The notes below the pieces were generated by a model, which had not been told where the DNA came from, did not search any database, and saw only the letters and a list, made by a program, of their open reading frames with translations. From positions 69,861 through 133,860 of IMG/VR virus record IMGVR_UViG_3300049218_000083: 64,000 nucleotides of DNA; one strand, written 5' to 3'. Both the position numbers and the translations under genes were made by a program. Shown here piece after piece: positions 1 to 64,000 of this stretch. Positions within the stretch are counted from its first letter, which is position 1. Each line of letters begins with the position of its first letter. Source of the stretch: a virus.

Positions 1-2033
1 AGGTAGAATCCTGGGTATTGGATCAAACCGTTCAAGAATATAGCATTTGCCTTTGCCAAACCGTTTCCATACGTGATAACATTGTTTGACACAGCTGTAT
101 TAATCGTAGCATTGATGACCTGATTATCAGACAATGTCATGACAAGGTTGGCGAACACATTAATGCCGCCACGGTAGTTGTACAGACGCAATACGTTAGT
201 GGTGCTGTTCAGGCTGTCCACGTATGCTGTGTACGTTGCAGAGTTAGCACTGGTTCCCTGATAGATGATGACGTCGTTGGCTGGAACCTGGTTCAGAGCC
301 AATGGGTTGATAGTGACGTCCTGAATACGCAAGCTGACATTTGGTGCAGCGATGTAGTCAAATCCACGGTTGACAAGGTTGAAATCAAGGATCTGACCAA
401 TTTGACTTACACCAAGAGTGACGTTAGCACCCTGGCCGAAACCATATGGCTTCAAGTTTGCTCCAGAGCCTGCTGACACATTGTGGCTGTTGGTGCTGTT
501 AGCGATGTACAAGCCAACATTTGGCAAGCCGATGTAACCAGCGCCACGGTTGGTGACGATGACTTGCGTGATGACCCCACCGACTGTGATGAAGTTGAAC
601 GCAGCACCATAGCCGATAGCTGTGTTTGTGTAGATCTTGTCAGTGGTATTTGAATATCCATTTCCGCCGTTCAGAACCTGAACAGCAGCAAACATGCCCA
701 AGTCATCGATGTTCTGGAATGTTTGGTTGGCAGTTGGGTCATCAGCCTCAATCAAAGCATTGGTCAAATCTGTGTAATATACGACTTCGGTTTGGATGCT
801 TGGAACCTTACCATATCCGCCACCACCCTGAATAACATTCATGGTCTTTATAGGCGCGAACTGAAGGTTGGCATATGTCAATGCCTGGCCAATCTGTGTG
901 TTAGCGTTTGTGTATGAGCAGTTCGTGAATCCCCACTGATTAGCTGCACCAGGAGAGCCAATTACGACGTTGGCGTGAAACTCAATACAGTCCGTGTTGA
1001 CGTTGACGAAGATTTCGTTGGCTGTGTCCAAAGATGAAACGATAGCCTGTGCACCAACACCGTTGTCACCAGGTGCGGCAACAAAGGTTACGATGGTGTT
1101 TGGGTTTTGGCGGTAGTCGTAACCGCCGAATACAACATTGATAGATGTCACAGAACCAGTCGTGACGTTTCCAACATAGGCGATAGCCTTCTGTGCGGAT
1201 GGATCGTTTGGCTCAAGACCGTTGGTCAATACGACTGGGTCACCAGTGACGTACAGCAAACCTTGGTTGTGTGGATCAATGATGATGTTAGACAGCGCAG
1301 CAATAATCTTTTCTTCAAAGATCAAAGCGTTGCCGGTAGCATCCGTGCCATAGTTGATGATCAAATTTTCAAGGTCATCGAATGGCTGTGTAACCTGGGA
1401 GACGTAAACTTCAACAATCTCAAATCCAAGGTTTGGATCCACGACCTTGTTGACAGATTCGATGACACACTGTGCACCAGAGTTTGAACCAACACCAATA
1501 CGCTGCACAAGCTCCTGTACAGGGAAGTTCAAGTTTTGGGTATCAAGTAGCAGACGCAATGCTTGTGGCTGCGTCCACTTACCGTCAGACAGCTTGAGGA
1601 TGTTGTTCTTTGGGAAGTAGATATCAGCTTGCTTGCCGTACAGAACCTGGAACAGAAACTGGATAGACTGCGGAGTTCCTTTCTGGATGTAGAACTGGCG
1701 CGCGATCTTTATCAGCTTACGTTCGTCGAGGACTACGTCGTTTGGGAAGTAAGGCAAGAAATCATTGATGAAATACTGAATGAAACTGTCGAGAGTGGTG
1801 TCGACGTCTTTGTAGTTCAAAAGGTTTTTGGCATTGTAGACTACGCTGCTGCCGTTTGGAGTTGGCAGAACCTGCTGTTCAAGGAACTCGTAGTATGCTT
1901 GCAAGAACGCAACGAATGCTGGTGATCCTTCGCGTACAAACTCAGGGAACTGTGTTGAGATGAATGTGCTAACAATTGGTGCTATGACATTCGCGTCAAA
2001 CGTGTTTTGGAATGGTGGAACCACTGTGCTCAT
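1..2033 (-). CDS. gp7: Baseplate wedge gp7-like protein (partial, runs off window start)
   Basis: ATG at 2033 overlaps gp6 stop (TAATG); N-term STQFPEFVREGSPAFVAFLQAYYEFLE; frame spot-checked open at the window edge (NGLAKANAIFLNGLIQYPGFY). Confidence 0.75.
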   Translation of the reverse strand, partial: MSTVVPPFQNTFDANVIAPIVSTFISTQFPEFVREGSPAFVAFLQAYYEFLEQQVLPTPNGSSVVYNAKNLLNYKDVDTTLDSFIQYFINDFLPYFPNDVVLDERKLIKIARQFYIQKGTPQSIQFLFQVLYGKQADIYFPKNNILKLSDGKWTQPQALRLLLDTQNLNFPVQELVQRIGVGSNSGAQCVIESVNKVVDPNLGFEIVEVYVSQVTQPFDDLENLIINYGTDATGNALIFEEKIIAALSNIIIDPHNQGLLYVTGDPVVLTNGLEPNDPSAQKAIAYVGNVTTGSVTSINVVFGGYDYRQNPNTIVTFVAAPGDNGVGAQAIVSSLDTANEIFVNVNTDCIEFHANVVIGSPGAANQWGFTNCSYTNANTQIGQALTYANLQFAPIKTMNVIQGGGGYGKVPSIQTEVVYYTDLTNALIEADDPTANQTFQNIDDLGMFAAVQVLNGGNGYSNTTDKIYTNTAIGYGAAFNFITVGGVITQVIVTNRGAGYIGLPNVGLYIANSTNSHNVSAGSGANLKPYGFGQGANVTLGVSQIGQILDFNLVNRGFDYIAAPNVSLRIQDVTINPLALNQVPANDVIIYQGTSANSATYTAYVDSLNSTTNVLRLYNYRGGINVFANLVMTLSDNQVINATINTAVSNNVITYGNGLAKANAIFLNGLIQYPGFY

Positions 2034-4102
2034 TAGTAACTGTTCTCATCGTTCAAGCTGACGGTCACTGCGTTCACGTCAGTTGGATCAAGAGTCAAGA
2101 TGATCTCGTTGTTGGAACCGAAGGTCAAATTCTGTGGTGGAACGAAGAAGCTGATCACGCCCAACTGATCGTTAACAGCGATTGGGGTGAAGTTGTTCAG
2201 AGTGATTACACCGTTAAGATAGTCGATCGTTCCTGCGTTTGGATTGATGATCGTTTTGTTGTTGTTCTGGTCGAAGTAGTAAGATCGTAGCACACCATAC
2301 TGGCCTTGTAGGACAGCGGTGAATTCAGCACCGATACCACCGCCACCATTAGCAGTCACGGTTGCTGTAGTGTATTCAGAACCTGCATTGTCAATGGTTA
2401 CAGAGTTGACAACACCATTCACAATCGTCGCGATAGCGTTTGCGCCTTGTCCATCACCTTCGATAATCAGTGCTGGAGCAGAAGTGTATCCAGAACCTGG
2501 AATCGTGATGAGAATATCATCCAAGCCAGAGTAGCTGTTTGGAGTTTCTTCGATGTATGTTGAACGCGCAGTTCCGCCGGCATCAAGGATGGTGAAGGTT
2601 GGAGATGTGTACAAGTGACGGTTTGCGGTTCCTGGCTGAATCTGACAACCAGTGTTCATGACATATGTCTGTGGTGCATTCAAAGCTGGAATCAACTTCT
2701 TCTGCAAGAACACATTGACGGTAGATGACAGGACTGAATTTTCAGAATCATCGACAGCACGTAACAAACGAGACTGACGGAATTCGCTGTTGAACGTGTT
2801 GAAGTTCAGAGCCGCATACTGCTGGACAGCATTGACAATGGTTGTAGTCAGCTGAGATGAAGTCAAAGTGGTTTGGGTTGAATCGTAGTCGACATCGAAT
2901 GACAAGTAGAGATAGTTGTAGTCGGCGTTGACAAATTCTGGAGTGACAGTCAAAATGCTGATTGGGCTGATGACATCCTGAATCAAAGCCTGTTGCTGTT
3001 GAACGGTTACACCGAAACCATTCTTTGGCTTGGCACTGATGTAAACCTTTCCGTAGACTGGTGGGTTTAGAGTTTCACCACCCCATACGGTAACAGCATC
3101 AAAATACGGATAGTTCTTGTTGATCAAAGCGATGTAGTCATTTACGGTGACAGCACGGTTTTGAGCAATGTAACTCTTTGGTGCTGAGAACTTGATGGAA
3201 GCAACGTCTTCAATTGGTGTACCACCGAAACTTGACTGAACAGTTGTCACGCTAGAAACAGATCCGGAAAGCAACTGGCTCTGCAAGGCAAAACCTTCAA
3301 GACCATTGGCCGCATCTGCACTGGTTGTGATGTATGAGATTACAACGATGTTACCATCCTGAAGAGTAGCACCGATAACCCCATCACCAAAATAGATGTT
3401 GTAAGAAGCATTCGCACCTTCTTCAACGAAGTAGACGTTTGCGTTAGCATCGATTGTGGTCAAATCTGTAGCAAGCGTGTATGTTTGCTTGCTTGTGTTA
3501 GTCTGAGATGTCTGTACGATAACCTCGAATGACTGCGTGTCAACGTTTGCATCTGCAATGTTGAACGTAGATGTTGGATTCGTAGAGCTATCCATGATGA
3601 AAGTCTTGACGACTGGTGATCCTTCAAGAATTTCTACGTTGTTGAAATTGAATGTGTTTCCAGCCACTGAAACGGTTGTATCGTCAATCGTTACGAAATT
3701 GTATGAAGAGCCGTCGAGAGCAGAAGATGAGAACTGGCTGAAACGTGGAAGAGTCAAGATTGACGTGTTGTCACTGTTGGCCCTTGTGATAGCAACATTC
3801 ACTGTTGCCTGTGAGGCGACTGCTGATCGTGGCGTGTAGCCCAATGCCTTAGCATGTGAAACAACGGTGCTACGAAGAACAGCTGTGTCAAGGAACATTT
3901 CATTAGCGACAAGATTAAGATAAATCGCGTTATAATGCGTATTATAGGCCAACAAATCAATCAAAACATTGAACGCACTTCCAGTGAAATCATAATCTTG
4001 AAACTGTTCTTGACTTTGTAGGAATGTAATGAGATTCTGCTTGATTGTGTCAAAGTCCAACGAAGTCAACATTAATTTAGATGTGTTAGCAGTGGTTCCC
4101 AT
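2033..4102 (-). CDS. gp6: Baseplate wedge subunit gp6
   Basis: LDFDTIKQNL..DYDFTGS..LLAYNTHYN; APKSYIAQNRAVTVNDY; WGGE..PPVYGKVYIS. Confidence 0.93.
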   Translation of the reverse strand: MGTTANTSKLMLTSLDFDTIKQNLITFLQSQEQFQDYDFTGSAFNVLIDLLAYNTHYNAIYLNLVANEMFLDTAVLRSTVVSHAKALGYTPRSAVASQATVNVAITRANSDNTSILTLPRFSQFSSSALDGSSYNFVTIDDTTVSVAGNTFNFNNVEILEGSPVVKTFIMDSSTNPTSTFNIADANVDTQSFEVIVQTSQTNTSKQTYTLATDLTTIDANANVYFVEEGANASYNIYFGDGVIGATLQDGNIVVISYITTSADAANGLEGFALQSQLLSGSVSSVTTVQSSFGGTPIEDVASIKFSAPKSYIAQNRAVTVNDYIALINKNYPYFDAVTVWGGETLNPPVYGKVYISAKPKNGFGVTVQQQQALIQDVISPISILTVTPEFVNADYNYLYLSFDVDYDSTQTTLTSSQLTTTIVNAVQQYAALNFNTFNSEFRQSRLLRAVDDSENSVLSSTVNVFLQKKLIPALNAPQTYVMNTGCQIQPGTANRHLYTSPTFTILDAGGTARSTYIEETPNSYSGLDDILITIPGSGYTSAPALIIEGDGQGANAIATIVNGVVNSVTIDNAGSEYTTATVTANGGGGIGAEFTAVLQGQYGVLRSYYFDQNNNKTIINPNAGTIDYLNGVITLNNFTPIAVNDQLGVISFFVPPQNLTFGSNNEIILTLDPTDVNAVTVSLNDENSY

Positions 4103-4590
4103 TATTCTTTACTCTTACAATTATCGAAGTGGTATCTCTTCATCACTGGACCTTTCCCTTGTTTGTCACAGTGTGGACAGCTTACCAAAGGATGTGGATG
4201 GTAATTTCCTCTGTTGCCTACACCATACTGATTTCCTTGATGGGATCGGCTAATCTTTTCATTTGCTTCCTTGGTTCTTGTCCAAGGACCTTTCTTGTTA
4301 ACGTATGGTCGACCTTTCAATTTAGCAGACATCTTTGCTCGGTATTCAGGAGTCTTCACATATGACATATCTCGATTCTTAATTCCCTCACGCAAAGCTA
4401 TCAGTCTTCCTTCTTCACCAGTAACTCGACCAGATAACATCTCCCAAGCCAATTCATCTTGCCATCTACCATGCTGCTCGAACAGCACACGATGAGCCTC
4501 AGCGTGTTGCTCTATAGTCAATTCCACAAGGTTAGATGGATCGTCGGATCCACCAGCATGCCTTGGGTTTATGTGATGTAAATGGTTCAA
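4102..4590 (-). CDS. HNH homing endonuclease-like protein
   Basis: HHINPRHAGGSDDPSNLVELTIEQHAEAH; C-terminal CPHC..RYHFDNCK. Confidence 0.8.
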   Translation of the reverse strand: MNHLHHINPRHAGGSDDPSNLVELTIEQHAEAHRVLFEQHGRWQDELAWEMLSGRVTGEEGRLIALREGIKNRDMSYVKTPEYRAKMSAKLKGRPYVNKKGPWTRTKEANEKISRSHQGNQYGVGNRGNYHPHPLVSCPHCDKQGKGPVMKRYHFDNCKSKE

Positions 4591-5000
4591 CGAAGCCTCT
4601 CAAGGAACACTTGTATCTGAATTGGAGTTTGTATGCCACCAGCTACAGAAAACACGATTGTCACCTGGTATCCGTCCAATTGCGTGGATGCCTGTACGAT
4701 GATGTTCAGGACTTCCGCGCGAGGTTCAAAGTTTTGAAGCACGTCACCGATTTCCTTGGACAACAAATTAGCTGTAACACCATCGACAAGTTCAAACAAC
4801 AGCTTGCGAACGTTGCCACCGATTTCTGGGTGGAATGGTCGTTCGTAGTGATTCGTGGACACCAGGTTAACGATGGACTGAACCACGCTGTTAACACCAG
4901 TCACTTTCAGCAAATCACCAGTGATTGGGTGTGCTTGAAAATCAATGTCAAAATCTGAATAAGTGCGTGTTTGTAGAGGTGTTGATAAATTATTTGCCAT
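4587..5000 (-). CDS. gp25: Baseplate wedge subunit gp25
   Basis: YSDFDIDF..HPITGDL..ERPFHPEIGG..FEPRAEV. Confidence 0.92.
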   Translation of the reverse strand: MANNLSTPLQTRTYSDFDIDFQAHPITGDLLKVTGVNSVVQSIVNLVSTNHYERPFHPEIGGNVRKLLFELVDGVTANLLSKEIGDVLQNFEPRAEVLNIIVQASTQLDGYQVTIVFSVAGGIQTPIQIQVFLERLR

Positions 5001-5498
5001 TTAGCAGAACCTCCCATTGTTGTCTTTGTTACTATTTAGACCTTTTGTTCTACCGAAATTCCAACCAGTTGGTAGTTGGCCATTCTTTTTCATGGTTTTA
5101 TCTGTTACACCATCAGTAATCCATCTGAATCCACCATGGTTATGATGAGCTGAACCACTCAATGGTTTTGGTGGATTGACATGAGTCCCAAGTTGTTTTC
5201 TTGTCTCGTATGCCTTTCTACCTGATTCTAATGTTGTCTTTGGTGGAATTTTCCCACCAACAGTCATGTTGTAGTTCCAAGGATGCTTTATGAATTCTTC
5301 CGTGACAATTTCAGCTTCCTTGGCATATGCCTCTTCAGCTGTTATGAAAGCTGTTATTCCATATTTCTTAACAGCTCTCTTTAGGTGTTTTCCGGAGCCA
5401 AAATATCCATCAAATTCGTATGGTTGTTCTTGTTCATGTACTCCGATGTACACTTTTCCTGTGGCAATATGAGTGGTGATGTAAACTATGTGGGGCAT
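5001..5498 (-). CDS. GIY-YIG (Seg-like) homing endonuclease, possibly internally deleted
   Basis: IVYITTHIATGKVYIGVH..GYFGSG..YNMTVGG; start re-assigned to MPHIVY. Confidence 0.75.
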   Translation of the reverse strand: MPHIVYITTHIATGKVYIGVHEQEQPYEFDGYFGSGKHLKRAVKKYGITAFITAEEAYAKEAEIVTEEFIKHPWNYNMTVGGKIPPKTTLESGRKAYETRKQLGTHVNPPKPLSGSAHHNHGGFRWITDGVTDKTMKKNGQLPTGWNFGRTKGLNSNKDNNGRFC

Positions 5499-5509
5499 TT
5501 CGTATTTTA

Positions 5510-7522
5510 TCAAGTTAGGAACAGAGCGCGCTCGTTGTTGCGACGAGTCGTAAGTCCTGGAAGCACCTCTCCGCCACCCTTGTTCCAAAGCAAGAATGCG
5601 TTGCCAGCCTTACACCACTGCTGCTGGTTGATGAACTTAAGAACGGAGCTCTTCTTCCAGTTGTTAGGACCGATGTTGTAGATCAGGCTCAAGCATGCGT
5701 CGATCATGTTCTGTGTCAATCCGACTGTTACAGTCTGTTGTAGGATTGGTAGGAACTCATTGTTCACTGCGTCGGTCAAGTATTCCTGTGCGGTTTCGCG
5801 ACTGATCAATTCACCGAGCGTGACTGGCTTGCCAATAGCGACGGCTGTAGTTCCATAGCCGATTGTAAGAGGCTCACCACCCGTTGCTGGGTCTGGGTAA
5901 GCAGTGACCATATTAGGAGACACAACCTTTGCAAAGCCTTCTGCTGACTGTATAAGTGCCAGACCATTTTGCGTGATAGCGAACTGAGACTGATTCGTAA
6001 TGAATGTCTTGGTAGACGCATCGTATGTGCAGTTGCTCGTATTGACGTTGGCCGTGTTGGCGTCTGGTGTGATAAGGTTGTTGTTCGCAACAGTGTTGTT
6101 AGCGCCAGGCACCAAGAACTGACGCTGAACGTATGCGACGCCAGTGACTGGGTCCAATTGAACCTCGGTGATGTCGAATGGAATTGGGACTTCTTCTGGT
6201 GGAGCCACGCCAGTGTTCTTCGTAAGCGCAGCCATGCCACCTGGGATACCAGCAGCTGCACCTGCCTGAGGTGAACCAGCACCACTGGCGGTTGGAGCAC
6301 CCTGATTAACACTGATCAATTCAGCGATTTGAACGGCACCACTGATTCCAACGGTTGCACCCGTCAACGCTGCCTGACCTGACGCAAGCAAGTTTACATC
6401 AGAACCTTGCGCGTTGAAATCACCACCAGCATTCATATTCAAATCACCACCAGAGCCGATGGTTGTTACACCAGAAGAAACATCAATGCTGTTCTGGCCA
6501 GTCACGAACACTTGATCACCGATCAACGTCGCGTCTTCATCTGCTGACAAATTGACGCTCTTGGCTTGAACATTGAACGAGCCACCAACAGAGAAATCAA
6601 CGTCACCAGCAACGTTGGCGGTCATCTTTCCACCACTCTCAAGGATTACGTCACCTTTGACCCTGATGTAAGCATCGGAGTCAACTGTGATAGCAACTCG
6701 GCCCATAACGTGGATGTTGTCATCACCCATGACGATCGTGTAACGACTTCGTGTGATCTTTTCAACTTTGGTTCCTGTGGGATACCATTCCATGAAAGAT
6801 CCGCTTCTGTGAGCAATATGGATACGTTCTGATCCAGGGGTATCATCATACTCAATGACGTGCCCTGATTCTGTGACTGTAGCGTTGTCATATGGATACT
6901 CCGGATTGTATGCAGGGTACGGTTCGGACCATCGATAATTATTTGCTGAGACCACATTCTTATCTAGATTGTTCTTACGAGCGGCAATCACAGTGTTCGC
7001 AAGATTTTGGTATCTTGCGACACCAGAAACGGTTGGTTGGTTGAGCTCGTCTGCGTTTGGATGACGCAAAGACTCAAGGACTGCTGGATCAGCAGTGTTA
7101 GCTTCGTTGATGACTATGCCAGAGCCATCAGTGTTGTATACTCTGGAGACTGGAACCTTTGGCGCGAGCGCAATAACTGACTCTGGACGAAGATCATGGA
7201 AACCTGATCCAACGTTTGGTGGGTTGCTTTCGATACCTGGAAGCACGCCGATAACCAAAGGCATTTGCTTGGACCCATCTAGCCATACACCGAAAACAAC
7301 TTCGGACTCTTTTGGTGTTGAGAAACTCTTGCCGTTCTCACCCTGGATTATCGGAGCCCACGGTAAGTCCGATGAAGGAATTTCAGCCAACGACGGATTA
7401 TGTACGCCATAGATACGCACCTGTACGCGACCCAACTCTAGAGGGTCTTGACGTGATTCTACGACTCCAGTAAAGAAACCCTGGAAGTCTTCACCTGAGA
7501 ACCACTTATTGATTGTTGCCAT
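5510..7522 (-). CDS. gp5: Baseplate hub/spike gp5-like protein with C-terminal lysozyme domain
   Basis: N-term DPLELGRVQVRIYG OB fold; TESGHVIEYDDTPGSERIHIAHRSG; C-term AEG..AYPDPATGGEPLTIGYG..GLTTRRNNERALF. Confidence 0.9.
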   Translation of the reverse strand: MATINKWFSGEDFQGFFTGVVESRQDPLELGRVQVRIYGVHNPSLAEIPSSDLPWAPIIQGENGKSFSTPKESEVVFGVWLDGSKQMPLVIGVLPGIESNPPNVGSGFHDLRPESVIALAPKVPVSRVYNTDGSGIVINEANTADPAVLESLRHPNADELNQPTVSGVARYQNLANTVIAARKNNLDKNVVSANNYRWSEPYPAYNPEYPYDNATVTESGHVIEYDDTPGSERIHIAHRSGSFMEWYPTGTKVEKITRSRYTIVMGDDNIHVMGRVAITVDSDAYIRVKGDVILESGGKMTANVAGDVDFSVGGSFNVQAKSVNLSADEDATLIGDQVFVTGQNSIDVSSGVTTIGSGGDLNMNAGGDFNAQGSDVNLLASGQAALTGATVGISGAVQIAELISVNQGAPTASGAGSPQAGAAAGIPGGMAALTKNTGVAPPEEVPIPFDITEVQLDPVTGVAYVQRQFLVPGANNTVANNNLITPDANTANVNTSNCTYDASTKTFITNQSQFAITQNGLALIQSAEGFAKVVSPNMVTAYPDPATGGEPLTIGYGTTAVAIGKPVTLGELISRETAQEYLTDAVNNEFLPILQQTVTVGLTQNMIDACLSLIYNIGPNNWKKSSVLKFINQQQWCKAGNAFLLWNKGGGEVLPGLTTRRNNERALFLT

Positions 7523-8823
7523 TATGATTTAACCACGGATTGCAAAGATGGAGAACTGCTTGCTGGTTGGTTGAACGCAGTTGACACGCTATCAGACAAC
7601 AACTCAACGATCGTTGTACTGATGTCAAGAATGAACTTGTGATGAACGCTACTGACCAAATAGTAACCAGTTCGCACTGGGTCATTGGCTGTTGTCTTGT
7701 TCTGAATCTGCATGACTGGAACATTCAAACCGACAACCATTCCAGCCTTCAGCTGAATGTCACCCGGAATTGATCCAACAACCTTGAAGGTATTTAACTG
7801 ACCCAAACGAGAGGCAGTTTGTGGCAACCACTTCTGAACATTTGCTGGGTTGAATGTTGGATCTGAATCCGCCGACAACGTGAATTTCAACATGTTGCCT
7901 TCGGTTTGGTATACAGACTGTCCAAGCCTGTTTTGCAGTTCATTGGATGGCAGATACTGATTCAGGATAGCATTGTTGGCCAATTGCTTGACGTTGAAAT
8001 TGACGGCAGTGTATTTGCGGTTGACAATATCGAAAGTCGCAAGGGTAGATGAGAACGCACCTGACCTGATTGCCTTCAGCATGTCGAAATCCTGAGTAAT
8101 GTTCAGGACAACGAACGTGTTACTGTTCTTGACCGGATCCTGTTCCAACGTAATGTTGTAGCTGTAAACCTGATAAACAGGTTGATTCAGCAATGACTCG
8201 TAAGACACAAAATTGTATCCGTCACGGTTTTCGAAGAACAAGAACAAATTCTTGTTGACTCCGTAGCCGCGAGGTGTCAACCATGAGATAGCTTCAAACG
8301 GAGCCATACGTGGAATGATCATGTCGAAGTTGCCAGATGTCTGTTCAACCTGATGAATCTTCTGAGAAGGAACTTTGAGTTTGTTTTTAAGAAGATCAGT
8401 AATCATCTGATCGATACGCAATCCTTTGTAAGACTTGCTGACCAGGTTTTGCGCTGACACCAGCAATTCTTCAGAACAAAAGTAAAGAGTGTAATTCTGC
8501 AATCCGTTAGAGCCAAGAGAGCGATCGCTGCACTTGTAGATTCGGAATGTCTTGATGATAGGGTTGTTCAGAGATGGCTTATCGATGTTGATTTGCAGGA
8601 ATTCATTGCCGTGCAATTTCAGGTTTGAAATCAAGTCCAACGCATCACCCATAACCAAACTACCTGTCATCACTGCCGTGAAAATGTCTTCGTAGAGGTT
8701 CAATTCAACCATCAAACCTCGAATGTCTGTGACTACACCGTCGCTGGTTACAAGCTGAAGAGTGTTCAACTTGTAGTCGGACGATGCTATCAAACCAGTG
8801 GTATCAGATGCTGTATTTGCCAT
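7522..8823 (-). CDS. Baseplate hub/tail protein (gp27-like)
   Basis: LNLYEDIFTAVMTG..FLFFENRDGYNFVS..IPGD..AGMVV..GYYLVSSVHH; located between gp53 and gp5. Confidence 0.65.
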   Translation of the reverse strand: MANTASDTTGLIASSDYKLNTLQLVTSDGVVTDIRGLMVELNLYEDIFTAVMTGSLVMGDALDLISNLKLHGNEFLQINIDKPSLNNPIIKTFRIYKCSDRSLGSNGLQNYTLYFCSEELLVSAQNLVSKSYKGLRIDQMITDLLKNKLKVPSQKIHQVEQTSGNFDMIIPRMAPFEAISWLTPRGYGVNKNLFLFFENRDGYNFVSYESLLNQPVYQVYSYNITLEQDPVKNSNTFVVLNITQDFDMLKAIRSGAFSSTLATFDIVNRKYTAVNFNVKQLANNAILNQYLPSNELQNRLGQSVYQTEGNMLKFTLSADSDPTFNPANVQKWLPQTASRLGQLNTFKVVGSIPGDIQLKAGMVVGLNVPVMQIQNKTTANDPVRTGYYLVSSVHHKFILDISTTIVELLSDSVSTAFNQPASSSPSLQSVVKS

Positions 8824-8837
8824 GACGAAGGTTTATT

Positions 8838-9512
8838 TTAAGAGCCTAGAAGTGACTGGAATTGCGCCTCAATCTGCGGAGCATATGCTGTGTCAATCAA
8901 GATGATCTCACGCTTTGCCTCGTTAATCGCCACCTGATTATCGTAGGCAGTGACTGCTGTCAAAGTCGTCACGGTTGTGACCAGCGCACCATCTGGAGTG
9001 ATGACGCTGTTATTAGACACGATGACGACTGGATTGTCGATTGTTGGTAGCGTTCTTGGGACCAGCTGATTGGTTGCGAAATTGTAAGTGTATGGTTCTG
9101 GAGTTACCGTTGCGCTGTAAGTTTTGGTATTTGCCACACCATTGATCACCGTTGTAACGGTTTCAGTTTGTTGGTAGACAGCGATCTGAGATTGAGCGTT
9201 TGCTTCGCTTCCGTACGCAGCGATGATGTTGTTAGAGAACGCGTCGTTGTTCAAAACAAAATCAAAGTATGGGTCGATTGCCATGTTCGCAAAAATGACC
9301 ATCCAGTGACGGAGCGGATCACCATAATACTTGAACGCGATACTCTCGATGGTATCTCCATCCTGCATAGCATATTTGTAATACACCAATGAGTTCTGCA
9401 GAACTGAACTGAGAACGTTGACACGCGTGAAGATGTTCGTGAGCGTGTAGAATTCCTGGTTGTCGGGATCGAACGTGTAGTAGAGCGTTGGGAATTGTTC
9501 GAAGTACAGCAT
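8838..9512 (-). CDS. gp53: Baseplate wedge subunit gp53
   Basis: YFEQFP; DGDTIESIAFKYYGD..HWMVIFAN; INEAKREIIL. Confidence 0.88.
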   Translation of the reverse strand: MLYFEQFPTLYYTFDPDNQEFYTLTNIFTRVNVLSSVLQNSLVYYKYAMQDGDTIESIAFKYYGDPLRHWMVIFANMAIDPYFDFVLNNDAFSNNIIAAYGSEANAQSQIAVYQQTETVTTVINGVANTKTYSATVTPEPYTYNFATNQLVPRTLPTIDNPVVIVSNNSVITPDGALVTTVTTLTAVTAYDNQVAINEAKREIILIDTAYAPQIEAQFQSLLGS

Positions 9513-9808
9513 TATGCTACTTTCCTATTGCGATTACCTTTCATAGCTAGTGATTGCTTTCGTTTTTGTTCTTCAGTTACGACTTTACCTTTGTTGGCTC
9601 GACTTTGCGTCAAACGAATTGCCTCTTCGTGACTTATCATTCTAGCCAACCCTTTCCAGGCAATCTCATCTTGCCACAATCCATGTTGTTCAAATAATAC
9701 ACGGTGCGCTTCTGCATGCTCTTCGACAGTAAATTCGATGAGATTAGATGGATCATCTGTTCCGCCCATGTGTTCAGGGATGATATGATGCATATGCTTA
9801 GTAGCCAT
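9512..9808 (-). CDS. Short HNH endonuclease-like protein (paralog of 4102-4590)
   Basis: HHIIPEHMGGTDDPSNLIEFTVEEHAEAHRVLFEQHG; start overlaps gp48 stop. Confidence 0.75.
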   Translation of the reverse strand: MATKHMHHIIPEHMGGTDDPSNLIEFTVEEHAEAHRVLFEQHGLWQDEIAWKGLARMISHEEAIRLTQSRANKGKVVTEEQKRKQSLAMKGNRNRKVA

Positions 9809-10958
9809 ATTTGTCAATTAACTCCCGAGTTATTACAGCCATTTCCTGGAATGTCAACTGCACATCGATGCGCAATGGAGATCCGTCGTTGAATGTTGTC
9901 CAAGAACCAGCGCCAGCATAGTTCACGTTGATGTTCGTCAAAGCGCAAGTGGAAATACGAGCGATGCTCTGGTTCTCAGCCTGCATGAAGTAGAATGAGA
10001 TGTCGAACTGCGCTGGTGGAATGAAGTAACGACCACCTGCTTCACTGCTGACTTCTGGAGCCGCAAATGACTTGAAAGTCTTGATGATGTTAGCGATTGC
10101 AACAGACTCTTGCTGGGATCGAGGAATGAAATGGAAGTCAAACTGGAACTGACGATTCTCGGTTTGCTTGAACAACATTTCAACGTGAGGGTTGACAGCT
10201 GCACCGATTGACTTCAATGTCAAATCAGTGAAACCTGGACCAACACCACCGGAAGCTGACAACAGATCCGCGCCAAGTTCACCAGACTGCGCTGCGTTGA
10301 AGCTCTTGTTTGGGTTATGCGTGAAAAGGTTGTTGCTCAGAGTAGATGCCAAATCCTTTGCGATCTTTTTGTCATCATCGAAGCTGCCGCCGATTTGCGC
10401 ATACTTACCGATGTTTCCGCCGGCATCCGTTGCGCTTACTCCACCCCATGTATGCGTGTACTGTGTAGCAATCGTATCAGGCATGTAGATGGCGATGGAC
10501 TGTTTGATTCGTACAAGCTTCGGCTTGAGATTCAAGGTAGTCAACAGCGTGCCACCGAGCGCACCGCCAGCTGCTGCAACGGCTGCTGCCTTGCCTCCTG
10601 ACTGGATTGCTGTTACACCGCTAGTCAAGAGAATAGCACCACCGAGATTTTGTCCAGTCGTAACTGGTGCGTAGACTCCACCCTGAGACTGAAGCGTGTT
10701 GTAATTCTGAACAGACGCGATGTTAGCATTTGCCACAGCCTGGTTGCTGTTCTTGAGATACTTGGATGACTCAGGAAGGTTAATGTTGAAGACTACATAA
10801 TGAGGAACATCGTTTGTTCCAATGCCTTCAAGCGGATAACGAAGCTGCTGTAGAGAGTATGGATCCTTTGACAATGCGGCTGTTGGTCCCACACCTGTTT
10901 GCTGAGAACCATCGGTTGGTGGTGAGACTGCTGTTACTGAATAGGGATTCTGTGGCAT
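9798..10958 (-). CDS. gp48: Baseplate tail-tube cap gp48
   Basis: LRYPL..HYVVF; AVNPHVEMLFKQTENRQFQFDFHFIPRSQQES; CALTNINVNY. Confidence 0.88.
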   Translation of the reverse strand: MPQNPYSVTAVSPPTDGSQQTGVGPTAALSKDPYSLQQLRYPLEGIGTNDVPHYVVFNINLPESSKYLKNSNQAVANANIASVQNYNTLQSQGGVYAPVTTGQNLGGAILLTSGVTAIQSGGKAAAVAAAGGALGGTLLTTLNLKPKLVRIKQSIAIYMPDTIATQYTHTWGGVSATDAGGNIGKYAQIGGSFDDDKKIAKDLASTLSNNLFTHNPNKSFNAAQSGELGADLLSASGGVGPGFTDLTLKSIGAAVNPHVEMLFKQTENRQFQFDFHFIPRSQQESVAIANIIKTFKSFAAPEVSSEAGGRYFIPPAQFDISFYFMQAENQSIARISTCALTNINVNYAGAGSWTTFNDGSPLRIDVQLTFQEMAVITRELIDKYGY

Positions 10959-10997
10959 GGATACATACAGGATAGTGTAATAGGGAATATTTAGTCC

Positions 10998-11846
10998 ATG
11001 TCTGAAGCCTTACATTCATTGTTCGTATCACCCAAGAATCCTTGTAATTTTGACCATGTATTGAAACGTGGGCAATATCAGAACATAAAGAAATTAGATG
11101 TCGACACTCTCGAATTGGCTGGATTGATTTCAACAGAATTGAAAACAACCACTTCGTTGGCCTTAACAGTTATTCGTAACAACCGATGCCAACGATGTTT
11201 GACTTGTAACAAATTGTTCGTTGATATAACAAAGTCGACATGTAGCAATCGATGCAGCGTAATCAAACAACGAAAAGAATTGAAAGCTGATCCAATAAGG
11301 CTAAAGATCTTTAGCAACAATCTTCATGAAATCGTGACAAATCATTGGGCATCGTTAGATGATGAACAATTCAAGAAAAGAGCAAAGATGGGTGGATATG
11401 TGAAAACATTAAAAGGATTCTACGAACCAAAAAATCCAAGCAAGTATCGCGGTGATGTTAAATCTATCGTGTATAGAAGCAGTTGGGAGCGTCGCTTCAT
11501 GGTTGTTTGTGATGAAACACCTGAAATCGTTGGCTGGTCATCTGAAGAACTCATCATTCCATATCGCGATCCATCAAAAGATAACACGATTCATCGCTAC
11601 TTCCCCGACTTCGTCATTCATGTAAAGCAACCAAACGGCATCGAGAAACGAGTCGTCGAGATCAAGCCATACAAAGAAACCCAGATGCCTGTAAAGAAGA
11701 AGCGAGTCACCAAGGCATACATGGAGTCAGTCTACACCTATGTAAGGAACCAAGCCAAGTGGGAGGCTGCGCGAGCTTACTGCGCGTCTCAGGGAATGAA
11801 GTTCGTGGTGCTAACCGAAAATGAGTTGTTTCCAAAACCGCGATAA
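10998..11846 (+). CDS. gp4: Head completion nuclease gp4 with ~130-aa Cys-rich N-terminal extension
   Basis: PKNPSKYRGD..VYRSSWERRFM..HRYFPDF..VEIKP..NQAKWEAA. Confidence 0.85.
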   Translation: MSEALHSLFVSPKNPCNFDHVLKRGQYQNIKKLDVDTLELAGLISTELKTTTSLALTVIRNNRCQRCLTCNKLFVDITKSTCSNRCSVIKQRKELKADPIRLKIFSNNLHEIVTNHWASLDDEQFKKRAKMGGYVKTLKGFYEPKNPSKYRGDVKSIVYRSSWERRFMVVCDETPEIVGWSSEELIIPYRDPSKDNTIHRYFPDFVIHVKQPNGIEKRVVEIKPYKETQMPVKKKRVTKAYMESVYTYVRNQAKWEAARAYCASQGMKFVVLTENELFPKPR

Positions 11847-11853
11847 ATAGTGG

Positions 11854-12375
11854 ATGGCAACCTCTAAGAAGAAACCCTCCGTCAATAATGCTCGCGAATC
11901 AGTTCGTTGGTACACGCGCATTATCAAGAACCTGAATATGAAAGAGATCCGCAAGGAAGGCATTGGTGATGTCGTCAGCGGTCCTCATATGGGTAAGATG
12001 TGCTGTTTCTATTACGACCCGAAACTGAAGCGTGAACTTCCTTACTACGATCGTTTCCCATTGGTCATCCCTCTTGATCCAAAGCCTGATGGTTTCCTTG
12101 GATTGAACCTGCATTATCTTCCACCGGCTGCACGTCAAGTATTGTTTGAACAGCTGTTCGCAGTTCGTGCTCGTAGGGACTTGACCCAAGAGAACCAAAT
12201 TCTTATGACGTATGCTGTGCTTAAGCATACCACCAAATTCCCAGGCTGGAAGGATTGCATCAAGCGATACCTTGCCAACCACTATCGTTCCAAGATTATC
12301 GAGATCGACCCAATGTCATGGAAACTTTGCGTCGCTCTACCAACAAGTCAATTCCAGAAAGGTTCACCATACTAA
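11854..12375 (+). CDS. gp2: DNA end protector gp2
   Basis: YDPKLKRELPYYDRFPLV..FLGLNLHYLPP. Confidence 0.9.
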   Translation: MATSKKKPSVNNARESVRWYTRIIKNLNMKEIRKEGIGDVVSGPHMGKMCCFYYDPKLKRELPYYDRFPLVIPLDPKPDGFLGLNLHYLPPAARQVLFEQLFAVRARRDLTQENQILMTYAVLKHTTKFPGWKDCIKRYLANHYRSKIIEIDPMSWKLCVALPTSQFQKGSPY

Positions 12376-12377
12376 TC

Positions 12378-13238
12378 ATGGCATTCCTGTTCAAAGCCTT
12401 CGGCGCAAATATCGACCTTGAAAACAACGGGAATGCTTCTATTAAGATTCCTGGGTTGCCAGGCATCACCTTGTTGAGTGGCAATGGTCCAAGTGTAAAC
12501 AAGTCATTCAGTATCAACAACTTCACGCAAAATCTTAACAGACACAACGAAACAGCACGTACAGACAAGTTTGACGTGTCCATGATTCCTCCAGCGTCTG
12601 TTGCCTCTTACATCGGTATGTCACCAGCTGATATGATGAAAGGATTGTCACTTCAGTGCGAAGTGTCTGAATTGCCTTCTCGTGATATTCAGATGACCGA
12701 GTACATGACCCACGCATTCATCCGTCGTGTTCCTCATCAGAACCAATATGGCACAGCGAACTTCACGTTCATCTGCACTGGTGACTTGTGGGAAAAGAGA
12801 ATGTTCGATGCTTGGTTGGATTTGATGGTTCCGGTTCAGACTGGTCTTGTCAACTATCCGGTCGACGCTAACGGACAGCGCATGTACGAAACCGACATCA
12901 TCTGTAACCAGTATGATTCCATGGGCACGTTGATTTACGCAGCAACATTGATAGACGCTGTACCAACCAACATGGGCCCATTGAACCAGTCCTGGGACAA
13001 TGATTCCATCCACCGTCTAAGCATGACTTTCATGTTCCGTAAGTGGACAACGATCGACACGTCATTCGCTACATCTACAACGTTTGCTGGTTCAAACCCA
13101 GGCATCCTACCTTCAGCTGTCAGCGGTATCGTAAGCACGGTTGCTCAGGCTGCTACACAGGTGCAGGATGCTCGTGCTATCATTTCTGGCGGAGTGCCAA
13201 TTAACAGTGCGTTGAATGCTATCAAGAACAACATATAA
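12378..13238 (+). CDS. gp54: Baseplate tail-tube initiator gp54-like
   Basis: LQCEVSELPSR; EKRMFDAWLD; FMFRKW; start re-assigned to MAFLFK. Confidence 0.75.
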   Translation: MAFLFKAFGANIDLENNGNASIKIPGLPGITLLSGNGPSVNKSFSINNFTQNLNRHNETARTDKFDVSMIPPASVASYIGMSPADMMKGLSLQCEVSELPSRDIQMTEYMTHAFIRRVPHQNQYGTANFTFICTGDLWEKRMFDAWLDLMVPVQTGLVNYPVDANGQRMYETDIICNQYDSMGTLIYAATLIDAVPTNMGPLNQSWDNDSIHRLSMTFMFRKWTTIDTSFATSTTFAGSNPGILPSAVSGIVSTVAQAATQVQDARAIISGGVPINSALNAIKNNI

Positions 13239-13253
13239 GCAAGGTGAATAATT

Positions 13254-14009
13254 ATGAAACTGCCTCAAATCTCACTTCCCACTTACGAAGTGAAGCTCCT
13301 ATCTAAGAAGGATCCAGTAAAGATCCGTCCGTTCACGGTTCGTGAAGAGAAGCTCATGCTCATGGCTGTCGAAGCCAAGGATCTAGAGTCAACGGTTAAT
13401 GCTCTCAAGCAAATCATCAGCAACTGCGTGATCGGTGAGTTTGACGTTGAAGAAATGCCAATGATCGACATGGAAATCATGTTCCTCAACCTTCGAGCTC
13501 GTTCTGTTGGTGAAATCGGCACCCAATTCTACAAGTGCAAAAACGAAGTAACAATCAATCCTCCACCAAACCCAGACAAGACAACCACGAAAGAGTGCGG
13601 CATGTTGTTGGAAATTCCAATCAACTTCCTTGAAGTGCCTATCGTAAACAAGGACACAGAGACGAACATCAAGTTCACGGATGAGATCGGCGTCAAACTC
13701 AAGTTCCCATCCTTCTCTCTGATCCGCAAGCTTACCAAGGCCAACCCAGAAAAGGATGACATGGAATTGATCATTGCGACTAACTGCCTCGATATGATCT
13801 ATGACAAGGATACAGTCTACCATGCAAAGGATTGTACGCAAGTCGAACTGGAAGAATTCATCCTTGGTCTTCGAACAGAAGACTATGACAAGATCAAGGA
13901 ATTCTGCAACAAGGTCCCAAAGACCCAACTGATCTCCAAGAAGCAGTGTAAGAAGTGTGGATATGAACACACCTTCACGCTGGAGGGTATCGAAGATTTT
14001 TTCGTGTAG
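13254..14009 (+). CDS. gp26: Baseplate hub assembly chaperone gp26
   Basis: KIRPFTVREEKLMLMA; LNLRARSVGE; C-term CKKCGYEHTFTLEGIEDFF. Confidence 0.9.
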   Translation: MKLPQISLPTYEVKLLSKKDPVKIRPFTVREEKLMLMAVEAKDLESTVNALKQIISNCVIGEFDVEEMPMIDMEIMFLNLRARSVGEIGTQFYKCKNEVTINPPPNPDKTTTKECGMLLEIPINFLEVPIVNKDTETNIKFTDEIGVKLKFPSFSLIRKLTKANPEKDDMELIIATNCLDMIYDKDTVYHAKDCTQVELEEFILGLRTEDYDKIKEFCNKVPKTQLISKKQCKKCGYEHTFTLEGIEDFFV

Positions 14010-14221
14010 GATTTTGTCATGATTCGCTAGAGGCTCAGTTTCGACTGAACCATAGCTTGCTGTATCATCAGAAAATTGATTTCCGAATGTTTGATGATAT
14101 GATTCCTTGGGAGCGTGATGTTCATATCGCTATGATCATCAAGAACGTCGAAGAGGACAATGAGAAAGAGAAGCTGAAGCAACAAGAACGAAGAGCGCGT
14201 AGGGCAGCTGGTAGACGATAA
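13997..14221 (+). CDS. gp51: gp51 baseplate hub assembly catalyst frame; no suitable own start, probably reached by -1 frameshift from gp26
   Basis: Manual translation: CHDSLEAQFRLNHSLLYHQK..MIPWERDVHIAM; in -1 frame from T TTT TTC at 13997-14003; stop overlaps next ATG. Confidence 0.75.
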   Translation, partial: FFRVGFCHDSLEAQFRLNHSLLYHQKIDFRMFDDMIPWERDVHIAMIIKNVEEDNEKEKLKQQERRARRAAGRR

Positions 14222-16071
14222 TGGCAATTAAAAAACCAACAGTAATGACACAACAATCTGGACCTTCTAATCCAGACGCGAAGTTGACAACACCATCTGG
14301 TATGTCAATCAACGAAATCGCATTGCTGTTGAAAAGTCAGGACCCAACCATCAAGTTTTCTGACGCCAAGAAGAAAGCGCAAGAACTCAAGGATGCTGAA
14401 AGCACTGCCAAGTATGGACGAGGTTGTGAGCTCGGTAACAAAATCATCGGCGGTGTAATCGGTAAGAAGCTGGCAGCCAAAGTCACCAAAGCATTCACAC
14501 CGAAAGACAAGATCAAAGAAGCCAAGTCAACGTTGAAGGATTTCAGCGAAAAGCAAATGGCTGAGCAGATGAAACCACAGCTTGAGATGCAGAAAATCAA
14601 AGTGGATCTTCAAACCATCCTTGGTAAGCTTGACACTCTCAGCAGCGAAATCAAAGAACTCAAGACCAGTTCCGAGAAGGTTGCTGCCGCACCTGTAACA
14701 GCACCAACAGCCAGCCCAGCATACGCAGCCAAGGTTGTGCCAATGAAGGCTGAAAAGAGCGATGACGAACTTGACCTTGAGAAGATCATCAAGAAACAGT
14801 TCCCTGACTTCAAGAAGGCTGATATTGACAAGTTGGTTGCGTCAACCAAGCATCTCGAGACGTTGGAAGCCAAGGCATTGGCTGTTCTTCAGGCTCGTGG
14901 TCGTGCTGAAAAGATTCCTAAACCTCAAGTCGCGCCGCAGGTAGCCAAAGTCCAGGCTGATATGAAGCAGGAGAATGAGGATCGTCGAACTGCTGAAATG
15001 AAAAAGCAGAACGAACAGAACAAAACGACTGAGAAGCCAACGGTTGAACAGGTCAAGCCTGCACCAGCTACTCCGCCACCTCCTCCAAAGGTTGAAGAAG
15101 TTAAGCCACCAACACCGGCTGTTGCTGCTAAGTCAGCTGACACGGATGAAGATCAGAAAGAAGCTCGTGAGATCCTCAACGCTCAGAAAGAAGAGAAGGC
15201 TCGCAAGGAGCAAGAGAAGCGTGAAGAGGCTATCGAAAAGACTCTGGAAGATATCAAGAAAAAGCTGGCCGACAACGGTATCGCTGACTTGATTGCTATG
15301 GCTTTGGGTGCTTTGGGATCCAAGCTGTTCAAGCTGATTGGCAAAGGCATGTGGACATTGGTCAAACTGGCTGGTAAGGCTGCTTGGGAGTCAGTCAAGC
15401 TTGCTTGGAAGGGTGCTAAAGCATTGTTCAGCAGCCTCAAGAATCTCTTGAAGGGTGGAGAGAAAGCCGGAGCCAAGGCTGGTGAAAAGGCTGCTGAGAA
15501 AGCTGCCGTCAAGGGTGGTGAGAAGGCTCTCGAGAAAGCTGGTGAGAAAGTTGGTGCTGAAGAAGCAGCTAAACTCGGCGGCAAAACCTTGGCGAAGTCA
15601 TTCCTGAAGAAGATTCCTTTGATTGGTGCGGTTGCTGGTTTGGCATTCGCTGCTTCCGATTTGCTTGAAGGCGACACGGTTGGTGCCGGTTTGGATGCCG
15701 CATCCGGACTTGTGTCTATCATCCCTGGCGTCGGTACAGCTGCATCCATTGCGTTGGACGCAACCAAGGCTGCACGTGACTTTGGTGTAATCGGTGACAA
15801 GGCTGGAACCATGTCGGCGAAGTCTGACAAGGCTGACGCTCTCGCGAAGGCTAATGAAGACAAGGATGAGATTCCAGACATGGACGATGATAGTGATGGT
15901 CCAAGTCAGCCTGTAGTTGTACACCAAGACAACCGCAAAACGATTGTAGCAGGCGGTGGTGATTCAGGCTCTACCATAATCAAGGTGCGCAACGATGAGC
16001 CTTCAGTCGCTGGCTTGACCGCATCCCTGTTTGACCATCCTGTGTCATACGGTGCCGTCTATCGTATGTAA
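14221..16071 (+). CDS. Tape-measure/baseplate hub gp29-like protein
   Basis: Ala/Lys/Glu-rich helical protein; KKIPLIGAVAGLAFA..GDTVGAGLDAASG; AGEKAAEK repeats; follows gp26/51. Confidence 0.6.
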   Translation: MAIKKPTVMTQQSGPSNPDAKLTTPSGMSINEIALLLKSQDPTIKFSDAKKKAQELKDAESTAKYGRGCELGNKIIGGVIGKKLAAKVTKAFTPKDKIKEAKSTLKDFSEKQMAEQMKPQLEMQKIKVDLQTILGKLDTLSSEIKELKTSSEKVAAAPVTAPTASPAYAAKVVPMKAEKSDDELDLEKIIKKQFPDFKKADIDKLVASTKHLETLEAKALAVLQARGRAEKIPKPQVAPQVAKVQADMKQENEDRRTAEMKKQNEQNKTTEKPTVEQVKPAPATPPPPPKVEEVKPPTPAVAAKSADTDEDQKEAREILNAQKEEKARKEQEKREEAIEKTLEDIKKKLADNGIADLIAMALGALGSKLFKLIGKGMWTLVKLAGKAAWESVKLAWKGAKALFSSLKNLLKGGEKAGAKAGEKAAEKAAVKGGEKALEKAGEKVGAEEAAKLGGKTLAKSFLKKIPLIGAVAGLAFAASDLLEGDTVGAGLDAASGLVSIIPGVGTAASIALDATKAARDFGVIGDKAGTMSAKSDKADALAKANEDKDEIPDMDDDSDGPSQPVVVHQDNRKTIVAGGGDSGSTIIKVRNDEPSVAGLTASLFDHPVSYGAVYRM

Positions 16072-16075
16072 ATGA

Positions 16076-16096
16076 AGACCCTCACAAGGAGGGTCT
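16076..16096. terminator. Hairpin between convergent transcription units
   Basis: AGACCCTC-acaag-GAGGGTCT perfect 8-bp stem. Confidence 0.55.
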
Positions 16097-16190
16097 CACT
16101 TGCCAGCGTTAGGTGGATTTTACTTTCCGCGCAGTTCGCAACCACCGTGTCGCATCCAATTGCAAGGCCAGCTGGCGCTCCCGGATACGA

Positions 16191-17141
16191 TTACTCGTCG
16201 TCGTCGGCAAGACCATTGAACATGTTCAACATCTTGTCGTCATCGTCCTCATCACCACCGGCAGCGACTGGAGTCTCTTCCCAAGGAGGAGTCTGCTCAG
16301 CCTCGACTGGCTTTGCCTTCACCGGACCAGAGTTGACTGGCTTGCTGCCGTCCAACCCGATGACCTTGTGGAACTTCGCTTCCAACTCTTCATAGCTCTT
16401 GAACTGGTCAGGAGCCTTCAGAGCCTTCAACGAATAGGCTGAACGCCAGATCTTTTCGATCTTCTCATCGCTGTCCGCAATCGGCGTTCCCTTCGCTGGG
16501 TTTTCAGCCGTCGCCAAACCTTCGAAAGAAGAGGTATCGTAGTTGCGATATCCCTCGACCTTACGAATACGAAGACGGAAGTTGTGTCCCTTCCAGAAAT
16601 CGAACACTGGAACCTTCACCAGCGTGATATCTTCCAAAGCTGCTGCCTTGATTTCTTCTTCGGTTGGCTTGATGCAAACACGAATCTTGTCGAAAATCTT
16701 CTTGCCATAACTGTACAGGAAGATCTTGCCTTCGTTGTCTGGATTGCCTGGGTCCTTAATAACCAGAATGTTTGACGTGTAACTCAAACGACGCTTCTGC
16801 TTACGAACAATCTTCTTGTTCTCTTCGACGCCAGTCTTCCAAAGCTTGCTGTTGTACTCAGCGACTGGGTCCTTCAAACCCAAAGTCGTCAAGCTGTTTT
16901 CGATGTACCAGCCGCCAGGACCTTCAAATCCATGGCTGAAAAGCTGTACCCATGGTAGACCATCTTCACCGTCTACTTCTGGGGTGTCCAAGAAACGAAT
17001 GACTGCAGAACCGTTGCCAGCCTTATCGACAGTTGGCTTCCAGTATCGGTCATCGCCCTTGTTTTGTTTGTTGGTTTGCTCGAGAGCTTTGGTTAGCTTG
17101 TCGAGGGAAGAGTTCTTCTTCAATGCTGCGAAACTTGACAT
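16191..17141 (-). CDS. gp32: Single-stranded DNA-binding protein gp32
   Basis: DDRYWKPTVDKAGNGSAVIRFL; WYIENSLTT; GKKIFDK; acidic tail. Confidence 0.95.
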   Translation of the reverse strand: MSSFAALKKNSSLDKLTKALEQTNKQNKGDDRYWKPTVDKAGNGSAVIRFLDTPEVDGEDGLPWVQLFSHGFEGPGGWYIENSLTTLGLKDPVAEYNSKLWKTGVEENKKIVRKQKRRLSYTSNILVIKDPGNPDNEGKIFLYSYGKKIFDKIRVCIKPTEEEIKAAALEDITLVKVPVFDFWKGHNFRLRIRKVEGYRNYDTSSFEGLATAENPAKGTPIADSDEKIEKIWRSAYSLKALKAPDQFKSYEELEAKFHKVIGLDGSKPVNSGPVKAKPVEAEQTPPWEETPVAAGGDEDDDDKMLNMFNGLADDDE

Positions 17142-17211
17142 GTATTTCTCCGTGTAAGTGTATGATTTTGTTAGTGTATTGCAGTTTTGTCCACTTAGCG
17201 CATAATGTATT

Positions 17212-17517
17212 CTATTTAGAAAATTCCCTGCGAGAATCCGACCAAACCGGCAACAATTTTACCGTGTAATTGAGTTCTTTCGCTACCACTGTTCGGCGCT
17301 GTGAACGACGAAAAATAGCACGAGAACGCTCAAGATTTCGCTCTCTCCAACGACGCTGACGTTCTGCCAGCACCAATCGGTACTCAGGATTCTCCCGCAG
17401 CTTCTTCGTGAGCCATTCTTTTCTCTTGATGGCTGCTGGAGATGGCGGACGAACCTCACCTATGCGAGGTCGTCCACGTTGATACCCTGTGTTCCAGATC
17501 TGGAGTTTCTTACTCAT
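17212..17517 (-). CDS. Small basic hypothetical protein
   Basis: Arg-rich ORF; start overlaps upstream ATPase stop. Confidence 0.5.
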   Translation of the reverse strand: MSKKLQIWNTGYQRGRPRIGEVRPPSPAAIKRKEWLTKKLRENPEYRLVLAERQRRWRERNLERSRAIFRRSQRRTVVAKELNYTVKLLPVWSDSRREFSK

Positions 17518-18502
17518 CGCTCTCACTTCCTGTGAATCCAAACGTTCCACCACTCTGGTCCGAAGAGACCTTTGAGGTGTTCATCTTCTGCATGCGCTTC
17601 AGCGTGCTCTCGAGGCTGTTTCCCAAGCACTCGACAGAGATAATGATCTCACGGATATGTGCGATAGACATACCACGCGAACCTTCGACCCAAGCCTGCA
17701 GTTCTTCACCGATCACCAGCTGCGGGTCGACCAAGCCAACCTTCTCAGCCAAGCCACGAGGCTGAGACGCCAAACGAGGCACCTTCGCAGCGATGTACTG
17801 GGCGCGAGCCGCATCGGTTGGCATACCGATCTTGATGATTTCGTCAAACCGCGAAGGGCGATTCACGAGACGCTTATCCAGACGCTCCGGATAGTTGGTA
17901 GTGGCAACGAAAACCACGTTGTCGATCTGCAACTCGCCGTCAAGCAACGCGAGCATCTGGGATTCACCCTTACGCTCAACGATGGCATCGATATCTTCGA
18001 TCATGACAACGACCGGACGCTTCGGCTCGATCAAACGCAGCACGCGCAAGCCTTCCGCTGTGAACGCTGGGTCGGTCAAGTAGACCGAGATGCCACCTTG
18101 GTCAACGATCTGTTGACTGAGCTGTTGGCACAGGACCGTCTTACCAGAACCTGGAGGACCCCACAGCATGATACCACGCTTCCACAGAAAGCCATGCTCG
18201 CGGAACTTGGGCTCGCAGGTCCAGAAGTGTCCGATGGACGCCAGAACCTTCTCAGCCTTGGAATCGGGAAGAACCATCAGCTTGTCCAGGTTGATTTCTT
18301 TCTTCGTGAAGAAAATACCCTTGATGTCACTGTAGTTCACAATGTACTGCCCAGGAGGCAGTGACTTCTCGGTGGTCGAACATGGAATGTAGGAATCGCC
18401 ACCACTCACAGCCCACATTTGAGAGCCGTCGTACAACGAATTGAATTTCTTCTCTTCTTCGTCGTCAACAGCTTCGGGTCGTGCTTTCAAGGAATTAGGC
18501 AT
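17510..18502 (-). CDS. AAA+ ATPase (single module)
   Basis: Walker A GPPGSGKT, Walker B VMIEDID, TTNYPERLD, RPSRFD. Confidence 0.88.
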   Translation of the reverse strand: MPNSLKARPEAVDDEEEKKFNSLYDGSQMWAVSGGDSYIPCSTTEKSLPPGQYIVNYSDIKGIFFTKKEINLDKLMVLPDSKAEKVLASIGHFWTCEPKFREHGFLWKRGIMLWGPPGSGKTVLCQQLSQQIVDQGGISVYLTDPAFTAEGLRVLRLIEPKRPVVVMIEDIDAIVERKGESQMLALLDGELQIDNVVFVATTNYPERLDKRLVNRPSRFDEIIKIGMPTDAARAQYIAAKVPRLASQPRGLAEKVGLVDPQLVIGEELQAWVEGSRGMSIAHIREIIISVECLGNSLESTLKRMQKMNTSKVSSDQSGGTFGFTGSESDE

Positions 18503-19080
18503 TGTAAGTTCTCCGGTATGAATTGCTTGAAGGAATCATCTACTGGTTCATGTTGAAAATAAAATGGAAGGAACTTGATCAGCTTCTTGTATTTCTGATC
18601 CCAGAGAAAGTTCCCGGTCAAATTCGTATTTATTACATCAATGATATTTGTAAATCGGTCGAGGATAAACAGTGATGCGTAATGTAAATCGCCTTGGTTC
18701 AGTTTCTCGAAGATCTTTGGTTCTTCAAATGTCCGGATCTTCACCATGTCGAGCCTGAAATTCAATTCGCGCTGCTTGCCGTAGTTGCGCCACTCGTATG
18801 GCCACTGGCCAGCTTCTGTTTCATACGTCTTGGAGTTGACCCACTTCTCTTGTCTGTAAAACAACCAAGATGTGAGATATGCGAACTCATTAGGATTCCA
18901 CGAAGCATATTCACGGGCAAGCTTGTGATAGGAATACTTATCACGTCGCCTATCAAACGCTTCCTCAGTGTAGCTAGTTCCTCCGGAGTACTTTTGGAAG
19001 TCATACGAAGTCGTGTAGTGAAGGAAGACGGCATGATAAATTTGGAAGATTGCAAACGGTTTCATTTCTGTGGTGATCAT
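18487..19080 (-). CDS. gp59: Helicase loader gp59-like
   Basis: LHYTTSYDFQKYSG..FDRRRDKYSYHKLA; adjacent to gp33/gp32. Confidence 0.8.
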   Translation of the reverse strand: MITTEMKPFAIFQIYHAVFLHYTTSYDFQKYSGGTSYTEEAFDRRRDKYSYHKLAREYASWNPNEFAYLTSWLFYRQEKWVNSKTYETEAGQWPYEWRNYGKQRELNFRLDMVKIRTFEEPKIFEKLNQGDLHYASLFILDRFTNIIDVINTNLTGNFLWDQKYKKLIKFLPFYFQHEPVDDSFKQFIPENLQCLIP

Positions 19081-19298
19081 ACTGGCAGAGTGGACTCTTT
19101 GGTTAGATAGCGAAGTTCGCGTGCTTCAAATTCAATCTTCGCTTTCAATGTTGGGGCAATCAATGTTCCAGCAATTTCAACTTCGAGTCCAGTCCTGGAA
19201 CAATGCTCTGTGATTGCTTCGATATGACTGATGCCCATGGCGATAGCCATTTCTTCTATGAGCAATGAAAAACTGTTTTTTTCTTCCTTAGTTGGCAT
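19077..19298 (-). CDS. gp33: Late transcription coactivator gp33
   Basis: FSLLIEE..IEAITEHC..LKAKIEFEARELRYL. Confidence 0.85.
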   Translation of the reverse strand: MPTKEEKNSFSLLIEEMAIAMGISHIEAITEHCSRTGLEVEIAGTLIAPTLKAKIEFEARELRYLTKESTLPV

Positions 19299-19542
19299 GG
19301 CGTATACTCTTACAATTATTAAAGTGGTATCGGGTCATATTACTCGACACACCAAACGCACTGCAGTGCGGACAGGTCGTAATCTTTCTTACTACTGGCA
19401 TTCCTGTTCTTGTACATGACATCTTTCGTTTTGTTTCTTCAGACATTGGACCACGAGGACGCTCTAAGCATGGTTCAGTGAATACAAGGTGACGTTGCCT
19501 TTCATCTTTGCTCAGCTTCATGTATTCTTCAATTTGAATCAT
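19288..19542 (-). pseudogene. Collapsed homing endonuclease remnant
   Basis: HEG-like N-term (IEEYMKLSKDERQRHL..PCLER), NUMOD3-like MSEETKRKMS, C-term CPHC..RYHFNNCK; no catalytic core. Confidence 0.55.
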
Positions 19543-20597
19543 GATCCAAATACGTTATTGAGTTGATTGTTTACACGAATGAATTTCGGCTCAATAGCCA
19601 AATCTGTGAGTTTACTGACACCCTGATACGCACATGAAGAACGCAAGCCACCCAGTATTTCGTAGATGGTGTTTCGTACAGGACCACGGTATGGAACCAG
19701 CACTTCTTTGCCTTCGCTGGCTCGATACTCTGCGACTCCACCGTTGTGTTTCTCTTGAGCGATCTTTGATGCCATGCCGTAGAACTTTCGATACTCTGGT
19801 CCGCCAAGCTTCATGGATGTACCAGCGACCTCGCCACCACCCTCATCATGGCCTGCAAGCATACCACCAAGCATCACATAGTCAGCTCCGGCAGCAAATG
19901 CTTTTGCTACGTCACCAGGAGTCGTACAGCCTCCGTCAGCAACTATCTTCGGAGAGCGTAAACCTTTGGGGTTGCGGGTGCCGTAGTGCCCGAAGAGTTT
20001 GGCTGCGCTGACGCATTCCAACACTGCGCTGAACTGTGGATAACCAACACCAGTTAGTTTGCGCGTTGTGCAGACTGAACCAGGACCGATTCCAACCTTG
20101 ACAATATCCGCTCCAGCGTTGGCCAGGTGAAACACGCCATCTTCAGTGACAACGTTCCCAGCCATAACCCAAACACCATGCTTCTTGACTTCGCTTATGA
20201 AGTCAGCTGCTTGCTTGGTGTAACCATTTGCTACATCAACACAAAACATTGGAAGGTTGCCTTCGTAGGCAGTTATGAACTTAAGGAACTTTGCGTAATC
20301 TGCATCGTTGGCACCCATCGAGTAGATGGCGTGAGAATTCATCATCGGCAAACTGAAGAAGTCGAGCAACTGTTCGAGGGTGTAATGCTTGTGCACGGCT
20401 GTCAGCATTCCAAGCTTCGCGAGCTCAATAGCCATCTCGAAGGTCCCGACTCCATCCATGTTAGCTGCGATAATTGGAAGGATGCCTTCCTGATTGCGTA
20501 GAATGACTTCGCCGCGTGAATTTGGACCTTCAGAATTACACTGGGGCAACATCATCACGTCCCCATAGTCCAACTTCACATCTTTTTCGATATGCAT
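19539..20597 (-). CDS. guaC: GMP reductase
   Basis: VDVANGY; AGNVVT; KVGIGPGSVCTTR; FYGMAS; YRASEGK. Confidence 0.93.
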   Translation of the reverse strand: MHIEKDVKLDYGDVMMLPQCNSEGPNSRGEVILRNQEGILPIIAANMDGVGTFEMAIELAKLGMLTAVHKHYTLEQLLDFFSLPMMNSHAIYSMGANDADYAKFLKFITAYEGNLPMFCVDVANGYTKQAADFISEVKKHGVWVMAGNVVTEDGVFHLANAGADIVKVGIGPGSVCTTRKLTGVGYPQFSAVLECVSAAKLFGHYGTRNPKGLRSPKIVADGGCTTPGDVAKAFAAGADYVMLGGMLAGHDEGGGEVAGTSMKLGGPEYRKFYGMASKIAQEKHNGGVAEYRASEGKEVLVPYRGPVRNTIYEILGGLRSSCAYQGVSKLTDLAIEPKFIRVNNQLNNVFGS

Positions 20598-20851
20598 TGC
20601 ATCGCTTCCCGAATCTCGGAATATTCCACTTCGCCAATCAATTCTACGTCGTTATCGGTCTCGATCCATAGCCTAGCACCGCAGGGAAGCGGATTGTCTG
20701 GGCTGTATACCATCTTGCTGGGACCGCTGAAGTGAACTTCGCGGCAGTATCGAGACTTACTTCCTTCCTGTACCCTGCACGGTGCTAGAGTCGTGCCGTG
20801 CTTCTTGTTGAACCGAATCAGATTGACGTTCACGTGGACCAGTCGTTTCAT
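20576..20851 (-). CDS. Conserved phage hypothetical protein
   Basis: VYSPDNPLPCGARLWIETD; overlaps guaC start. Confidence 0.65.
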   Translation of the reverse strand: MKRLVHVNVNLIRFNKKHGTTLAPCRVQEGSKSRYCREVHFSGPSKMVYSPDNPLPCGARLWIETDNDVELIGEVEYSEIREAMQCISKKM

Positions 20852-21041
20852 CTAGCTTGCCCCAAACTGAGTCTAAGAACTCAATTCTACTTCGTAAGCA
20901 AGATGAACAGGGTCTGCACTCGCAGTATGGAGCCGAAAGGCTCTTTGCCTTATGTTCTTTGTGCAGTTTCTTACACGGTTCCGAATGAATCGGACCATAC
21001 GACGGCAGACCCTGCGCGCCGCATTCTGGACACTGGATCAC
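20757..21041 (-). CDS. Cys-rich hypothetical protein
   Basis: CPEC; start overlaps upstream stop, but 95-nt overlap with the next gene. Confidence 0.4.
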   Translation of the reverse strand: MIQCPECGAQGLPSYGPIHSEPCKKLHKEHKAKSLSAPYCECRPCSSCLRSRIEFLDSVWGKLDETTGPRERQSDSVQQEARHDSSTVQGTGRK

Positions 21042-21745
21042 GGTTCGCGATAAAAAGCGTGCTGGCCGATAGTAGCAACCAGATTCTCAGGCGTCGCCCA
21101 GTTGGGAGCCTTAATGTACACAGCGTGATACAGGAGCGCGTCAGCAACTTCATCACTCCGTTCATGCTTGTAGTAAACAGCTTTCGCCATGTCCATGATT
21201 CGGTGATACAAGGAAACTGCGGCGGCATGCCTGGGCTTACAGGTCCAGGAGAACATACAGACTATCTTGTTGCTTGCCTTAGCGACATGCCGTTCGTAAA
21301 CAACTCCGCAGACTGTTTTCGGATAGTCTCGGTTGTAGACACGATTCATCGTGACGGTAGCAACCGCCAGCTTCCCATCGTCAGGCTCGAACGCTGCCTC
21401 GTTGTAGATGTTGTCAGCCAGACACTTGACTTCGTTCTGGATAAAATTGATCTTGGCTTGCCTGTCAGCCTTCTTCTTGGCTTCTTCGGCTTCCTTCTTC
21501 AGAACCTCGGCGCGCTGCGCATCGATCCGGTCCTCATACTGCTTGAGCGACTCAGTCAATGCGGCAATCGTTGCGCGATCCTCGGTCTCTACCTTTAGGA
21601 GCTGCGCCTGGAGATCGACATTCTTTTTATCAGTCTGCTCGGAGTTGACGAAGAACGCCAACGCGAGGACTGCGAAGATCCATGCCCAGTTGAAACGCTT
21701 CGGCTCACGTTCCAGGTCAAAAAGCTTGTCGGATTGTAATCCCAT
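21038..21745 (-). CDS. Cell wall hydrolase, SleB/Hydrolase_2 family
   Basis: CLADNIYNEA..AVATVTMNRV..YPKTVCGVVY..FSW..IGQHAFY; N-terminal TM plus coiled coil. Confidence 0.88.
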   Translation of the reverse strand: MGLQSDKLFDLEREPKRFNWAWIFAVLALAFFVNSEQTDKKNVDLQAQLLKVETEDRATIAALTESLKQYEDRIDAQRAEVLKKEAEEAKKKADRQAKINFIQNEVKCLADNIYNEAAFEPDDGKLAVATVTMNRVYNRDYPKTVCGVVYERHVAKASNKIVCMFSWTCKPRHAAAVSLYHRIMDMAKAVYYKHERSDEVADALLYHAVYIKAPNWATPENLVATIGQHAFYREP

Positions 21746-21816
21746 AAGTCACCTCGTTCATGATAAAGCGATAACCAACGCTCGTAATTATGGGTGAGAC
21801 TAAGCTAGAACGAAAG

Positions 21817-22524
21817 TCATTCGTGCAGTTCTTCGTAGCGAATTCGCGCTATTATGTAAGCTTTCACCAGTGGTCCACGCACAATATCGTCGACACCCAT
21901 CTGGATGAAGTCAAACTGAGGCACCTGTTCGAGAATCGCTTTGAACTTGACGAAACCTGTCGTATCGTTCTTTTTTACAGTCAAGTCGTTCTGATAGAAA
22001 TCGCCGCAGAAAACTACTCGGCAGTTGTTGCCTATGCGGGTGATGATCGTGTTTAGTTCTTCGAACTTCATGTTCTGGAACTCATCGATAATTACGATAC
22101 AATTCTGGAATGTGTTACCACGCAAAAACGAAGTCGTGACGAACTCTACGATCCCTTCTTCCTTCAGCTTGTCATACGCATCAGCGCGTCCAAACAACTC
22201 TGTGAAGATGGCTGCATATGGTGGCTCGTAGATTGCTGCCTTCTCTTCAGCAGAACCTGGAAGGAAGCCGACGTCTCTAGATGGAACGGCTGATCGGACG
22301 ATCAGAATTTTCTTGTATGGTGATGTCACAGGAAGCATCTCCCTGAGACCAAGGAACAGACTCAGGAATGACTTACCAGTTCCTGGACAACCGTGCAAGA
22401 AGATGTATTTTCCATTGGCATATGACTCGAACAGCTTGTGTTGATTTGGTGTGAGCGGTTTGATCTCTTTTAGCGTAAGTCCCAACCTGCTGAATGCTGA
22501 TTGCTGCCTTTGCTTCTTAGCCAT
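21817..22524 (-). CDS. phoH: PhoH-family ATPase
   Basis: GCPGTGKS; GFLPG; SFLRGNTF; IIDEFQN; GDFYQND; DIVR. Confidence 0.93.
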   Translation of the reverse strand: MAKKQRQQSAFSRLGLTLKEIKPLTPNQHKLFESYANGKYIFLHGCPGTGKSFLSLFLGLREMLPVTSPYKKILIVRSAVPSRDVGFLPGSAEEKAAIYEPPYAAIFTELFGRADAYDKLKEEGIVEFVTTSFLRGNTFQNCIVIIDEFQNMKFEELNTIITRIGNNCRVVFCGDFYQNDLTVKKNDTTGFVKFKAILEQVPQFDFIQMGVDDIVRGPLVKAYIIARIRYEELHE

Positions 22525-22557
22525 TGAAAGTCTTCCTTTGTTGTTGCTGTGTTCACG

Positions 22558-23016
22558 TTAGTTCAATGTTCTTTTTGGAGACAAGTCATCTTCGGTGTAT
22601 TGAGCCTTCGCATCGTCGCAGTCATCTTCGACTAATGAGAGCTCGTCAGCCTCGAATGCGTTTATGTCTTCATCATGACCATCATACAAACCGATGTACG
22701 CTTCTGGATCTTCTTCGCCAGTAACGGTGTTGATACCAGTGTACAAAACAGAGAATGGGTGGACCTTAGCTTGGCAGTCTTCACAAAGGAATTCTTCGAT
22801 GAGGTTGTCGTATCCGTCATCGATAAGGATGCAGATACCTTCGTGGCCGGCATGAACGGCACACATTTTGGTTTTGTCGCGGGGATCAGGAATGAGAAGT
22901 GCTTTGGAACGGTTTTCCTGAGGCATCCATTCCAGTACTTGATTGAGAGCAGTGGTAAGGATAGTGACAACATCATCATGACTAAGGGAAGTCTTCTTGT
23001 CGTCGTCACTCACCAT
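22558..23016 (-). CDS. Acidic hypothetical protein
   Basis: ORF with AGGAG RBS; CEDC. Confidence 0.6.
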   Translation of the reverse strand: MVSDDDKKTSLSHDDVVTILTTALNQVLEWMPQENRSKALLIPDPRDKTKMCAVHAGHEGICILIDDGYDNLIEEFLCEDCQAKVHPFSVLYTGINTVTGEEDPEAYIGLYDGHDEDINAFEADELSLVEDDCDDAKAQYTEDDLSPKRTLN

Positions 23017-23035
23017 CGCTCTCCTGTTAGAAAAG

Positions 23036-23320
23036 AGTGGCAGCTTATGAGGAACCCGGAAAGCTGCCGAAACCTGGTGAGAAATTACGCTGCTAGGCGG
23101 AATTCCTCAGATGCATTTTCAGTTGCATTTATACTGTTTTGCTTCATTTAGATGGTCGAACCACCAAGACGATAGCTTGTCTGTTGCCTTTACTTTTATC
23201 TCTTCCCGTCGAAAACTATTTCGCCCCCGAAGGTCGCCTAGCAGGGCGATAGTGGTGGAGGCGTCGGTTTCGCAACCGAGTCCGCAAAGCATTATAGCAA
23301 AGGAATTACAACATTCTGTT
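23036..23320 (-). ncRNA. ssrA: Circularly permuted (two-piece) tmRNA
   Basis: T-arm plus CGCCTCC-A-CCA (ends 23253), 24-nt spacer hairpin, then GGGGGCG..TTCGAC (G1=23228); G3-U70; tag ATENASEEFRLAA* at 23126-23085 after ATAAAT; P2 pairing; 3' hairpin GGCAGCTT/AAGCTGCC. Confidence 0.92.
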
Positions 23321-23908
23321 CATTTTATTTAGAGATTCATATTCGGTTCTATAGAACTCTCTTCTTTCAATTTTATTTAGCCCCTCATCAAGATTTGTCA
23401 AAAGTCCACCATGAGCAACCAACCCAAATATGTCAATTAACTTTGATTCATAGGATAATGCGTCAAGTTCGGAAATGTCAGTTATAAGTTTTACAACTTT
23501 TACTTCTTCACCAAAAGCCTCAATTTTTAATTTTATTTTTCTATGGGTCTCATTTCTATTTAATTCGTAACATCTATTACCCATACCCTTTCCAATGTAA
23601 AATGGCATATGTGTCATACCAAGAGTTGCGCCAAATGTAGTTTGCCCAGCTCTACCAATAGCAATTTTTTTAGTTGTATCTAAATGAGCATAAACATAAT
23701 ATTCTTTATTCGGATCTAATTCCAAATTCGAATACACAGATTTTATATCTGTATCATAAATTTTTCTACAATTATCAATTATTTGTCTAACCTTTTCGTT
23801 TTTTGATGGTTTATTTGATATTTGGGCAAGTCGACCCTTGACCTTACCGTAGTGTTCAAGTAACTTGACTGGGTCATCCCAGTCAAGTATAAATGTCTTT
23901 TCGTTCAT
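23306..23908 (-). CDS. GIY-YIG (LEM3-like) endonuclease, very AT-rich
   Basis: YYVYAHLD..PFYIGKGMGNR..ALSYESKLIDIFG..LTN; 3' end overlaps tmRNA 5' end. Confidence 0.78.
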   Translation of the reverse strand: MNEKTFILDWDDPVKLLEHYGKVKGRLAQISNKPSKNEKVRQIIDNCRKIYDTDIKSVYSNLELDPNKEYYVYAHLDTTKKIAIGRAGQTTFGATLGMTHMPFYIGKGMGNRCYELNRNETHRKIKLKIEAFGEEVKVVKLITDISELDALSYESKLIDIFGLVAHGGLLTNLDEGLNKIERREFYRTEYESLNKMNRML

Positions 23909-24555
23909 TTGAACCTCAACTTTTTGTATGAAAGAAGACGTTTTCTCTTGCCCGCAGGGATCGGAGCAGTTGCAAACGCTGTCATCACATTGCCAATGTC
24001 CGGTTCATAAAACGGATAGGTCGTAACACCAAGTTCCTTACAGTCATTGAGAGCTACAGCCATCTCACTTAAATCATGAACTCCTATCACTGCGAAGTAA
24101 AGCTCATCAAAGAATGATTGACTGAGAGCACCACTACGATGACCCATCTTCGCAGCAGCATGTGATGCCTGAACCAGCTGATACTCAGGTGAGATATCCT
24201 GGCGAACGAAAATGTAAATGTAATGGCGGTCAGTTGGTGCTGGCTCGTATGACTTATACAGTTCCTTGAGAACTTCATGGAAACGCTTGCGCTCTTCCTC
24301 TGTCTCGCAGAATGTTTCAGTCGCCCACTGGGCTTCTCTGAGTGCAACCGCAACGGTGTCATATGGCAAACGACCGTTGTCAAGTTTCTTCTTTCTGGTG
24401 ATTGGACTGAATCCGGAACGGATGATTTGGTTGGCGACCTTTACTGCGTCGTCACCATACTCCATACCGATGCAGATAGCACGTTGAACAACATGCCATC
24501 GTTCGAGTTGCTTGGTCTTAGCCAAGTCTTTGAAAATTGCTCTAAAGTTCTTCAT
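23905..24555 (-). CDS. Peptidyl-tRNA hydrolase 2 (PTH2)-like domain protein with N-terminal extension
   Basis: YIFVRQDISPEYQLVQASHAA..FYEPDIGNVMTAFATAP. Confidence 0.75.
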   Translation of the reverse strand: MKNFRAIFKDLAKTKQLERWHVVQRAICIGMEYGDDAVKVANQIIRSGFSPITRKKKLDNGRLPYDTVAVALREAQWATETFCETEEERKRFHEVLKELYKSYEPAPTDRHYIYIFVRQDISPEYQLVQASHAAAKMGHRSGALSQSFFDELYFAVIGVHDLSEMAVALNDCKELGVTTYPFYEPDIGNVMTAFATAPIPAGKRKRLLSYKKLRFK

Positions 24556-24774
24556 TGAAATTCTCCATCTATTGATACTGAATGATAATCGTCTCAAGCA
24601 GTAGCAACGAGGAGGACCTCGCGCATAACAAAAGTTCTACGTGTCAGGAACCTAGATTTCGAATTCTTGTTTCATAATTATGTCCTTGGTGGAATATCGC
24701 CCCAACCAGTGGATGCATTTCCACCTGGAAGGATAGCGACCCAGCCGTCTTTTTCGAACCAAGTCTTGACCATG

Positions 24775-25128
24775 TTAGCTCTTCTTGTGGAACAAGCCAG
24801 AAATCTTGTTTTCGGTTTCATGAAGAAGCGCAAGAGCGTCAGCTTCAAGCTTCTTAGCTTCGTCTTCGACCTTGTCTACAAAGCTCTCAGCAGTGTTTGC
24901 AGCGGTCTTCTCGTCAGCCTTTACGGTTGATACGACGGTGTTGGCTTCAGCCTTCACATCGGTTTCAACTTTCGGCCAGTCCTTTTCGAACAGGGAGAAA
25001 ATTGCGCGACCTTCTTCATCGACCTTGCCAGTTGCCTTAGCAGCTGCTGGAAGCAAGTTGCCTTCGATTACAACGACGGCAGAACGATCGACCTTGTCAA
25101 GCTTTTGGATCAGTGTTACAAGACTCAT
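24775..25128 (-). CDS. Helical Ala/Lys/Glu-rich hypothetical protein
   Basis: ORF with GGAG RBS. Confidence 0.6.
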   Translation of the reverse strand: MSLVTLIQKLDKVDRSAVVVIEGNLLPAAAKATGKVDEEGRAIFSLFEKDWPKVETDVKAEANTVVSTVKADEKTAANTAESFVDKVEDEAKKLEADALALLHETENKISGLFHKKS

Positions 25129-25144
25129 ATTTCTCTCCAGGAAG

Positions 25145-25221
25145 TGGCGCGCGAGGCGGGCATCGAACCCGCAACCTTCAGTTTTAGAGACTGCGCTCTA
25201 GCCAAGTTGAGCTACACGCGC
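25145..25221 (-). tRNA. Amber suppressor tRNA (anticodon CUA), Trp-like body
   Basis: Loop CTCTAAA; TTCGA T-loop; G73; encoded CCA. Confidence 0.88.
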
Positions 25222-25236
25222 ATCGTTACTTCCTAT

Positions 25237-25734
25237 TTAGCCTTGCGGACCCTTCGGTGGAAGCTGACGGTGAGGAGCACCATGCTGTTCCATCGCACAA
25301 ACACCCATTCCTGCAACCTTCCGCATGATGTCCAGAGCCTTCGGCTTCGCAGTGTTGCTTGCTTCACGACTCAGGATATGCTTCGCTTCGTTGATGTAGT
25401 CTTCCATGTAAGTGAACCACTCTTCCAACGAATGCTTACCTTCCGTTTCGTATGCACGTTCGCTATCTAGCGCCGCATACACCTGGGCTCGGCTTGCTGT
25501 CATCACTGCGTTTCCACGCTTGCTGAATTGTGCTTCAGCCTGTGCCAACACTCCGGAATTGATCGAACCATAGTTCGAGAACCAGCTACCGACCACCAGT
25601 CCTTCATGACTGACTCGTACAGAAATCGTTCCGTTGTCGAGATTCTCTACCTTGACATCGGCACCAAGTCTGCCAACCTTTGCTGCGTCAAGCATGAAAG
25701 CCTTGACATCTGTATACTGTTTTGCGTTTGACAT
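25237..25734 (-). CDS. Hypothetical protein
   Basis: 165-aa ORF with helical C-terminal domain. Confidence 0.6.
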   Translation of the reverse strand: MSNAKQYTDVKAFMLDAAKVGRLGADVKVENLDNGTISVRVSHEGLVVGSWFSNYGSINSGVLAQAEAQFSKRGNAVMTASRAQVYAALDSERAYETEGKHSLEEWFTYMEDYINEAKHILSREASNTAKPKALDIMRKVAGMGVCAMEQHGAPHRQLPPKGPQG

Positions 25735-25735
25735 G

Positions 25736-26059
25736 TTACATTAACCCCAATCGTTGTTTCTCTTGTATCTCAGCTATCTTCGCCTGGATGTCAGCTTGAC
25801 GTTTCCGCTCAGCAATCACATGCTCCAATTTCTGAAACGCTTGTTCCTGAACTATTGCGGCCAGCAACGTGCTTTGGTCAACCAACGCAGTATGCCAAAC
25901 CCCAACTCCTCCACCGACCTCGTCCGAAATGTATTCTCGACAGCCTGTGGCTTCATCAACTTTCCAATAAAGAGTACAGCCATTGGGCAATCTTACTTCG
26001 CCTGTTGTGGGTGGCGGTGGAAAAGTATCACCCAATGGCTTGTACAAGTCTTCGATCAT
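25736..26059 (-). CDS. Hypothetical protein
   Basis: Start MIEDLYK coupled to upstream stop. Confidence 0.55.
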   Translation of the reverse strand: MIEDLYKPLGDTFPPPPTTGEVRLPNGCTLYWKVDEATGCREYISDEVGGGVGVWHTALVDQSTLLAAIVQEQAFQKLEHVIAERKRQADIQAKIAEIQEKQRLGLM

Positions 26060-26208
26060 TCTATCGGATCCTTGCTGTTCCAAAACACATTTTCCTGAAC
26101 GATCACACCTTCGTATCGACAATCAGCTCTATGTGATGCAATTTTCGTCCAAACGTACACATCACGTTTGAACGTGTCACCAATTGCTAGATCGCCGAAT
26201 GTCTTCAT
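26056..26208 (-). CDS. Small hypothetical protein (50 aa)
   Basis: MKTFGDLAIGDTF..; ATGA overlaps on both sides. Confidence 0.55.
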   Translation of the reverse strand: MKTFGDLAIGDTFKRDVYVWTKIASHRADCRYEGVIVQENVFWNSKDPIE

Positions 26209-26927
26209 TTCTTCTTTTCAGCCTTCTTTTTGGCTTCCTTCTCAGCGTTCAGTCGTTCCTGGAACGCAAGAGGGTCATCCATAAATTCCTGGAGACGCTG
26301 TTGGCCTTTGTATGACGGTTCAATGAACACGGCAGGCATTGGCGTTTCTTCAACAGCCATTATTATAACTGATTGCTGTGGCATTTCTCCAAATCTTTCC
26401 TGGTACATGCGAGAATAAATCGCAGTCTGTATCCAGTAAGTCGTAATCCATTCTTCCTGCTTCTCACGCGTGGACGTCTTCAAGTCAACCGTCGAAAAGA
26501 TCCGATCATAGTCAGCCATGATATCAGGCGTGCCAGCAAGTTTCAGTTCATCGCTGTAGATAGCCTTTTCCATCATACGGATGTTGTTCAGTTTCTCGAG
26601 CTCCGGCTTGATCTTCAGGAATAGAGCCTTGTTGAACAAATCTTCATTGAGCATCTTACGATAGCCGAGCTCATCGTTCATCAGATACTTCTCAGTCATC
26701 TTGTGAACATACGAGCCACGATCTGTAGCATGACGCGACTGACTAGCAGCTTTTGCTTCACCAATGCGCTTCTTCCACTTGACGAGGAAGGACTTGTCCC
26801 AGTGTCGACCGATGTACGTTGTTACGGACTCATACCGAGCACCCTCGGGAGTCAAATAGTGACGTACACCGTCTTCCGCCGTGTGAACTGACATCACAGG
26901 CGGAGTTACAAAACAATGATTAAACAT
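26205..26927 (-). CDS. PD-(D/E)XK RecB/Cas4-like exonuclease
   Basis: YESVTT; ATDRGSYVH; AGTPD..VDLKTS; QTAIY. Confidence 0.85.
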   Translation of the reverse strand: MFNHCFVTPPVMSVHTAEDGVRHYLTPEGARYESVTTYIGRHWDKSFLVKWKKRIGEAKAASQSRHATDRGSYVHKMTEKYLMNDELGYRKMLNEDLFNKALFLKIKPELEKLNNIRMMEKAIYSDELKLAGTPDIMADYDRIFSTVDLKTSTREKQEEWITTYWIQTAIYSRMYQERFGEMPQQSVIIMAVEETPMPAVFIEPSYKGQQRLQEFMDDPLAFQERLNAEKEAKKKAEKKK

Positions 26928-27172
26928 TAGAACAGTGGCTTCTTACAGGTTTCGATCAACGCGAGATGCGCAGGCTTGCCGATAATAGCAAGGATTTCTT
27001 TCTCAGACTTGTCGCGCAGAACCACGGTTCTTCCATCGTTGTACGTGATGAAAGCTTCGGTGACGATGCCACATTCAACAGTCACTCTGGCACTGACCAC
27101 TTCAGGTGTCGATTCAGCGGCAAATGTTGCGGTGGCGAGCAGCGCTGCGGCTGCAATCAATAGCTTCTTCAT
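26927..27172 (-). CDS. Small secreted hypothetical protein
   Basis: Signal peptide MKKLLIAAAALLATATFA. Confidence 0.6.
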   Translation of the reverse strand: MKKLLIAAAALLATATFAAESTPEVVSARVTVECGIVTEAFITYNDGRTVVLRDKSEKEILAIIGKPAHLALIETCKKPLF

Positions 27173-27180
27173 GGTGCCTC

Positions 27181-27342
27181 CTAGCGGATCTTCATTCTCT
27201 GTGCACCACGACCAGTGTTTTTGATTCGGCGTGGTTGCACTTTGGTTGCTGACTGTTGCTTCAGCATGTCGATGGTGATCTGGGTCTTCTTCTGACCCTT
27301 GACCATTGCTCTTTGTCTGTTGAACTGTTTGACGTTTGGCAT
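27181..27342 (-). CDS. Small basic hypothetical protein (53 aa)
   Basis: Manual translation MPNVKQFNRQR..; TAATG coupling. Confidence 0.5.
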   Translation of the reverse strand: MPNVKQFNRQRAMVKGQKKTQITIDMLKQQSATKVQPRRIKNTGRGAQRMKIR

Positions 27343-27740
27343 TAGCGTGCGAACTTCGTTTTCTTCATGTCACGAATCTTTTCAGCTGCCTTTCGGCCAG
27401 CCTTACGATGCTTGTCGACGACCTCGCGTGTGCGAATTTCCTTGATCGTCTTGTTCTTTCTGTAACGAGCCGCAAGAGGCGAAGAAGGATGAGCCTCGCC
27501 TATCTTAGCCAGCACTTCTTTGAACGTGTCTGGCTGGCGCGTCTCAACACCGCTGCCGAAGGTTTTGCCTTCGTAGGTCACAGCTGGCGCAGTGCCGATG
27601 TACCGTTCAAGCTGCGGATAGGCGGCAGCGAACTCATCGTACTCCGACATCTTAATGTTGACTTCGATGATGGTTCCAATCTCAAGAACGTTTCCATCCT
27701 TGTCCTTGAGATTACCGATGACCTTGAAATCGTACAGCAT
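27342..27740 (-). CDS. Conserved T4-like hypothetical protein (FmdB-like lineage)
   Basis: MSEYDEF..PQLERY..FKEVLAKIGEAHP. Confidence 0.6.
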   Translation of the reverse strand: MLYDFKVIGNLKDKDGNVLEIGTIIEVNIKMSEYDEFAAAYPQLERYIGTAPAVTYEGKTFGSGVETRQPDTFKEVLAKIGEAHPSSPLAARYRKNKTIKEIRTREVVDKHRKAGRKAAEKIRDMKKTKFAR

Positions 27741-27931
27741 TATTCGTCTCTCCAGATCGCGGTTTTGATCAGTCCGATTTGGAAGAACTGATTGTATTCC
27801 GCTTGTTGTTGTGGGTTGAGGCGATCCAGATACCAATTGTCACACAGGAACTGGTATGCCTCAACCTTGTCTTCGACTTTTGCTCCGGAGTTGATTTCAA
27901 CAACTCGGAGAGCCGTTTCGAGAAGAATCAT
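27740..27931 (-). CDS. Hypothetical protein
   Basis: 63-aa coupled ORF. Confidence 0.5.
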   Translation of the reverse strand: MILLETALRVVEINSGAKVEDKVEAYQFLCDNWYLDRLNPQQQAEYNQFFQIGLIKTAIWRDE

Positions 27932-27933
27932 GC

Positions 27934-28344
27934 TTATTCCTCGTAGCGAGTGCTTCCGCCACCGAAACCGCTGAGCGAAGAAATCGTGTCAGCCAGTTCG
28001 CGCTCAGAAACGACGTCAGTCTTGGCTACGTCCAAGTCGTCGGCGATCGTAGAAATTGCGGCGACGACATCCTTCTTCTTTTCAGTCTTAGGAGTAGAAC
28101 TCTTCGATCCCTTGCGAAATTCCGGGACGGTGATCTCGGACGCATTCACCAGCTTGTACGCGGTGACATTATTGCCGTCCTTGACCGACTCGAACTTGGC
28201 TTTGAACTTCTTGGTCAACTTGTGAATGTACACAGCGACCGAGGAAGTGCTAATATTCATCGCCGAAGCGATAGTGCCGACTTCAACAGCCGTGCCACTC
28301 TTCAGCAACTGGAACAACCGAAAATGACGTGTTTGCTTAACCAT
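27934..28344 (-). CDS. HTH DNA-binding protein
   Basis: LFQLLKSG..IASAMNISTSSVAVYIHKL. Confidence 0.65.
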   Translation of the reverse strand: MVKQTRHFRLFQLLKSGTAVEVGTIASAMNISTSSVAVYIHKLTKKFKAKFESVKDGNNVTAYKLVNASEITVPEFRKGSKSSTPKTEKKKDVVAAISTIADDLDVAKTDVVSERELADTISSLSGFGGGSTRYEE

Positions 28345-28382
28345 AAATGTACCTCTGTTTCAATAATACCTGTTTCAAATTG

Positions 28383-28898
28383 CTATCGCTGACTTTTGTC
28401 GATGCAGAATCTCGATGGCTTTTGCGCGTCTGCATCGGTCAGACCATTCATATGGTTAGTCTGCACGAAATTCTCTTTCTGGTCTGGACGCATATCTGAG
28501 TCATCGTCAAGAATAACATAACTCTTAATCTCGTCACCGAGTAGATCCATCCAACGCTTGATCTCATCGCCGCGTATGGACGACATCTCGAAACCATCGA
28601 CCATCTTACCTCGGGGAGTTTTGTCGATGACCTTGCTGGAAGCTAACTCGCCACCTGCAGTTTTGATGTAGCCACGAATCTCAGCCAAAGGATGCAGAAT
28701 TCTCCAGGTGGAACTGATCACGATCTCGACGTCAGGGTGAGCGACCATGATCTTCTCGAGATGGGCGACTGCTTCTGGATCGAATTCGGCTTCATCGCGC
28801 CACATGAAAGTCTTACCTTCTTCTTTCAGCTTCTGACGCTTCATGTACCACTTGGTACTATTCAGCACGCCATCGATGTCGAGGAACAAAACCTTCAT
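28383..28898 (-). CDS. HAD phosphatase, Swiss Army Knife RNA-repair-like domain
   Basis: LFLDIDGVLN; ISSTWR; RGDEI; YVILDDDSD. Confidence 0.82.
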   Translation of the reverse strand: MKVLFLDIDGVLNSTKWYMKRQKLKEEGKTFMWRDEAEFDPEAVAHLEKIMVAHPDVEIVISSTWRILHPLAEIRGYIKTAGGELASSKVIDKTPRGKMVDGFEMSSIRGDEIKRWMDLLGDEIKSYVILDDDSDMRPDQKENFVQTNHMNGLTDADAQKPSRFCIDKSQR

Positions 28899-29092
28899 GG
28901 GTACTTCCTCCGAATGTACTCTGCGACTTCTTCCTTCCCCATTGGCAACTCATTTGGTTGGATCCATTCGGCGAAGTCGTCGACGATCTGCCAACCAGCC
29001 AGGAAGTATCTCATCGCGCATGCCCAGAGCATTCCGAGCAGCATGAACGGCACGAAAATGATGTACAGAACGATAGCCAGAAAGTTCTTCAT
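28895..29092 (-). CDS. Small membrane protein
   Basis: Hydrophobic N-term. Confidence 0.55.
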   Translation of the reverse strand: MKNFLAIVLYIIFVPFMLLGMLWACAMRYFLAGWQIVDDFAEWIQPNELPMGKEEVAEYIRRKYP

Positions 29093-29685
29093 GCGTCCAC
29101 CTTTAGATTGTTGGCAAGCAACATCATGATGTCATAGGCGCAGTCATGTACTGGATCGTGCTTCTGAACGATGAACCGATTGAAGTTCGGGACATCACAG
29201 TATCCGCCTGAAGAGCCATCAACGATCAGGTCAACCGCTGTTCGAACGTCACGCCAGTTGGAGAAGGGAATGAGGATCTCCTGACCTGCGGAACGGCAAA
29301 GGCTGTCGAGCACGATACCATCGAGAGCACCACGTGCCCAGAACACGACGTCATCGTTCTTGCGTGTCTCTGGCTTCAGCTGGCAGTAAGTTCGCAGGGC
29401 ATTCAGGCCATCCACAGCCGAAACATCTGTAGGATAGACAGTCAAAGACTTGTCCTTGATGATCTGAGGACGCTTGCGCCACCATTCCATCGTTTCGGCG
29501 TCAACATGACGCTTGTAGACTTTGATCTGCTCTTCGACCTTGAACTTCACGAACACTGCGCGCTCGAGAAGATCCTGATAGTTTGGCTTTTCGTCGAGTT
29601 TGAACTCGATGGCAGCAACCGAAAGAACAACAGCGTTGCTCTCGATAGATGCGCACTCGATATCGACCATGTATTGACGTGTCAT
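29089..29685 (-). CDS. DEDDh 3'-5' exonuclease (DexA/Rv2179c-like)
   Basis: MVDIEC..FWARG..HDPVHDCAYD. Confidence 0.8.
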   Translation of the reverse strand: MTRQYMVDIECASIESNAVVLSVAAIEFKLDEKPNYQDLLERAVFVKFKVEEQIKVYKRHVDAETMEWWRKRPQIIKDKSLTVYPTDVSAVDGLNALRTYCQLKPETRKNDDVVFWARGALDGIVLDSLCRSAGQEILIPFSNWRDVRTAVDLIVDGSSGGYCDVPNFNRFIVQKHDPVHDCAYDIMMLLANNLKVDA

Positions 29686-30251
29686 TCTTCGTCCTTGCTG
29701 TGGTGTTGTCGGATCTCGAGTCGGTCCAAGTGACGCTTGATTTCATCCATCGGATACAGCCGATAGTCGCCATAACTAAAAGTCGGCGAGTCAACGCAGA
29801 CATTGGCGATGCGACCCTCGACGCCAGACAGCTTCTCATGGATGTGACCATGGAGATGATACGCACCACGAGCCATCTTGTTCCATTCCTGGATGGGATA
29901 GTGGAACAGAATCCAGTTGCCACCGGGAACCGTCAGTTCCTTGTATTCCTGAATCGTCGTGAACTTGTTGCGCAGCTTCTCGTCCTGACGAATCTCGCGG
30001 TCATGGTTGCCGTAGATCAAGTGCTTTTTGCCTGGCAGCTGATCCATGATCCGTTTGGCTTTGTCAGCCTTGCAGAAAAACCCATCACCCAGGATGAAGA
30101 CGTCATCTTCTGGAGTGACCTGTTCCTGCCACTTTTCAATCATCTTTCGGTCCATGACTTCGATGTTGGCATCGGGCCGAGTCGCAGGACAGAACCTGTG
30201 GATGTTGGTGTGGGAGAAATGATTGTCGGAAGTGAAGAAGATTTGACTCAT
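29682..30251 (-). CDS. Calcineurin-like metallophosphoesterase
   Basis: SDNHFSH; LGD; GNHD; FHYP; HGHIH. Confidence 0.88.
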   Translation of the reverse strand: MSQIFFTSDNHFSHTNIHRFCPATRPDANIEVMDRKMIEKWQEQVTPEDDVFILGDGFFCKADKAKRIMDQLPGKKHLIYGNHDREIRQDEKLRNKFTTIQEYKELTVPGGNWILFHYPIQEWNKMARGAYHLHGHIHEKLSGVEGRIANVCVDSPTFSYGDYRLYPMDEIKRHLDRLEIRQHHSKDEE

Positions 30252-30259
30252 AGGCTCAT

Positions 30260-30288
30260 AATATAAAATGTACCACGCAAAATGTAAA
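30260..30288 (-). promoter_or_regulatory. Sigma70-like promoter
   Basis: TTTACA-17 bp-TATATT upstream of the phosphoesterase gene. Confidence 0.55.
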
Positions 30289-30295
30289 GGCTATC

Positions 30296-30478
30296 TTAAA
30301 CCTCTTCTATCGTGATCTTGTGTCCAGCCCAAACGTAGACATCGGTGCTTTCTCCAGGAAGGAGTGATGCCAATGCCACACTCTCGATGTTGTTTGCGTC
30401 AGCACGCTTGACAATCACATTATGGTTGTCAGATGCAGTGTTGCTGGATTCATTGATAATCTTAACCTTGGTGGTCAT
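30296..30478 (-). CDS. Hypothetical protein
   Basis: 60-aa coupled ORF. Confidence 0.55.
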   Translation of the reverse strand: MTTKVKIINESSNTASDNHNVIVKRADANNIESVALASLLPGESTDVYVWAGHKITIEEV

Positions 30479-31485
30479 AGCGAGTTGATATCCTCATTTC
30501 TAGAACGCAAGTATACGTCAAACTCGCGCTTCAATTCTGGTTTGTGTGAAGCAAATTCAAGAACGCCAAAGCTGTTTTTGTGAAGATCAGTGTATGGATC
30601 AAACTGGTGCTTCAGGAACATATCCCAACGACCGACATACTGACGATCAGCCTTTCGACCATGCCAAAAGTGCTCGATGGTTCCTTGCATAAATCCAATT
30701 TCGTAATTGATAAACTTGACTGCACGATCTTTCCATGACTGGAGAGCGTGAAGGTAGTTAGGATGCGTTCCGCCTGGGTGAGAATACTCAACCTTGTTCA
30801 CCATAGCCAACGCCATGTGATGATCGCCAGATCCCATTCCACCCAACTCGAACAACCCACCGATCTTGTCTAGCGCACTTCTACGATACGCCCAGGCATA
30901 ACCAGTGTGAGGATATGTGTGAGGACCGCCATCGAACTTCCAGAACTTCTTTCCGTTTGGAACGACTGGGTGTCCATGAAGGAATTGCTTTGCGAATGAG
31001 CTATGGACATCCAAGTGCTCATCGTTTGGACCAAGATCATACGCAGTATCCCAAGGTTGGATGACTGGGTAAAGCTGAAGAGCATTCAACACGTCTTGAG
31101 CCCAGGTTGGCTTACGAAACGTCACATCCGCATCAGCGGTCATGATGTATTTTGCGTCATGTGGGAGACGTGAAATACCAATGTTCATCAGGTTTTCTTT
31201 GTTCCAAGCAAGTGTTTCAGCTTTTACACCGATGTGTGTTACACCAGGAGTTCCGGTACACTGGAATGGGCGATCACCGTTGACGCACTCGACTACAGTC
31301 AGATTGACACCCGCAGCGACCATGGCTGCTTCGAATGCTCTGTAGGTTGCGATACGACTTGCCCACAGAAGTGGGTTGTAGATGACTGTCACTACATGTA
31401 ACAGTTTTGGGTCCATTAGACCACTGCCACTGAATGAAATCGTACCGGGCACAGATTTCTTGACGCTGCCAGTATCGTATGACAT
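30475..31485 (-). CDS. Putative GT-A glycosyltransferase
   Basis: KENLMNIG..YIMTADAD (DxD); GSGDH; HFWHG. Confidence 0.6.
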   Translation of the reverse strand: MSYDTGSVKKSVPGTISFSGSGLMDPKLLHVVTVIYNPLLWASRIATYRAFEAAMVAAGVNLTVVECVNGDRPFQCTGTPGVTHIGVKAETLAWNKENLMNIGISRLPHDAKYIMTADADVTFRKPTWAQDVLNALQLYPVIQPWDTAYDLGPNDEHLDVHSSFAKQFLHGHPVVPNGKKFWKFDGGPHTYPHTGYAWAYRRSALDKIGGLFELGGMGSGDHHMALAMVNKVEYSHPGGTHPNYLHALQSWKDRAVKFINYEIGFMQGTIEHFWHGRKADRQYVGRWDMFLKHQFDPYTDLHKNSFGVLEFASHKPELKREFDVYLRSRNEDINSL

Positions 31486-31575
31486 TATGAACTCCGAGGG
31501 ATTATTTGCTTTCCTTCTATTTAGTTCATGTCAACGCGATGCTGTATTTACAGCATTATTTCTAAGAACGACGTT

Positions 31576-33075
31576 TCACCTACGAATGTTGGCACGAACC
31601 TCGCCAACCGTCCACTTCTTGTGGAACATACCATTACGCCAGACCACGGCAAGGTTGTCATGCTTGCTGAGAGCCGCCTGTCCAGCCTTGTCCAACTGGT
31701 CCTTGGCATGGAACGGTTCGATGTTACCGTCACCCAGAACCACGATGCGACCCTTGGCACTCTTCTTCACGCCACTGTCGGTCTTCGGATCCTTGAACAG
31801 CATATGCTCTTTCCCACCCACGACGGCTGCTGTAGCCTTCATTGCGAAACCATACGTGTCACGAGTGTTGTACTCGTAGAAGTATGAGCCGAGTCCCAAC
31901 ACCACGTTGGTGCTGGCGAATCCTTTCGCTTCCAATCGCTGGAAGATTTCCTGGGCTCGCTCGTAGGTGATGGAGTCACCGTAGATCGCACCGATATGGC
32001 TGTCGAGCACCTTGAAACCCTTCTCATTGACAGTTCCACCGAAGATGTCCCACAGAGCCTCGACAACACCCTTTTGGATCAAGGAGTCACGCAGTGGCAA
32101 TTCGTTCAGGTCCGGACGCGTGTATCGATGGTCACCACAAAGGATGTCGACCGGATCTCCACTGTCTGGGCGGATGACAGTCTTACCGTCACGCGCAAGG
32201 ATTTGGTCCTTCAGTCTGGGTAGGATGTGCCCGATGACGTGCCACAGGTCCCAGGTGTCGCTTACAATCGACACGATGCCTTGTGGGTACAGGCTGAGCA
32301 ACCGCGAGTAAGTCTCTTCCTCATCGGTCTCACCACCAGCGCACATGACCGAATGCTCAGTCGCTGGAACAGACATGCCGAGTAGTGGCTCATTGCCACC
32401 ATAGTAATACTTCTCGAGCAACTCGAGAGCCGGTAGAGTGTCGGTGCCGGTGAATGACAACAGGTGACCTGCTCCACTCATGGCCGCATCCTCAATGCCG
32501 CTCATGCCGCGGAATGAGAAGTCATGACCTTGCCAGTCGACAAAAGCCGGATCTCCAGTCACTCGGGCGAAGCGATCGAACATGGCACGCATACGATGAG
32601 CATGAGTCGCGCTGGTGCAACCTTTCCAGATCAGGTTGGAAAGCATGCTCTCGAAGTAGTTCGTGACCCAGGCGAAATCGCTATGGGTAGACTCGATGGT
32701 GAACATCGGAACACGAAGCGGAACACGCGTGCCTTCTGGCACAGCGCGGAACTCGAGAGGAACATAACCCAAATCATGCAGAGCAGCGATGTGGTCGACA
32801 CCAATGCTGTTCGGGCCGAAGTAGCCGTTCAAACGCTTCTGATACTTCTCGAGCACAGTCTGCTTGTGAGCATCGAAGAATGTCTCATTGGCCAACTCGA
32901 TGAAGTATGCCTGAAGAACATACTGCAGAATGAAGAACACGACGCTGTCAACACCCTGGATGCGCGAGTTGCGTGCGGTCCAGTTGGAATAGACGTTCTG
33001 TGTCTTGTTTGGATACTGTCGACGATGATCCAGCTTGTAGCCATCGGCCAGAGTGATGAAATCAAACTTGTGCAT
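31576..33075 (-). CDS. nadV: Nicotinamide phosphoribosyltransferase-like (Nampt/Namat)
   Basis: ADGYKLDH; HDFSFRG; ATEHSV; SDTWD; IRPDSGDP; YGDSIT; KKSAKG. Confidence 0.92.
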   Translation of the reverse strand: MHKFDFITLADGYKLDHRRQYPNKTQNVYSNWTARNSRIQGVDSVVFFILQYVLQAYFIELANETFFDAHKQTVLEKYQKRLNGYFGPNSIGVDHIAALHDLGYVPLEFRAVPEGTRVPLRVPMFTIESTHSDFAWVTNYFESMLSNLIWKGCTSATHAHRMRAMFDRFARVTGDPAFVDWQGHDFSFRGMSGIEDAAMSGAGHLLSFTGTDTLPALELLEKYYYGGNEPLLGMSVPATEHSVMCAGGETDEEETYSRLLSLYPQGIVSIVSDTWDLWHVIGHILPRLKDQILARDGKTVIRPDSGDPVDILCGDHRYTRPDLNELPLRDSLIQKGVVEALWDIFGGTVNEKGFKVLDSHIGAIYGDSITYERAQEIFQRLEAKGFASTNVVLGLGSYFYEYNTRDTYGFAMKATAAVVGGKEHMLFKDPKTDSGVKKSAKGRIVVLGDGNIEPFHAKDQLDKAGQAALSKHDNLAVVWRNGMFHKKWTVGEVRANIRR

Positions 33076-33078
33076 GAT

Positions 33079-33918
33079 TTAGAAATCCTCGGTAATGATC
33101 TTGTTGATGATCTGGTAAAGCGGAATCACTTGCAACCGTGGGTCATGGTACGGATTGGCTGGCAAGTGAGCGAAACTGTCTGTCGTATAGATAGAACTGA
33201 TCGTTTTGCTGATAGCATCTACACCTTTCGAGAAAATTCCGTGCGACACCCATAGCCATAGGTTGCTACTTCTGGCTGCGGGATCTTTCTCGAATTCCTG
33301 TGCCAAGAGATTAAAAGTCCCACCGCCATCACAAATATCGTCCACGATCAAATAGTTTCCTGGGCCAGGCAAAGCCGGCATGGAGAAACCAGTGAACTTT
33401 CCGGTGGCGAAGTCACGCTGTTTGTCGCACTGAATGACTTCCTTTATTGAACTCTTGGCCTCTGCGAAATTCCTTGCTCTTTCAACTGCACCATGATCAG
33501 GAGCGATCACGGTGAACTCTTTCTCAAAATTGAAACTCATGTCACTCGGCATGAAATTGTAGTCAACCAGACCCGAAGTCACTGGAGAGTGTGCATCGAA
33601 TGTGTAAATCTGGTCAGCCACCTGGTCAAACAACTCCATCATGATGTTAGCCGTGATTGGAGTCTGACCATCGCTGCGATCCTGACGAGCAGCTGGAAAA
33701 TATGGCACGAATAAAGAGGCGCGACCTTGTCGACGAACAGCATCGAGGACACAGATCGCAAGACCAATATCATTCCAGGTCCGTGGTTTCAGGAACAACA
33801 GTGCATTACCAAAGTCCTTTGGGATACGCGCATGCGGTTCACCGCCAGGGAAAAAGAAGGTCTCAATCCCAGTCGCCTTGTAGTTGTCACTGTCAATTAC
33901 TGTCACGGAGCCTTTCAT
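33079..33918 (-). CDS. prs: Ribose-phosphate pyrophosphokinase-like (Prs/Adps)
   Basis: FPGGEPH; PYFPAARQDR; APDHGA; IVDDICDGGGTF; SHGIFSKG. Confidence 0.88.
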   Translation of the reverse strand: MKGSVTVIDSDNYKATGIETFFFPGGEPHARIPKDFGNALLFLKPRTWNDIGLAICVLDAVRRQGRASLFVPYFPAARQDRSDGQTPITANIMMELFDQVADQIYTFDAHSPVTSGLVDYNFMPSDMSFNFEKEFTVIAPDHGAVERARNFAEAKSSIKEVIQCDKQRDFATGKFTGFSMPALPGPGNYLIVDDICDGGGTFNLLAQEFEKDPAARSSNLWLWVSHGIFSKGVDAISKTISSIYTTDSFAHLPANPYHDPRLQVIPLYQIINKIITEDF

Positions 33919-33949
33919 AATCTATCCTCAGTTACGTGCCAATATCTTA

Positions 33950-34534
33950 CTATGGTTTCTTCGTAATAACCCGATCGATCAAACCATACTGCTGAGCCTC
34001 GAGACTGGTCATGAAATTGTCCCGATCGCTGTCCTTCTCAACCTGTTCCGCTGGCTTGCCGGTATGGCTGCCCAGAATTTCATTCAGGCGAACCTTGGTC
34101 TTCTCAACATCGCGAGCATGGATCAGGATGTCCGATGCCTGACCATAGAACCCAGCGCTCGGCTGGTGAATCATGATCTTGGAGTTGGGAAGAGCGAACC
34201 GTTTGCCCTTGGCACCTGCCGCAAGCAACACTGCACCCATGGACGCAGCAACGCCAAGGCAGATAGTTGAGATCGGCGACCTGATGAACTGCATCGTGTC
34301 GTAGATGGCCATCCCGGAACTCACAGAGCCACCTGGTGAGTTGATGTAGAGGCAAATATCCTTGTCGTCGTTCTCATTCTCGAGATACAACAACTGGGCG
34401 ACGATGGAGTTGGCCACCATGTCATCGATGCCACCAGTCAGAAACACAACGCGCTCTTTCATCAGGCGCGAGTAAATGTCATAGCCACGTTCACCACGTG
34501 GACCAGACTCAACAACCATTGGGACAAGATTCAT
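33950..34534 (-). CDS. clpP: ATP-dependent Clp protease proteolytic subunit
   Basis: YDIYSRL; INSPGG; AASMG (Ser), IMIHQP (His), DRDNF (Asp). Confidence 0.95.
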
Positions 34535-34728
34535 ATTGCTTCCTCAGTAAGTGATGATTTGTATTGTACCTGACCAACAACCACTTGCGTTACAACAAGT
34601 GGTGCTGGCCTCGGGAGAACTGTGCAGGTGACGGTAAACTGAGCATGCGCTGTTTTGGCATGCGCGCAACCAATCAGAACGAGGCAGTTGATTGCGATGG
34701 AGCCGATGATGCAGAGAATCCACTTCAT
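34531..34728 (-). CDS. Small secreted/membrane hypothetical protein
   Basis: Hydrophobic N-term; coupled. Confidence 0.5.
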
Positions 34729-34901
34729 CGCGAAAAGATCTTCGGCTTGGTCATGAAGATGAGCAATATGACCCAGAAAGTGTCAAAGATCAATCCCCAC
34801 CAGTTGTGCTTGAAGAAGTCGTCAGCCATGAAGCCGATACAAATCCCAATCAGGATCAGTTGGATATCTCTATGCATGCTGTTCATTGTCTGTTCTGCCA
34901 T
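34725..34901 (-). CDS. Small two-TM membrane protein
   Basis: Manual translation ..IQLILIGICIGFMA..WWGLIFDTFWVILLIF. Confidence 0.45.
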   Translation of the reverse strand: MAEQTMNSMHRDIQLILIGICIGFMADDFFKHNWWGLIFDTFWVILLIFMTKPKIFSR

Positions 34902-35029
34902 TCACACTCAACGCGGCACCAAGAACCCTGCCAGTCAGCGCGACGACCATACTTTCGGTGCAGGATCTTCATGTCATCGAGGTTGTCAGCGGTGATGTAC
35001 GTCCAGATATCATGCCAGACGACTCCATA

Positions 35030-35719
35030 TCATTGATTTGCCCTCTTCATGTTCTTCATGGCGGTGAAGTCCGCCAGCGCAGCCTCGGCTATCTTCTCAT
35101 CAAACACCGGCAGGTCGTCGAACTTATCCTTGCCCCACGGGAGTCCGTAGTGTTCAGCGCAGTCAGGACCATAACCCATGGCCTTGGATTCCGGCGTCGA
35201 CAACTGGCGGGAGCAGAAGCAGCACTTGCTGAGCAGCTTGCCGTGCTCTGCAGCCATCTTGGCCGGATCCTCGTTGAACTTGGTGAGGAGGGTCAGCAGT
35301 TCCTGCTTCACTTCGACACCACGCTTGATGACAGTCACCGAACTGTCGAGGTTGATTCGGCCCATATAGCCACGGTTGTCAGTCACGAGGCTCAACGCAC
35401 CGGGATGCTTGGCGCGATCACTGGCGACGCTCATCTTGATCTCTTCGTTACCGAATTTGAGCAGCACCTTGGGAGCCTGGAGACCAGCCTTCTTAGCACG
35501 ACCCATGAGCGCGAAGATTTTGTCAAAGACAACCTTGGTCACGGTAGTGGTGCTGGGGATGCCCAGCGTCTGCTGAAGAAGCTTGGTGACCCACTCGGCT
35601 TGCTTGGCAGACGGCGGATTCGCGTAAGCGATACGACGAGCGAACTGAGCATCACAAGCGGCAACCAGCTCACTTTCTACGAGAGACTGGAGTTGGATTT
35701 GTTCATCACTGTAAGCCAT
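35030..35719 (-). CDS. Hypothetical protein with C-terminal Zn finger (DUF6011-like)
   Basis: CCFCSRQLSTPESKAMGYGPDCA. Confidence 0.7.
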   Translation of the reverse strand: MAYSDEQIQLQSLVESELVAACDAQFARRIAYANPPSAKQAEWVTKLLQQTLGIPSTTTVTKVVFDKIFALMGRAKKAGLQAPKVLLKFGNEEIKMSVASDRAKHPGALSLVTDNRGYMGRINLDSSVTVIKRGVEVKQELLTLLTKFNEDPAKMAAEHGKLLSKCCFCSRQLSTPESKAMGYGPDCAEHYGLPWGKDKFDDLPVFDEKIAEAALADFTAMKNMKRANQ

Positions 35720-35818
35720 TTTCTATCCTCGTTTCTTACTAACCACGCACCCATTGTACCGGCGCATGTTACGAAAAGAAAGACCACTCGTAGAGTTCTT
35801 GACCGAACTGTTAACTGG

Positions 35819-36022
35819 TTATCGCTTTTTCACCCTCGCTCCGTTGCGCCATACATATTCAGGCTTTGAATCCTCTTTCTTGACCTGTGGCTCGTCAAAT
35901 TCAGTCGCCATCTCGATGAAAATCTCTTCGTCTTTCATCGAACCTAGCTGCGCCATGGCGAGCGCTCTGTCCATCATGGATCGAATCTTGGCCGCCAGCT
36001 CCTTTGCCTTTTCTTCCAACAT
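35819..36022 (-). CDS. Hypothetical protein
   Basis: 67-aa coupled ORF. Confidence 0.55.
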   Translation of the reverse strand: MLEEKAKELAAKIRSMMDRALAMAQLGSMKDEEIFIEMATEFDEPQVKKEDSKPEYVWRNGARVKKR

Positions 36023-36918
36023 TACATGTCACTCCTGTCGCGGAAGCCCAAGTAGATGGGGAAACGCGGCGCATCCTTGTTTCCACCGTCGAAGAACTTG
36101 TACTTCACGATCTTACCAATCAGGTTCTTGCGGTCAGCCCACAGAGCCTTCCGGGTCGCGATGTCGAACCCAGAGCCGATATTGAACACGGCACCACCCT
36201 CGCAGTTCTTCACGATCAGCGCGCCGAGCATGTCCTGCGGGATCATGCCTTCTTTGTGTGACGAGCGCTCGGTATGGCCGAAAGCATCGGTGGTGGCCTG
36301 GTTGCCGTTTTTCAGCAACTCCTCGAAGCCAGTGATCTCAGCCTCGGCATCGCTGAAACGCTTCAGCTTGATCATCCCACCCTCGCTGGTCGTCGATCGA
36401 CCATGCTTGTAGGCACCGTTGACCGAGCGGCAAATCAAACCCTCGAACCCTTGACCCAGGCATTGGCGCTCATAGGTGTCCAGTTCGTTCTGGGTCGAGA
36501 TCATGGTCTGTTCGACCAACACGCCAGGATACGGAAGAGCACCGTCGCTCTGCAACTTGATGAGCGAAGCGACGCGCTGCTTGAAGCCAAGCGTCTTCTG
36601 GTTCAGGTTGTCGAAAATCCAGTACTGGAAGTCCGGCTCGCCGTCCTCGGACATGACCGCCGACATCGTCACGCGGTAGAAGTCCGGCGCTCCCGGATCA
36701 CCAACACCCAACTCACCGTCGAAGCCATCGAACTTCCCAGTGCCAAGCAGCTTCTGCACATGGCGATTCGGAATCGGTTTCCAGTTGCGGCTCATCGCGA
36801 TACCACCAACGACGATACAGCGGATTCCGTCCAGCTTCGGTGAAGCGATCAGCGGGAACTTGAAGGTATCCGGTGCCTTGGCGGCCAGCATCGGTTTGAT
36901 TGCAGCAGGAAGGCTCAT
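36022..36918 (-). CDS. ATP-dependent DNA ligase
   Basis: KPMLA; PKLDGIR; FDGEL; GFEGLI; KLKRF; RFPIYLGFRD; start MSLPAA. Confidence 0.92.
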   Translation of the reverse strand: MSLPAAIKPMLAAKAPDTFKFPLIASPKLDGIRCIVVGGIAMSRNWKPIPNRHVQKLLGTGKFDGFDGELGVGDPGAPDFYRVTMSAVMSEDGEPDFQYWIFDNLNQKTLGFKQRVASLIKLQSDGALPYPGVLVEQTMISTQNELDTYERQCLGQGFEGLICRSVNGAYKHGRSTTSEGGMIKLKRFSDAEAEITGFEELLKNGNQATTDAFGHTERSSHKEGMIPQDMLGALIVKNCEGGAVFNIGSGFDIATRKALWADRKNLIGKIVKYKFFDGGNKDAPRFPIYLGFRDRSDM

Positions 36919-37115
36919 TTCATCTCCTTGGCTTCGCCACCATGGCGAGTTGCGTAATCTTTGGCGCGCTGCTCGGTAATGCCGAACATACGCTGGGACA
37001 TGTGGGGTCCGATCCACTGCCAGTTTGTCGGAGCCGACTGCATCGAGGCGGCAATCTGGCGGAATCCATCAAGAGTCACTTCATTCATCACGAATCTCCT
37101 GTTACCTGAGACCAA
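36915..37115 (-). CDS. Hypothetical protein
   Basis: 66-aa ORF. Confidence 0.5.
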   Translation of the reverse strand: MVSGNRRFVMNEVTLDGFRQIAASMQSAPTNWQWIGPHMSQRMFGITEQRAKDYATRHGGEAKEMK

Positions 37116-37162
37116 CTCTACGCGGACTCGGCGACTAAAGAAAGAGGCGCAGTTATCGTTTC
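37113..37162. repeat. 50-bp dispersed repeat, copy 1
   Basis: ~42/50 identical to 38350-38399. Confidence 0.85.
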
Positions 37163-37573
37163 AGGGATCGGCCAAATGTATGGCAAATCTGGCGACTCAG
37201 TCCAGCCGAATGTGGAGTAATGCTCGGGAAACTTCCGTAGAAGATTGCTACGATGAGATGCGTGGAAAGCCTCGTCACCGATCCAGCTTGGGAGCCGGTA
37301 TTCGACCGGCAACGCGATGTTCTCGAAGATCGGCAGTTGGGTGTCCTTGTAGCCGCGACGAATCCACTCGCGACACATGACCATCCCATACTCACACAGT
37401 GCGCGAGAGTGGCCACGCCACATCTTTGCTGCAGGGTGCTGGGACCATCCGTTAGAAGTGCCGAGCGTCACGCGCAGCAGTTGCATGGTCTCGATGCGTT
37501 GCTTCCCAAGTCGCCGGTAGTCGAGACACTCGGCTGACTTTTGGAAGTCAGAATACGGAAGGAACGTCTGCAT
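37118..37573 (-). CDS. Pyrimidine-dimer DNA glycosylase-like (DenV/MSMEG_6728-like)
   Basis: MQTFLPY..LDYRRLGKQRIET..HPAAKMWRG..HASHRSNLLRK. Confidence 0.82.
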   Translation of the reverse strand: MQTFLPYSDFQKSAECLDYRRLGKQRIETMQLLRVTLGTSNGWSQHPAAKMWRGHSRALCEYGMVMCREWIRRGYKDTQLPIFENIALPVEYRLPSWIGDEAFHASHRSNLLRKFPEHYSTFGWTESPDLPYIWPIPETITAPLSLVAESA

Positions 37574-37775
37574 CTTCGCCGTCCGAACCATCCAGTTCAT
37601 CCTCGAAGCGCACGTCGCACTTCTCACCCCAGATTTGGCCGAAGGCTCGCTTCAGCTGCTCTGTTATGACGGCGCGATCATTGGTGTCCATTTCGCTGAC
37701 ATCCATGTCAACCACCGCGTCCTGGCCAGGAATTCCGACCGACCAGTCACCTGTCGTTTGGACGTAGATTTTCAT
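37548..37775 (-). CDS. Acidic hypothetical protein
   Basis: GDWSVGIPG; 75 aa. Confidence 0.55.
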   Translation of the reverse strand: MKIYVQTTGDWSVGIPGQDAVVDMDVSEMDTNDRAVITEQLKRAFGQIWGEKCDVRFEDELDGSDGEDADVPSVF

Positions 37776-38200
37776 GAGCGATCCGCCGGAGTCAGGAACG
37801 CGTCGAGGATGTTACCACCGACAGGCTTCTCACCGAAGTACTGGGCGACCTGGTCGGCATTCATGCGAAACATCTTGCCGTTACCGTCTTTCACCGCGCA
37901 CTTGGAGCGACCAGTGAAACCCTCGAAGGTGAAATTGCCGTGGCGAGGAGTGCTGAAGGTTTTGCCGAGATGAGCCTCGGTCAAACCGAACTTCCAACCG
38001 TTCCGCTTCAGATTGAAGAGAAGCTTCGGATCGACACCTCCAGTTTCGGCAGAGTCACCGAACTGCGCCGATAGCTTAAAGGTCGTCGGGTTGTAGCGGA
38101 TAGAAGTCGGACTGAGCGTCAAACCGTGAGCCTTCGCTATAAGCTGAAGAGCCTCGGTGATGTCCTTGTGGATCGCTTTAACTTTCGCTTCGGTCAACAT
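37772..38200 (-). CDS. Hypothetical protein
   Basis: 142-aa ORF. Confidence 0.6.
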   Translation of the reverse strand: MLTEAKVKAIHKDITEALQLIAKAHGLTLSPTSIRYNPTTFKLSAQFGDSAETGGVDPKLLFNLKRNGWKFGLTEAHLGKTFSTPRHGNFTFEGFTGRSKCAVKDGNGKMFRMNADQVAQYFGEKPVGGNILDAFLTPADRS

Positions 38201-38344
38201 TTAGATCTCCAGTTTGAGTTGACGCTTCAGCTTGGCGCGCACGAGTTTGGTAATGGTACGCTTCAAACCCTTCTTGACCTTGGAGTGGGTATTGCCCTTC
38301 CGGGTCAGAGTGGTATTCAGCTTCTTGTGAGATATCTTGTCCAT
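38201..38344 (-). CDS. Small very basic protein (47 aa)
   Basis: Manual translation MDKISHKKLNTT..KLEI. Confidence 0.5.
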   Translation of the reverse strand: MDKISHKKLNTTLTRKGNTHSKVKKGLKRTITKLVRAKLKRQLKLEI

Positions 38345-38349
38345 ACCAG

Positions 38350-38399
38350 CAACTCTACGCGAAGTCGCCGACTAACGAAAGAGGAACAGTTATCGTTTC
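38350..38399. repeat. 50-bp dispersed repeat, copy 2
   Basis: See 37113-37162. Confidence 0.85.
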
Positions 38400-38767
38400 T
38401 ACCAGGCAATCTGGAATGAATCGAGATTCAGGTCGGGAAGATTGGACTTGCCGTGGAAATGACGAACGACTTCTTCACGGTGTTCCTTGTGTACTCGATT
38501 CAGCATGTGGTCCTCGGATTTGAACCAGAACGAGTCTCCATTGTAAGTGGCCCAAACATCGATGCCATATCGATGGACGTATGGACAAAGTGACATTTCA
38601 CCAATTGCTGCTTTACCGTTCTTCTCATTGATGAACACAACGATGTTGAATCTGAATCCGGACTGGAAAACTTTGATCTCACGTTTTTTGAGGACCGTAG
38701 CAATTCTCTTGGCATCCTCTAGACTCACATGACCCAAACCACCGGGACCATTATATGGTTGAACCAT
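38399..38767 (-). CDS. Hypothetical protein
   Basis: Start MVQPY via TGATG coupling. Confidence 0.55.
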   Translation of the reverse strand: MVQPYNGPGGLGHVSLEDAKRIATVLKKREIKVFQSGFRFNIVVFINEKNGKAAIGEMSLCPYVHRYGIDVWATYNGDSFWFKSEDHMLNRVHKEHREEVVRHFHGKSNLPDLNLDSFQIAW

Positions 38768-39255
38768 CAGCTGACCGTCCTTGGACACTGCCAAATATCT
38801 CGATAAATGATACCCTTCATCTGAGGGAACCCAGCGTTTGGTACAAAGTTGATTTTCAGCTTTGCCAACTTGCCAGCTGGAATACCATGAACAGATTCGA
38901 ACTCGTTTGTGCAATGAACGATTTCAACCTGGAAACCCTCATGTTGTGCAGCCTCGACATAGTCTCGGATCGACGCCCAACGCGCCAGCACACCAATGAG
39001 CACGACAGAGTTGCCGTTTGATAGTTCGGTGTAGATGCCGTCTTCAACCTTCTGAATTGCTTTCAGCCAACGTTCCTCAGTCCAGATGTAAGTGCCATCC
39101 GGCTCGGTCATGAACATATCGGTCTCGAAATACTTGATCCCAAGGTCCGTGGCAAGCTCACTCCCATACGTGGTCTTGCCAGATCCTGGAAGTCCGCGCA
39201 CGATGTAAAACACCTTGGGTTTTGGGAACAAGATTTTGGAAAGCCACTTGAACAT
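38767..39255 (-). CDS. P-loop kinase (AAA_33 / polynucleotide-kinase-like)
   Basis: IVRGLPGSGKTT; ETDMF; GFQVEIV; SVHGIP. Confidence 0.78.
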   Translation of the reverse strand: MFKWLSKILFPKPKVFYIVRGLPGSGKTTYGSELATDLGIKYFETDMFMTEPDGTYIWTEERWLKAIQKVEDGIYTELSNGNSVVLIGVLARWASIRDYVEAAQHEGFQVEIVHCTNEFESVHGIPAGKLAKLKINFVPNAGFPQMKGIIYRDIWQCPRTVS

Positions 39256-39582
39256 TTACTTCACCTGGACGTTCATCGCTGACGTTTTGTTCTGGGTCAC
39301 AAATCCGACATTGCCTTTGGTCACATGAATGACTGTGGCTGTCTTCCAATGAAGTTTGGTCACGTTGGAGCTGCTACCATTCAACGGAACTCCAAATACC
39401 AACTCAACTCGATCGTTCTTTTTGAGTCCCAGGCTTTCGTCAAGGTGAATCAAGCAGCCACCAATGCTGACGTTGACAACCTTACCGACCTGGCGTTTCT
39501 CACCAATTTTGCACAGGACAAAAATCCGTCCAACAGGTAGAAACCGTTGGTTGAGTCTTTTCTCTTCGCCCGAATAAGTCAT
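39256..39582 (-). CDS. PilZ-domain protein
   Basis: RLNQR (RxxxR) and NVSIGG (D/NxSxxG); ORF-track 5' extension is occupied by tRNA-Thr. Confidence 0.78.
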   Translation of the reverse strand: MTYSGEEKRLNQRFLPVGRIFVLCKIGEKRQVGKVVNVSIGGCLIHLDESLGLKKNDRVELVFGVPLNGSSSNVTKLHWKTATVIHVTKGNVGFVTQNKTSAMNVQVK

Positions 39583-39656
39583 GGAGCTCCCTTGCGGAAT
39601 CGAACCGCATTCTCTCGTGTACGAAACGAGTACATCGCCAGCAATGCTTAGGGAGC
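39582..39656 (-). tRNA. tRNA-Thr(CGT)
   Basis: Loop TTCGTAC; cloverleaf with CCA. Confidence 0.9.
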
Positions 39657-40190
39657 GTTGCTCAATTGAACCTTCAATGTCAAAGGGTAGATCTTGTTGA
39701 GCTGAAGGCTGGTCTTTCGAGTGTAAGGAATCTTTACCCAATGATAGTCAGACTTCAACTGTTTTTCGATCGCTTCGTATTTAGCGCACTCATCGACATA
39801 GCGAGTTTGCTCAGCTGCGTTCTTGGCATCAGCATCCGGATCTCCAGGACCATGGGTCCGAGTGATATAATCCCAAATGCCAGTTTTGCTGTACCACTGA
39901 CGCGTTGGATACTTGTGGCCCAACTTCTGCATCGTGTTGTAATCCCACTCTTTGCCAGTCACCTTGTGGACAAACACGCGGCGATACAGTTGCTGTTCAA
40001 CGCAAACAGAAATTTCCTGCGGACGATCCTTGGTTGCTTCCCGGACAATACGATATCCGAGATAGATACCCTTCGCTGCGTATGCGCTGCCTGTACACTT
40101 GGTCACAGACAAGATCGGATCGCCTGGATTGATCACGTCACCATGATCATTGGTGAACGGATTTTTCAAAATCGGTTTTAGTTTCGCCAC
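39648..40190 (-). CDS. Hypothetical protein (N-term similar to 41237-41638)
   Basis: TND.G..INPGD..VT..KGIYLG. Confidence 0.6.
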   Translation of the reverse strand: MAKLKPILKNPFTNDHGDVINPGDPILSVTKCTGSAYAAKGIYLGYRIVREATKDRPQEISVCVEQQLYRRVFVHKVTGKEWDYNTMQKLGHKYPTRQWYSKTGIWDYITRTHGPGDPDADAKNAAEQTRYVDECAKYEAIEKQLKSDYHWVKIPYTRKTSLQLNKIYPLTLKVQLSNAP

Positions 40191-40219
40191 GTCATTCTCC
40201 TCTTACAAGTCAAAATCGG

Positions 40220-40467
40220 CACTATCCCTATAGCCAGGTTTCTGTCTGTGTTGAGCCTATCCCAACACTCATCCATCATTCGCCTCAGGCTTTCGCCTGG
40301 TCACCAATTGTGACTGCCGCAACCCGACCTCATAGGGTGAAGCTTCCCTCGGTCTGTTAGCGTTGCTGGCCACGTTGCTAGTGCTAACGACTTTCGTCTC
40401 CTAACAGCTTCGAGCCAGTCCTGAACTTCCTCTAGGGTTTCCGCCCCAGCGATGGATCGGGATAGTG
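40220..40467 (-). ncRNA. rnpB: RNase P RNA, compact form
   Basis: P1 CACTATCCC/GGGATAGTG; CR-I GAGGAAGTTCAGG; CR-V ACAGAAACCTGGCT; P4 AG(U)UCAGG:CCUGGCU; P2 ATCCATCG/TGATGGAT; P19 GTGTTGGG/CTCAACAC. Confidence 0.88.
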
Positions 40468-40472
40468 AAACC

Positions 40473-40838
40473 TTAAACTTTCTTGGCCTTTTGAACTGCT
40501 TTCTTCGCAGCTTCAATTCTAGCGCGTTCTTTCTTAACCACCTTCTCCATCTCGAGTATCTTGGCCTTTGCTTGAAGCATGATCTCGATGGCCTTGTCGA
40601 TCTTCTCGAGTTTCATCTCGGAGTCGGAGTCGTATTCTTCGAAGTCCCAAGTGATCACGCGATTGCAATCACCAAGACTCATGGTGAAGTCAACGTTGAT
40701 GTAATCCTTGTCTGGCGAATCAGCCTTGCTGACATAGACGTGCGCTTTGTAGCGAATGAAGCTGCCGGTGTCGAGTGGATCGATAAAGTCTCCACCAGTG
40801 ACACGGATCAGGTCATCGCGATTCTTTTTCTTCGGCAT
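40473..40838 (-). CDS. Hypothetical protein
   Basis: 121 aa, coiled-coil C-term. Confidence 0.6.
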   Translation of the reverse strand: MPKKKNRDDLIRVTGGDFIDPLDTGSFIRYKAHVYVSKADSPDKDYINVDFTMSLGDCNRVITWDFEEYDSDSEMKLEKIDKAIEIMLQAKAKILEMEKVVKKERARIEAAKKAVQKAKKV

Positions 40839-41214
40839 CTACTTCTCCATCTGGTAAAACTGCGTCCTTGGGAACTTCTTTCCAAAGACCATCATCTTTG
40901 ACTTCCACTTTGATTTGTCGCATCTGGCGCGCAACATTGTCCTGGATCACTGCCTCGGTGCCGTTGCGTCGCATGATTTCCATCTTGTGCCACACCTTGA
41001 ATTTATCAGTGTTGCACATACGTTCAAAGGCAGTGCTGCGGTTTTGGCGCTGTACTCTAGAGTCTTCTGCATACCCATGGGCACCACTGGCTCGGTGGGT
41101 ACAGTGAACCGCTGAGTTCGTCTTATTCTTCTTCTGACCACCATTGCCGGTGCCGCGAGTGTAGGACCAATCGCAGTCGGCAGCGGTAACAGAGAAGAGT
41201 AACTCGCGAGCCAT
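40813..41214 (-). CDS. Class I release-factor-like GGQ peptidyl-tRNA hydrolase domain protein
   Basis: RGTGNGGQKKNKTNSAVHCTH..SRVQRQNR..A. Confidence 0.88.
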   Translation of the reverse strand: MARELLFSVTAADCDWSYTRGTGNGGQKKNKTNSAVHCTHRASGAHGYAEDSRVQRQNRSTAFERMCNTDKFKVWHKMEIMRRNGTEAVIQDNVARQMRQIKVEVKDDGLWKEVPKDAVLPDGEVDAEEKESR

Positions 41215-41236
41215 TATGGATTCAATCGATTCTGCA

Positions 41237-41638
41237 TTAACTTGATGGCGTCAGCCGGTTGCGACGAAACAGCAATGTTATATCGTCCTTGTCAACTCGA
41301 AAGATTTTCTTGTTGACGAATGCACGATTTCCGTCGTAACCAGTCTCAACACGCTTGCGAACAACGTCAGGAGCCGTATTCCACCAATCCTTAAGCACTT
41401 TTCCAGTCGCTGCGTCCTCGAAGTGGATCTTCTTCTTGCGAACTTGCAAACGAACTGACGTGGTCTTGTTTGTAGTTGTGTTCACAAGAATGCCAAGGAA
41501 CTTACCCTTGGTGATTTTAATGCCACTCTTGGCTGAAGTTACAGCAATCACTTCTTGACCAGGTTGAATGGTCTGATTGATTTCGTTGGTGTAAGCAACT
41601 GCGAGAAACTTGGGACGCTTGTAATTCCGCTTGCTCAT
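41237..41638 (-). CDS. Basic hypothetical protein
   Basis: TNEINQTIQPGQEVIAVT..KGKFLG. Confidence 0.6.
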   Translation of the reverse strand: MSKRNYKRPKFLAVAYTNEINQTIQPGQEVIAVTSAKSGIKITKGKFLGILVNTTTNKTTSVRLQVRKKKIHFEDAATGKVLKDWWNTAPDVVRKRVETGYDGNRAFVNKKIFRVDKDDITLLFRRNRLTPSS

Positions 41639-41720
41639 AATGTATATCCTTGACGATATCTATCGAAGTAAACGTGGTTGTCCTTGACGATATCTTTGAT
41701 GTCGGATGAGAGGAACAAGA

Positions 41721-42005
41721 TTAGACATCCTTCCGGTTGGCTGGACGAGGCAACGGGACACCACGGCGAGTGATGTAGTCCTGAGCAAGTTTGTCCTGCT
41801 CAGCCTTGAGCAGTCTTTCGATCGTTCGCCGCTGGATGCACTTGTCGCACATACACTCTGGCTTGTGGATGTCTAATGCTTGACTCATTTCACGAACTCT
41901 CTTGATATACGCAGGAGGACAATTTAGAAACGCTAGATACAAGTCTAAATTGTTTCCTCGTAAAAGAAACGTCAAATTTCGACGTTCCATCATGACAAAT
42001 GACAT
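41721..42005 (-). CDS. Hypothetical protein (start uncertain)
   Basis: CMCDKC; lies downstream of tRNA-Ser. Confidence 0.45.
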   Translation of the reverse strand: MSFVMMERRNLTFLLRGNNLDLYLAFLNCPPAYIKRVREMSQALDIHKPECMCDKCIQRRTIERLLKAEQDKLAQDYITRRGVPLPRPANRKDV

Positions 42006-42019
42006 GTGCAATTTTAATC

Positions 42020-42107
42020 TGGCGGAGAGCAGAGGAATCGAACCCCAACCCATTACTGAGTCCCTTTCTTTAGCAAAGAAGCGTGAGCCCAGCCCACGTT
42101 ACTCTCC
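42020..42107 (-). tRNA. tRNA-Ser(GCT)
   Basis: Loop TTGCTAA; long variable arm; GCCA. Confidence 0.88.
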
Positions 42108-42470
42108 AGATCTCTTTCTGTTGTCTTGATTGACTTTCTTAGTGATGTCAATGAAGTCAGGATACATTTTCTTGAACGTTTTGACAGCGTCATGAATGTT
42201 ACCAGCATACCACTCGGAGTTCTTTCCAGTTCCTGAACCTTTGAATGGCAACCATGCGTTGTGCATAGCCTTCTCAACTTCCTTGTGGTCTTCCATTTCT
42301 GCGACCAAAAGAACTTCGGCTGTCATGCCCGGAAACACTTTGTAGCGGTTCAGGGATTTCTTCAATTCCAACAAGTCACGGCTGGTCTTATCGACTCTGC
42401 CGAGCTTAAAGAAGGTCTTCCGTCCTGGATGTTTGATGATGTAAATTGAACCACTGGTTTTCTTCATCAT
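42099..42470 (-). CDS. GIY-YIG / T5orf172-like protein
   Basis: GSIYII..FKLGR..VEKAMH..SEWY. Confidence 0.65.
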   Translation of the reverse strand: MMKKTSGSIYIIKHPGRKTFFKLGRVDKTSRDLLELKKSLNRYKVFPGMTAEVLLVAEMEDHKEVEKAMHNAWLPFKGSGTGKNSEWYAGNIHDAVKTFKKMYPDFIDITKKVNQDNRKRSGE

Positions 42471-42512
42471 CGAACCTCTTTATTCTTAGCTCGACAGAGT
42501 CTCATTTAGACT

Positions 42513-43100
42513 CTAGTGCTTATTATACGCTGGATTCTTCCAGACTCGGCTGTTCTTAGGAATCGTTGCAAGCAAGTAGTCCATTTGATCAGCCAGCACT
42601 TTCCGGTTCTTCAACAGCAACTTCTCCTGAAGAGATGGTGCGTATGGAACGTAAAGAAGATGCATTCCTGCTTCCTCTGGAGTCCTGTCAGCCTTACCAT
42701 GGTTGCATGACTTACATGCAGTTACCGTGTTTGTCCAGAAGTGCCTTCCACCACGAGACTTTGGGTGCACGTGGTCGATGGTCAAGTGGTGATCCTTGAA
42801 CTGGATTCCACAGTAAGCGCAAAGATGTGCGTCACGAGCGTACAGAATGTCACGCTCTGCGTACACGGTTTCACGAGTGTAGAAATCGTTGCCGAATACA
42901 GGACCAGTAACCATGATGATGCTTGACACTGTGACGACAGAAACATCGCCGTCGCCGTTCTTTCCGCCTGTATAGGTCTTGATTGGGGAACCAAGATCAC
43001 ACACGACTTTGTCACGAGCGTAGTAGCAACATCCAGTTTCTATGTCAGTCCAGTCACGTGGGTTGCCAGATTTGTCAACAATCAATACATCGAGAGACAT
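42513..43100 (-). CDS. HNH endonuclease (McrA-like)
   Basis: RDAHLCAYCG..TIDHVHPKSRGG..WTNTVTACKSCN. Confidence 0.9.
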   Translation of the reverse strand: MSLDVLIVDKSGNPRDWTDIETGCCYYARDKVVCDLGSPIKTYTGGKNGDGDVSVVTVSSIIMVTGPVFGNDFYTRETVYAERDILYARDAHLCAYCGIQFKDHHLTIDHVHPKSRGGRHFWTNTVTACKSCNHGKADRTPEEAGMHLLYVPYAPSLQEKLLLKNRKVLADQMDYLLATIPKNSRVWKNPAYNKH

Positions 43101-43145
43101 GGTAATCTCCTCTTTATCAACAACATAATGTATTTAGCACGAAAC

Positions 43146-43220
43146 TGGAGTGGTCGACAGGATTCGAACCTGCATAGGACAGTTTTGCAGACTGCCGCGT
43201 GACCTTTCCGCCACGACCAC
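43146..43220 (-). tRNA. tRNA-Cys(GCA)
   Basis: Loop CTGCAAA; TCCA. Confidence 0.9.
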
Positions 43221-43228
43221 GTTGACTC

Positions 43229-43555
43229 TTAGCGCGCCAGGATCAGATTTTGATTTGGCACATCAATCTTGCGCTTGCCAAACATACGTTCATGGTGAAC
43301 GATAACCTGATCATCAGGCTTGGCAATGAATACGATCTTGTCCAGGAACAGAGGGACGGCACCGTCAACCAATGTTGCCCACGGAAGGAAACCTACACCG
43401 ATTTTGACTTGACCTGTCTTAGGATCCGGTTCGCCTGGCTGCGGAACAATCATCACAGCTTCGTCAACCTCGACAATAGTCTCGCTGACATTCAGGACGC
43501 GGCAAAGAAGCTCTTCGCCAGAAACCAACTTCACAATCTTTACATCGTCACTCAT
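43229..43555 (-). CDS. Conserved T4-like hypothetical protein (Sm-like)
   Basis: VKIVKLVSGEEL; FLPW. Confidence 0.65.
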   Translation of the reverse strand: MSDDVKIVKLVSGEELLCRVLNVSETIVEVDEAVMIVPQPGEPDPKTGQVKIGVGFLPWATLVDGAVPLFLDKIVFIAKPDDQVIVHHERMFGKRKIDVPNQNLILAR

Positions 43556-43564
43556 GATATCCCC

Positions 43565-43726
43565 TTAAAATTTGAACCTGACCTGTAACGGCATTCGCTT
43601 GTCACAGTGAAGATGGACATTATGCTTATCATCGACCGCGCGTTCGCACAGGACAAAAACATTTTCTCTGGTGATTGCACAACCAGAGAAAATGAGCAGT
43701 ATGACCAACAAAACTATGTTGCGCAT
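43565..43726 (-). CDS. Small putative lipoprotein
   Basis: Lipobox FSGC. Confidence 0.5.
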   Translation of the reverse strand: MRNIVLLVILLIFSGCAITRENVFVLCERAVDDKHNVHLHCDKRMPLQVRFKF

Positions 43727-43761
43727 ACAATTATGATAACCTGGAATTGACGATGGGGAAA

Positions 43762-43837
43762 TGGAGCGGATGATGGGACTCGAACCCACGACGTTTTCCT
43801 TGGCAAGGAAATGCAATTGCCGCTATGCGACATCCGC
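43762..43837 (-). tRNA. tRNA-Gly(GCC)
   Basis: Loop TTGCCAA. Confidence 0.92.
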
Positions 43838-43845
43838 GAAAGGAG

Positions 43846-43990
43846 TGCCCGAAGTGGGATTCGAACCCACAGTAAGCGTCGTGCATCACCTTTTCGGTTG
43901 CATCGACCTATACAAAGATACATTAATGCTGACTCGGACATTCGCACAATGCGAACCCATGTTGCGTTTTGCCTGTTTCGCCATTCGGGC
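43846..43990 (-). ncRNA. 145-nt tRNA-like RNA with large insertion
   Basis: Leu-like acceptor GCCCGAA/TTCGGGC, D-arm and T-arm; no standard anticodon arm; no CCA. Confidence 0.7.
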
Positions 43991-44021
43991 AGAGTGGTTG
44001 CGCGAAACATCTTTGTAAACC

Positions 44022-44096
44022 TGGTGCTCTCACTGAGAATCGAACTCAGATCCCGTCCTTACCAAAGACGTATCTTGACCATTGGACGATAAGAGC
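44022..44096 (-). tRNA. tRNA-Thr(GGT)
   Basis: Loop TTGGTAA. Confidence 0.9.
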
Positions 44097-44100
44097 GAAC

Positions 44101-44173
44101 TGGTGGTTCATGAAGGAATCGAACCTTCGTATTGCCATGTCAAAGCAACGTATTCCCGCTATACGAATGAACC
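44101..44173 (-). tRNA. tRNA-Val(GAC)
   Basis: Loop TTGACAT. Confidence 0.88.
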
Positions 44174-44180
44174 AAAATCT

Positions 44181-44363
44181 TTAGTGAATTCCTAGCGCAT
44201 GTAAATATGGCAGGAACTGTATTACCAACCAAACCACTAAAGCAGCAATGGCTACGCAGTTCAGGATATCCTTGAACGTTTGCTGGATTGGCGCTTTGTT
44301 TGCTAGATATAGCAAAATTCCAGCGAAGAAAATTACTGCAAGAATTGGTAGAATCGCGATCAT
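44181..44363 (-). CDS. Small two-TM membrane protein
   Basis: MIAILPILAVIFFAGILLYL.. Confidence 0.55.
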   Translation of the reverse strand: MIAILPILAVIFFAGILLYLANKAPIQQTFKDILNCVAIAALVVWLVIQFLPYLHALGIH

Positions 44364-44397
44364 AGTTTGTGTCTCAACATTATGTTTATCGAACAAT

Positions 44398-44474
44398 TGG
44401 TACCTCAGATGGGAGTCGAACCCACAGAAACTCATTTTTGAGACGAGTATGTTTGCCAATTACATCACTGAGGC
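44398..44474 (-). tRNA. tRNA-Leu(CAA), short variable arm
   Basis: Loop CTCAAAA. Confidence 0.87.
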
Positions 44475-44497
44475 ATAGGTCAATATGTATCCAAAGC

Positions 44498-44583
44498 TGG
44501 CGGGAAGCTGACGAATCGAACGCCAACCGTTTCCAGTCGATCTGCTTTCTAGACAGTCTTGAGCCCAGCCCAAATAACTTCCC
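44498..44583 (-). tRNA. tRNA-Ser(AGA), A34
   Basis: Loop CTAGAAA; long arm; G73. Confidence 0.85.
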
Positions 44584-44587
44584 AATA

Positions 44588-44664
44588 TGGTGCCTCGTGC
44601 GAGATTCGAACTCGCAAAATTCTGGGTTTAAGTCAGACACGTTTGCCAATTACGTCAACAAGGC
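44588..44664 (-). tRNA. tRNA-Leu(TAA), short variable arm
   Basis: Loop CTTAAAC. Confidence 0.85.
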
Positions 44665-44671
44665 GAATCGA

Positions 44672-44767
44672 TGGTACTCCATACAGGAATTGAACCTGCC
44701 CGTTGCAGCCAGTCCGGCCACTCTCGCGTGCTTATAAAACACACCCGCACGACCAGTGCTATGGAGC
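44672..44767 (-). tRNA. tRNA-Ile(TAT)-like with long variable arm
   Basis: Loop TTTATAA; 96 nt; ACCA. Confidence 0.7.
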
Positions 44768-44784
44768 ATATTATACTCTAAACT

Positions 44785-44870
44785 TGGCGGAAAGTACAGG
44801 AATCGAACCTGAACCCTTTAGAGTCAATCTGTTTAGCAAACAGTTGCAGACCCAGTCTACATTACTTTCC
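44785..44870 (-). tRNA. tRNA-Ser(GCT), second copy
   Basis: Loop TTGCTAA; long arm. Confidence 0.88.
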
Positions 44871-44875
44871 AAATT

Positions 44876-44926
44876 TGGCGGATGGTGAAGTATAAGGCAG
44901 TTGTTTTACCGCTAAACTATAGGACC
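44876..44926 (-). pseudogene. Chimeric truncated tRNA
   Basis: 5' half of one tRNA (GGTCCTA..CTTATA) joined to a Ser-type 3' end (CACCATCCGCCA). Confidence 0.65.
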
Positions 44927-44931
44927 AAAAC

Positions 44932-45017
44932 TGGCGGAAGAATGACGAATCGAACGCCACCAGTTTCCCGGCAATCCGCTTTCAAGGCGGTTCCCATCCC
45001 AGATGAGTTATTCTTCC
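44932..45017 (-). tRNA. tRNA-Ser(TGA)
   Basis: Loop CTTGAAA; long arm. Confidence 0.9.
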
Positions 45018-45019
45018 AA

Positions 45020-45299
45020 ATTCTTTGTTCTGAAATTGCGCGTCCTGGTTCTAATCATGTGACAGTTAGAACAACGTATAACACATTTTTGCAATTTCGA
45101 CTTTAATCTTTTTTAGGCTGGAATACATCATGGAGCCAACCGTCTTGACTTTGGTTGTTTCATTGACATGATCAAATTCTAGCGCATGTGCATTGGCTTT
45201 GTAACCGCAGTCAACGCATCCTTTCATTCGCTTGTACCGACCAATGATTGCTCTGGTACGTGCGGCTCTAATTTTACTTACGCTTGGATTGGTGCCCAT
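45020..45299 (-). pseudogene. Frameshifted HNH endonuclease
   Basis: CVDCG..LEFDH..EIAK, then CVIRCSNCH in another frame after an A5 run near 45088. Confidence 0.7.
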
Positions 45300-45310
45300 G
45301 GGAGTATAGC

Positions 45311-45385
45311 TGGTGTTCCTAGAGGGAATCGAACCCTCGTCGAGATCTTGAGAGGATCTCATCCTGGCCGCTAGAAGATAGGAAC
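45311..45385 (-). tRNA. tRNA-Glu(CTC)
   Basis: Loop CTCTCAA. Confidence 0.9.
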
Positions 45386-45390
45386 ATAAC

Positions 45391-45466
45391 TGGGGCGATC
45401 GACGAGATTCGAACTCGCGCTGACTCTTTCACAGAGAGTGGTGCTTACCGCTACACTACGAACGCC
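45391..45466 (-). tRNA. tRNA-His(GTG)
   Basis: Loop CTGTGAA; G-1, C73. Confidence 0.9.
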
Positions 45467-45472
45467 ATAAAC

Positions 45473-45546
45473 TGGTTCCTCGAGATGGGGTCGAACCACC
45501 GTTAACGATTTCAGAGACCGTTGTCCTGCCATTAGACGATCGAGGA
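45473..45546 (-). tRNA. tRNA-Gln(CTG)
   Basis: Loop CTCTGAA. Confidence 0.88.
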
Positions 45547-45604
45547 ATAAACTGGAGCGCGCCAGAGTGTTTGGCTCTGTAAAGTCGCGAGCAGCGCGCA
45601 TAAA

Positions 45605-45680
45605 TGGTCGGAGTGGTGGGATTCGAACCCACGACCTCTCAGTTCCAAGCCGAGTCGTCTGGCCACTGACTTACACTCCG
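45605..45680 (-). tRNA. tRNA-Pro(TGG)
   Basis: Loop CTTGGAA; C1-G72. Confidence 0.88.
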
Positions 45681-45688
45681 ATAAACTT

Positions 45689-45772
45689 TGGTGCCCTCGA
45701 TAGGAGTCGAACCTACACGTCTTTCGACACTGGCTTCTTAGACCAGCATGGCTGCCGTTACATCACAAGGGC
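45689..45772 (-). tRNA. tRNA-Leu(AAG), A34
   Basis: Loop CTAAGAA; long arm; A73. Confidence 0.87.
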
Positions 45773-45777
45773 AAATC

Positions 45778-45854
45778 TGGACCCGCCAATAGGATTCGAA
45801 CCTACAACCATCCGCTTCGTAGGCGGAAGCTCTATCCAGTTGAGCTATGGCGAG
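45778..45854 (-). tRNA. tRNA-Arg(ACG)
   Basis: Loop CTACGAA. Confidence 0.9.
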
Positions 45855-45888
45855 AATATTGTGGTAATGCTAGCTTGTTTACCATAGA

Positions 45889-45964
45889 TGGCACCCTCGA
45901 TAGGAGTCGAACCTACGCGATCTTCGTTCGAAGCGAAGTCCCCGAATTCCCTCGGGTCGAAGGC
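45889..45964 (-). tRNA. tRNA-Arg(TCG)
   Basis: Loop CTTCGAA. Confidence 0.85.
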
Positions 45965-45969
45965 ATAAT

Positions 45970-46046
45970 TGGTAGCGAGTGGCAGGATTCGAACCTGCGT
46001 TCTTCAGCTTATGAGACTGACGAGATGGCCTCTTCTCCACACCGCA
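45970..46046 (-). tRNA. tRNA-Met(CAT), initiator-like 1:72 mismatch
   Basis: Loop CTCATAA; T1:T72; lacks the three G-C anticodon pairs. Confidence 0.8.
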
Positions 46047-46054
46047 TAATCGTG

Positions 46055-46375
46055 ATAGTGTTTGTGTTAGATTTTCGAGAAGTTGTCAAGCTTCTATCTT
46101 TCCCAGCACCTCTAGTTGTTCAGGTTCACTTGACTCCGCAGGATGGCCGTCCTGCCTCAACATCAAGGAGAGTCTTTCACTCTCAGCACCGTCGCCTTCT
46201 GACTTTATGTGTCTACCGACTGTGCAGCGATCCCAGGCTGTTTCCATATCTGACCTGGTACTTTCTACCCTTACTCTAAATGCCGTCTACTCAAATATTG
46301 CGTATGGACTTTCGCAACTGCCTTTCCGCCGAAGGACGCGTCTTATCAGCCACAAAAACCCAACACAAACACTAC
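46055..46375 (-). ncRNA. ~320-nt structured ncRNA candidate
   Basis: 23-bp closing helix whose four non-WC pairs are all G-U on the minus strand; several internal hairpins; no ORF. Confidence 0.7.
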
Positions 46376-46383
46376 AAACAAAC

Positions 46384-46458
46384 TGGTGGTGATACTGAGA
46401 ATCGAACTCAGGTTAATGGCTTATGAGACCACTGTCTTTGCCGCTGGACGATATCACC
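46384..46458 (-). tRNA. tRNA-Met/Ile2(CAT)
   Basis: Loop CTCATAA. Confidence 0.87.
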
Positions 46459-46463
46459 GAAAT

Positions 46464-46539
46464 TGGTCGAACTGGTTGGAGTCGAACCAACTCATCTGGG
46501 GTTTCAAGCCAGCGCTAAATCCACATCAGCTACAGTTCC
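46464..46539 (-). tRNA. tRNA-Phe(GAA)
   Basis: Loop TTGAAAC; 1:72 and 31:39 mismatches. Confidence 0.75.
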
Positions 46540-46697
46540 AAAATCGCTGGTTTTGAAATTGTTCCAGCAAACAAGCATGTCAGGGTAGACTCGGACATTA
46601 ACCCTTTTTCTTACGCATCTTTCCGGATTCAAAGTCCGGCGATAACGATCAGCATTCCCGCTCTCCACGAGCAGGCGCATGAGGACATGACATAATA

Positions 46698-46774
46698 TGG
46701 TACTCGTGACAGGAGTTGAACCTGCAACATTCTGGTTCTAAGCCAGACGCGTCTGCCAATTGCGCCACACGAGC
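46698..46774 (-). tRNA. tRNA-Leu(TAG), short variable arm
   Basis: Loop CTTAGAA. Confidence 0.88.
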
Positions 46775-46951
46775 ATAAGAGAAAAGAAGGACGCCGATGT
46801 CACGATTTGCGCGGACTAGGAGGTTATGAAGCTCCGTACTGCTAAAGACGACGTCCTCTGCTATAGTCAACCGGAGTTGCTGTAGCCTACCATCTCAGCC
46901 AAGGCACTTGTCAAAGCGATCAAATCATCAACATCAATCATACTTGTAATT

Positions 46952-47027
46952 TGGAACACCGAGTAGGCATCGAACCTACATTCTCCTAGTTCAAAGCCAG
47001 GCGTCCTACCAATTAGACGATCAGTGT
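46952..47027 (-). tRNA. tRNA-Gln(TTG)
   Basis: Loop CTTTGAA. Confidence 0.87.
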
Positions 47028-47033
47028 ATAATC

Positions 47034-47110
47034 TGGCGCAACCGACGGGATTCGAACCCGCACCGTCTCCCGTGACAGGGGAGAGACCTAGCCAGTTGGT
47101 CTACGGTTGC
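47034..47110 (-). tRNA. tRNA-Asp(GTC)
   Basis: Loop CTGTCAC; G73. Confidence 0.9.
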
Positions 47111-47117
47111 ATAAATT

Positions 47118-47195
47118 TGGTGGGCCGCCAGGGATTCGAACCCTGAGTCTCGGTGCTTAAAAGGCAGGTGATTTTTCCAGTTAATCTAGCAGCCC
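47118..47195 (-). tRNA. tRNA-Lys(TTT)
   Basis: Loop CTTTTAA; weak anticodon stem. Confidence 0.83.
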
Positions 47196-47201
47196 AAATT
47201 T

Positions 47202-47276
47202 TGGTAGGTCTAGAAGGATTCGAACCCTCGTTTTCCGCTAATCAGGCAGACGTCCTTGCCTCTGGACGATAGACCC
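47202..47276 (-). tRNA. tRNA-Ile(GAT)
   Basis: Loop CTGATTA. Confidence 0.87.
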
Positions 47277-47283
47277 ATAATCT

Positions 47284-47442
47284 TTACTTGGTGGACAACG
47301 CTGTAATCAGCGCCAACAAGTTTTCGTATCTTCTACCAGCGCTGTCAAGATAGTAGGTGACCATCTTGCCATTGACTTTCTGTCTGCAGCGCGTGATATT
47401 GTGACCATCGACAACGATTTGTTTCTTCTGCACAAATTCCAT
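47284..47442 (-). CDS. Small hypothetical protein (52 aa) in tRNA array
   Basis: GGAG RBS; MEFVQKKQIVVDGHNITR.. Confidence 0.5.
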   Translation of the reverse strand: MEFVQKKQIVVDGHNITRCRQKVNGKMVTYYLDSAGRRYENLLALITALSTK

Positions 47443-47501
47443 AATGGTCTCCGATTCTTTTTGGCTACAGTCTTTCTACTTGACAATGCTTGCATTTCAT
47501 A

Positions 47502-47577
47502 TGGTGGGTCCGCAGGGATTCGAACCCTGATCTCGCTGGTTAAGAGCCAGATATAATAGCCGTTATACGACGAACCC
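47502..47577 (-). tRNA. tRNA-Lys(CTT)
   Basis: Loop CTCTTAA. Confidence 0.9.
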
Positions 47578-47583
47578 GAAACT

Positions 47584-47659
47584 TGGTGCCCTTGACAGGA
47601 GTCGAACCTGCAACCTGCGGGATAGGAATCCGCTGCTCTTTCCATTGAGCTACAAAGGC
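47584..47659 (-). tRNA. tRNA-Arg(CCT)
   Basis: Loop TTCCTAT. Confidence 0.88.
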
Positions 47660-47702
47660 ATGGAGTGCAAGGAGGAATACACCTCACGATGCACATAGAA
47701 AT

Positions 47703-47779
47703 TGGTACAGCCGACCGGAGTCGAACCGGCATTGCACAGGGTGAAAACCTGGGTTCCTAAGCCATTAGAAGACGGCTGC
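47703..47779 (-). tRNA. tRNA-Glu(TTC)
   Basis: Loop TTTTCAC. Confidence 0.9.
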
Positions 47780-47790
47780 ATAGACGAAAT

Positions 47791-47865
47791 TGGAGCTCCC
47801 ACTCAGAATCGAACTGAGTTCTCAGGATTACAAAACCAGCGCATCGCCACGTATGCTTTGGGAGC
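47791..47865 (-). tRNA. tRNA-Thr(TGT)
   Basis: Loop TTTGTAA. Confidence 0.85.
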
Positions 47866-47871
47866 AGAAAT

Positions 47872-47947
47872 TGGAGCGGACGACCAGACTCGAACTGGCA
47901 TGACTCTGATTTGGAAGACCAGGGCACAACCTTTATACCACATCCGC
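47872..47947 (-). tRNA. tRNA-Gly(TCC)
   Basis: Loop CTTCCAA; TCCA. Confidence 0.9.
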
Positions 47948-47982
47948 GAAAACAAGTGAAATGCGTGCGATCGCACGCAGTC

Positions 47983-48108
47983 TTAGACCTTCTCGGTGCT
48001 ACCGATCAGGTCATCGGTGCCTTTATCTTGGCGACCGAATGTAGGAGAAATAGACAGTGATATCGTTTGTTCAAAATGCTTACTATCGCATTGAGTAACG
48101 ATACCCAT
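47983..48108 (-). CDS. Small hypothetical protein (41 aa)
   Basis: AGGAG RBS then MGIVTQCD.. Confidence 0.35.
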   Translation of the reverse strand: MGIVTQCDSKHFEQTISLSISPTFGRQDKGTDDLIGSTEKV

Positions 48109-48141
48109 GATTGTCTCCTAAGTTAATGAAGTGAAAGAAAT

Positions 48142-48219
48142 TGGTCGGGGTTAAGGGATTCGAACTCTTGACCTTCTGCGCCCAAGGCAGACGCTCTAAC
48201 CAGACTGAGCTAAACCCCG
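48142..48219 (-). tRNA. tRNA-Pro(TGG), second copy
   Basis: Loop CTTGGGC. Confidence 0.9.
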
Positions 48220-48226
48220 AAGAAAC

Positions 48227-48313
48227 TGGTGCATTGTGATGGATTCGAACCACCGTTGCCCATAGGACGGCTGATTTACAGTCAGCTTGTTTAAACCACT
48301 CACACAACAATGC
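48227..48313 (-). tRNA. tRNA-Tyr(GTA)
   Basis: Loop CTGTAAA; long arm. Confidence 0.9.
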
Positions 48314-48321
48314 AGAAACTT

Positions 48322-48397
48322 TGGTGCCCTTGGTAGGAATCGAACCCACACCGAATCGGGTAGAAGCCGAACGCATTATCCGTTTTGCTACAAGGGC
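48322..48397 (-). tRNA. tRNA-Arg(TCT)
   Basis: Loop CTTCTAC. Confidence 0.88.
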
Positions 48398-48410
48398 AGG
48401 GAAATTAAAT

Positions 48411-48519
48411 CGGTTCCATAGACAGGGATCAAACCTGCAAATTCTTCAGCAGGACACTTGGCTGCAATACACAAGTGGAAGTCCTCTGCCCAAGACACCG
48501 TACCGTTTGTTACCATGAA
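48411..48519 (-). ncRNA. tRNA-like RNA with extended anticodon arm
   Basis: Acceptor TTCATGG/CTATGGA; T-arm GCAGG-TTTGATC-CCTGT; CACTTG/CAAGTG stem; ends ACCG. Confidence 0.6.
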
Positions 48520-48538
48520 ATACATAACCAAATTTAAC

Positions 48539-48613
48539 TGGCGGGATGCGAGGGATTCGAACCCCCATAACTAGTTTTGGAGTCTAGAGTCCTAGCCATT
48601 GGACGAGCAACCC
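48539..48613 (-). tRNA. tRNA-Trp(CCA)
   Basis: Loop CTCCAAA; G73. Confidence 0.83.
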
Positions 48614-48942
48614 AATTTTGCTTTACCTCTTTTCTTCAGATGAACATGGCCTTTCTGAAAGAGGTTGACTTTACGAGCAGCGCGAAGGTTGCAACGCAAA
48701 TGTGAAAATGATATGTTGTTCATATCCCAGAACAACTCCGTCGGTGTCGCAGTATCTTGCCAAGCAATTTTATGCTCTAAGCTCAACTGACCGAACTTGA
48801 TTTTCTCACCACAATGAAAGCACACATCGAAACCTGCTTTCTGCGCGAGATCGAATATAACCATGTTCCATAACTTTCTAGAAGCTGCATGAAAGCTCAT
48901 ACCGAGCTGCGCAGATTTCTTCTTGAAAGTGCTGGTTCCCAT
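48592..48942 (-). CDS. HNH endonuclease in tRNA array
   Basis: CFHCGE..LSLEHKIAW..NNISFSHLRCN; overlaps tRNA-Trp 5' end. Confidence 0.75.
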   Translation of the reverse strand: MGTSTFKKKSAQLGMSFHAASRKLWNMVIFDLAQKAGFDVCFHCGEKIKFGQLSLEHKIAWQDTATPTELFWDMNNISFSHLRCNLRAARKVNLFQKGHVHLKKRGKAKLGCSSNG

Positions 48943-48960
48943 GATGTATCCTCTGTAAAT

Positions 48961-49034
48961 TGGTGGGATTGATGGGAGTTAAACCACGTGACCTCTCACC
49001 GTTAAGTGAGCGCTCTACACTGAGCTACAACCCC
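48961..49034 (-). tRNA. Degenerate tRNA-Val-like (AAC?)
   Basis: 6-nt loop TTAACG; irregular T-arm. Confidence 0.5.
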
Positions 49035-49075
49035 GAAGCGACGGTTCTCTGCTCTAGTACCGACAACACGTAATT

Positions 49076-49154
49076 TGGTGGACCGCCAGGGATTCGAACC
49101 CTGCTAGTTTCCTCGGTGCAAGCGAGGTGAACACCCCAAGCATTCCCGCAGCCC
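49076..49154 (-). tRNA. tRNA-Ala(TGC)
   Basis: Loop CTTGCAC; G3-U70. Confidence 0.88.
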
Positions 49155-49159
49155 AAAAC

Positions 49160-49234
49160 TGGTAGTCCGTGACGGGATTGAACCGCCGACCCTCTCCGTG
49201 TAAAGGAGACGCTCTCCCGCTGAGCTAACGGACC
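49160..49234 (-). tRNA. tRNA-Val(TAC)
   Basis: Loop TTTACAC. Confidence 0.92.
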
Positions 49235-49314
49235 ATGGGATAGAATTGGCAGAGTCGTCTGGTAATCGGCGCGACCCGATACCCTGGCTTGCAACCAGAC
49301 GACTCTACCATTTT

Positions 49315-49390
49315 TGGCTCCGTGTGCAGGATTCGAACCTACGAATACTCCGTTAACAGCGGAGGCTATTACCACTCTAGTCAACACGGA
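49315..49390 (-). tRNA. tRNA-Asn(GTT)
   Basis: Loop CTGTTAA; T1-A72, G73. Confidence 0.9.
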
Positions 49391-49399
49391 AGAAACTTT

Positions 49400-49760
49400 C
49401 CTTTCTTTTATGCTGTGTATTTTGGTTAAGAAAACGATACAGCACTGCGTAGTGTACGCATACCAGAATCAGGTGGCGAAGGCAGCCAAGACAAGACAAA
49501 AACATTGCTGGTTTGATGGGATCCAGCGCCCAATAGCAAATGGGTCCTGCTTGCGGCAAGACCCTTAATCTTGTTCCAGCGGTTCGTGTTTACGAGTAAC
49601 CGCGTGCTGGGTCCGGTGAGAACGTCACCGAAAGTTGCGTGGGAGAATCCGGGAAGCATTCTTCCTAACAGCTAGAATTAGCTGACAGGTACTTCATGCG
49701 GTGCTTCTACCACCCCAAATCATCAGCGCGGATTTCTCCGCGAGTAGAACAATCATGAGT
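49400..49760 (-). ncRNA. ~360-nt structured ncRNA candidate at head of tRNA array
   Basis: At least 6 hairpins plus long-range pairing 49702-49714 with 49472-49484; no credible ORF. Confidence 0.6.
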
Positions 49761-49784
49761 TAGCAAGACTGTAATTACTAGAAA

Positions 49785-49818
49785 TATTTAGCTTGATGTT
49801 ACCATTCAGTGTATTTAG
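49785..49818 (-). promoter_or_regulatory. Two T4-late-like CTAAATA motifs upstream of the ncRNA/tRNA array
   Basis: tatttag at 49785-49791 and 49812-49818. Confidence 0.5.
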
Positions 49819-49824
49819 GAAATT

Positions 49825-50075
49825 CAAGTTCCTGAAATTAAACAGGATTTAGTTTCTAGGATCTTTCTACCCTTAAATGCACCAGCTTTCATGTTACACT
49901 TGAAGTGGGAGAACGCTATGTTGTTCAAAATCCCAGAACAATTCAGGATTTCTGCGCCATGGAATCTTCTGTTCACATTGGAAACACACGTCTTTTCCAG
50001 TCTGTTTTACCAGCATGAACAGTATCATCTTTCTCAGTTTAGCCTGAGCCTTCGACATAGACATGCCAAGATAGA
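49825..50075 (-). pseudogene. Degenerate HNH paralog of 48592-48942
   Basis: KLRKMILF..CFQCEQKI..ELFWD, then NNIAFSHFKCN in shifted frame; central EH motif deleted. Confidence 0.65.
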
Positions 50076-50104
50076 TTTCACATTTACGTTGTGGAACGAA
50101 TTGC

Positions 50105-50293
50105 TCAATTATCAAGAAACTCATCATCACCCAACAGGTCTTCAACTCGATGACGATTAAACCGTTCACGCTTGTAAGGCTCTCGAGATACAACCTCACC
50201 ACGCTCACGCACAGTTTTCTTCTTTCCACCGGATCGATTTTGTCGACCAGGCTTCTGATAATCGTCAGAGTTAGTGTTTCGTTGGTCCGCCAT
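50105..50293 (-). CDS. Hypothetical protein
   Basis: 62-aa ORF, start uncertain. Confidence 0.5.
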   Translation of the reverse strand: MADQRNTNSDDYQKPGRQNRSGGKKKTVRERGEVVSREPYKRERFNRHRVEDLLGDDEFLDN

Positions 50294-50495
50294 TTCTCAT
50301 CATTTCATCGGCTTCCGCCTGCATGAATCCAAGTAGAAATATTCGGAACCGCTGCTCAGACAAAGATTCAAACTGGTCAGGCTTGATCCAAGCACGCGAC
50401 TCACCAACGTAGACCGCATACATCTTTGCCGCCTCGTCAAACATGACGTAGGAGCCAACACTTTCTGCGATCTGTTTCGCAACACTCAATTCCAT
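50271..50495 (-). CDS. Hypothetical protein
   Basis: MELSVAKQIAES..; start estimated. Confidence 0.5.
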   Translation of the reverse strand: MELSVAKQIAESVGSYVMFDEAAKMYAVYVGESRAWIKPDQFESLSEQRFRIFLLGFMQAEADEMMRNGGPTKH

Positions 50496-50515
50496 GGATG
50501 TAATTATACGTGATG

Positions 50516-51028
50516 TTAGATCGTTTGCGTACCAGCTGCTGGCAACTGAGCGCAAATCATTGATTCAAGCTGGAATGCTACACTCTTTGGTGGTATCTGA
50601 TTGAACTGCTTATCCGGTGAAGCAAGTACATCGATGACGCTCATATGCTCACCAATGAAGGTTTCGCTGATACCCTTGACCGTATGCTCGACACAGTTTA
50701 TCTGGGTCTTGCTGACGATCATATACAGTTCCTTGTCCTTGTACATGTCACCTTCTGGCGCGATGAACACAGCAAGAAAAGTTGCTACCGGACCATCCGT
50801 GTCAACGCTGTCGACGTCGATTGCAACGGCATCACCCATTGAGTCGATACCGAAAACTTTGAGATGATCACCCGTTTGAGGAACGACTGCTTCAACTGCT
50901 GGTCTGACTGGACCAACAGGAGTATTTTGAACAGCTACAGGTTTTGGTGCTGCATGCTTGATGGCTAGAAATCCAAGGGCAAGTAAAGGAATCATCACAA
51001 GACCAATCCAGACACGAGTGCTCAACAT
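50516..51028 (-). CDS. Membrane-anchored/periplasmic hypothetical protein
   Basis: N-terminal TM, Pro-rich linker, beta-rich domain. Confidence 0.6.
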   Translation of the reverse strand: MLSTRVWIGLVMIPLLALGFLAIKHAAPKPVAVQNTPVGPVRPAVEAVVPQTGDHLKVFGIDSMGDAVAIDVDSVDTDGPVATFLAVFIAPEGDMYKDKELYMIVSKTQINCVEHTVKGISETFIGEHMSVIDVLASPDKQFNQIPPKSVAFQLESMICAQLPAAGTQTI

Positions 51029-51063
51029 TTCCTACTCCAAACTGAATGACCATTTGTATATAG

Positions 51064-51459
51064 TCATCGGCGATTCTTGTATCTGGCTGTTAGCTTCTTT
51101 ACATTGGCGTCGATAACCGTCTGCGGATCAATGCCGTGGCGATCACAAATGATCATCCAATAATACAACACGTCCCCAAGTTCCTTCACAAGCTTCTTCT
51201 TATTGACCTTCGTGATATCCTTCTTGTCGCGCACAGCCTTCTTCAACAGCTCCTGCACTTCACCAACCTCACCGCTGAGTCCCATCCCCATGATGTAGTC
51301 GTCACGGTCGCCGTATGCTTTCTTCTCACCATTCCAGATGGAAGCGCACCATGCTTTGTACTGAGCCATGTTCATGCTGGCTGCGTTTTGTACAAGAGGA
51401 AGTTGCCATTCGATCAATTTCTTACGAGTGGCTATGTCTGTTTTCTTTTTGCTGCTCAT
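51064..51459 (-). CDS. MazG-like NTP pyrophosphohydrolase
   Basis: GLSGEVGEVQELLKK..KELGDVLYY. Confidence 0.85.
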   Translation of the reverse strand: MSSKKKTDIATRKKLIEWQLPLVQNAASMNMAQYKAWCASIWNGEKKAYGDRDDYIMGMGLSGEVGEVQELLKKAVRDKKDITKVNKKKLVKELGDVLYYWMIICDRHGIDPQTVIDANVKKLTARYKNRR

Positions 51460-51716
51460 GATTTCTTGTGTGTCATGTAACGGTTGAGTTTCTCGATCTT
51501 TCGCTCGGCTTGCTGCATCAGTGCGTCTTCCTGGAAGAGGTCCGGATGCTCGGTGATCAACATTTTCACGACGCCCATGATGTCACCGACTTCATTCTGG
51601 AGATCGTATTCATTGTTACGGTTGTCACCGAAACGCTGAATCTTGGTTACACACTTGATGACTTCCGAGCATTCTTCAGCAAGGCAAACCAACAGTTCTT
51701 CTTTTCGGTCTTTCAC
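51456..51716 (-). CDS. MazG-like protein (second)
   Basis: LAEECSEV..KIQRFG..LQNEVGDI. Confidence 0.72.
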   Translation of the reverse strand: MKDRKEELLVCLAEECSEVIKCVTKIQRFGDNRNNEYDLQNEVGDIMGVVKMLITEHPDLFQEDALMQQAERKIEKLNRYMTHKKS

Positions 51717-52243
51717 TGGTCGTGAACCTCTACTGGGTCAAGGGGAGCACCATACGCTTTGACTGGCTTCTGAGGAACCTGCTTCTTCAGGTCTTCGTTC
51801 TCGACGCGCTGTAAAGCGATAGCATAGTTGAGCTGGTTCTGATACACTTGAGCCTGAGCCAACTGACTCTTCAGTTTGCGGTTCTCATCACGAAGCGCAA
51901 CTAGCTCGTCAGCATCCTTCATCGACTGGAGAAGATCATTGTAGCCAACAACAAGGCATCGTGTATAGTATGCCTGATATGCGGCCACTGGGCTGATGTT
52001 TTCAGCATAGATTTGACGGCGAATCAACGTCACTGGAAACGTCTGAACCGTCGGTTGGGAGATGTATTGGACCAGATCTGTCTCAGTTATGCCGGACACC
52101 TTCAGCGTCGCAATAGACCGTGCAAAGCTGGCCACCTGATTACACTGCTGGTAGATGACTTCGTTGGTATCATCATGGATCGGTGGGGTTGCGACAGCAA
52201 CCCCACCGACCAACAGCGCTGCAAGAATTAGCAGTGCTTTCAT
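51713..52243 (-). CDS. Secreted hypothetical protein
   Basis: Signal peptide; coiled coil. Confidence 0.6.
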   Translation of the reverse strand: MKALLILAALLVGGVAVATPPIHDDTNEVIYQQCNQVASFARSIATLKVSGITETDLVQYISQPTVQTFPVTLIRRQIYAENISPVAAYQAYYTRCLVVGYNDLLQSMKDADELVALRDENRKLKSQLAQAQVYQNQLNYAIALQRVENEDLKKQVPQKPVKAYGAPLDPVEVHDQ

Positions 52244-52244
52244 G

Positions 52245-53297
52245 TTACTTGCTCACGACCTTGGTAGTGATACGATCTTCCAGGAGGCGCAACTCAGCAT
52301 GCGTTACAGCGTCCGGAGGAGTCGGAGCAGGAGCGACCTCGACAACTGGAGCGACCAGTGGCGGGCACTCTGCGCCAGCTTCTTTCATGGCTTCACGAAT
52401 CAACGCACCTTCCTTGTCCAAGGTAGCGCGGATACACGCAGCACGCTGCTGGTTCAATTCCAACAGGAGGTGAGTCTGTTTGATCAGGTCGCAACCTTTG
52501 TCACGAACAGTCTTACCAAACGTGATACCCAGGATTTGAGTCTGACCACCAGCTGAGATCGAACCGAGGCAGGTGTCCATACCAGAAGTGAGCGACGCAG
52601 AGTATGCAGTGCTTACAGGTGCTCGGTACGTTTTCGCAGCTTCGTAGGTGACGTCAGTGGTGTTTCCGTTACCGTTGCCGGATCCGTTTCCATTGGCGGT
52701 TGCGCTGGAAGTAGAGGCTCCTGTGGAGACGTTTCCGACTGTCGCGGCACCACCAGCGACGCCACTAACAGAAGAAGTAGACCCAACAGTATTTTGAACA
52801 GCGCCACTAGCAATAGAAGCACTAGAAGTGCCGCCAGTGACAACATTGCTATTCTGTACAGCACCCCTTGAAATCGACGCATTGCCGCCTGCTCCACCCT
52901 GACCACCCTGGCCGCCAGCACCACCTGAGACGGTGTTGTTATTGGTCACCGCACCTTTGGCAATAGAGGCTGAAGATGTCGAGGTTTGGTTGCCCGAATT
53001 ATTTATGGCTTGCCCCTGGGTGTTTGTGCTGTTATTTGTAGCACTCCCTCCAGTCGCATTGCCGCCAGTTGCTGTGGCAGTACCACCAGTCGCATTGGAC
53101 GATGCACCAGCGCCAGCGGACACGCTGCCGTTGATACCATTCACAGTGTTGTTGGTAGTGTTGTAAACATTGTTCGTGGTATTGTCAATCCACTGATTGT
53201 TTTTACACGAACAGTTCGGCGGAGGCGAACCGCTACACGCCAGTGCTGCTTGCGCAAGGAGTGCGGAAGCTGCGATAAGACCAGTCAGAAATTTCAT
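52245..53297 (-). CDS. Secreted Gly/Asn/Thr/Ala-rich low-complexity protein
   Basis: Signal peptide; paired Cys; C-terminal Cys-rich domain. Confidence 0.7.
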   Translation of the reverse strand: MKFLTGLIAASALLAQAALACSGSPPPNCSCKNNQWIDNTTNNVYNTTNNTVNGINGSVSAGAGASSNATGGTATATGGNATGGSATNNSTNTQGQAINNSGNQTSTSSASIAKGAVTNNNTVSGGAGGQGGQGGAGGNASISRGAVQNSNVVTGGTSSASIASGAVQNTVGSTSSVSGVAGGAATVGNVSTGASTSSATANGNGSGNGNGNTTDVTYEAAKTYRAPVSTAYSASLTSGMDTCLGSISAGGQTQILGITFGKTVRDKGCDLIKQTHLLLELNQQRAACIRATLDKEGALIREAMKEAGAECPPLVAPVVEVAPAPTPPDAVTHAELRLLEDRITTKVVSK

Positions 53298-53356
53298 AAT
53301 GTCTCCATGGTAAAGTTAGAAATTCAAGTCACTCGACAATCTTACTCGTAATCATC

Positions 53357-53680
53357 TCAGGCATAAATGGTGTATAGGACGTGCGTAGAATATATCAGGT
53401 TAAGCACCATCAAGAAATTCGCGAACGCAATCATTCGACCGGCAAAGATCGCGTCCTTCACTAGAGTTATCCTGATCATCACCAACGCTGTGAACAGGAA
53501 GAAAAACAGTTTGACGTAGAAAAGGTTGACTGGATTCTCCCCAATGAAGTATGCCATGATGGGATTCAATTCCTGTCCACCCTTGACCTTCACGATGATC
53601 CATGTAAAGAAACTATCCAGGCTGTTTACTAGGATCGCTATCCAAAACTGGAGCCACATGAATGTTACCGACGTCATAAC
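53357..53680 (-). CDS. DUF5658-like membrane protein
   Basis: NSLDSFFT..GGQELNPIM; start approximate. Confidence 0.6.
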   Translation of the reverse strand, partial: VMTSVTFMWLQFWIAILVNSLDSFFTWIIVKVKGGQELNPIMAYFIGENPVNLFYVKLFFFLFTALVMIRITLVKDAIFAGRMIAFANFLMVLNLIYSTHVLYTIYA

Positions 53681-53864
53681 GAATTCCTTTACAGATAGGA
53701 CCACAAAGAACGCCACGAGAAGTCAGTGGCTTGTCACCTGGTAGCCAGTACCTGGATGCTGGAATCCAGTGTAGGCCATACGGTTCAGAATCAACATCGG
53801 CACCGCAACCCACACATTTCCAGGTCGCGCGATTTGCTGTCACAATTGGAAAGCTTACTTCCAA
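53613..53864 (-). CDS. Cys-containing hypothetical protein
   Basis: CVGC..CGPIC. Confidence 0.4.
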   Translation of the reverse strand: MEVSFPIVTANRATWKCVGCGADVDSEPYGLHWIPASRYWLPGDKPLTSRGVLCGPICKGIRYDVGNIHVAPVLDSDPSKQPG

Positions 53865-54379
53865 AGCGATTCAACCTTTTGGAGATACATGTAATAGAGA
53901 CCTTCAGACAATCCATAGGCTTCAATTTCCCATGGAGAGTTGAAGTATTCCCAGTCCATGGTCTTGCTCGTAGGAAGTGAGTAAAGCTTGCCTTCAAAAC
54001 GACTGTGAGTACCGTTGCTGTAGTCAAACAGCTGGTTGGTCAGATACTGCTTCACATGCACCATCTCGTGTGCAAGGAGCTTCAAGACGGTTTTGTAGGC
54101 AGTTAGAGTGTTCTCTGTCAACTTGTTGACAGATTTGTTATCGATCTTCACGGTGAACAGCTTCTTGCCGTTCAATTTGCCGTCGTAAGTCATCCAGGCT
54201 CCTGCCTCAGCCATCTCTTCGCGTTCGTCCTCTGGGAGGTCGTTACGATCGATGATACGAATACGAATGTTGGCATTCGCTATGACGCTGGGCTTGACGA
54301 ATCGCTCAAGAGCAAACTGGCAGAACTCGCGAATCAATTCACGAGCATCACGAAGTGGGACTCCATACACGATTAGCAT
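53855..54379 (-). CDS. Zn-metallopeptidase-like (HExxH) protein
   Basis: LAHEMVHVKQY..PWEIEAY. Confidence 0.8.
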   Translation of the reverse strand: MLIVYGVPLRDARELIREFCQFALERFVKPSVIANANIRIRIIDRNDLPEDEREEMAEAGAWMTYDGKLNGKKLFTVKIDNKSVNKLTENTLTAYKTVLKLLAHEMVHVKQYLTNQLFDYSNGTHSRFEGKLYSLPTSKTMDWEYFNSPWEIEAYGLSEGLYYMYLQKVESLWK

Positions 54380-54421
54380 TAGAGTTTTCCTCGGAAGGGT
54401 GGATAACTCTATTTAACCCTG

Positions 54422-54718
54422 TCATCCCAACAGCATGACTTTGCTAGGGTTATATTCGAATCCACCAATCTTAACCGATTTGATGGATTCCACGCGGAAG
54501 GAACGCCACGCGGACTTCTCGAGATCCCATACAGAGATAGTCGCCGAATCGGCTTCGATCACTGGCTGTGCACCTTTACCTTTGAATTCGCCTTCGAAGA
54601 ATTCTTCCTGAAGGGTTGCGATCATCCTGCGCTCGGTGCCATCGACCTTCGTAAACAAGATTTCGACTTTACCGTTCTGCAACAGGTTGCGGAGCTGGGC
54701 TGGGTTGATTGTAGACAT
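54422..54718 (-). CDS. WYL-like/SH3 conserved phage protein
   Basis: FTKVDGTERRM..VWDLEKSAWRSFR. Confidence 0.75.
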   Translation of the reverse strand: MSTINPAQLRNLLQNGKVEILFTKVDGTERRMIATLQEEFFEGEFKGKGAQPVIEADSATISVWDLEKSAWRSFRVESIKSVKIGGFEYNPSKVMLLG

Positions 54719-54768
54719 GGAATCTCCGAAGTAAGAAGGAATGTCATTGAGACTTTAAGTATGCGGTG

Positions 54769-55314
54769 TTACGTCGTAACAGTAAAGCCGAATTGTGCGA
54801 TGTAATAGGAGTCGATGATATCTGAGATCGGAGATCCAAGCTTCGCTTTCTCCCACATGGTAAGCCTCAATGATACGTCCTTTTTCCAAGCTTCATACAT
54901 CTGTTCTTTCTTGGCATTGCCTTTGCCAGTGGCGAACTTCTTGATGACGCTTGGTGGAATGACTGTGATGGGATGACCACGTTTCCACAGCTTGTATTTC
55001 ATCAGGCCAGTATTCTCAGCGATGTGAAACACTCTACCCTTGGAACCGAATGAGTAGTCTTCAATAAAAACTGGCGTGTTGGATGGTACGTTGAGAAGGA
55101 ACAACTTCTCGATGAAGAACTCCGAAATGTTTTCGTATCGCTCTTCTGGAGTTTTCCATTCCTTGTGAAATGAACCTTTGATCAGGTTATCGAAGAACGA
55201 ACCTTGATCTTTCTTGGTATCGGTTAGATAGTGGAATGATGCGTTGGCTAGTCCAGGACCAGACGCAACGCACATACAGGGACATGATAAAGAGAAGTCA
55301 AATCCGAGCAACAT
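54769..55314 (-). CDS. RuvC-like Holliday junction resolvase
   Basis: GFDFS; IEDYSF; KKFATGKGNAKKEQM; DIIDSY. Confidence 0.82.
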   Translation of the reverse strand: MLLGFDFSLSCPCMCVASGPGLANASFHYLTDTKKDQGSFFDNLIKGSFHKEWKTPEERYENISEFFIEKLFLLNVPSNTPVFIEDYSFGSKGRVFHIAENTGLMKYKLWKRGHPITVIPPSVIKKFATGKGNAKKEQMYEAWKKDVSLRLTMWEKAKLGSPISDIIDSYYIAQFGFTVTT

Positions 55315-55352
55315 AATACAACCACCTTTGTTCAGTGGCTGTATATAGGTGC

Positions 55353-55556
55353 TTAGTAATTGTCTTCTCGATCCTCGTCAGCTTCCTCTTCGTCATCCTC
55401 GCGGTCATCTTCCTCGACCTCTACCGCGAATCCACAGAATGGGCAGTACTGTGGCAATGGATTGCTGACAGCATGCTTCGCCCACTTGACGGTTGACTCT
55501 GAATCGCAAGACTCACAAATTAGCGTGAGCGTTTCTTTGCTTTCTCGTTTAGCCAT
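55353..55556 (-). CDS. Zn-ribbon protein with acidic tail
   Basis: CESC..CPFCG. Confidence 0.6.
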   Translation of the reverse strand: MAKRESKETLTLICESCDSESTVKWAKHAVSNPLPQYCPFCGFAVEVEEDDREDDEEEADEDREDNY

Positions 55557-55680
55557 GAATCGGTTCCTTTACTCCATTGAAGTTTGCTGATTTCAACAAC
55601 AGTGTATTCCACTTCAAGAATTCTTGGTGCAGTCGTGATTCCTACTGCGTTAAGAATTCCTGTTGCGTTTATTGTTTCTC

Positions 55681-57579
55681 TTAGAGTTCGCATACCCCGG
55701 AGCTACAAGCCAAGTTTTGGGCACCGATGGTGTTGTCGTCTTCTTCTCTGAAGGCAGTCCAGTCGATACTTCCTTTAGATGCTGCGACCAGTTCCTTGTA
55801 TTTTTCTTCGGTGACTTCTTCATATGGTGCCTGACGGTATGAACCAGTATCACGAGGCAGGAAGCTTACTCCTGACAGGCGGTCTATGTGTCTGTAAACC
55901 CAAGCACCGACTTCCATCCATTCATCGTCACCAACATACACAGTGATAGAAGGCTTATGTTCGCACCAGTTGTCCTGGAATACCAACCAGTGTTCCAACT
56001 GATGAAGAGCGCTCACGTCCTTTACCAAACGTGAACCTTCCGGTGCTTTCATTGGGAATGAAAACACCCAATTGCTCTTGTTGTAGAAATCTTCTTCAGC
56101 CTTGTATCCTTTCTCCATCATGTAAGTCGCGAGTGGATCGGTCTTAGCCAAACGAACACGTCGTATGTAGTATTGTGCATATCTTGGATGAATACCAGAT
56201 GCGGCATCTGTCAACTGTGAAACTGTACCTGATGGCTTGACGCACGTGATAGCAGCTGAATGTTCGATGCCAAGAATATCAGCAAACTCAACGTTGGTGT
56301 CTACAGCCTTTTGCCGAAGTGTACGCAGCAGCTCTCCACCCCAAACACTGTTGTCATCGTCACCCAATCCGTTCAAATGTGGATTGTCCATAATGCCGGT
56401 CAAACTGACGCCCAACAAACGCTCTTCCTCAGTGTTCTTTTTCCACTTCTTGTTGATGTAGCGGAAATCTGAGACTGTGCTCTGGATAGTTCCCAGGATA
56501 GCAGCCAAACGAACTTTTCTTAAAAGATCTTCTGGCCTATCGTTTGCACGAACAACAACCTCAGACAGATTGCAGAACTGATATGGACGTAGGATGATTT
56601 CAGAACATGGGTTGGTTCCATAGTCGATCTCAGGATCACGGCGACCAAACTGTGACGCAATCAACTGCGATGCCTTACGTGAGAAAATACCACGCTCGCC
56701 GGAATGACTCTTCAACAATGCCAACCACTCTGACATGAATGTTTCCATGTCTGGCTTGACTTCGTACACCGCGCTGATGTTGGCAAGGGCACGCTGTCCG
56801 TTGTCGAGCCACCAGTTGCCAGACTTCGCCTGACGCATCTTATCATCGTTCAAGTCGGTAAGGCTAATCAATGCTGAACGGCGAACACCGCCAGACACAA
56901 TGACGTCTGCAACCTTACACACTACGTCATGACACTCGAGAGGACTTAGCTTTCTTCCTCGTGCTTTGTTGAATACTGTGACTGTGAACTTGAGCAAGTC
57001 GACCAATGGCTCTGGTCCTGAAGCTCGTCCACCGAATGTCTTGAGTCTTGCTCCTGCTGGACGCAACTGGCTGACATCGTATTTCGCAATCTTTCCAGAA
57101 TACAGGAGTGATACGAACTCACGGAATCCAGATGCCCAGCCAAGTTTGGAGTCCTTAAAGATAATGGTGGTATCGGTTTCGTGAAGCTCATCTGGCACCT
57201 CAGGAAGCTTGTTGGTGTAACGTGATTCGACGCTGAATCCTACTCCGCAACCGCAGCTGAGCAAGTACATAATTTCGTCAAATGATTTTGGATTGTCGAT
57301 TGGAAGATAAGAGCAATTGTATCCTGCGACATTGTCCTTGTCGAGCGCTGGACCAGCGGTCATCAAAGAACGCATGGATGGCATGACTTCCAAGTTCAGA
57401 ATTGCTGAACGAAGTTCATCCCAAGGAATCTTGCGGGACTTGATTCGTCCTTTGAAAAAGTCGATGTATCGGTCTACGGTTTCTTCCCAAGTTTCTCTTC
57501 GACCCAGATCGTCACGGAAGCGAGCATAGTGTCCTACATGGATGAAAGCTTGATAGATTGTCGGCAACTCAACACTCAT
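55681..57579 (-). CDS. nrdJ: Class II (B12-dependent) ribonucleotide reductase
   Basis: RRETWEETVDR; SGGVRRSA; TNPCSEI..FCNL; KPSGTVSQ..ASGIHP; C-term CSSGVC. Confidence 0.92.
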   Translation of the reverse strand: MSVELPTIYQAFIHVGHYARFRDDLGRRETWEETVDRYIDFFKGRIKSRKIPWDELRSAILNLEVMPSMRSLMTAGPALDKDNVAGYNCSYLPIDNPKSFDEIMYLLSCGCGVGFSVESRYTNKLPEVPDELHETDTTIIFKDSKLGWASGFREFVSLLYSGKIAKYDVSQLRPAGARLKTFGGRASGPEPLVDLLKFTVTVFNKARGRKLSPLECHDVVCKVADVIVSGGVRRSALISLTDLNDDKMRQAKSGNWWLDNGQRALANISAVYEVKPDMETFMSEWLALLKSHSGERGIFSRKASQLIASQFGRRDPEIDYGTNPCSEIILRPYQFCNLSEVVVRANDRPEDLLRKVRLAAILGTIQSTVSDFRYINKKWKKNTEEERLLGVSLTGIMDNPHLNGLGDDDNSVWGGELLRTLRQKAVDTNVEFADILGIEHSAAITCVKPSGTVSQLTDAASGIHPRYAQYYIRRVRLAKTDPLATYMMEKGYKAEEDFYNKSNWVFSFPMKAPEGSRLVKDVSALHQLEHWLVFQDNWCEHKPSITVYVGDDEWMEVGAWVYRHIDRLSGVSFLPRDTGSYRQAPYEEVTEEKYKELVAASKGSIDWTAFREEDDNTIGAQNLACSSGVCEL

Positions 57580-58030
57580 TAAAATCTCCCTGGAACAAAG
57601 CCTTCAGGTATCTCACCTGGCTTGACTCTTTTATTTGTAATACCATTATTGACCCATAATCTACCAACACAATTTTTATTTCCTTTTGCTTTCTCGCTTA
57701 AGAGCTTGCAAACTTCTGGACGAATTGGTTGGACAGACATCACATTAAATGTTGGCTTCAATTCTTTCAAAAGGACTTGCTCATATTCACGAGCTTCCTT
57801 TCTTGATAAATTTCTACCTAAACTTTCACCCATTGTTCTGGAGTGAACCCATCATTTAACAAACCTGTAATCCAATTTCTGTGCTCTACGTTTCCATGGC
57901 TTGTTGGTGAGCACACAAATGCTCTACCGCCAGATCCCATTCCGACATACATTGTTTCGCCACTTATTGGTTCAATGTGAGCGTACACATAAAATTTGGA
58001 GAATAGTAATTTGAGACATCGACGTGTCAT
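57579..58030 (-). pseudogene. Frameshifted GIY-YIG endonuclease
   Basis: YVYAHIEP..YVGMGSGGRA..WVKV* continues as LGRNLSRKEAREYE in the -1 frame at ~57820. Confidence 0.7.
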
Positions 58031-58086
58031 GATAGATTCTTTTTAGTTAGGGATGTATGTAGTGAACGGGAATTTTACGATGTATC

Positions 58087-58299
58087 TTACTGATTCTCAA
58101 CCCAGAACTTTCCACATACACCACAGCTACAATGTCTGTAGTATTTGGTTGGTTCAGCATATCCATCATCAGAATGATTTGTAATACCTACCATCTCTTT
58201 TGGGTGGCTGCATTCTTCTTGTATTTTTGTAAGTTCTTCGCCAGCACGCTTTATAGCATACTTTGCGTCTTGGGCTCGTTCAAACAGTGACTTTGTCAT
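58087..58299 (-). CDS. Hypothetical Zn-binding protein
   Basis: CSHP..CSCGVCGK. Confidence 0.55.
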   Translation of the reverse strand: MTKSLFERAQDAKYAIKRAGEELTKIQEECSHPKEMVGITNHSDDGYAEPTKYYRHCSCGVCGKFWVENQ

Positions 58300-58993
58300 T
58301 TCGTATCTCATCAAAAGCTGCAATGGTGACTGGGACAATTGGTGTAATCAGTTTCTTCATAGCCTGGGCATAGACACGAACTTCATGTTGAGCATGGTCG
58401 TGGTCACGTAGAACCGTGAAGTTGTTAAGAAGGTTGTGTAAATTTACAGTAGCGAACATCTTGGAATACATCGCTACAGGCAACACAATACGCGCCAACT
58501 CCCGAGGAGTACCTTCTTTCAACAATCTTAGATAGGTCCTGTACGATCGTGTAATGCTTGCGTACATCTGGGTTTGGATCCACTGCGCTTTTGGATGCTG
58601 CTCTTTAGTGCGCTGCTGTTTGTTTGCAACACTCTGAGTCGTAATTTGATCTAGATCTGGAATATAGAATCCCATATCCAGTTCGGTGTAACGAGCGCTC
58701 ACTTCATTGTATGACCAAGTACGATGACGATGCCATTGGCGATACACGAAAATTGGAGCCTTGACTTCAAACGTGAATGTAACAGACTCGAATGGTGAAG
58801 TGTGATGATTCTTCATTAAGTAATGAACCAGCTTGGCGTCCTTACCAACAGCTTCTCCAGTTTCTGGTTCGCGCCAGTCTGCATCGTAAGATACTCGTGC
58901 TGAACGAACCACAGAAAGATCATCACCCATGTGATCAACCAAGCGGACATATCCGCCGTTGAGAACATCGATTTGTAAATTATTATCTCTCAT
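58280..58993 (-). CDS. thyX: Flavin-dependent thymidylate synthase
   Basis: ARVSY; HTSPFE; RQWHRHRTWSYNEVSARY; ELARIVLP. Confidence 0.95.
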   Translation of the reverse strand: MRDNNLQIDVLNGGYVRLVDHMGDDLSVVRSARVSYDADWREPETGEAVGKDAKLVHYLMKNHHTSPFESVTFTFEVKAPIFVYRQWHRHRTWSYNEVSARYTELDMGFYIPDLDQITTQSVANKQQRTKEQHPKAQWIQTQMYASITRSYRTYLRLLKEGTPRELARIVLPVAMYSKMFATVNLHNLLNNFTVLRDHDHAQHEVRVYAQAMKKLITPIVPVTIAAFDEIRNDKVTV

Positions 58994-59138
58994 CTTTATC
59001 CTTATTATCTAGCAAATATTCTGGAATGTATGGGCAATTATATGCTGCAACTACCCAACCACATTTCTTGCAGGTTGCTACACCTACACCAGATTGTGGA
59101 TGCGCCCAAACAGCGGTGCCTCCGCAATCACACTTCAT
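58983..59138 (-). CDS. Small Zn-finger protein (51 aa)
   Basis: Manual translation MKCDCGG..CKKCG; TAATG coupling. Confidence 0.55.
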   Translation of the reverse strand: MKCDCGGTAVWAHPQSGVGVATCKKCGWVVAAYNCPYIPEYLLDNKDKDER

Positions 59139-60175
59139 TAGCTCTTTCTCCAACTGGTAAGACGCAACTGAGCCTCCAACCCCGATACTGTATTTTCATC
59201 AATGATACGTCGTATTTCTTCTGCTGTTAAACCAGCAAGAATAGCTTCGTTGATATCTTTCCCTGGGAATGATTCAGGAAATAAACATACATCCCAACCA
59301 TCGTCAATTGCTTTACGAATGGTCTTACAGATTTCACGATTCCGTGGTTCGTTATCAAATACAAGGATTGGACTGATACCCAAAGTATCCAACAACCACT
59401 CAGCAGTTCCCGCCAGGTTACTATCTCCAGACGCAATAGCATTTGGAAGAAACATAGCATCGAACTGACCTTCGAGCAAATATACAGGATGATCTTTTGG
59501 CTTAAGTCTGTGAAGGTTGAACACCTTACGCGACTCACTAACTTTAACTGTGATGTATCGAAACTTTGCATCTGCACCAAACGAACGACCAGTGACGTTG
59601 GTCACCTCACCTTGGAAGTTGGTATAGAACACAACGATGCGTGGATCATTTTCAATCAGATTCTGTTTGCCGTGATTTGGCCACATATGATCAAGGAACT
59701 TCTTGTAGTCCTCAGCATAGTAAATCTCAGACCAGTATTCTCTTGGGATTTTTCGATTCTCGATGTACTTGCGCGCATAGTGATCTTCATGGAGACTCTC
59801 GATCGATGGAATCGAAACATCACGATGACCAATTAACTTCGAGTCGATTGGTTCAGGTTCAGGTTCAGCAGTCTTGGTTTCTTCTTTTGGTTTTTGGTCC
59901 TTGAATCTTTCCATGATGTATTCCTTGTACTGCGCTGGATCAAGGAATTTCAGAAAGTGAGTGAAATTTGTGGATATGTTACAATTCCAACACTTGTAAC
60001 CATATCCGTTGTACTCTTGCGCTTTGAAAATGTAGCCGCGAGCCTTCAACATGTTGCGTTTCGAGTCGCCACAGAACGGGCAACGAAAACGATATAGATC
60101 CGGGGCAGTTTCTTTGAATTGTTGGAGCCGCGCAGAGATCAATAACAAATATTTGCGGTCAAGGTAGATCGACAT
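59138..60175 (-). CDS. gp61: DNA primase gp61
   Basis: FRCPFCGDS..CWNC; EGQFDAMF; FDNEPRN; KDINE. Confidence 0.95.
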   Translation of the reverse strand: MSIYLDRKYLLLISARLQQFKETAPDLYRFRCPFCGDSKRNMLKARGYIFKAQEYNGYGYKCWNCNISTNFTHFLKFLDPAQYKEYIMERFKDQKPKEETKTAEPEPEPIDSKLIGHRDVSIPSIESLHEDHYARKYIENRKIPREYWSEIYYAEDYKKFLDHMWPNHGKQNLIENDPRIVVFYTNFQGEVTNVTGRSFGADAKFRYITVKVSESRKVFNLHRLKPKDHPVYLLEGQFDAMFLPNAIASGDSNLAGTAEWLLDTLGISPILVFDNEPRNREICKTIRKAIDDGWDVCLFPESFPGKDINEAILAGLTAEEIRRIIDENTVSGLEAQLRLTSWRKS

Positions 60176-60199
60176 ACCCCAATCATAACCTGAAATGGC

Positions 60200-60655
60200 T
60201 TAATTGAAAAGTGCTGTAATCAATCCCCACTTGTGTGTAATGACAGCTGCCATTACGACTGCACCAATGGACAGGTATTTCCAGTTCTCAACGATAGTTT
60301 TGAAGAAGCCGATCTTTGGATCTTCCTTGCTCTCTTTCTTCTCGACGCCATCGACAGCCGCAGTAGTGACAAGATTGATGTGAGTGATGAGATCTTTCTT
60401 CAGATCATCCAATCGTTCCATGGTGCGTGCTTCGTGTTCATCAAGCTGTTCCTTGATGTCTTCGTTCAGCTTTTCCTGATTCTTGAACTTCTCGTCATGA
60501 ACCTTGATGGCGCTGTTGTTTACATCCGTGACATCGACATAGCGTTCCAACGCAACCTGCATCTTTTCCAGCATTTTGGTATGCTGGTCAGAATCACGCT
60601 TCAGAAGTTCAACACTAATTTCTAGCTCGTGGATTCTTTCAAGATCCTGTGACAT
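60200..60655 (-). CDS. Coiled-coil protein with C-terminal TM
   Basis: Heptad pattern; hydrophobic C-term. Confidence 0.6.
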   Translation of the reverse strand: MSQDLERIHELEISVELLKRDSDQHTKMLEKMQVALERYVDVTDVNNSAIKVHDEKFKNQEKLNEDIKEQLDEHEARTMERLDDLKKDLITHINLVTTAAVDGVEKKESKEDPKIGFFKTIVENWKYLSIGAVVMAAVITHKWGLITALFN

Positions 60656-60827
60656 CTTTACTCTCTGCTGGCGCAGCGACTGGCGCTGGCTTCTTGATGG
60701 TTTGAAGTGGCGGAAGTGGAGCCATCAAGGTTGCAGGAGCATCAGGAAAAACATACTGAGGAACAAGCTTGGTGTTGACGCATCCAGTTAACAAAAGAAT
60801 GGAAGCAATTAAGATTTTGACGTTCAT
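60639..60827 (-). CDS. Pro-rich lipoprotein, o-spanin (Rz1)-like
   Basis: Lipobox LTGC; PDAPATLMAPLPPL. Confidence 0.6.
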   Translation of the reverse strand: MNVKILIASILLLTGCVNTKLVPQYVFPDAPATLMAPLPPLQTIKKPAPVAAPAESKDVTGS

Positions 60828-60830
60828 GGG

Positions 60831-61148
60831 TTATGTTCCACTCGTATTTGTTGTTTGGCTCGATGTAGTTACGACTCGACTTGATGTTGTTATTGCTTGA
60901 TTGTCACCAGGCACATCTTGTTCTGTCGTTTCCTTGATCTTGATAGAAGCACCACCACCAGCCAAGATACCGCCAAATGCGATACCGAAGTTGATCATGT
61001 TGAATGTAGATGGAGCCAAGATGGTTGTATAGATGACCAATCCAAAGAAGATCAGCGTACCTATCACCCACAGGATTCGTGCTGTATCGAAAGACGTGCC
61101 GTCCTTCTCAGTCGAAATATCCTTCAAGACTCTCGAAAACAACATCAT
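60831..61148 (-). CDS. Two-TM protein, holin candidate
   Basis: Two hydrophobic helices; next to putative endolysin. Confidence 0.45.
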   Translation of the reverse strand: MMLFSRVLKDISTEKDGTSFDTARILWVIGTLIFFGLVIYTTILAPSTFNMINFGIAFGGILAGGGASIKIKETTEQDVPGDNQAITTSSRVVTTSSQTTNTSGT

Positions 61149-61150
61149 GA

Positions 61151-61633
61151 TTATTCACCAAGAACATACTTTTTGTATTTAGCAACGAACTCATCGTGCG
61201 TAGCTGCACCTGCTGGCGTGTTGTACCACTTCTTGTAATATGCCCAGATTTGCTCAATATCATTGGCAGGAGGCACAGCACCAGGCTTACGAAGGTAATG
61301 GACGCGTGCCATACAAATAGCATACTGATCGTTGTTGATCATGTCGTCGACAGTTCCCTGACGACCACCGTTGTAATTCTTAATTTGAAATGCAAGAGTT
61401 GCATGATACTGGAGATAATTCGTCCAGATGTCATTGAAATCTTCACCTTCCATCTGGAAGATTCCACGTGCTGGCCCACCGCCACCTTGTGTACGGTAGA
61501 CACCGAAATTGCTTTCGTTTGCACAGGTCGCCAACAGAAGTTCTTCAACGTCTGGTGTCCAGAGTGAAAGTGGCTTCAGAGTTGCTTCGATATTTGCTCG
61601 GAGTGCTTTTGGATCTAGTGGTTGTCCGCTCAT
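61151..61633 (-). CDS. Lysozyme-like superfamily protein, endolysin candidate
   Basis: ANES..GPARGIFQME..ARVHYLR..YYKKWYNT. Confidence 0.6.
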   Translation of the reverse strand: MSGQPLDPKALRANIEATLKPLSLWTPDVEELLLATCANESNFGVYRTQGGGGPARGIFQMEGEDFNDIWTNYLQYHATLAFQIKNYNGGRQGTVDDMINNDQYAICMARVHYLRKPGAVPPANDIEQIWAYYKKWYNTPAGAATHDEFVAKYKKYVLGE

Positions 61634-62172
61634 TCTGGCCTCTTTCGACGCGCATAGTTGTCGGCAACCTTGTGCTTGATCTTCTGGTCCAAACGCTTGC
61701 GACGCTTGTCCTTCTCCATAGCATAGTTGGTGGTTGGGTCTGTGATAGATGGAACAGCTGCGCCAGAGCCAACACTCATAGCAACGTTTTCTTTGATCGC
61801 TGGCTTCTTAGTTGCCTTGTCTGCCATGTGTGAGAAGTAGTCATTAGAGACTGGCTTCTTGTGGTGTGTCAAATCAGGACGAAGCATTTTCATACGAGCA
61901 GTTTGACTGAGACGCATGTTTGCGGTTGCTTCGCTTTCCTTGCCTTCCCCAAGACCATGACTTGTTGGGCCAGTATGGGATGCCTTAGCCGTCGTTGCTG
62001 TTCTGGAACTCATTGGACGCGTGACAAGCTTTTGCTTGCCAATGCCAGCTACACCACCAATGGTTGGTCCACCTGGTTGGGTTTGCTGTTGCTTCTGCTT
62101 ACCAGATACAGCGTTGTTCTTAGAAACAACACTTTTGACTGTATCTATGGTCGTTCTTGTATTCGCGTTCAT
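61630..62172 (-). CDS. Basic low-complexity hypothetical protein
   Basis: 180-aa ORF. Confidence 0.6.
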   Translation of the reverse strand: MNANTRTTIDTVKSVVSKNNAVSGKQKQQQTQPGGPTIGGVAGIGKQKLVTRPMSSRTATTAKASHTGPTSHGLGEGKESEATANMRLSQTARMKMLRPDLTHHKKPVSNDYFSHMADKATKKPAIKENVAMSVGSGAAVPSITDPTTNYAMEKDKRRKRLDQKIKHKVADNYARRKRPE

Positions 62173-62558
62173 TTCAATGCTCTCAATGCTTCGATTGCCT
62201 GTTCGTCCATCTGGATTTCATCTGTAAATATCGTCTTCCCCTTTACCATCTGAATTTGAACTGGCAACACGTTCAAATACAAAAGGAAAGGTTTGATCAC
62301 CTTCCAGTCTTTCTCTTCTAACCTCAGCCACAGCAACCGAGTCGCTGAACTGATCCCAAAAACGTTCACGAAGATGATCAGGTGGTTCAACAACAACCGA
62401 TCTTTCAAAATTCCTGTCGAGTAATACTTCGAGAGGAGCCTCTTGATGTACAGAATCCTATTCAGGTCTTCTTCGAACTCTGACTGCACAGCTGATGGTC
62501 TAGCATAAACTTTCGCAGCAAACAACACATAATTGTCATCGTTCAAATCTGTAATCAT
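62169..62558 (-). CDS. Conserved T4-like hypothetical protein
   Basis: EFEEDLNRILYIKRLL..RLLLNHLII..NVFG. Confidence 0.75.
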   Translation of the reverse strand: MITDLNDDNYVLFAAKVYARPSAVQSEFEEDLNRILYIKRLLSKYYSTGILKDRLLLNHLIIFVNVFGISSATRLLWLRLEEKDWKVIKPFLLYLNVLPVQIQMVKGKTIFTDEIQMDEQAIEALRALK

Positions 62559-62570
62559 ATAGGTTTTCAA

Positions 62571-63035
62571 TTATTCTGAAGAGCCACCAGCATCATTTTC
62601 TGCATGACGGATTTTCGTCAAATATGAAGTCTGGTCAGGAGTGTCTGTATCAGGATAGTCAGCTGGATCAATGCTCACCAAAAATTCCAGTTCCTCTTGA
62701 TCAACGACCTGCGCATAACACTCATAATGACCTTGATCATTGCGATTAACAATGATGTAAATGTAAGCATCAGTTTGATCGCCGCGTTCATCTTCGATTG
62801 GGTAGACGTATTCGCCTTCTACTTCAACCGGATCCTGGACATCGATTGACAGTGGAACTGGGTCAAGTCCATCAAGTTCCATCATCGGCAATACGATACC
62901 ATGAAGATCAAGTACAGCGCGAACAGCCGTGATGAATATCGTTGGTGATGTGAATGGCTTGAGAGTGATTTGATCCAAGAGATCATTCGCTCTACCAATG
63001 TCAACTACAGAATCGAAGCTTACCGGCTCAGTCAT
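62571..63035 (-). CDS. Acidic hypothetical protein
   Basis: Start MTEPV coupled to upstream stop. Confidence 0.55.
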   Translation of the reverse strand: MTEPVSFDSVVDIGRANDLLDQITLKPFTSPTIFITAVRAVLDLHGIVLPMMELDGLDPVPLSIDVQDPVEVEGEYVYPIEDERGDQTDAYIYIIVNRNDQGHYECYAQVVDQEELEFLVSIDPADYPDTDTPDQTSYLTKIRHAENDAGGSSE

Positions 63036-63550
63036 TTCTTGTATCCCAATTCCTTCAGTCTCTTGATCGTAGTCTTGGCATCCTTGTGGAATATACCAAT
63101 ACCACCTTTCCTCGTCCATTCATCGATATTCTGTTGCTTATCATCGATCAGAATATTCGGTTCTTTTGTGTCACTATTTATGGCAAATTTCTGCTTGTCT
63201 TTACGCTCCACAATATGGATCCTATCGCTAGGAATCATCACATGCGCGCGAAGCCAATTCTTCTTGCCAATAACCGCAACACTCCTCGCTTCTTTGCTCC
63301 ACATTGGGTACGCAGACAGAATCGAAGGATTCCAATATTTGATGTAACCCCAGTATGTATTGAAGTCAGGCATCGGTTCCAATGCCGTCCAAAACTCTAC
63401 CGTGTCACACGCTTCAGCATACTTCTTGTTTCTCGGACCCTGTGCCATGTTCGAAAACGCAGCACTCTCAATATTCATTCCAATTTTTTCTGACGCAGCC
63501 TTGCTGAAATTGCAAGTCACGCCATCCATGTCTGAAAATATCATATACAA
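63032..63550 (-). CDS. HAD 5'(3')-deoxyribonucleotidase-like
   Basis: DMDGV; FWTALEPMP; LIDD..NIDEW..GGIGIFH. Confidence 0.85.
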   Translation of the reverse strand: MYMIFSDMDGVTCNFSKAASEKIGMNIESAAFSNMAQGPRNKKYAEACDTVEFWTALEPMPDFNTYWGYIKYWNPSILSAYPMWSKEARSVAVIGKKNWLRAHVMIPSDRIHIVERKDKQKFAINSDTKEPNILIDDKQQNIDEWTRKGGIGIFHKDAKTTIKRLKELGYKK

Positions 63551-63684
63551 CTCCTGGCGTGCTTTTCCAAGTTTCCAGTATTCTGGAGAACACGCTTACA
63601 CTTTACACATGACCAAGATATCTTAGCTGGGTTATTTGCCACTCCACCTGTTACATGCTTAGGAATTATGTGATGTACATGCAT
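63541..63684 (-). pseudogene. Collapsed HNH remnant
   Basis: MHVHHIIPKHVTGG joined to CVKC..KHARSC. Confidence 0.5.
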
Positions 63685-64000
63685 TACTTCGGTTTGTCTC
63701 CACTTGGAGTCGTCTTGTTCCAATCCTTTGTCTGGATACCAAGCATCGGCTGGATATCAATAGCATGTGCAGGTTTTCCTGTTGCTGTTCGACCCTTTTG
63801 ATTGCCTAGATACTTGCGCTTGACAGTTGATACTCTACCTGTATTTCCGCCAGTCGTTGTTGGTGACTTAAATTTCTTGACTTCGTTATCGCCGTCGACT
63901 TTACCTTTCTGACCAACCTGAACTTCTTCAGCGACTAAAACGTATCCGTGTGTTTCAAAGATAGGATAAAGGTCTTCAAATGACGAAATAACGCTTTCGT
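63684..64000 (-). CDS. Hypothetical protein (partial, C-terminal end only)
   Basis: Open frame from window end to TAA at 63684. Confidence 0.55.
   Translation of the reverse strand, partial: ESVISSFEDLYPIFETHGYVLVAEEVQVGQKGKVDGDNEVKKFKSPTTTGGNTGRVSTVKRKYLGNQKGRTATGKPAHAIDIQPMLGIQTKDWNKTTPSGDKPK

Follow-up and report, generated by a model that had tools for sequence, protein, structure and literature searches.

A probable programmed -1 ribosomal frameshift joins gp26 to a gp51-type domain in an uncultured T4-like phage and its relatives

The gp26 gene of an uncultured T4-like phage very likely carries near its 3' end a programmed -1 ribosomal frameshift that would yield two proteins, gp26 itself and a longer product, gp26-51. 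Most ribosomes would read GAT TTT TTC GTG and terminate at the TAG stop to give gp26 of 251 aa, and some would slip back by one base with two Phe-tRNAs on the heptamer T_TTT_TTC (13997-14003) and continue in the -1 frame to the TAA at 14219-14221, giving a 322-aa gp26-51 with a gp51 C-terminal-type domain. As in E. coli dnaX, a Shine-Dalgarno (SD)-like element, here GGAGGG at 9 nt upstream, probably aids the slip, and the zero-frame stop one codon downstream of the heptamer may also contribute. A conserved frameshift in the tail chaperone gene is a hallmark of long-tailed phages, and to our knowledge the T4-like phages have been treated as lacking one. What we describe is very probably a -1 frameshift of the tail chaperone type, known elsewhere, in a superfamily where it has not previously been recognised. 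No published report of a gp26/gp51 frameshift was found in the literature searched and a 2016 review of recoding (PMC5009743) mentions no baseplate, T4-like or cyanophage case.

The window analysed, a stretch of 64,000 nucleotides, is part of a 166.7-kb, 98%-complete T4-like genome in which gp26 is the only gene with a PF12322 domain. Its zero-frame product, a putative baseplate hub assembly chaperone of 251 aa, is encoded at 13254..14009 on the plus strand and terminates at TAG (14007-14009). The protein matches the T4_baseplate model PF12322 over positions 2-218 of 219 with an E of 2.1e-49 and 168.6 bits, against a curated cut-off of 24.5, and the baseplate hub family phrog_150 at E 9e-53. 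An AF2 model of the protein has a pLDDT of 91, and comparison with T4-type gp26 using hhalign (prob 99%) shows a clear homologue.

The 3' end of the gene reads ...GAA GAT TTT TTC GTG TAG. The initial annotation of this DNA had seen in it a T_TTT_TTC heptamer at 13997-14003 and we confirmed this on re-reading the sequence. The heptamer lies on the plus strand in the X_XXY_YYZ phase of the zero frame, with TTT as the P-site codon and TTC as the A-site codon, is placed one codon ahead of the gp26 stop and is conserved. A slip at this site would enter a -1 frame that is open from stop to stop between 13967 and 14221, a span of 84 codons that includes the heptamer, is bounded upstream by a TGA at 13964-13966 and translates as ...FFRVGFCHDSLE...MIPWERD.... 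With base 14003 read twice, as we predict, the long form gp26-51 would comprise gp26 residues 1-250 and a further 72 residues, 322 aa in total.

These 72 codons past the slip (14003..14221, plus strand, terminating at TAA 14219-14221) would continue from FF as RVGFCHDSLEAQF...DDMIPWERD... and encode a domain of the Gp51_C type. The frame had earlier been taken as gp51-like, and the -1 peptide does match the gp51 family phrog_634, 'baseplate hub assembly catalyst', at E 1.6e-14. The -1 peptide also matches the last 55 positions of phrog_150, the gp26 family, and can in addition be aligned with T4-type gp51 using hhalign. A Pfam search of the -1 frame returned no match, and a precomputed PF28602 Gp51_C label is present on one relative. 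The junction peptide proposed in the initial annotation, EDFF/RVGFCHDSLE, is the one expected from a tandem -1 slip. The colinearity of the long form in the window, with the PF12322 body followed by the Gp51 C-terminal domain, would depend on that slip. Across both strands of the 64-kb window there are 5 occurrences of TTTTTTY compared with 34 +/- 7 in dinucleotide shuffles, and T6 runs are depleted approximately 7-fold; the remaining TTTTTTY sites fall on the antisense strand of minus-strand ORFs, comparison with a protein family covering only the site at 63484-63490. The observation made from the sequence is confirmed and lies far beyond chance.

We also looked at relatives of the window gene. 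A tblastn search with the -1 peptide matched 464 phage records, in which homology begins upstream of the annotated gp26 stop and the small gene is either a 40-60-aa stub or is left unannotated. The initial annotation had suggested looking for TTTTTY and the -1 phasing across T4-like phages and both proved to be conserved in multiple lineages, at gp26 identities of 20-35%. The arrangement NNT TTT TTY with a stop 1-3 codons further on was observed in the cyanophages Syn1, S-BM3 and S-WAM1, a KVP40-like vibriophage, Vibrio Bakedbeans, Pseudomonas pf16, Stenotrophomonas Mendera, Aeromonas AS-sw and Agrobacterium OLIVR5, as well as in Rhizobium RL38J1 with TTT TTG; the Rhizobium and Agrobacterium carriers are members of the Pootjesviridae and the Aeromonas lineage is Ceceduovirus. 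The same heptamer in the same -1 phase is present in about 80 IMG/VR contigs, a sample in which prevalence is biased and codon choice is not, as half of it was fetched by a peptide pattern containing DFF. When gp26 was clustered at 60% identity, 36 of the 39 clusters were found to have NNT TTT TTN at 0-12 codons ahead of the gp26 stop (exactly 1 codon in 26), and among 13 isolate lineages chosen irrespective of the motif 10 have the heptamer. Among the phages without it, Kuttervirus PhaxI and Vibrio K364 have a small ORF with its own start, and in T4-type phages gene 26 is followed by gene 25 with gene 51 located separately and divergently.

Searches for other arrangements of the small domain were also performed. 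A blastn search of the region against phage records gave no match, and no longer proteins carrying the small domain were found in a shared-word search. An exhaustive search with the -1 peptide profile gave 1655 matches, and the best 150 of the 1655 are almost all stand-alone calls of 50-100 aa; the longer proteins among these 150 were considered as natural fusions and rejected as out-of-frame read-throughs or contig artefacts.

A slippery homopolymer near the end of a gene raises the question as to whether the -1 frame is a decaying remnant or the result of an assembly error, with nothing functional made from it. Homopolymers are error-prone, and in the long-read contig L108 gp26 is broken into two parts and continues in frame into the small domain. 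Among sequencing runs the window DNA is listed solely in moss-metagenome DNA contigs, with no RNA run among them, and only the probable source contig crosses the heptamer; contigs of two other runs end at 13964 and restart at 14114, so that the T count of the window depends on the source-sample contig, which is identical to the window though not independent of it. Such an origin is nevertheless hardly credible. The same phase and the same run are seen in about 80 independent contigs and in 10 isolate genomes obtained on different sequencing platforms, a recurrence by which assembly error is excluded, and a remnant is at odds with the purifying selection acting on the -1 frame.

This selection is apparent from the distribution of variable sites. 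Using six groups of close relatives, we counted variable sites from the gp26 stop to codon 20 and found 21, 15 and 47 of them on -1-frame positions 1, 2 and 3 respectively (chi-square p=3e-5), and the -1 peptide is alignable across relatives from FF on. By this pattern of substitution the -1 frame is under purifying selection.

The question then is how the conserved frame is reached. Within the window the earliest ATG, GTG or TTG after the stop at 13964-13966 is TTG 14057, which falls within the conserved domain, 20 codons after the slip, and the earliest ATG is 30 codons past the slip; ATT, ATC and ATA are likewise absent ahead of TTG 14057. The claim of the initial annotation that no ATG precedes the conserved N-terminal part of the gp51-like frame is therefore borne out. 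A start at TTG 14057 would drop the conserved H..L..N-F part of the small domain and, judged from these codons, independent initiation for the conserved N-terminal part is excluded in the window. Gene callers often extend the small ORF to an 'MW' located 14 codons upstream, which corresponds to ATG TGG in the -1 frame and arises from the Lys-Cys-Gly codons of gp26, and in the window this route is shut by the TGA at 13964-13966.

These observations bear on the proposal that there is no recoding at all, the small frame being an independent short gp51 reached by re-initiation or from a non-canonical start and the heptamer a by-product of the D-F-F motif. Databases do annotate separate 40-60-aa 'gp51' ORFs, the gp26 stop overlaps an ATG (TAATG or TGATG) in some lineages, and PhaxI and K364, in the absence of the heptamer, use a start of their own. 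An ATG at or just past the gp26 stop, either in such an overlap or 4-6 codons past the slip, is present in phi-Grn1, Mendera, RL38J1 and several cyanophages, so that a free small domain may also be made in these phages; in phi-Grn1, a relative of KVP40, the ATG overlaps the stop of gp26. In the pf16 and AS-sw sequences that were read, a start for the small frame is lacking. As a general explanation we consider it very improbable however, since TTG 14057 in the window would delete H..L..N-F and a usable start is similarly lacking in 19 of the 36 clusters. In these 19, which include the cluster of the window, the open -1 frame contains no ATG, GTG or TTG upstream of the heptamer or up to 8 codons downstream of it, and in L008-L014 a -1-frame TGA stands directly ahead of the heptamer. 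Protein conservation in the -1 frame, across the gp26 stop and beyond it, also argues against it.

Codon usage at the site provides a further line of evidence. All 33 of the 33 clusters with D-F-F encode the first two residues as GAT TTT, against frequencies of f(GAT)=0.63 and f(TTT)=0.51 in the remainder of these genes, giving a P of 1e-16 when pooled and 1e-19 with per-gene usage. The Z position by comparison is free, with TTC in 25, TTT in 10 and TTG in 1 of the 36 clusters. The other Phe codons of the window gp26 are TTC in 11 cases and TTT in 2. In relatives with Ser in place of Asp the residue is encoded by TCT or AGT, both likewise with a final T. As the D-F-F motif is itself conserved (E-F-F in T4, encoded GAA TTC TTT), part of the T-richness reflects protein constraint, and it is this constraint that the codon test, taken across the clusters, separates from conservation of the heptamer. 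The invariance of GAT TTT goes beyond what the amino-acid motif needs and in this respect too disagrees with a heptamer that is only a by-product of D-F-F.

The same fusion could also be encoded in one frame by a minority of mRNAs if RNA polymerase were to add one U on the T6 run at 13997-14002. Transcriptional slippage of this kind would be favoured by the homopolymer of 6 T, which reaches 7-9 T in some relatives (L007, L030, L032), and by the conserved wobble T of the Asp codon, which lengthens the run and is predicted by this model as well. The lambda G:GT ratio is about 30:1 (PMC5009743) and a low yield may suffice if the ratio here resembles it. We regard this route as improbable, if slightly less so than the lack of any recoding, on three grounds. 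Z is C in 25 of the 36 clusters, so that the run is not lengthened despite the synonymous TTT being available. A run of 6 T is short for efficient transcriptional slippage. Finally, neither the constrained upstream GGAGG nor the hairpins found 5-7 nt downstream in L042, L092, L046 and L024, elements that are directed at the ribosome, would have a role in it. The programmed -1 ribosomal frameshift that the initial annotation had proposed is strongly supported by these comparisons and we infer that the slip takes place at the heptamer.

Of the elements that could stimulate a ribosomal slip, the SD-like GGAGGG at 13982..13987 on the plus strand, contained in Leu-Glu-Gly codons and 9 nt 5' of the heptamer, is a candidate dnaX-type 5' stimulator. 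Assuming SD-antiSD pairing in the host, its anti-SD duplex energy of -9.8 kcal/mol is the strongest in gp26, and in 29 of 36 clusters the equivalent position ranks among the top 10% of anti-SD matches in its gene. Synonymous sites in the element are constrained as well, the Glu codon being GAG in 19 of 21 clusters against a background of 30% (P=1e-8) and the Leu codon ahead of it ending in G in 19 of 29 clusters against 36% (P=1e-3).

The initial annotation had pointed instead to a hairpin, TCAGT-TTCG-ACTGA at 14035-14048, as a downstream stimulator. The hairpin is present, forming the core of a weak stem-loop (14026..14056, plus strand) that the four closest relatives retain with two-sided changes at 2-3 pairs, though it is unlikely to act in this way. 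The stem-loop begins 28-31 nt past the heptamer and the MFE of 14004-14060, at -13.3 kcal/mol (z -0.67), is indistinguishable from that of shuffles; given the 31 nt distance of the hairpin and this z-score it was set aside as a stimulator. At the usual spacing of 5-9 nt no significant RNA structure was found in the window (45 nt past the site, z +0.33). Across the family downstream structure is somewhat enriched, with a mean z of -1.1 and 9 of 36 below -2, and strong hairpins are located 5-7 nt downstream of the heptamer in L042, L092, L046 and L024. In the window the upstream GGAGGG is the better stimulator candidate, and may be the element that acts.

The layout resembles that of E. coli dnaX in having an SD-like element, a spacer of approximately 10 nt and a homopolymeric X_XXX_XXZ heptamer, with downstream hairpins in part of the family. 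The slip in dnaX gives the shorter of the two products and requires a strong hairpin. The window differs on both counts, in that its shifted product would be the longer one and no significant hairpin is present.

Comparison with T4 itself indicates what the two products may correspond to. In T4-type gp51 (250 aa), residues 1-201 are covered by a PF12322 match (E 6e-59), and from the junction Phe onward the -1 peptide profile can be aligned with residues 200-245 (hhalign prob 84%, E 8e-6). As a PF12322 body is here followed by a colinear segment of the -1 type, T4 gp51 would be the one-frame equivalent of the predicted gp26-51 and T4 gp26 the short form, so that T4 gp26 (208 aa) and gp51 (249 aa) form a short and long pair corresponding to window gp26 and predicted gp26-51. 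The two T4 genes are separate, divergently transcribed paralogues with no heptamer (GAA TTC TTT), whereas in the window one gene and a frameshift must supply both proteins. From this architecture of T4 gp51 the domain is seen to work when attached C-terminally to a gp26-like body, which is a further point against an independent short gp51. In T4 both gp26 and gp51 are hub assembly chaperones, gp51 being essential, of function not known and absent from the particle (Leiman et al. 2010, PMC3004832). Cyanophage and marine vibriophage gp51 have been reported without the first ~200 aa (Sullivan et al. 2010, PMC3037559), and this 'truncated gp51' of marine T4-like phages would be explained if the frameshift supplies the missing ~200 aa.

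A single gene giving a short and a C-terminally extended product, through a -1 slip placed a few codons ahead of the short stop, is also the arrangement of lambda gpG/gpGT. Like the lambda pair the window pair is directly upstream of a long gene of tape-measure size, and its T4 counterparts, like gpG/gpGT, are assembly factors absent from the virion. In a pair of the G/GT type the tape measure is bound by the short part and the tube protein by the extension. There are also differences, as window gp26 belongs to another family (PF12322) with no sequence similarity to Pfam TAC families, is about 2x the typical TAC length with an extra C-terminal part that has a Cys motif, and has the heptamer T_TTT_TTY with an SD-like 5' element in its family as opposed to G_GGA_AAG in lambda. 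Levin in 1993 and Xu, Hendrix and Duda in 2004 reportedly dealt with lambda gpG/gpGT and with the -1 frameshift that tail chaperone genes of long-tailed phages share. Contractile-tail phages are represented by P2 (E/E+E') and Mu, in both of which a -1 slip occurs in a chaperone gene adjoining the tape measure gene, as in the 2004 work of Xu. The chaperones of P2 and Mu are small canonical TACs unlike window gp26. The conserved -1 frameshift in the TAC gene of long-tailed phages is reviewed in PMC5009743.

The genes around gp26 follow the order of a tube-initiator-like gene, gp26, the -1 domain and a 616-aa gene. The first of these (12255..13238, plus strand) matches the tail tube family phrog_45 at E 9e-25, and the gene in this position upstream of gp26 is annotated as 'baseplate tail tube initiator' in phi-Grn1, OLIVR5, RL38J1 and AS-sw. 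The 616-aa gene (14221..16071, plus strand) begins with an ATG that shares bases with the -1 frame's TAA (TAATG). It had been described as tape-measure-like in the initial annotation and its position, its size and a poorly ordered predicted model agree with this, but it shows no demonstrable similarity to T4-type gp29 (BLASTP, E 0.41), and we refer to it as a tape-measure or gp29 analogue by position and size only. Searches of the 616-aa protein against Pfam and NCBIfam gave no match, and a lead from the atlas to PF25671 T4_Tape_measure reached only 0.81, with no PF25671 similarity by sequence. A complex prediction of gp26 with the 616-aa protein scored 0.00 and is uninformative either way.

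In order to address the likeness to tail chaperones at the level of fold we compared the N-terminal part of gp26 with known structures. VIA-align of residues 1-95 placed 3fgx (Z 7.7), the HK97 TAC 2ob9 (Z 7.3) and B. subtilis YqbN 3klu (Z 6.8) ahead of a next score of 5.2, all borderline. A model of the N-domain only (pLDDT 86) gave the same three structures, 3fgx, 2ob9 and 3klu, as the first-ranked Foldseek hits with non-significant E of 0.18-0.29, and against AFDB clusters named 'phage tail assembly protein' or 'tail assembly chaperone' its TM was 0.43-0.65. These scores for a TAC fold agree with each other, yet each is within the range of chance, so that the fold assignment is borderline. 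Foldseek of full-length gp26 against the PDB gave nothing at E <= 0.001, and no TAC family was found with the gp26 sequence profile against PDB chains and Pfam at a loose threshold.

Taken with the gene order and the genetics of T4, the agreement among the fold matches makes analogy to G/GT the best reading of the pair, and we would put the chance that gp26/gp26-51 is analogous to lambda G/GT somewhat above even. The parallel was drawn in the initial annotation, and it gains support from the in-frame long form represented by T4 gp51, from the listing of these proteins as hub chaperones (PMC3004832) and from the TAC fold matches of the N-domain. A broader proposal, to which we give only a little more than an even chance, is that gp26/gp26-51 may be an unrecognised G/GT system of the whole T4 superfamily. 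A single gene with its -1 frameshift would then be ancestral and retained in cyanophages and in KVP40-like, Aeromonas, Pseudomonas, Stenotrophomonas and rhizobial T4-like phages, and in the Tequatroviruses it would have been replaced by duplication into gp26 (short) and gp51 (long).

If the frameshift is true, hundreds of T4-like genomes are mis-annotated, with 40-60-aa 'gp51' stubs or an empty gap in place of a 300-aa trans-frame protein, and the 2010 puzzle of a marine gp51 that misses its first ~200 residues would be solved. T4 gp26 and gp51, for which only vague functions have been given so far, could then be tested as a pair of the G/GT type. Recoding studies would also gain a bacterial -1 signal of natural origin, in which U_UUU_UUY is combined with an SD-like enhancer on its 5' side.

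T runs like the one at the end of gp26 (at least six T, then Y) are depleted about 7-fold over both strands of the 64-kb window, with 5 matches against 34 +/- 7 in dinucleotide shuffles. The sites located are the gp26 heptamer itself at 13997 and those at 19276, 23665 and 63484; the non-gp26 sites are antisense to ORFs encoded on the minus strand, the run at 63484-63490 being within a 5'-3' deoxyribonucleotidase gene.

The phages phi-Grn1, Mendera and RL38J1 and three cyanophage loci (L001-L003) carry the heptamer together with an ATG that overlaps the gp26 stop or lies shortly past it, and may make three products, namely gp26, gp26-51 and the free small gp51-type domain. Kuttervirus PhaxI and Vibrio phage K364 are without a slippery heptamer and have a small ORF with the MPW motif, in -1 phase and with its own start, immediately after gp26, an arrangement that looks like that of a lineage in which separate initiation has taken the place of the slip. 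Many ORFs called gp51 in databases (P0001, P0002, P0005 and P0008 among the metagenomic gene calls) start with MW or VW, 14 codons upstream of the Phe-Phe encoded by the heptamer. As this ATG/GTG TGG arises in the -1 frame from the Lys-Cys-Gly codons (AAA TGT GG) of a zinc-ribbon-like motif in gp26, such a start is probably an annotation artefact.

A one-frame arrangement was seen at positions 1178-2079 of a 191.6 kb contig (L108, ENA ERZ28548078). Here gp26 is present as two ORFs of 108 and 192 aa, split near an A7 run, and the 192-aa ORF continues in a single frame across TGC TTT TTT CAG into the gp51-type domain, with PF28602 Gp51_C among the precomputed Pfam labels. The two parts are either naturally fused in frame, or the long-read assembly contains homopolymer errors at this locus. 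In two further metagenome runs from moss, in which roughly half of the words of the region occur, contigs stop at 13964 and restart at 14114, leaving precisely the slip site and the beginning of the -1 domain without coverage; strain variation or an assembly break are possible causes.

Upstream, the gp4-type head completion protein (10998-11846), which matches phrog_218 over residues 136-279, has an additional Cys-rich N-terminal part of about 135 residues with a weak match to an HNH-endonuclease family (phrog_1271, E 0.002).

The stop of the -1 frame overlaps the start of the downstream 616-aa gene in a TAATG at 14219-14223, so that shifted ribosomes would terminate exactly on that start, and translation of the long form may be coupled through it to that of the tape-measure-sized gene.

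Follow-up and report, generated by a model that had tools for sequence, protein, structure and literature searches.

The locus at positions 23,036 to 23,320 of a 64,000-nucleotide stretch of viral DNA (the window; positions 69,861 to 133,860 of IMG/VR record IMGVR_UViG_3300049218_000083) raises the question of whether a phage maintains a two-piece tmRNA (ssrA) gene of its own, what such an RNA would do in an infected cell, and whether it points to a host. An earlier note, made from the sequence alone, had proposed a circularly permuted two-piece tmRNA and regarded it as unusual for a phage and as a hint at the host. The window gene is a real permuted tmRNA, with a model match far beyond chance, and it is probably a functional gene that the phage maintains. 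The overall reading of the earlier note therefore stands in part: the permuted phage tmRNA with an alpha-type tRNA-like domain is upheld, and the unusualness and the host hint are not.

Identification of the tmRNA gene

The Rfam covariance model RF04321 (tmRNA_permuted) matches the minus strand at 23085–23313 with 100.7 bits (E = 1.9e-18), well above the cut-off of 47 bits, and the alignment spans model positions 1–213 of 213. This full-length match and the sequence details listed in the earlier note, every one of which was verified on the minus strand, establish the claim of a phage-encoded permuted two-piece tmRNA. The best of the three subtype models is alpha_tmRNA (RF01849) with 50.4 bits, a margin of 0.4 bits over its cut-off of 50 bits, and overlapping clan matches score lower. 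A check with ARAGORN agrees in part, since default settings do not report the window gene and the relaxed threshold (-ps) calls a permuted tmRNA with an identical tag, ATENASEEFRLAA, followed by a stop codon. An unconstrained fold of the precursor has an energy of -89.2 kcal/mol (z -2.5) and recovers P2, the T-arm, the acceptor stem, and the spacer hairpin.

The source record is a T4-like virus of 166.7 kb, uncultivated and ~98% complete, from a moss metagenome. The tmRNA is present as a single copy in this genome, which also carries ~40 tRNAs. The G+C content of the tmRNA gene (~45–47%) is close to that of the phage (47.7%) and is unlike that of a typical alphaproteobacterial ssrA. Megablast and blastn comparisons of the locus with 50,697 phage records gave no match, and neither the exact T-arm/acceptor string nor the two small flanking ORFs retrieved a match or relatives from IMG/VR. 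Elsewhere in the window, a candidate phage RNase P RNA at 40220–40467 had no Rfam match at E ≤ 1 and was rejected, and the Rfam model search found no glutamine riboswitch.

Architecture of the two pieces

The gene features an acceptor piece, an intervening spacer, and a coding piece, in that order on the minus strand, so that the CCA end at 23253 lies upstream of G1 at 23228. The acceptor piece (23253–23313), delimited by the covariance model alignment and covariation, contains the 5' strands of P2, GGAC, the T-arm, CGCCTCC, the discriminator A, and an encoded CCA. Its tRNA-like 3' half reads GGAC-TCGGT-TGCGAA-ACCGA-CGCCTCC-A-CCA, in which GGAC occupies 23283–23280 and the T-stem is formed by 5 bp (TCGGT/ACCGA). 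The T-loop, UGCGAA, has 6 nt and is non-canonical, as in alpha-type copies; the earlier note had assigned it to the alphaproteobacterial type, and it is one base short of the UGCGAUA found in 21 alpha-type viral loci. The spacer (23229–23252) is 24 nt long with a 5-bp hairpin (TCGCC/GGCGA), and it is predicted to be removed at maturation. Among relatives the spacer measures between 8 and 82 nt, as expected of a discarded segment.

The coding piece (23036–23228), supported by the covariance model and ARAGORN with -ps, features GGGGGCG, UUUUCGAC, the 3' strands of P2, two hairpins, the tag frame, and a 3' pseudoknot. GGGGGCG begins at 23228 and forms the seven pairs of the acceptor stem with CGCCUCC, including G3:U70, next to the discriminator A and CCA. 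The 3' end, the spacer hairpin, and the 5' end were all located on the minus strand where the earlier note had placed them, and the G3:U70 alanine determinant that it had claimed is present and is kept as G:U in all eight aligned sequences. The UUUUCGAC segment at 23215–23208 corresponds to the UCGAC element, which, like GGAC, belongs to the SmpB-binding elbow. The two pieces are also connected by the long-range P2 helix, for which three segments are predicted, with double changes in most pairs across relatives. Both strand pairs named in the earlier note were located, TGTTG/CAACA joining 23313–23309 with 23186–23182 and CCTTTGCT/AGTAAAGG joining 23303–23296 with 23194–23187 through pairs that include one G-U; refolding and covariation support the P2 helix. 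P2a contains one G-G mismatch.

The tag reading frame (23085–23126) runs from the GCA resume codon at 23126 through 13 codons to an RLAA end and a TAA that finishes at 23085, and it is supported by ARAGORN with -ps, the covariance model, and homologous tags in relatives. The resume context is UAUAAAU-GCA, and the claim of ATAAAT before GCA with a tag ending in LAA was thus verified as TATAAAT-GCA and ATENASEEFRLAA. Upstream of the tag only hairpins are found, at 23182–23167 and 23165–23151, and a PK1 tertiary pairing was not established there. The 3'-terminal H-type pseudoknot (23039–23077) consists of S1 (CCAGG/CCGGG, with one A-G mismatch in the window) and S2 (GGCAGC/GCTGCC), after which come ACU and a U-rich tail. 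Across eight syntenic sequences S1 retains 4–5 of its 5 pairs, and the pairing of S2 is complete throughout, although its sequence takes five different forms.

Conservation of the locus in related phages

Relatives were retrieved through the PTH2-like protein encoded upstream (60 homologues) and not through the flanking ORFs. The nine loci fetched, which represent seven distinct uncultivated relatives within a clade of T4-like phages, all have a permuted tmRNA in this position, directly downstream of the PTH2-like gene and with scores of 81.7–121.7 bits; an amber-suppressor tRNA is located upstream in most of them. The neighbouring PTH2-like protein shows only 33–60% identity in these relatives. 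RNAalifold, run on eight sequences, predicted 46 pairs, and 35 of these show double compensatory changes. Pairing of the acceptor stem and T-stem is complete in eight of nine syntenic sequences despite sequence differences, the T-arm of locus L151 having been resolved by eye. Tags homologous to that of the window occur in relatives, which keep tags of the ANDN/ANDD type. The model match, the positional conservation, and the compensatory changes therefore establish that the tmRNA gene is real and under selection.

Some relatives are difficult to detect with standard tools. With default settings ARAGORN overlooks the window copy as well as four relatives among the nine loci, and three of these four stay undetected at the relaxed threshold too. 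A pattern search with the 3' pseudoknot gave no IMG/VR match and two metagenome contigs, one of them new (L155). BLAST against 119 alpha-type viral loci returned short matches only, so these loci were unusable for lineage-specific covariation.

Neighbouring genes and probable promoter

A CTAAATA motif at 23326–23332 on the minus strand is probably the late promoter, of the T4 type, for the tmRNA precursor, judging from the motif and its placement. In seven of nine syntenic sequences (the window and eight relatives) the motif [C/A]TAAATA lies 9–14 nt upstream of the P2 strand, and in the remaining two it is more distant on the upstream side. All 12 copies of CTAAATA in the window are on the minus strand, the CUA tRNA and the tRNA array each have a copy ahead of them as well, and the phage encodes a gp33-like late-transcription coactivator. 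A scan for sigma-70 promoters and terminators revealed nothing convincing adjoining the tmRNA gene.

The conserved upstream partner is a PTH2-like (peptidyl-tRNA hydrolase 2) gene at 23905–24597 on the minus strand, in which the likeness lies in the C-terminal domain. The assignment is suggested by the ESM Atlas, with a feature score of 0.92 and a TM score of 0.80 to viral PTH2 clusters, and by a profile search in which PTH2 proteins are the top PDB matches (E 0.044 and 0.64). Sequence searches made directly with the protein against Pfam, PHROG, and PDB were negative or uninformative, and a search among isolated phages, Melnitz among them, gave no full-length homologue. Between this gene and the tmRNA lies a GIY-YIG-like ORF (23306–23908, minus strand) with a weak match to PF22945 (LEM-3 GIY-YIG, E 6e-4), and its stop codon overlaps the tmRNA leader. 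This ORF is absent at the equivalent position in L145–L153, and L155 has a similar ORF end. A lone tRNA with a CUA anticodon, an amber suppressor called by ARAGORN, is located at 25145–25221 on the minus strand with CTAAATA 12 nt upstream, and it is found at the equivalent position in L145, L147, L151, and L152. Directly downstream of the tmRNA, a conserved acidic ORF of 152 amino acids (22558–23016, minus strand) is 50% identical to the equivalent ORF in L152 and has no family match.

The phage also encodes a ClpP (277 bits) and an ArfB-like RF-1/GGQ-domain protein of 133 amino acids; SmpB and ClpX were searched for in the phage genome and neither was found. Tentatively, the suppressor tRNA, the PTH2-like protein with its two domains, the tmRNA, and the acidic ORF may form a conserved, previously undescribed translation-rescue module in a clade of T4-like phages of moss and peat. 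In that doubtful but possible arrangement at least the tRNA and the tmRNA would stand behind CTAAATA, and ClpP and the ArfB-like factor would be supplied from elsewhere in the genome.

RNA evidence

A 269-nt contig from a moss metatranscriptome covers 22948–23216 with zero differences; it is an assembled contig from one library, in which DNA carry-over is possible. The contig comprises the coding piece minus 12 nt at its 5' end, without spacer or acceptor piece, and it extends 88 nt beyond the predicted 3' end into the acidic ORF; processed ends are not seen in it. The tmRNA of a relative is present in a peat metatranscriptome. These RNA sequences are a first hint of expression of the tmRNA gene.

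Proposed function and alternatives

The precursor would be transcribed probably from the late-type CTAAATA promoter (23332–23326). Host RNase P would then cut at G23228, host 3' processing would expose the encoded CCA at 23253, and the 24-nt spacer would be discarded during maturation, leaving an acceptor piece of ~61–68 nt and a coding piece of ~190 nt joined by the acceptor stem and P2. Host AlaRS is predicted to charge the RNA via G3:U70, and host SmpB and EF-Tu would bring it to ribosomes that have stalled on mRNAs that are broken or lack a stop codon; because the phage has no smpB, the function of its tmRNA would depend on compatibility with the host. Translation would resume at GCA, add (A)ATENASEEFRLAA, and free the ribosome, and the LAA end would send the tagged product to a ClpXP-type protease, to which the phage could contribute ClpP and not ClpX. 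The likely benefit would be a continued supply of usable ribosomes in the late stage of infection, once host mRNA is being broken down and the host no longer transcribes ssrA. To our knowledge, there is no experiment so far that shows what any phage tmRNA does.

A different use of the same RNA would be proteome remodelling, in which the phage tags host or readthrough polypeptides, degrades them with its ClpP, and recycles the amino acids, with the suppressor tRNA possibly feeding this route by carrying ribosomes through UAG stops as far as the ends of mRNAs. Amino-acid recycling was raised for Melnitz by Buchholz et al. (PMC9004378), the phage encodes a full ClpP, and the CUA tRNA is conserved beside the tmRNA in at least five phages, behind the same CTAAATA motif. 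However, the phage genes use TAG stops too (~24 of 203 minus-strand ORFs, including clpP), and suppression would therefore strike phage proteins as well; moreover, searches of the phage gave neither a ClpX nor an adaptor gene. A tmRNA enters solely ribosomes with an empty A site at the end of an mRNA, so selective tagging would require an additional targeting step. Remodelling of the proteome is thus improbable as the main role.

Less probable still, and very unlikely overall, is that the RNA is a decoy or competitor that titrates host SmpB or displaces the host tmRNA, thereby blocking trans-translation or swapping the host tag for one that host adaptors would read differently. In mycobacteriophage DS6A the TLD-only tmRNA is similar to a molecule with demonstrated inhibition of tmRNA, perhaps via SmpB titration (PMC4131195; PMC11915505), the window phage has no SmpB of its own, and its tag has the N-terminus ATEN where nearly every other alpha-type copy follows the ANDN consensus. 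A simple sponge for SmpB, however, would need none of the mRNA-like domain, resume context, LAA tag, and 3' pseudoknot that are conserved here with covariation, and the relatives retain tags of the ANDN/ANDD type. The remaining alternative, that the gene is a passenger without phage function, either a piece of host DNA or cargo of the adjoining GIY-YIG homing-endonuclease-like gene, draws on the abutting ORF, on the scatter of such ORFs across the region in relatives, and on ssrA being a common prophage integration site whose fragments occur in phage DNA (PMC9004378), but it is highly implausible for a full-length, single-copy gene of phage-like composition in a lytic T4-type genome, which keeps its position beside a protein only 33–60% identical, mostly without the endonuclease ORF, and whose compensatory changes mark selection on structure. 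Decayed copies, with a broken acceptor stem or a lost tag frame, were absent from the nine loci examined. Rescue of stalled ribosomes by a phage-maintained two-piece tmRNA is the preferred reading.

Subtype and host

The acceptor stem of the window gene is identical to those of 119 alpha-type viral loci, Gemmobacter, and Melnitz. The tag begins with AN in nearly all of the ~90 alpha-type copies examined and with ATEN in the window. The T-arm pattern was found in only 9 of ~185,000 species genomes and lies in a permuted ssrA in only two of them, both Gemmobacter MAGs, and the best BLAST match among 401 sampled genomes of the alphaproteobacterial class was 81% over 68 nt. These matches are too thin to name a host from sequence. 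Melnitz carries an alpha-type tmRNA and infects a host from the Methylophilales, which is not an alphaproteobacterium (PMC9004378). The earlier suggestion that the tmRNA hints at the host is consequently weak, given this mismatch, the alpha margin of 0.4 bits, the beta type of four of the nine relatives, and the ATEN tag.

The tRNA-like domain at this fixed locus is alpha-like in some phages and beta-like in others, and the 3' pseudoknot is almost invariant. Phages could exchange or retune the host-facing tRNA-like domain to suit a new host's SmpB, AlaRS, and RNase P, and such variation calls for caution in reading a host from the tmRNA subtype; host inference of this kind is weak.

Comparison with known tmRNA systems

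The alphaproteobacterial two-piece tmRNA (Caulobacter) was reportedly described by Keiler, Shapiro, and Williams in 2000 (cited in PMC9004378). The alphaproteobacterial form (RF01849) shares with the window gene the order of acceptor piece, spacer, and coding piece, as well as G3:U70, a non-canonical T-loop, P2 joining the pieces, and a terminal pseudoknot with CACU at its end. Compared with Gemmobacter MAG ssrA, the tRNA-like domain agrees at 29 of 33 aligned positions, one compensatory pair included, and at 18 of 24. In contrast to the alphaproteobacterial tmRNA, the window gene is encoded by a phage without smpB, and its tag begins with ATEN where the consensus has ANDN. The betaproteobacterial two-piece tmRNA is said to have been reported by Sharkady and Williams in 2004 (cited in PMC9004378). 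The corresponding model, RF01850, is passed by relatives L145, L146, L149, and L150 at 85–91 bits, and these resemble the window gene in position, in the P2 leader, and in how the 3' pseudoknot is built, whereas the window copy lacks their canonical UUCGA T-loop and long spacer and is matched best by the alpha model.

One-piece tmRNAs are found in cluster C mycobacteriophages and Bacillus phage G, and a TLD-only form in phage DS6A (PMC4131195). Like the window phage, these are tRNA-rich phages with ssrA and no phage smpB; however, their tmRNAs are not permuted, the phages and their hosts are unrelated, and the DS6A tmRNA has no tag frame.

The two-piece tmRNA is an already known kind in phages and is not unusual. 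According to Buchholz et al. 2022, 53 of 133 unique phage tmRNAs are of the two-piece form, which is present in 17 of 47 Melnitz-like contigs and also in pelagimyophages and other T4-like marine phages (PMC9004378). In addition, more than 119 IMG/VR contigs contain the identical acceptor motif GGGGGCG/CGCCUCC. These counts, and an SsrA of Melnitz in the same neighbourhood, contradict the earlier view that a phage copy is unusual. The published census used ARAGORN (PMC9004378), and phage two-piece tmRNAs are under-counted outside marine samples, because the default program misses the window copy and four of nine relatives. The window tmRNA therefore mainly improves annotation, as default ARAGORN misses such copies.

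The closest known system is Melnitz, whose annotated SsrA (MZ577097.1, 45984–46436) is permuted and has the same acceptor stem, CGCCUCC/GGGGGCG, the same 3' pseudoknot design, and a tag that ends in LAA. Both phages are T4-like (Kyanoviridae-type), with gp6 proteins that are 39% identical, and both have a PDDEXK nuclease upstream and PhoH, a cell-wall hydrolase, a late-transcription coactivator, and a gp59 loader nearby. There are several differences between the two systems. The spacer is 24 nt in the window and ~146 nt in Melnitz, the T-loop is UGCGAA as opposed to GGCAGUA, the tag is ATENASEEFRLAA as opposed to ANDNYVPVDYALAA, and the window locus has no nucleotide BLAST match to Melnitz. 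The only promoter candidate in the window is the late-type motif, whereas Melnitz features a sigma-70-like promoter overlapping a TATAAATA. The window phage comes from a moss metagenome and Melnitz is marine. Unlike the Melnitz gene, the window gene is flanked by the PTH2-like gene and the CUA tRNA. The tmRNA type itself is already known, and the linkage of suppressor tRNA, PTH2-like hydrolase, and tmRNA is the sole fresh lead, which provides a concrete gene set for addressing why large lytic phages invest in ribosome rescue.

The two-piece tmRNA gene

The minus strand of the window carries a circularly permuted, two-piece tmRNA gene at 23036–23320. Read from the sequence, the acceptor piece ends in GGAC-TCGGT-TGCGAA-ACCGA-CGCCTCC-A-CCA (last base 23253) and is followed by a 24-nt spacer (23252–23229) that contains a TCGCC/GGCGA hairpin, and then by the GGGGGCG start of the coding piece, from 23228. 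The two halves pair through P2 (TGTTG/CAACA and CCTTTGCT/AGTAAAGG), the resume codon GCA lies at 23126 with TATAAAT just before it, and the tag frame encodes ATENASEEFRLAA and closes with a TAA stop whose last base is 23085. The earlier note had described these elements, and all are exact in the sequence. The Infernal search that it proposed gave a match of 100.7 bits (E 1.9e-18) at 23085–23313 (minus strand) to the full length of RF04321, the Rfam merged permuted-tmRNA model, well over the cut-off of 47 bits. RF01849, the alphaproteobacterial subtype model, matched 23036–23357 with 50.4 bits, its cut-off being 50. ARAGORN, also proposed, called a permuted tmRNA with identical boundaries and tag under its relaxed threshold (-ps), but at default its output for the window listed 37 tRNAs and no tmRNA; this failure of default ARAGORN on the copies studied here is new. 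The unconstrained minimum-energy fold of the precursor (−89.2 kcal/mol, z −2.5) shows P2, the T-arm, the acceptor stem and the spacer hairpin. The whole 166,743-bp record has one tmRNA match. The observation is confirmed and the identification as a permuted phage tmRNA is correct.

Conservation in related phages

No relatives were found through the small ORFs flanking the tmRNA. The product of the upstream PTH2-like gene (23905–24597, minus strand) has 60 metagenome homologues, several on contigs of 100–180 kb, and nine loci around them, representing seven distinct phages, were retrieved. All nine have a non-coding gap directly 3′ of the PTH2-like homologue, and every gap holds an Rfam permuted tmRNA (81.7–121.7 bits). 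The gene order is kept as PTH2-like gene, tmRNA, acidic ORF of ~143 aa, PhoH, cell-wall hydrolase, dehydrogenase and late coactivator; the acidic ORFs of the window and the related locus L152 are 50% identical. RNAalifold analysis of eight syntenic sequences predicted 46 pairs, comprising three P2 segments, the T-arm, the acceptor stem, the spacer helix and a 3′ hairpin, and at least one double compensatory change occurs at 35 of them. All eight retain a G:U pair at position 3:70 of the acceptor stem. The acceptor 3′ strands (CGCCUCC, AUGGUCC, CAGGUCC, CCGGUCC, CAGAUCC and CAUCUCC) are unlike in sequence, and each is completely paired with its complement. An H-type pseudoknot follows the tag stop codon, with 4–5 of 5 S1 pairs formed and S2 paired throughout in every case by five different sequences (GGCAGC, GGCCGC, GGUGGC, GGUGGG and longer forms); 3′ of it lie ACU and a U-rich tail. 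Because the covariation is strong, and because the G+C content of the gene (about 45%) matches that of the phage (47.7%), the gene appears to be a structured RNA under selection inside the phage lineage rather than a recently captured host fragment.

The tRNA-like domain and the host

The earlier note had called the tRNA-like domain alphaproteobacterial in style, and this holds: the acceptor stem is that of Gemmobacter MAGs, of phage Melnitz and of 119 viral loci, and the domain matches Gemmobacter at 29/33 and 18/24 positions, as against merely 15–23/33 for the syntenic phage relatives. The T-loop, UGCGAA, has one base fewer than the common UGCGAUA. By these comparisons the domain is alpha-type. 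The note had also read it as a hint at the host, which was overstated. Four of the related loci (L145, L146, L149 and L150) pass the beta_tmRNA (RF01850) cut-off instead, despite the common locus and 3′ pseudoknot; BLAST against 401 genomes from the class of the Gemmobacter MAG gave a best match of 81% over 68 nt; and Melnitz has an alpha-type tmRNA, yet is a phage of a non-alphaproteobacterium (PMC9004378). The Rfam alpha/beta cut-offs separate the close relatives L145 and L147, whose tag and 3′ pseudoknot regions are identical but whose T-stems and spacers differ, so the alpha/beta label is unstable for these phage copies. An alphaproteobacterial host is plausible, perhaps an even chance, and is not established by the tmRNA. 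New here is that the tRNA-like domain varies while the locus stays fixed. In L151, another related locus, the acceptor 3′ strand and CCA (CATCTCCACCA) are duplicated at ~4310–4345 with the copies 11 nt apart, giving two possible acceptor-piece 3′ ends.

Genomic context

The window spans bases 69861–133860 of the parent IMG/VR virus record, whose completeness is 98% (CheckV), and the public runs in which the sequence occurs are moss metagenomes. Among the encoded proteins are T4-type baseplate gp6 and gp5, PhoH, NAMPT, a class II ribonucleotide reductase, a gp33-like late-transcription coactivator, a gp59 loader and a clamp-loader ATPase. The gp6 proteins of Methylophilales phage Melnitz, Pelagibacter phage HTVC008M and cyanomyoviruses share at most 39% identity with the one encoded here, so that, judging from its genes, the phage is a distant T4-like myovirus of Kyanoviridae type. 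The Rfam tRNA model adds three tRNA-like genes absent from the ARAGORN list (45974–46045, 47794–47865 and 48964–49034, minus strand), and the array therefore comprises ~40 tRNAs. For a candidate phage RNase P RNA at 40220–40467 (minus strand), a permissive Rfam search of 39900–40800 gave no family at E ≤ 1, so its standard form is unsupported.

The C-terminal half of the PTH2-like protein appears to be a remote peptidyl-tRNA hydrolase 2 domain. Direct Pfam search of the protein gave no match; PF01981 is matched by 2 of the 38 family members, PTH2 proteins take the top two places among the PDB matches of the family profile (E 0.044 and 0.64), Salmonella phage Arash has a homologous stretch whose annotation is peptidyl-tRNA hydrolase, and ESM Atlas comparison with viral PTH2 clusters gave a feature score of 0.92 and a TM of 0.80. 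For the N-terminal ~100 aa there is no match. Homologues over the full length were found in uncultivated phages only, and in the fetched loci the permuted tmRNA is always directly downstream. A lone CUA-anticodon (amber suppressor) tRNA, labelled 'Pyl' by ARAGORN, lies at 25145–25221 (minus strand) with CTAAATA 12 nt upstream. At least five related phages, the window included, have it ahead of the PTH2-like gene and tmRNA (L145 4483–4559; L147 2947–3023; L151 2329–2405; L152 663–738). TAG still ends ~24 of 203 minus-strand ORFs of the phage, clpP among them. This conserved arrangement of suppressor tRNA, PTH2-like gene and tmRNA in T4-like phages of moss and peat is new here. The PTH2-like gene is separated from the tmRNA by a GIY-YIG-like ORF (23306–23908, minus strand; PF22945, E 6e-4) that overlaps the tmRNA leader with its stop codon. 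This ORF has the look of an inserted mobile homing endonuclease, because the site is empty in L145–L153 (seven related phages) and apparently occupied in the metagenome contig L155 (~1170–1290). Two relatives have clear GIY-YIG/NUMOD3 genes elsewhere in the region.

Transcription

Of the words sampled from the gene, 56% are present in a moss metatranscriptome, and a 269-nt contig from it equals window 22948–23216 with zero differences. The coding piece is covered except for 12 nt at its predicted 5′ end, and on the other side the contig continues for 88 nt, into the downstream ORF; the spacer and acceptor piece lie outside the contig. A peat metatranscriptome contains a relative's tmRNA with the tag end FEPMRLAA, as in L155. 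The contigs are consistent with tmRNA transcription and spacer loss, a hint only, since they are assembler products without readable ends from a library that may contain DNA. Of the nine syntenic sequences (eight relatives and the window itself), seven have the motif [C/A]TAAATA 9–14 nt before P2, and in the other two it lies farther upstream. The minus strand of the window has 15 sites, 12 of them CTAAATA (examples at 49818, 49791, 43137, 31524, 25240, 23380, 23332, 17219, 10994 and 5039), and the plus strand has no CTAAATA. Copies precede the tRNA array, the lone CUA tRNA, the tmRNA and several genes with ribosome-binding sites. CTAAATA is probably the late-promoter motif of the phage. Given the gp33-type coactivator and the known T4 late promoter, TATAAATA, we infer late-type transcription of the tmRNA.

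Proposed function

In the established mechanism of two-piece tmRNAs, reportedly that of Keiler et al. 2000 and reviewed in PMC11915505, RNase P cleaves the precursor at G1 and the 3′ end is trimmed back to the encoded CCA. Base pairing in the acceptor stem and in P2 keeps the pieces together, and the RNA is charged by AlaRS via G3:U70. Ribosomes that have stalled at the end of an mRNA receive it from SmpB and EF-Tu and go on to translate the tag frame; ClpX recognizes the LAA end. All sequence elements needed for this action are present, and a canonical ribosome-rescue role is likely. RNase P would cut at 23228 and trimming would stop at 23253; the pieces would remain paired through the same two helices, be charged with alanine by AlaRS using G3:U70, and be delivered by SmpB and EF-Tu to ribosomes stalled at mRNA ends, where translation would move onto the tag frame and ClpX would read the LAA end. 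The host would supply the required proteins except ClpP, a full-length subunit of which is phage-encoded (33950–34534, minus strand; 277 bits; TAG stop); SmpB and a ClpX/AAA_2 unfoldase were looked for in the phage genome and not found. Tagging for amino-acid recycling through the phage ClpP is an improbable alternative. A decoy for SmpB is a still more distant prospect, being hard to reconcile with the conservation of both tag frame and pseudoknot, and a functionless passenger, contradicted by synteny and covariation, is the least credible of all. Beside the favored ribosome-rescue role, a 133-aa protein with an RF-1/GGQ domain alone (40813–41214, minus strand; PF00472, 50.3 bits) resembles ArfB/ICT1-type stop-codon-independent release factors and would give the same phage a second rescue route.

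Comparison with known phage tmRNAs

The earlier note had considered a phage copy unusual, which overstates its rarity. Phage tmRNAs have been on record since at least 2014, in mycobacteriophages and Bacillus phage G (PMC4131195). Buchholz et al. 2022 reported tmRNAs in 402 of 18,146 phage genomes, with 133 unique sequences of which 53 are two-piece, 50 of these from aquatic phages, and found a tmRNA in 17/47 Melnitz-like contigs (PMC9004378). A 2025 tmRNA database holds 79 bacteriophage sequences (PMC11915505), and tmRNAs are annotated in alphaproteobacterial phages such as Lacusarx and AP-J-162. The alpha-type acceptor motif occurs in more than 119 IMG/VR contigs, most of which yield permuted tmRNAs with AN...LAA tags in ARAGORN. 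The window gene is thus a further case of the already known phage two-piece tmRNA. In Melnitz (MZ577097.1), the permuted tmRNA has a spacer of ~146 nt (~46120–46270) that contains an ATG-led stretch, maybe a small ORF. The annotated SsrA of Melnitz, at 45984–46436, has a PDDEXK nuclease and PhoH upstream of it and the late coactivator and gp59 directly downstream. Because this neighborhood is the same as in the window, the acceptor stem is identical and the 3′ pseudoknot design is common to both, the window gene is a positional counterpart of a published phage ssrA.

Follow-up and report, generated by a model that had tools for sequence, protein, structure and literature searches.

A single 27-kb stretch in the genome of an uncultured phage from moss (167 kb, 98% complete) carries 40 tRNA genes together with an RNase P RNA, a two-piece tmRNA, and genes for ClpP and for two proteins of peptidyl-tRNA-releasing type. 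The stretch lies within the 64,000-nt window that we analyzed (positions 69,861 to 133,860 of IMG/VR record IMGVR_UViG_3300049218_000083); positions below refer to this window, and all features are on its minus strand. We put it at somewhat better than even that this is a conserved but modular accessory block with which a large lytic T4-like phage supplies and maintains its own translation substrates, and that the block splits into at least three separable sub-modules: tRNA supply and maturation, ribosome rescue, and a suppressor cassette. It looks like several loosely linked translation-upkeep modules, not like one proven anti-defense system. Unrelated genes are interleaved (NAD salvage, a glycosyltransferase-like protein, DNA ligase, DenV, and homing endonucleases). 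An earlier note, made from the sequence letters, had listed the translation-related parts. Its list is right, even where identification was most difficult (RNase P RNA and Pth2-like fold), and every named part is present in the sequence. Its interpretation of the parts as a joint anti-defense toolkit is partly supported.

ARAGORN identifies 37 tRNA genes and Rfam three more (45974-46045, 47794-47865, and 48964-49034), which gives 40 where about 41 had been claimed. The main array comprises 38 co-oriented genes (43146..49390; ARAGORN and Rfam), and an isolated tRNA-Thr(CGU) is located downstream of the RNase P RNA (39582..39656; ARAGORN). Together the 40 tRNAs serve 20 of 20 amino acids, all of the genes encode the 3′ CCA, and many spacers in the array are just 5 to 9 nt. 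The 40-gene array, with its encoded CCA ends and very short spacers, is probably read as polycistronic precursors. In a metatranscriptome run from moss, where DNA carry-over is possible, some contigs match parts of it exactly. The array also contains a structured RNA of ~320 nt (46055..46375; fold z-score -3.0) with no Rfam match, which has a homolog in the related locus L001 at 1262-1582 (nhmmer E 1.5e-24), shows compensatory changes in 23 of 65 predicted pairs, and is the deepest-covered piece in RNA run X8 (about 20x). Moreover, an ORF-poor, structured leader of ~360 nt precedes the array (49400..49760; fold z-score -3.2). An exact 312-nt contig in the same run corresponds to 49457-49768, and no homolog of the leader was found in four relatives or in the other loci compared. 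The tRNA cluster of T4, in which Pnkp and Rnl1 repair PrrC-cleaved tRNA, offers a comparison: in both cases a T4-like phage has its own array, processed (here putatively) by RNase P, and enzymes acting on RNA ends. However, T4 has an RNA ligase and depends on the RNase P of its host, whereas the present phage lacks such a ligase and supplies the RNA of RNase P itself.

The RNase P RNA (40220..40467) is a reduced form of 248 nt, supported by helix mapping and a covariance model. P1, P2, P3, P4, P5, P15/16, P18, P19, CR-I, CR-IV, and CR-V are retained. In the P4 pseudoknot, CR-I GAGGAAGUUCAGG pairs with CR-V ACAGAAACCUGGCUA; P15/16 is followed by GGGUU, P18 has a GAAA loop, and a CR-IV-like AGGCGAAU is present. 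The RNA shares P1 to P5, the P4 pseudoknot with its bulged U, CR-I, CR-IV, CR-V, GCAA in J5/15, GGU after P15/16, and P18 with a GNRA loop with RF00010 (bacterial type A, E. coli M1 RNA), RF02357 (the truncated archaeal type T), and RF00373 (forms from DPANN archaea). Unlike these, it is encoded by a virus and adjoins its putative substrates. In addition, its CR-I is GAAGUUC, as in DPANN archaea, not GAAAGUCC. The catalytic domain is kept, and the specificity domain is almost gone, with P7-P14, CR-II, and CR-III cut down to a 42-nt hairpin; this loss could mean weak or altered catalysis by the window's RNA.

Rfam's RNase P models do not match the window's copy even at E≤10, and it is family membership by covariation together with the Rfam scores of relatives that bears out the earlier identification. 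A covariance model built from L001 and L002 has the 40220-40467 site as its sole match in the window (39.1 bits, E 6e-11). The CR-I/CR-V pattern occurs in at least 117 IMG/VR contigs, with an estimated expectation of less than 1; as a positive control, it also retrieves those RNase P RNAs of DPANN archaea that score above Rfam's threshold. Across the family, 368 of 376 P4 cells are paired, by 31 distinct tetramers, with a shuffle maximum of 232. The nested helices are paired in 92.3% of cells, compared with 33-42% when partners are slid, and show double changes in 46 of 49 pairs. Relatives score 94.7, 89.4, and 74.7 bits with RNaseP_bact_a, and others match RNaseP_arch or RNaseP-T. The cGGGU motif is kept where L15 binds CCA. 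Nearly all members lie within tRNA arrays: family loci contain tRNAs in 97 of 117 cases (median 8 per ~11 kb), and the tRNAs near the family RNA are all on its strand (1251/1251). Among the RNA runs listed the RNase P RNA is absent, and it is uncovered in the one metatranscriptome mapped to the region. The phage RNA would provide 5′-end cleavage for the tRNAs of the array as well as for the precursor of the two-piece tmRNA. Since RnpA is found in none of the 50 largest RNase-P-RNA-bearing phage records, it would work alone or with host RnpA.

The permuted tmRNA gene (23036..23313) scores 100.7 bits with RF04321 at 23085-23313(-) and 50.4 bits with the alpha_tmRNA model RF01849 at 23036-23357. 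On the minus strand, the acceptor 3′ piece with its CCA end comes first, followed by a ~24-nt spacer hairpin and the 5′ piece, which starts GGGGGCG. The intact tag ORF translates as ATENASEEFRLAA* and a terminator-like hairpin follows it; with the RF04321 score, this tag substantiates the tmRNA that had been proposed. Its architecture resembles the two-piece tmRNA of Alphaproteobacteria (Caulobacter ssrA) in the permuted order, the G3-U70 alanine identity pair, the encoded CCA, and a tag with an ...EEF..AA tail, and in both RNase P is expected to generate the 5′ terminus of the coding piece. It differs from the Caulobacter type in being phage-encoded without smpB and in a tag that ends in LAA, a gammaproteobacterial ClpX-type ending. 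The phage tmRNA would pair with host SmpB.

The protease gene (33950..34534; PF00574, E 9e-83) encodes a true ClpP proteolytic subunit. It scores 318.6 bits with NF001368, above the cut-off of that model, and 89.5 bits with a head-maturation protease model; the N-terminus is of the mature type, and by eye the motifs of the Ser-His-Asp catalytic triad are intact. The earlier note had matched this ClpP to the LAA degron. The protease holds up, but the match does not, as the LAA degron is not read by ClpP itself and ClpX is not encoded. With ClpX or ClpA from the host, the phage subunit would increase the capacity to degrade tagged products. The missing SmpB, RnpA, and ClpX had been expected from the host or from elsewhere in the genome; the second source falls away, as SmpB, RnpA, and a ClpX-type ATPase were not found in the 98%-complete genome.

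The first of the two releasing proteins is a stand-alone GGQ (RF-1 domain 3) protein of 133 aa (40813..41214). Matches to PF00472 (50.3 bits; cut-off 35 bits) and phrog_3122 (E 1e-26) agree with its proposed identity as a GGQ rescue factor. It lacks codon-reading domains, and its best PDB sequence match is PrfH (9mor_A, E 2e-8); the NCBIfam models for ArfB and PrfH give scores far under their cut-offs. The GGQ catalytic domain, homologous to domain 3 of RF1/RF2, is common to the phage protein, ArfB (YaeJ), and PrfH. However, the basic C-terminal tail of ArfB is replaced by an acidic one, and both the N-terminal domain and the RtcB2 partner of PrfH are missing. The protein would free peptides from stalled ribosomes. 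GGQ-only homologs with 41-46% identity occur in the cluster C mycobacteriophages (Bixzunavirus: Bxz1, ScottMcG, Catera, and Rizal), cultured phages of about 155 kb with about 30 tRNAs that are known to carry tmRNA (PMC4131195). In contrast to the present phage, their tmRNA is in one piece.

The second is a Pth2-fold protein of 216 aa (23905..24555), in which a helical N-terminal part of ~105 aa precedes a Pth2-like domain. Neither Pfam nor PDB gave a sequence match, and PF01981 is weakly matched by 9 of the 56 family members. The identity is supported by the predicted fold: in the AF2 model (pLDDT 94.4), the top 14 Foldseek matches in the PDB are all Pth2 (probability 1.0, target TM 0.67-0.73), in line with the hydrolase that had been suggested. 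An amber suppressor tRNA(CUA), also called earlier, lies about 550 nt upstream and 18 kb from the main array (25145-25221(-); ARAGORN; Rfam tRNA, 49.6 bits), with discriminator G73, an encoded CCA, and the anticodon loop CUCUAAA that it has in common with other copies. The suppressor tRNA and the Pth2-like gene should not be counted as separate tools, since they make up a conserved cassette of their own; they adjoin in 13 of 18 loci, and in-frame TAG codons occur early. In the window, a short in-frame leader ORF upstream of the Pth2-like gene (24637..24675) reads MKQEFEI-TAG-VPDT-TAG. The two-TAG motif is kept in the closest relative, G001 (MATKI-TAG-KIPDT-TAG), and in partial form in G054, and short-form homologs from 10 loci have TAG at codons 3-6. 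The cassette would be a self-contained unit of an amber-suppressor tRNA and a Pth2-fold gene placed after in-frame TAG codons. It is grouped with the tmRNA, separated in the window by a 200-aa ORF (23306..23908) with a weak GIY-YIG match (PF22945, E 6e-4, below the cut-off). This ORF has no tblastn match in G001, G054, and G028, in which the Pth2-like gene and the tmRNA are directly adjacent, and since it intervenes in this phage only, it is likely a mobile endonuclease insertion.

Four genes bear on the proposed healing of RNA ends. A HAD phosphatase of the "Swiss Army Knife" RNA-repair type (HAD_SAK_2; 28383..28898; PF18143, E 3.7e-31; phrog_1818) is present in G054 and not in G001. An Rv2179c-like (RNase T-like) 3′-5′ exoribonuclease (29089..29685; PF16473, E 2.2e-16) is kept in G001, G054, and G028, and may trim short 3′ trailers after RNase P cuts the array. 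A metallophosphoesterase (29682..30251; PF00149, E 2e-4) weakly resembles PdeM (TIGR04123, E 6e-5, far below the cut-off), an enzyme associated with DNA-repair ligases. Finally, a P-loop kinase (38767..39255; PF13671, E 1.3e-6; phrog_2071, E 8e-14) is weakly similar to polynucleotide kinase (phrog_505, E 4e-4). RNA ligase, RtcB, and a CCA-adding enzyme were not found in the genome. Hence the enzymes named for end-healing are present, but with neither an RNA ligase nor RtcB this role is only partly supported; the genes neighbor DNA ligase, DenV, and a PD-(D/E)XK nuclease, which makes a function in DNA repair equally likely.

These genes weigh on the alternative that the block is a dedicated counter-defense toolkit against anticodon nucleases, mRNA interferases, and PARIS/PrrC/RloC-type systems, which would replace tRNAs, repair RNA ends, and rescue stalled ribosomes. 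Phage tRNAs have been proposed to replace tRNAs cut by host defenses (PMC10264068), the phage has a phosphatase of RNA-repair type along with a kinase and an exoribonuclease, and rescue factors are grouped in several phages. Nevertheless, we regard this reading as unlikely: as RNA ligase, RtcB, and a CCA-adding enzyme are all lacking, healing could not lead to sealing, the putative healing genes have DNA-repair neighbors, and nothing links the block to any particular defense system. Moreover, in the 50 largest RNase-P-RNA records, tmRNA occurs in 19, the Pth2-like protein in 17, the GGQ protein in 10, SmpB in 8, and true ClpP in 7, a patchy distribution of the kind that the earlier note had named as refuting (among the records at least 90% complete, tmRNA is in 9 of 12, which favors the rescue module of the modular reading). 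This partial co-occurrence, most of all for GGQ and ClpP, also tells against the modular reading. Many of the records are related, so that the counts are not independent, and the set lacks matched tRNA-rich phages without RNase P RNA; the counts are therefore not an enrichment measure, and enrichment over the tendency of large phages to carry many translation genes is not demonstrated.

Another possibility, which we consider distinctly improbable, is that there is no system and that the genes are unrelated accessory cargo in a hyperplastic region beside a tRNA array, their co-location being historical. The interleaved genes listed above fit this expectation, as does the position of the GGQ gene among replication genes in the cluster C mycobacteriophages. 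The whole block is found in the same gene order in G001 and G054, with ClpP, HAD_SAK, and GGQ coming and going among these close relatives. On the other hand, specific adjacencies recur in unrelated phages, namely RNase P RNA in tRNA arrays, tRNA-CUA with the Pth2-like gene, and tmRNA-smpB-clpP. In the unrelated huge phage G024, tmRNA, smpB, and clpP follow one another directly and a GGQ gene lies 3 kb away, and in G019 ClpP adjoins the tmRNA. Some functional linkage among the parts is thus supported.

Least probable, at a low chance, is a take-over of the host by titration, in which the RNase P RNA and tmRNA would mainly be decoys that capture RnpA and SmpB, so that tRNA maturation and ribosome rescue in the host are crippled or redirected to phage transcripts: neither protein is encoded, so the phage RNAs must meet host ones, the RNase P RNA retains those parts of the catalytic domain to which RnpA binds in bacteria but not the tRNA-elbow-binding domain, and a mycobacteriophage tmRNA is reduced to the tRNA-like domain, a similar molecule strongly inhibiting tmRNA (PMC4131195), but the intact tag ORF with G3-U70 and CCA, and the strong covariation at every catalytic-core motif and the CCA-binding GGU, exceed what a decoy needs, and SmpB is encoded in some of the related records counted above.

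The preferred reading, a modular block for translation upkeep, places this phage beside others with documented translation-gene suites, i.e., XacN1 (PMC5852040), huge phages (PMC7162821), and Bacillus phage G (PMC12484599). Alike are the large tRNA sets for all amino acids, orphan CUA suppressor tRNAs, tmRNA, release-factor-like proteins, and the standard code, as well as peptidyl-tRNA hydrolase, ClpP or ClpXP, and tRNA repair enzymes. Compared with these phages, the genome is just 167 kb and is without SmpB, CCA-adding enzyme, PNKP/Hen1, and ClpX. RNase P RNA is mentioned in none of the three papers (0 occurrences), and our literature search turned up no description of an RNase P RNA from a phage. 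What the analysis establishes is which parts these are, that they are conserved, and how they are physically linked. If, as we infer, the parts are active and draw on host partners, the likeliest benefit to the phage would be that translation is kept up during the shut-off of host RNA synthesis or during an attack on translation.

Read by eye, the RNA encoded at 40220-40467 (minus strand) has a 9-bp P1, P2, P3, CR-I GAGGAAGUUCAGG, P5, P19 and CR-V ACAGAAACCUGGCUA, together with a P15/16-like hairpin followed by GGGUU, a P18 capped by GAAA and a CR-IV-like AGGCGAAU. CR-I pairs with CR-V to form a P4 with a bulged U, flanked by ACAGAA and GGCU, which is the arrangement that defines RNase P RNAs (Rfam clan CL00002). 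The RNase P specificity domain reads the T-loop/D-loop elbow of the tRNA. In the window RNA, P7-P14, CR-II and CR-III are missing and only a 42-nt hairpin (40372-40413) is present between the P5 strands; the specificity domain is thus essentially gone. This absence agrees with the truncated type T RNase P and not with type A or B. Rfam has no RNase P match in the window, whether searched with the gathering threshold or with limits of E<=1 and E<=10, and the E<=10 search of a 500-nt slice was likewise negative.

Comparison with other viral sequences provides further data on this RNA. Syntenic copies are positioned behind the GGQ-gene homolog in two related loci (L001 and L002), and a covariance model built from these copies has exactly one match in the window (39.1 bits, E 6e-11). 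The exact joint CR-I and CR-V pattern retrieved 117 IMG/VR contigs, where less than one chance match is expected by our estimate from the information content of the pattern. Across P4 in 94 distinct sequences, pairing between the four bases following GUUC and the four free bases on the 3' strand holds in 368 of 376 cells and spans 31 different tetramers (with shuffled partners, the mean was 212 and the maximum 232). Moreover, for the nested helices P1, P2, P3, P5 and P15 in 74 sequences, 92.3% of the cells are paired compared to 33-42% with slid partners, and double changes were detected at 46 of 49 pairs; these helix figures lean towards structure because the alignment was fitted to the model. 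The family consensus retains GAGGAAGUUC, GCAA (J5/15), cGGGU, AGAnAAAUG and ACAGAAnnnnGGCUA. The best relatives reach 94.7, 89.4 and 74.7 bits with RNaseP_bact_a (RF00010), i.e., below its cut-off of 100, while other members score 21-44 bits with RNaseP_arch or 31 bits with RNaseP-T.

In cellular genomes, the pattern mostly matches contigs of DPANN archaea. Six of these were tested and all exceed the RNaseP_arch threshold (88-129 bits); the pattern therefore does mark RNase P RNAs. The phage CR-I variant GAGGAAGUUC is common to DPANN archaeal RNase P RNAs, whereas the bacterial form is GAGGAAAGUCC. Approximately 37 of the 43 cellular matches (L153-L195) are DPANN metagenome-assembled genomes (Aenigmatarchaeota and Micrarchaeota). 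A 3-kb contig in a bin of the CPR bacterium Candidatus Roizmanbacteria (L156) carries 13 tRNAs and the phage-type pattern, and this contig probably represents a piece of phage DNA that ended up in the bin. From its sequence and these comparisons, we conclude that the RNA at 40220-40467 is a homolog of RNase P RNA in reduced form.

Most members of this family are found together with tRNA genes. tRNAs are present at 97 of the 117 family loci (median 8 per approximately 11 kb), and all 1251 of them are encoded on the same strand as the RNase P RNA. The gene for the protein subunit, RnpA, was detected neither in the 50 largest records that carry the RNA nor in the present genome. Among relatives having a homolog of the GGQ protein, just one of 14 records has the RNase P RNA.

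The source IMG/VR virus record, of which the window takes up bases 69861-133860, is 166,743 bp long with 47.7% G+C and a CheckV completeness of 98%, and the same DNA recurs in several moss metagenome runs. Genetic code 11 fits the genome, with ORFs of at least 100 aa making up 84% of it. There are 40 tRNA genes (37 identified by ARAGORN and three extra by Rfam), all on the minus strand, and 38 of these constitute an array at 43146-49390. The 3' CCA is encoded in all 40, and the gaps between many neighbors are just 5-9 nt. This layout is compatible with polycistronic precursors, where every cleavage by RNase P would additionally set the short 3' trailer of the upstream tRNA. One array member (44672-44767) was called by ARAGORN as a 96-nt tRNA with a long extra arm and the anticodon UAU, and a weak tRNA-Sec-like Rfam match (33 bits) is located outside the array at 42023-42108 (minus strand). 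The edges of the RNA genes host a GIY-YIG-like ORF (23306-23908), a T5orf172 ORF (42099-42470) and an HNH endonuclease ORF (42513-43100), all on the minus strand.

Two additional structured RNAs are associated with the array. One is an RNA of approximately 320 nt inside the array at 46055-46375 (minus strand), supported by fold and homology and closed by a long terminal helix. It has a homolog in the closest relative (L001:1262-1582, nhmmer E 1.5e-24) with compensatory changes at 23 of 65 predicted pairs, and no Rfam match. We considered this RNA as an RNase P specificity domain supplied in trans, given its GUAAGGGUAGAAAG stretch, and dropped the idea since the Rfam RNase P models do not match it even at E<=10. 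The other is an ORF-poor leader of approximately 360 nt ahead of the array (49400-49760, minus strand; fold z -3.2), for which searches of four relatives and of the loci compared yielded no homolog.

RNA evidence comes from one moss metatranscriptome run with exact contigs. These cover parts of the tRNA array, both structured RNAs and two ORFs; the deepest piece corresponds to the approximately 320-nt RNA (46065-46352, approximately 20x), and an exact 312-nt contig at 49457-49768 overlaps the leader. No contig in this metatranscriptome covers the RNase P RNA, nor is any RNA run listed with it. With thin coverage and possible carry-over of DNA, these data say little either way about expression.

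The block also encodes a permuted tmRNA (23036-23313, minus strand), which scores 100.7 bits with RF04321 (cut-off 47) at 23085-23313, while the alphaproteobacterial model covers 23036-23357. On the minus strand, the 3' strand of the acceptor and CCA are followed by a 24-nt spacer, GGGGGCG... and the tag ORF ATENASEEFRLAA*. The acceptor stem is GGGGGCG/CGCCUCC-ACCA with G3-U70, and the tag has a hydrophobic tail ending in AA. In two-piece tmRNAs, RNase P makes the 5' end of the coding piece.

The ClpP gene (33950-34534, minus strand) scores 318.6 bits with NF001368 (cut-off 249) and 89.5 bits with the head-maturation protease model (cut-off 120). The predicted protein has a mature-type N-terminus and carries the Ser-His-Asp triad in the motifs AASMGA, MIHQP and DRDNF. 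As judged from these matches, it is a housekeeping-type ClpP and not a phage head-maturation protease. ClpP alone cannot read a degron, and no ClpX-type ATPase (AAA_2) is encoded anywhere in the genome. In this respect, the matching of ClpP to the LAA degron of the tag in the earlier note did not hold up. ClpP is adjoined, in the middle of the block, by an NAD salvage pair (31576-33918, minus strand), NAMPT and a ribose-phosphate-pyrophosphokinase-like gene, with 81% and 64% identity, respectively, in the related record G001.

The GGQ protein (40813-41214, minus strand) consists of release factor domain 3 alone (PF00472, 50.3 bits; phrog_3122, E 1e-26), and PrfH is its best PDB match (E 2e-8). 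The basic C-terminal tail of ArfB probes the empty mRNA channel. An ArfB identity was rejected for the GGQ protein, which scores 29.4 bits with NF006718 (cut-off 100) and has an acidic C-terminus (...DGEVDAEEKESR) instead of a basic tail. For a 133-aa ORF at 41237-41638, family and profile searches gave no function.

The third part of the block involves the Pth2-like gene (23905-24555, minus strand) and the amber suppressor tRNA-CUA (25145-25221, minus strand). Here, sequence methods failed: no Pfam match was obtained, phmmer and profile searches against PDB were empty, and 56 relatives gave nine weak PF01981 matches (best E 0.0019), with the window protein itself below the gathering threshold. 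The AF2 model (pLDDT 94.4), on the other hand, has Pth2 structures as all of its top 14 Foldseek PDB matches (including 3erj, 2zv3, 1q7s, 1rlk, 1wn2 and 1xty), with probability 1.0 and target TM of 0.67-0.73. The predicted structure thus confirms a Pth2 alpha/beta fold for the Pth2-like protein of the earlier note, while Pfam membership by score is unconfirmed. In the family alignment, R118, D120, Q129, H132, E184 and T192 are among the invariant columns, with P185 and D186 close to invariance.

A tRNA-CUA is a neighbor of the Pth2-like gene at 13 of 18 loci. It is located upstream with few exceptions, usually as the sole tRNA of the stretch, and all copies share the anticodon loop CUCUAAA. 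Short-form Pth2-like genes (loci L135 and L139-L150) open with M, one to four residues and TAG. The long-form gene in the window has its own RBS and ATG, and an in-frame leader is situated upstream (24637-24675, minus strand; MKQEFEI-TAG-VPDT-TAG). The two TAGs of this leader are kept in G001 (MATKI-TAG-KIPDT-TAG). The recurrent adjacency, the shared anticodon loop and the early in-frame TAGs indicate that suppressor and Pth2-like gene constitute one cassette. In this cassette, the Pth2-like genes would be "amber-gated", with the in-frame TAGs as the natural target for the orphan suppressor tRNA. Genome-wide recoding of TAG was rejected, as TAG terminates 25 of 177 long ORFs and the gain in coverage from translating through it is no larger than that from translating through TGA or TAA. 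In three other records (G001, G054 and G028), the permuted tmRNA directly adjoins a full-length Pth2-like gene, and only in the present phage does the GIY-YIG-like ORF separate the two.

Candidates for RNA end-healing are also present, i.e., a HAD_SAK_2 phosphatase (E 4e-31), an RNase T-like exonuclease of the Rv2179c type, a metallophosphoesterase and a P-loop kinase. No Rnl2-type RNA ligase, RtcB or CCA-adding enzyme was found in the genome, the RNA ligase search having covered the Rnl2 type; the combination of kinase/phosphatase and RNA ligase that characterizes healing and sealing by T4 Pnkp/Rnl1 or RtcB was therefore not recovered. A 336-aa ORF (30475-31485) was rejected as an RNA ligase, as it resembles viral family-2 glycosyltransferases (Atlas). 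Neighboring genes encode an ATP-dependent DNA ligase, DenV and a PD-(D/E)XK nuclease, so that part of this set can be read just as well in terms of DNA repair. The possible end-healing enzymes put forward in the earlier note are thus partly supported. Whole-genome family searches were empty for SmpB, RnpA, PTH2, AAA_2, RtcB, the CCA-adding enzyme, RNA_ligase and Pth. SmpB, RnpA and ClpX, expected in the earlier note from the host or from elsewhere in the genome, are thus absent from this genome, which is 98% complete.

Do these parts belong together? Co-occurrence was tallied in the 50 largest RNase P RNA records, 12 of which are at least 90% complete and many of which are related. A tmRNA over the Rfam cut-off is present in 19 of the 50 (eight permuted and 11 one-piece; 9/12 near-complete), the Pth2-like domain in 17 (7/12), the GGQ domain in 10 (4/12), true ClpP (at least 215 bits) in seven, SmpB in eight (2/12) and RnpA in none (0/12). 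The distribution is patchy and, with many related records and no matched control set, these counts do not demonstrate enrichment beyond the expectation that large phages carry translation genes.

Physical linkage is more telling. The whole block keeps its gene order in G001 and G054 with ClpP, HAD and GGQ variably present: GGQ, small ORF, RNase P RNA, kinase, ligase, (ClpP), Prs, NAMPT, phosphoesterase, exonuclease, (HAD), ..., tRNA-CUA, Pth2-like and permuted tmRNA. In an unrelated 248-kb phage record (G024, locus L136), tmRNA (162502-162870), smpB (163149-163565) and clpP (163585-164169) are contiguous, and a GGQ-domain gene (159541-159867) is situated 3 kb away. From its gene content, the 159541-164169 region appears to be a compact viral ribosome-rescue cluster. 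ClpP adjoins tmRNA also in another phage record, G019. Co-occurrence across related phages was the check proposed in the earlier note; it is patchy as counts and recurrent as linkage. Megablast and blastn searches of the block and the RNase P RNA against 50,697 phage records gave no match.

The inventory in the earlier note (tRNAs, tmRNA, RNase P RNA, ClpP, GGQ protein and suppressor) is confirmed, and its interpretation is partly supported. The block is best read as modular cargo for translation upkeep, with one unit for the supply and maturation of tRNAs, a second for ribosome rescue and the suppressor/Pth2 cassette as the third. A unified function in countering host defenses might be envisaged. 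Among the parts, the RNase P RNA, encoded by a virus and reduced in its domains, is the most unusual. In a more far-reaching scenario, which we regard as unlikely, host RnpA would combine with the catalytic-domain-only phage RNA into an RNase P specific to the phage. The enzyme would be adapted to array precursors with CCA ends and tight packing as well as to the two-piece tmRNA of the phage itself, and would have co-evolved with the rescue set, i.e., the tmRNA, ClpP, the GGQ protein and the amber-gated Pth2 cassette. Phage translation could then continue while the host systems for tRNA processing and rescue are shut down or under attack, and a virus-borne ribozyme would be central to a translation-survival system.

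Suites of translation genes in large phages are already known. XacN1 has 56 tRNAs, two orphan CUA suppressors, a CCA-adding enzyme, PNKP/Hen1 and Pth (PMC5852040); huge phages encode release factors, RRF, tmRNA and SmpB (PMC7162821); phage G has tmRNA, a suppressor tRNA and ClpXP (PMC12484599); and cluster C mycobacteriophages have tmRNA (PMC4131195). RNase P goes unmentioned in these four reports, and we found no published description of a phage RNase P RNA in the searchable literature, from which a catalytic-domain-only viral RNase P ribozyme amid its substrates is likewise absent. Homologs of the GGQ protein are present in 206 mycobacteriophage records, with the cluster C phages ScottMcG, Catera and Rizal among the matches listed; the cluster C homolog is 41-46% identical and annotated as an RF-1 domain protein. 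In ScottMcG, it is located between DNA polymerase and RecA-like genes (L196, 115553-115909), and the GGQ-carrying cluster C phages also have tmRNA and a Ro-like RNA-binding protein. With tmRNA and the GGQ homolog, these cultured phages offer a laboratory entry point.

The recurrent adjacencies, tRNA-CUA/Pth2-like/tmRNA and tmRNA-smpB-clpP, are testable units for understanding why lytic phages invest in ribosome rescue. More than 100 RNAs belong to the phage RNase P RNA family. If they are active, nature would provide in them minimal RNase P ribozymes in which to study substrate recognition without a specificity domain, and phages would, besides supplying tRNAs, also take over their 5' maturation.
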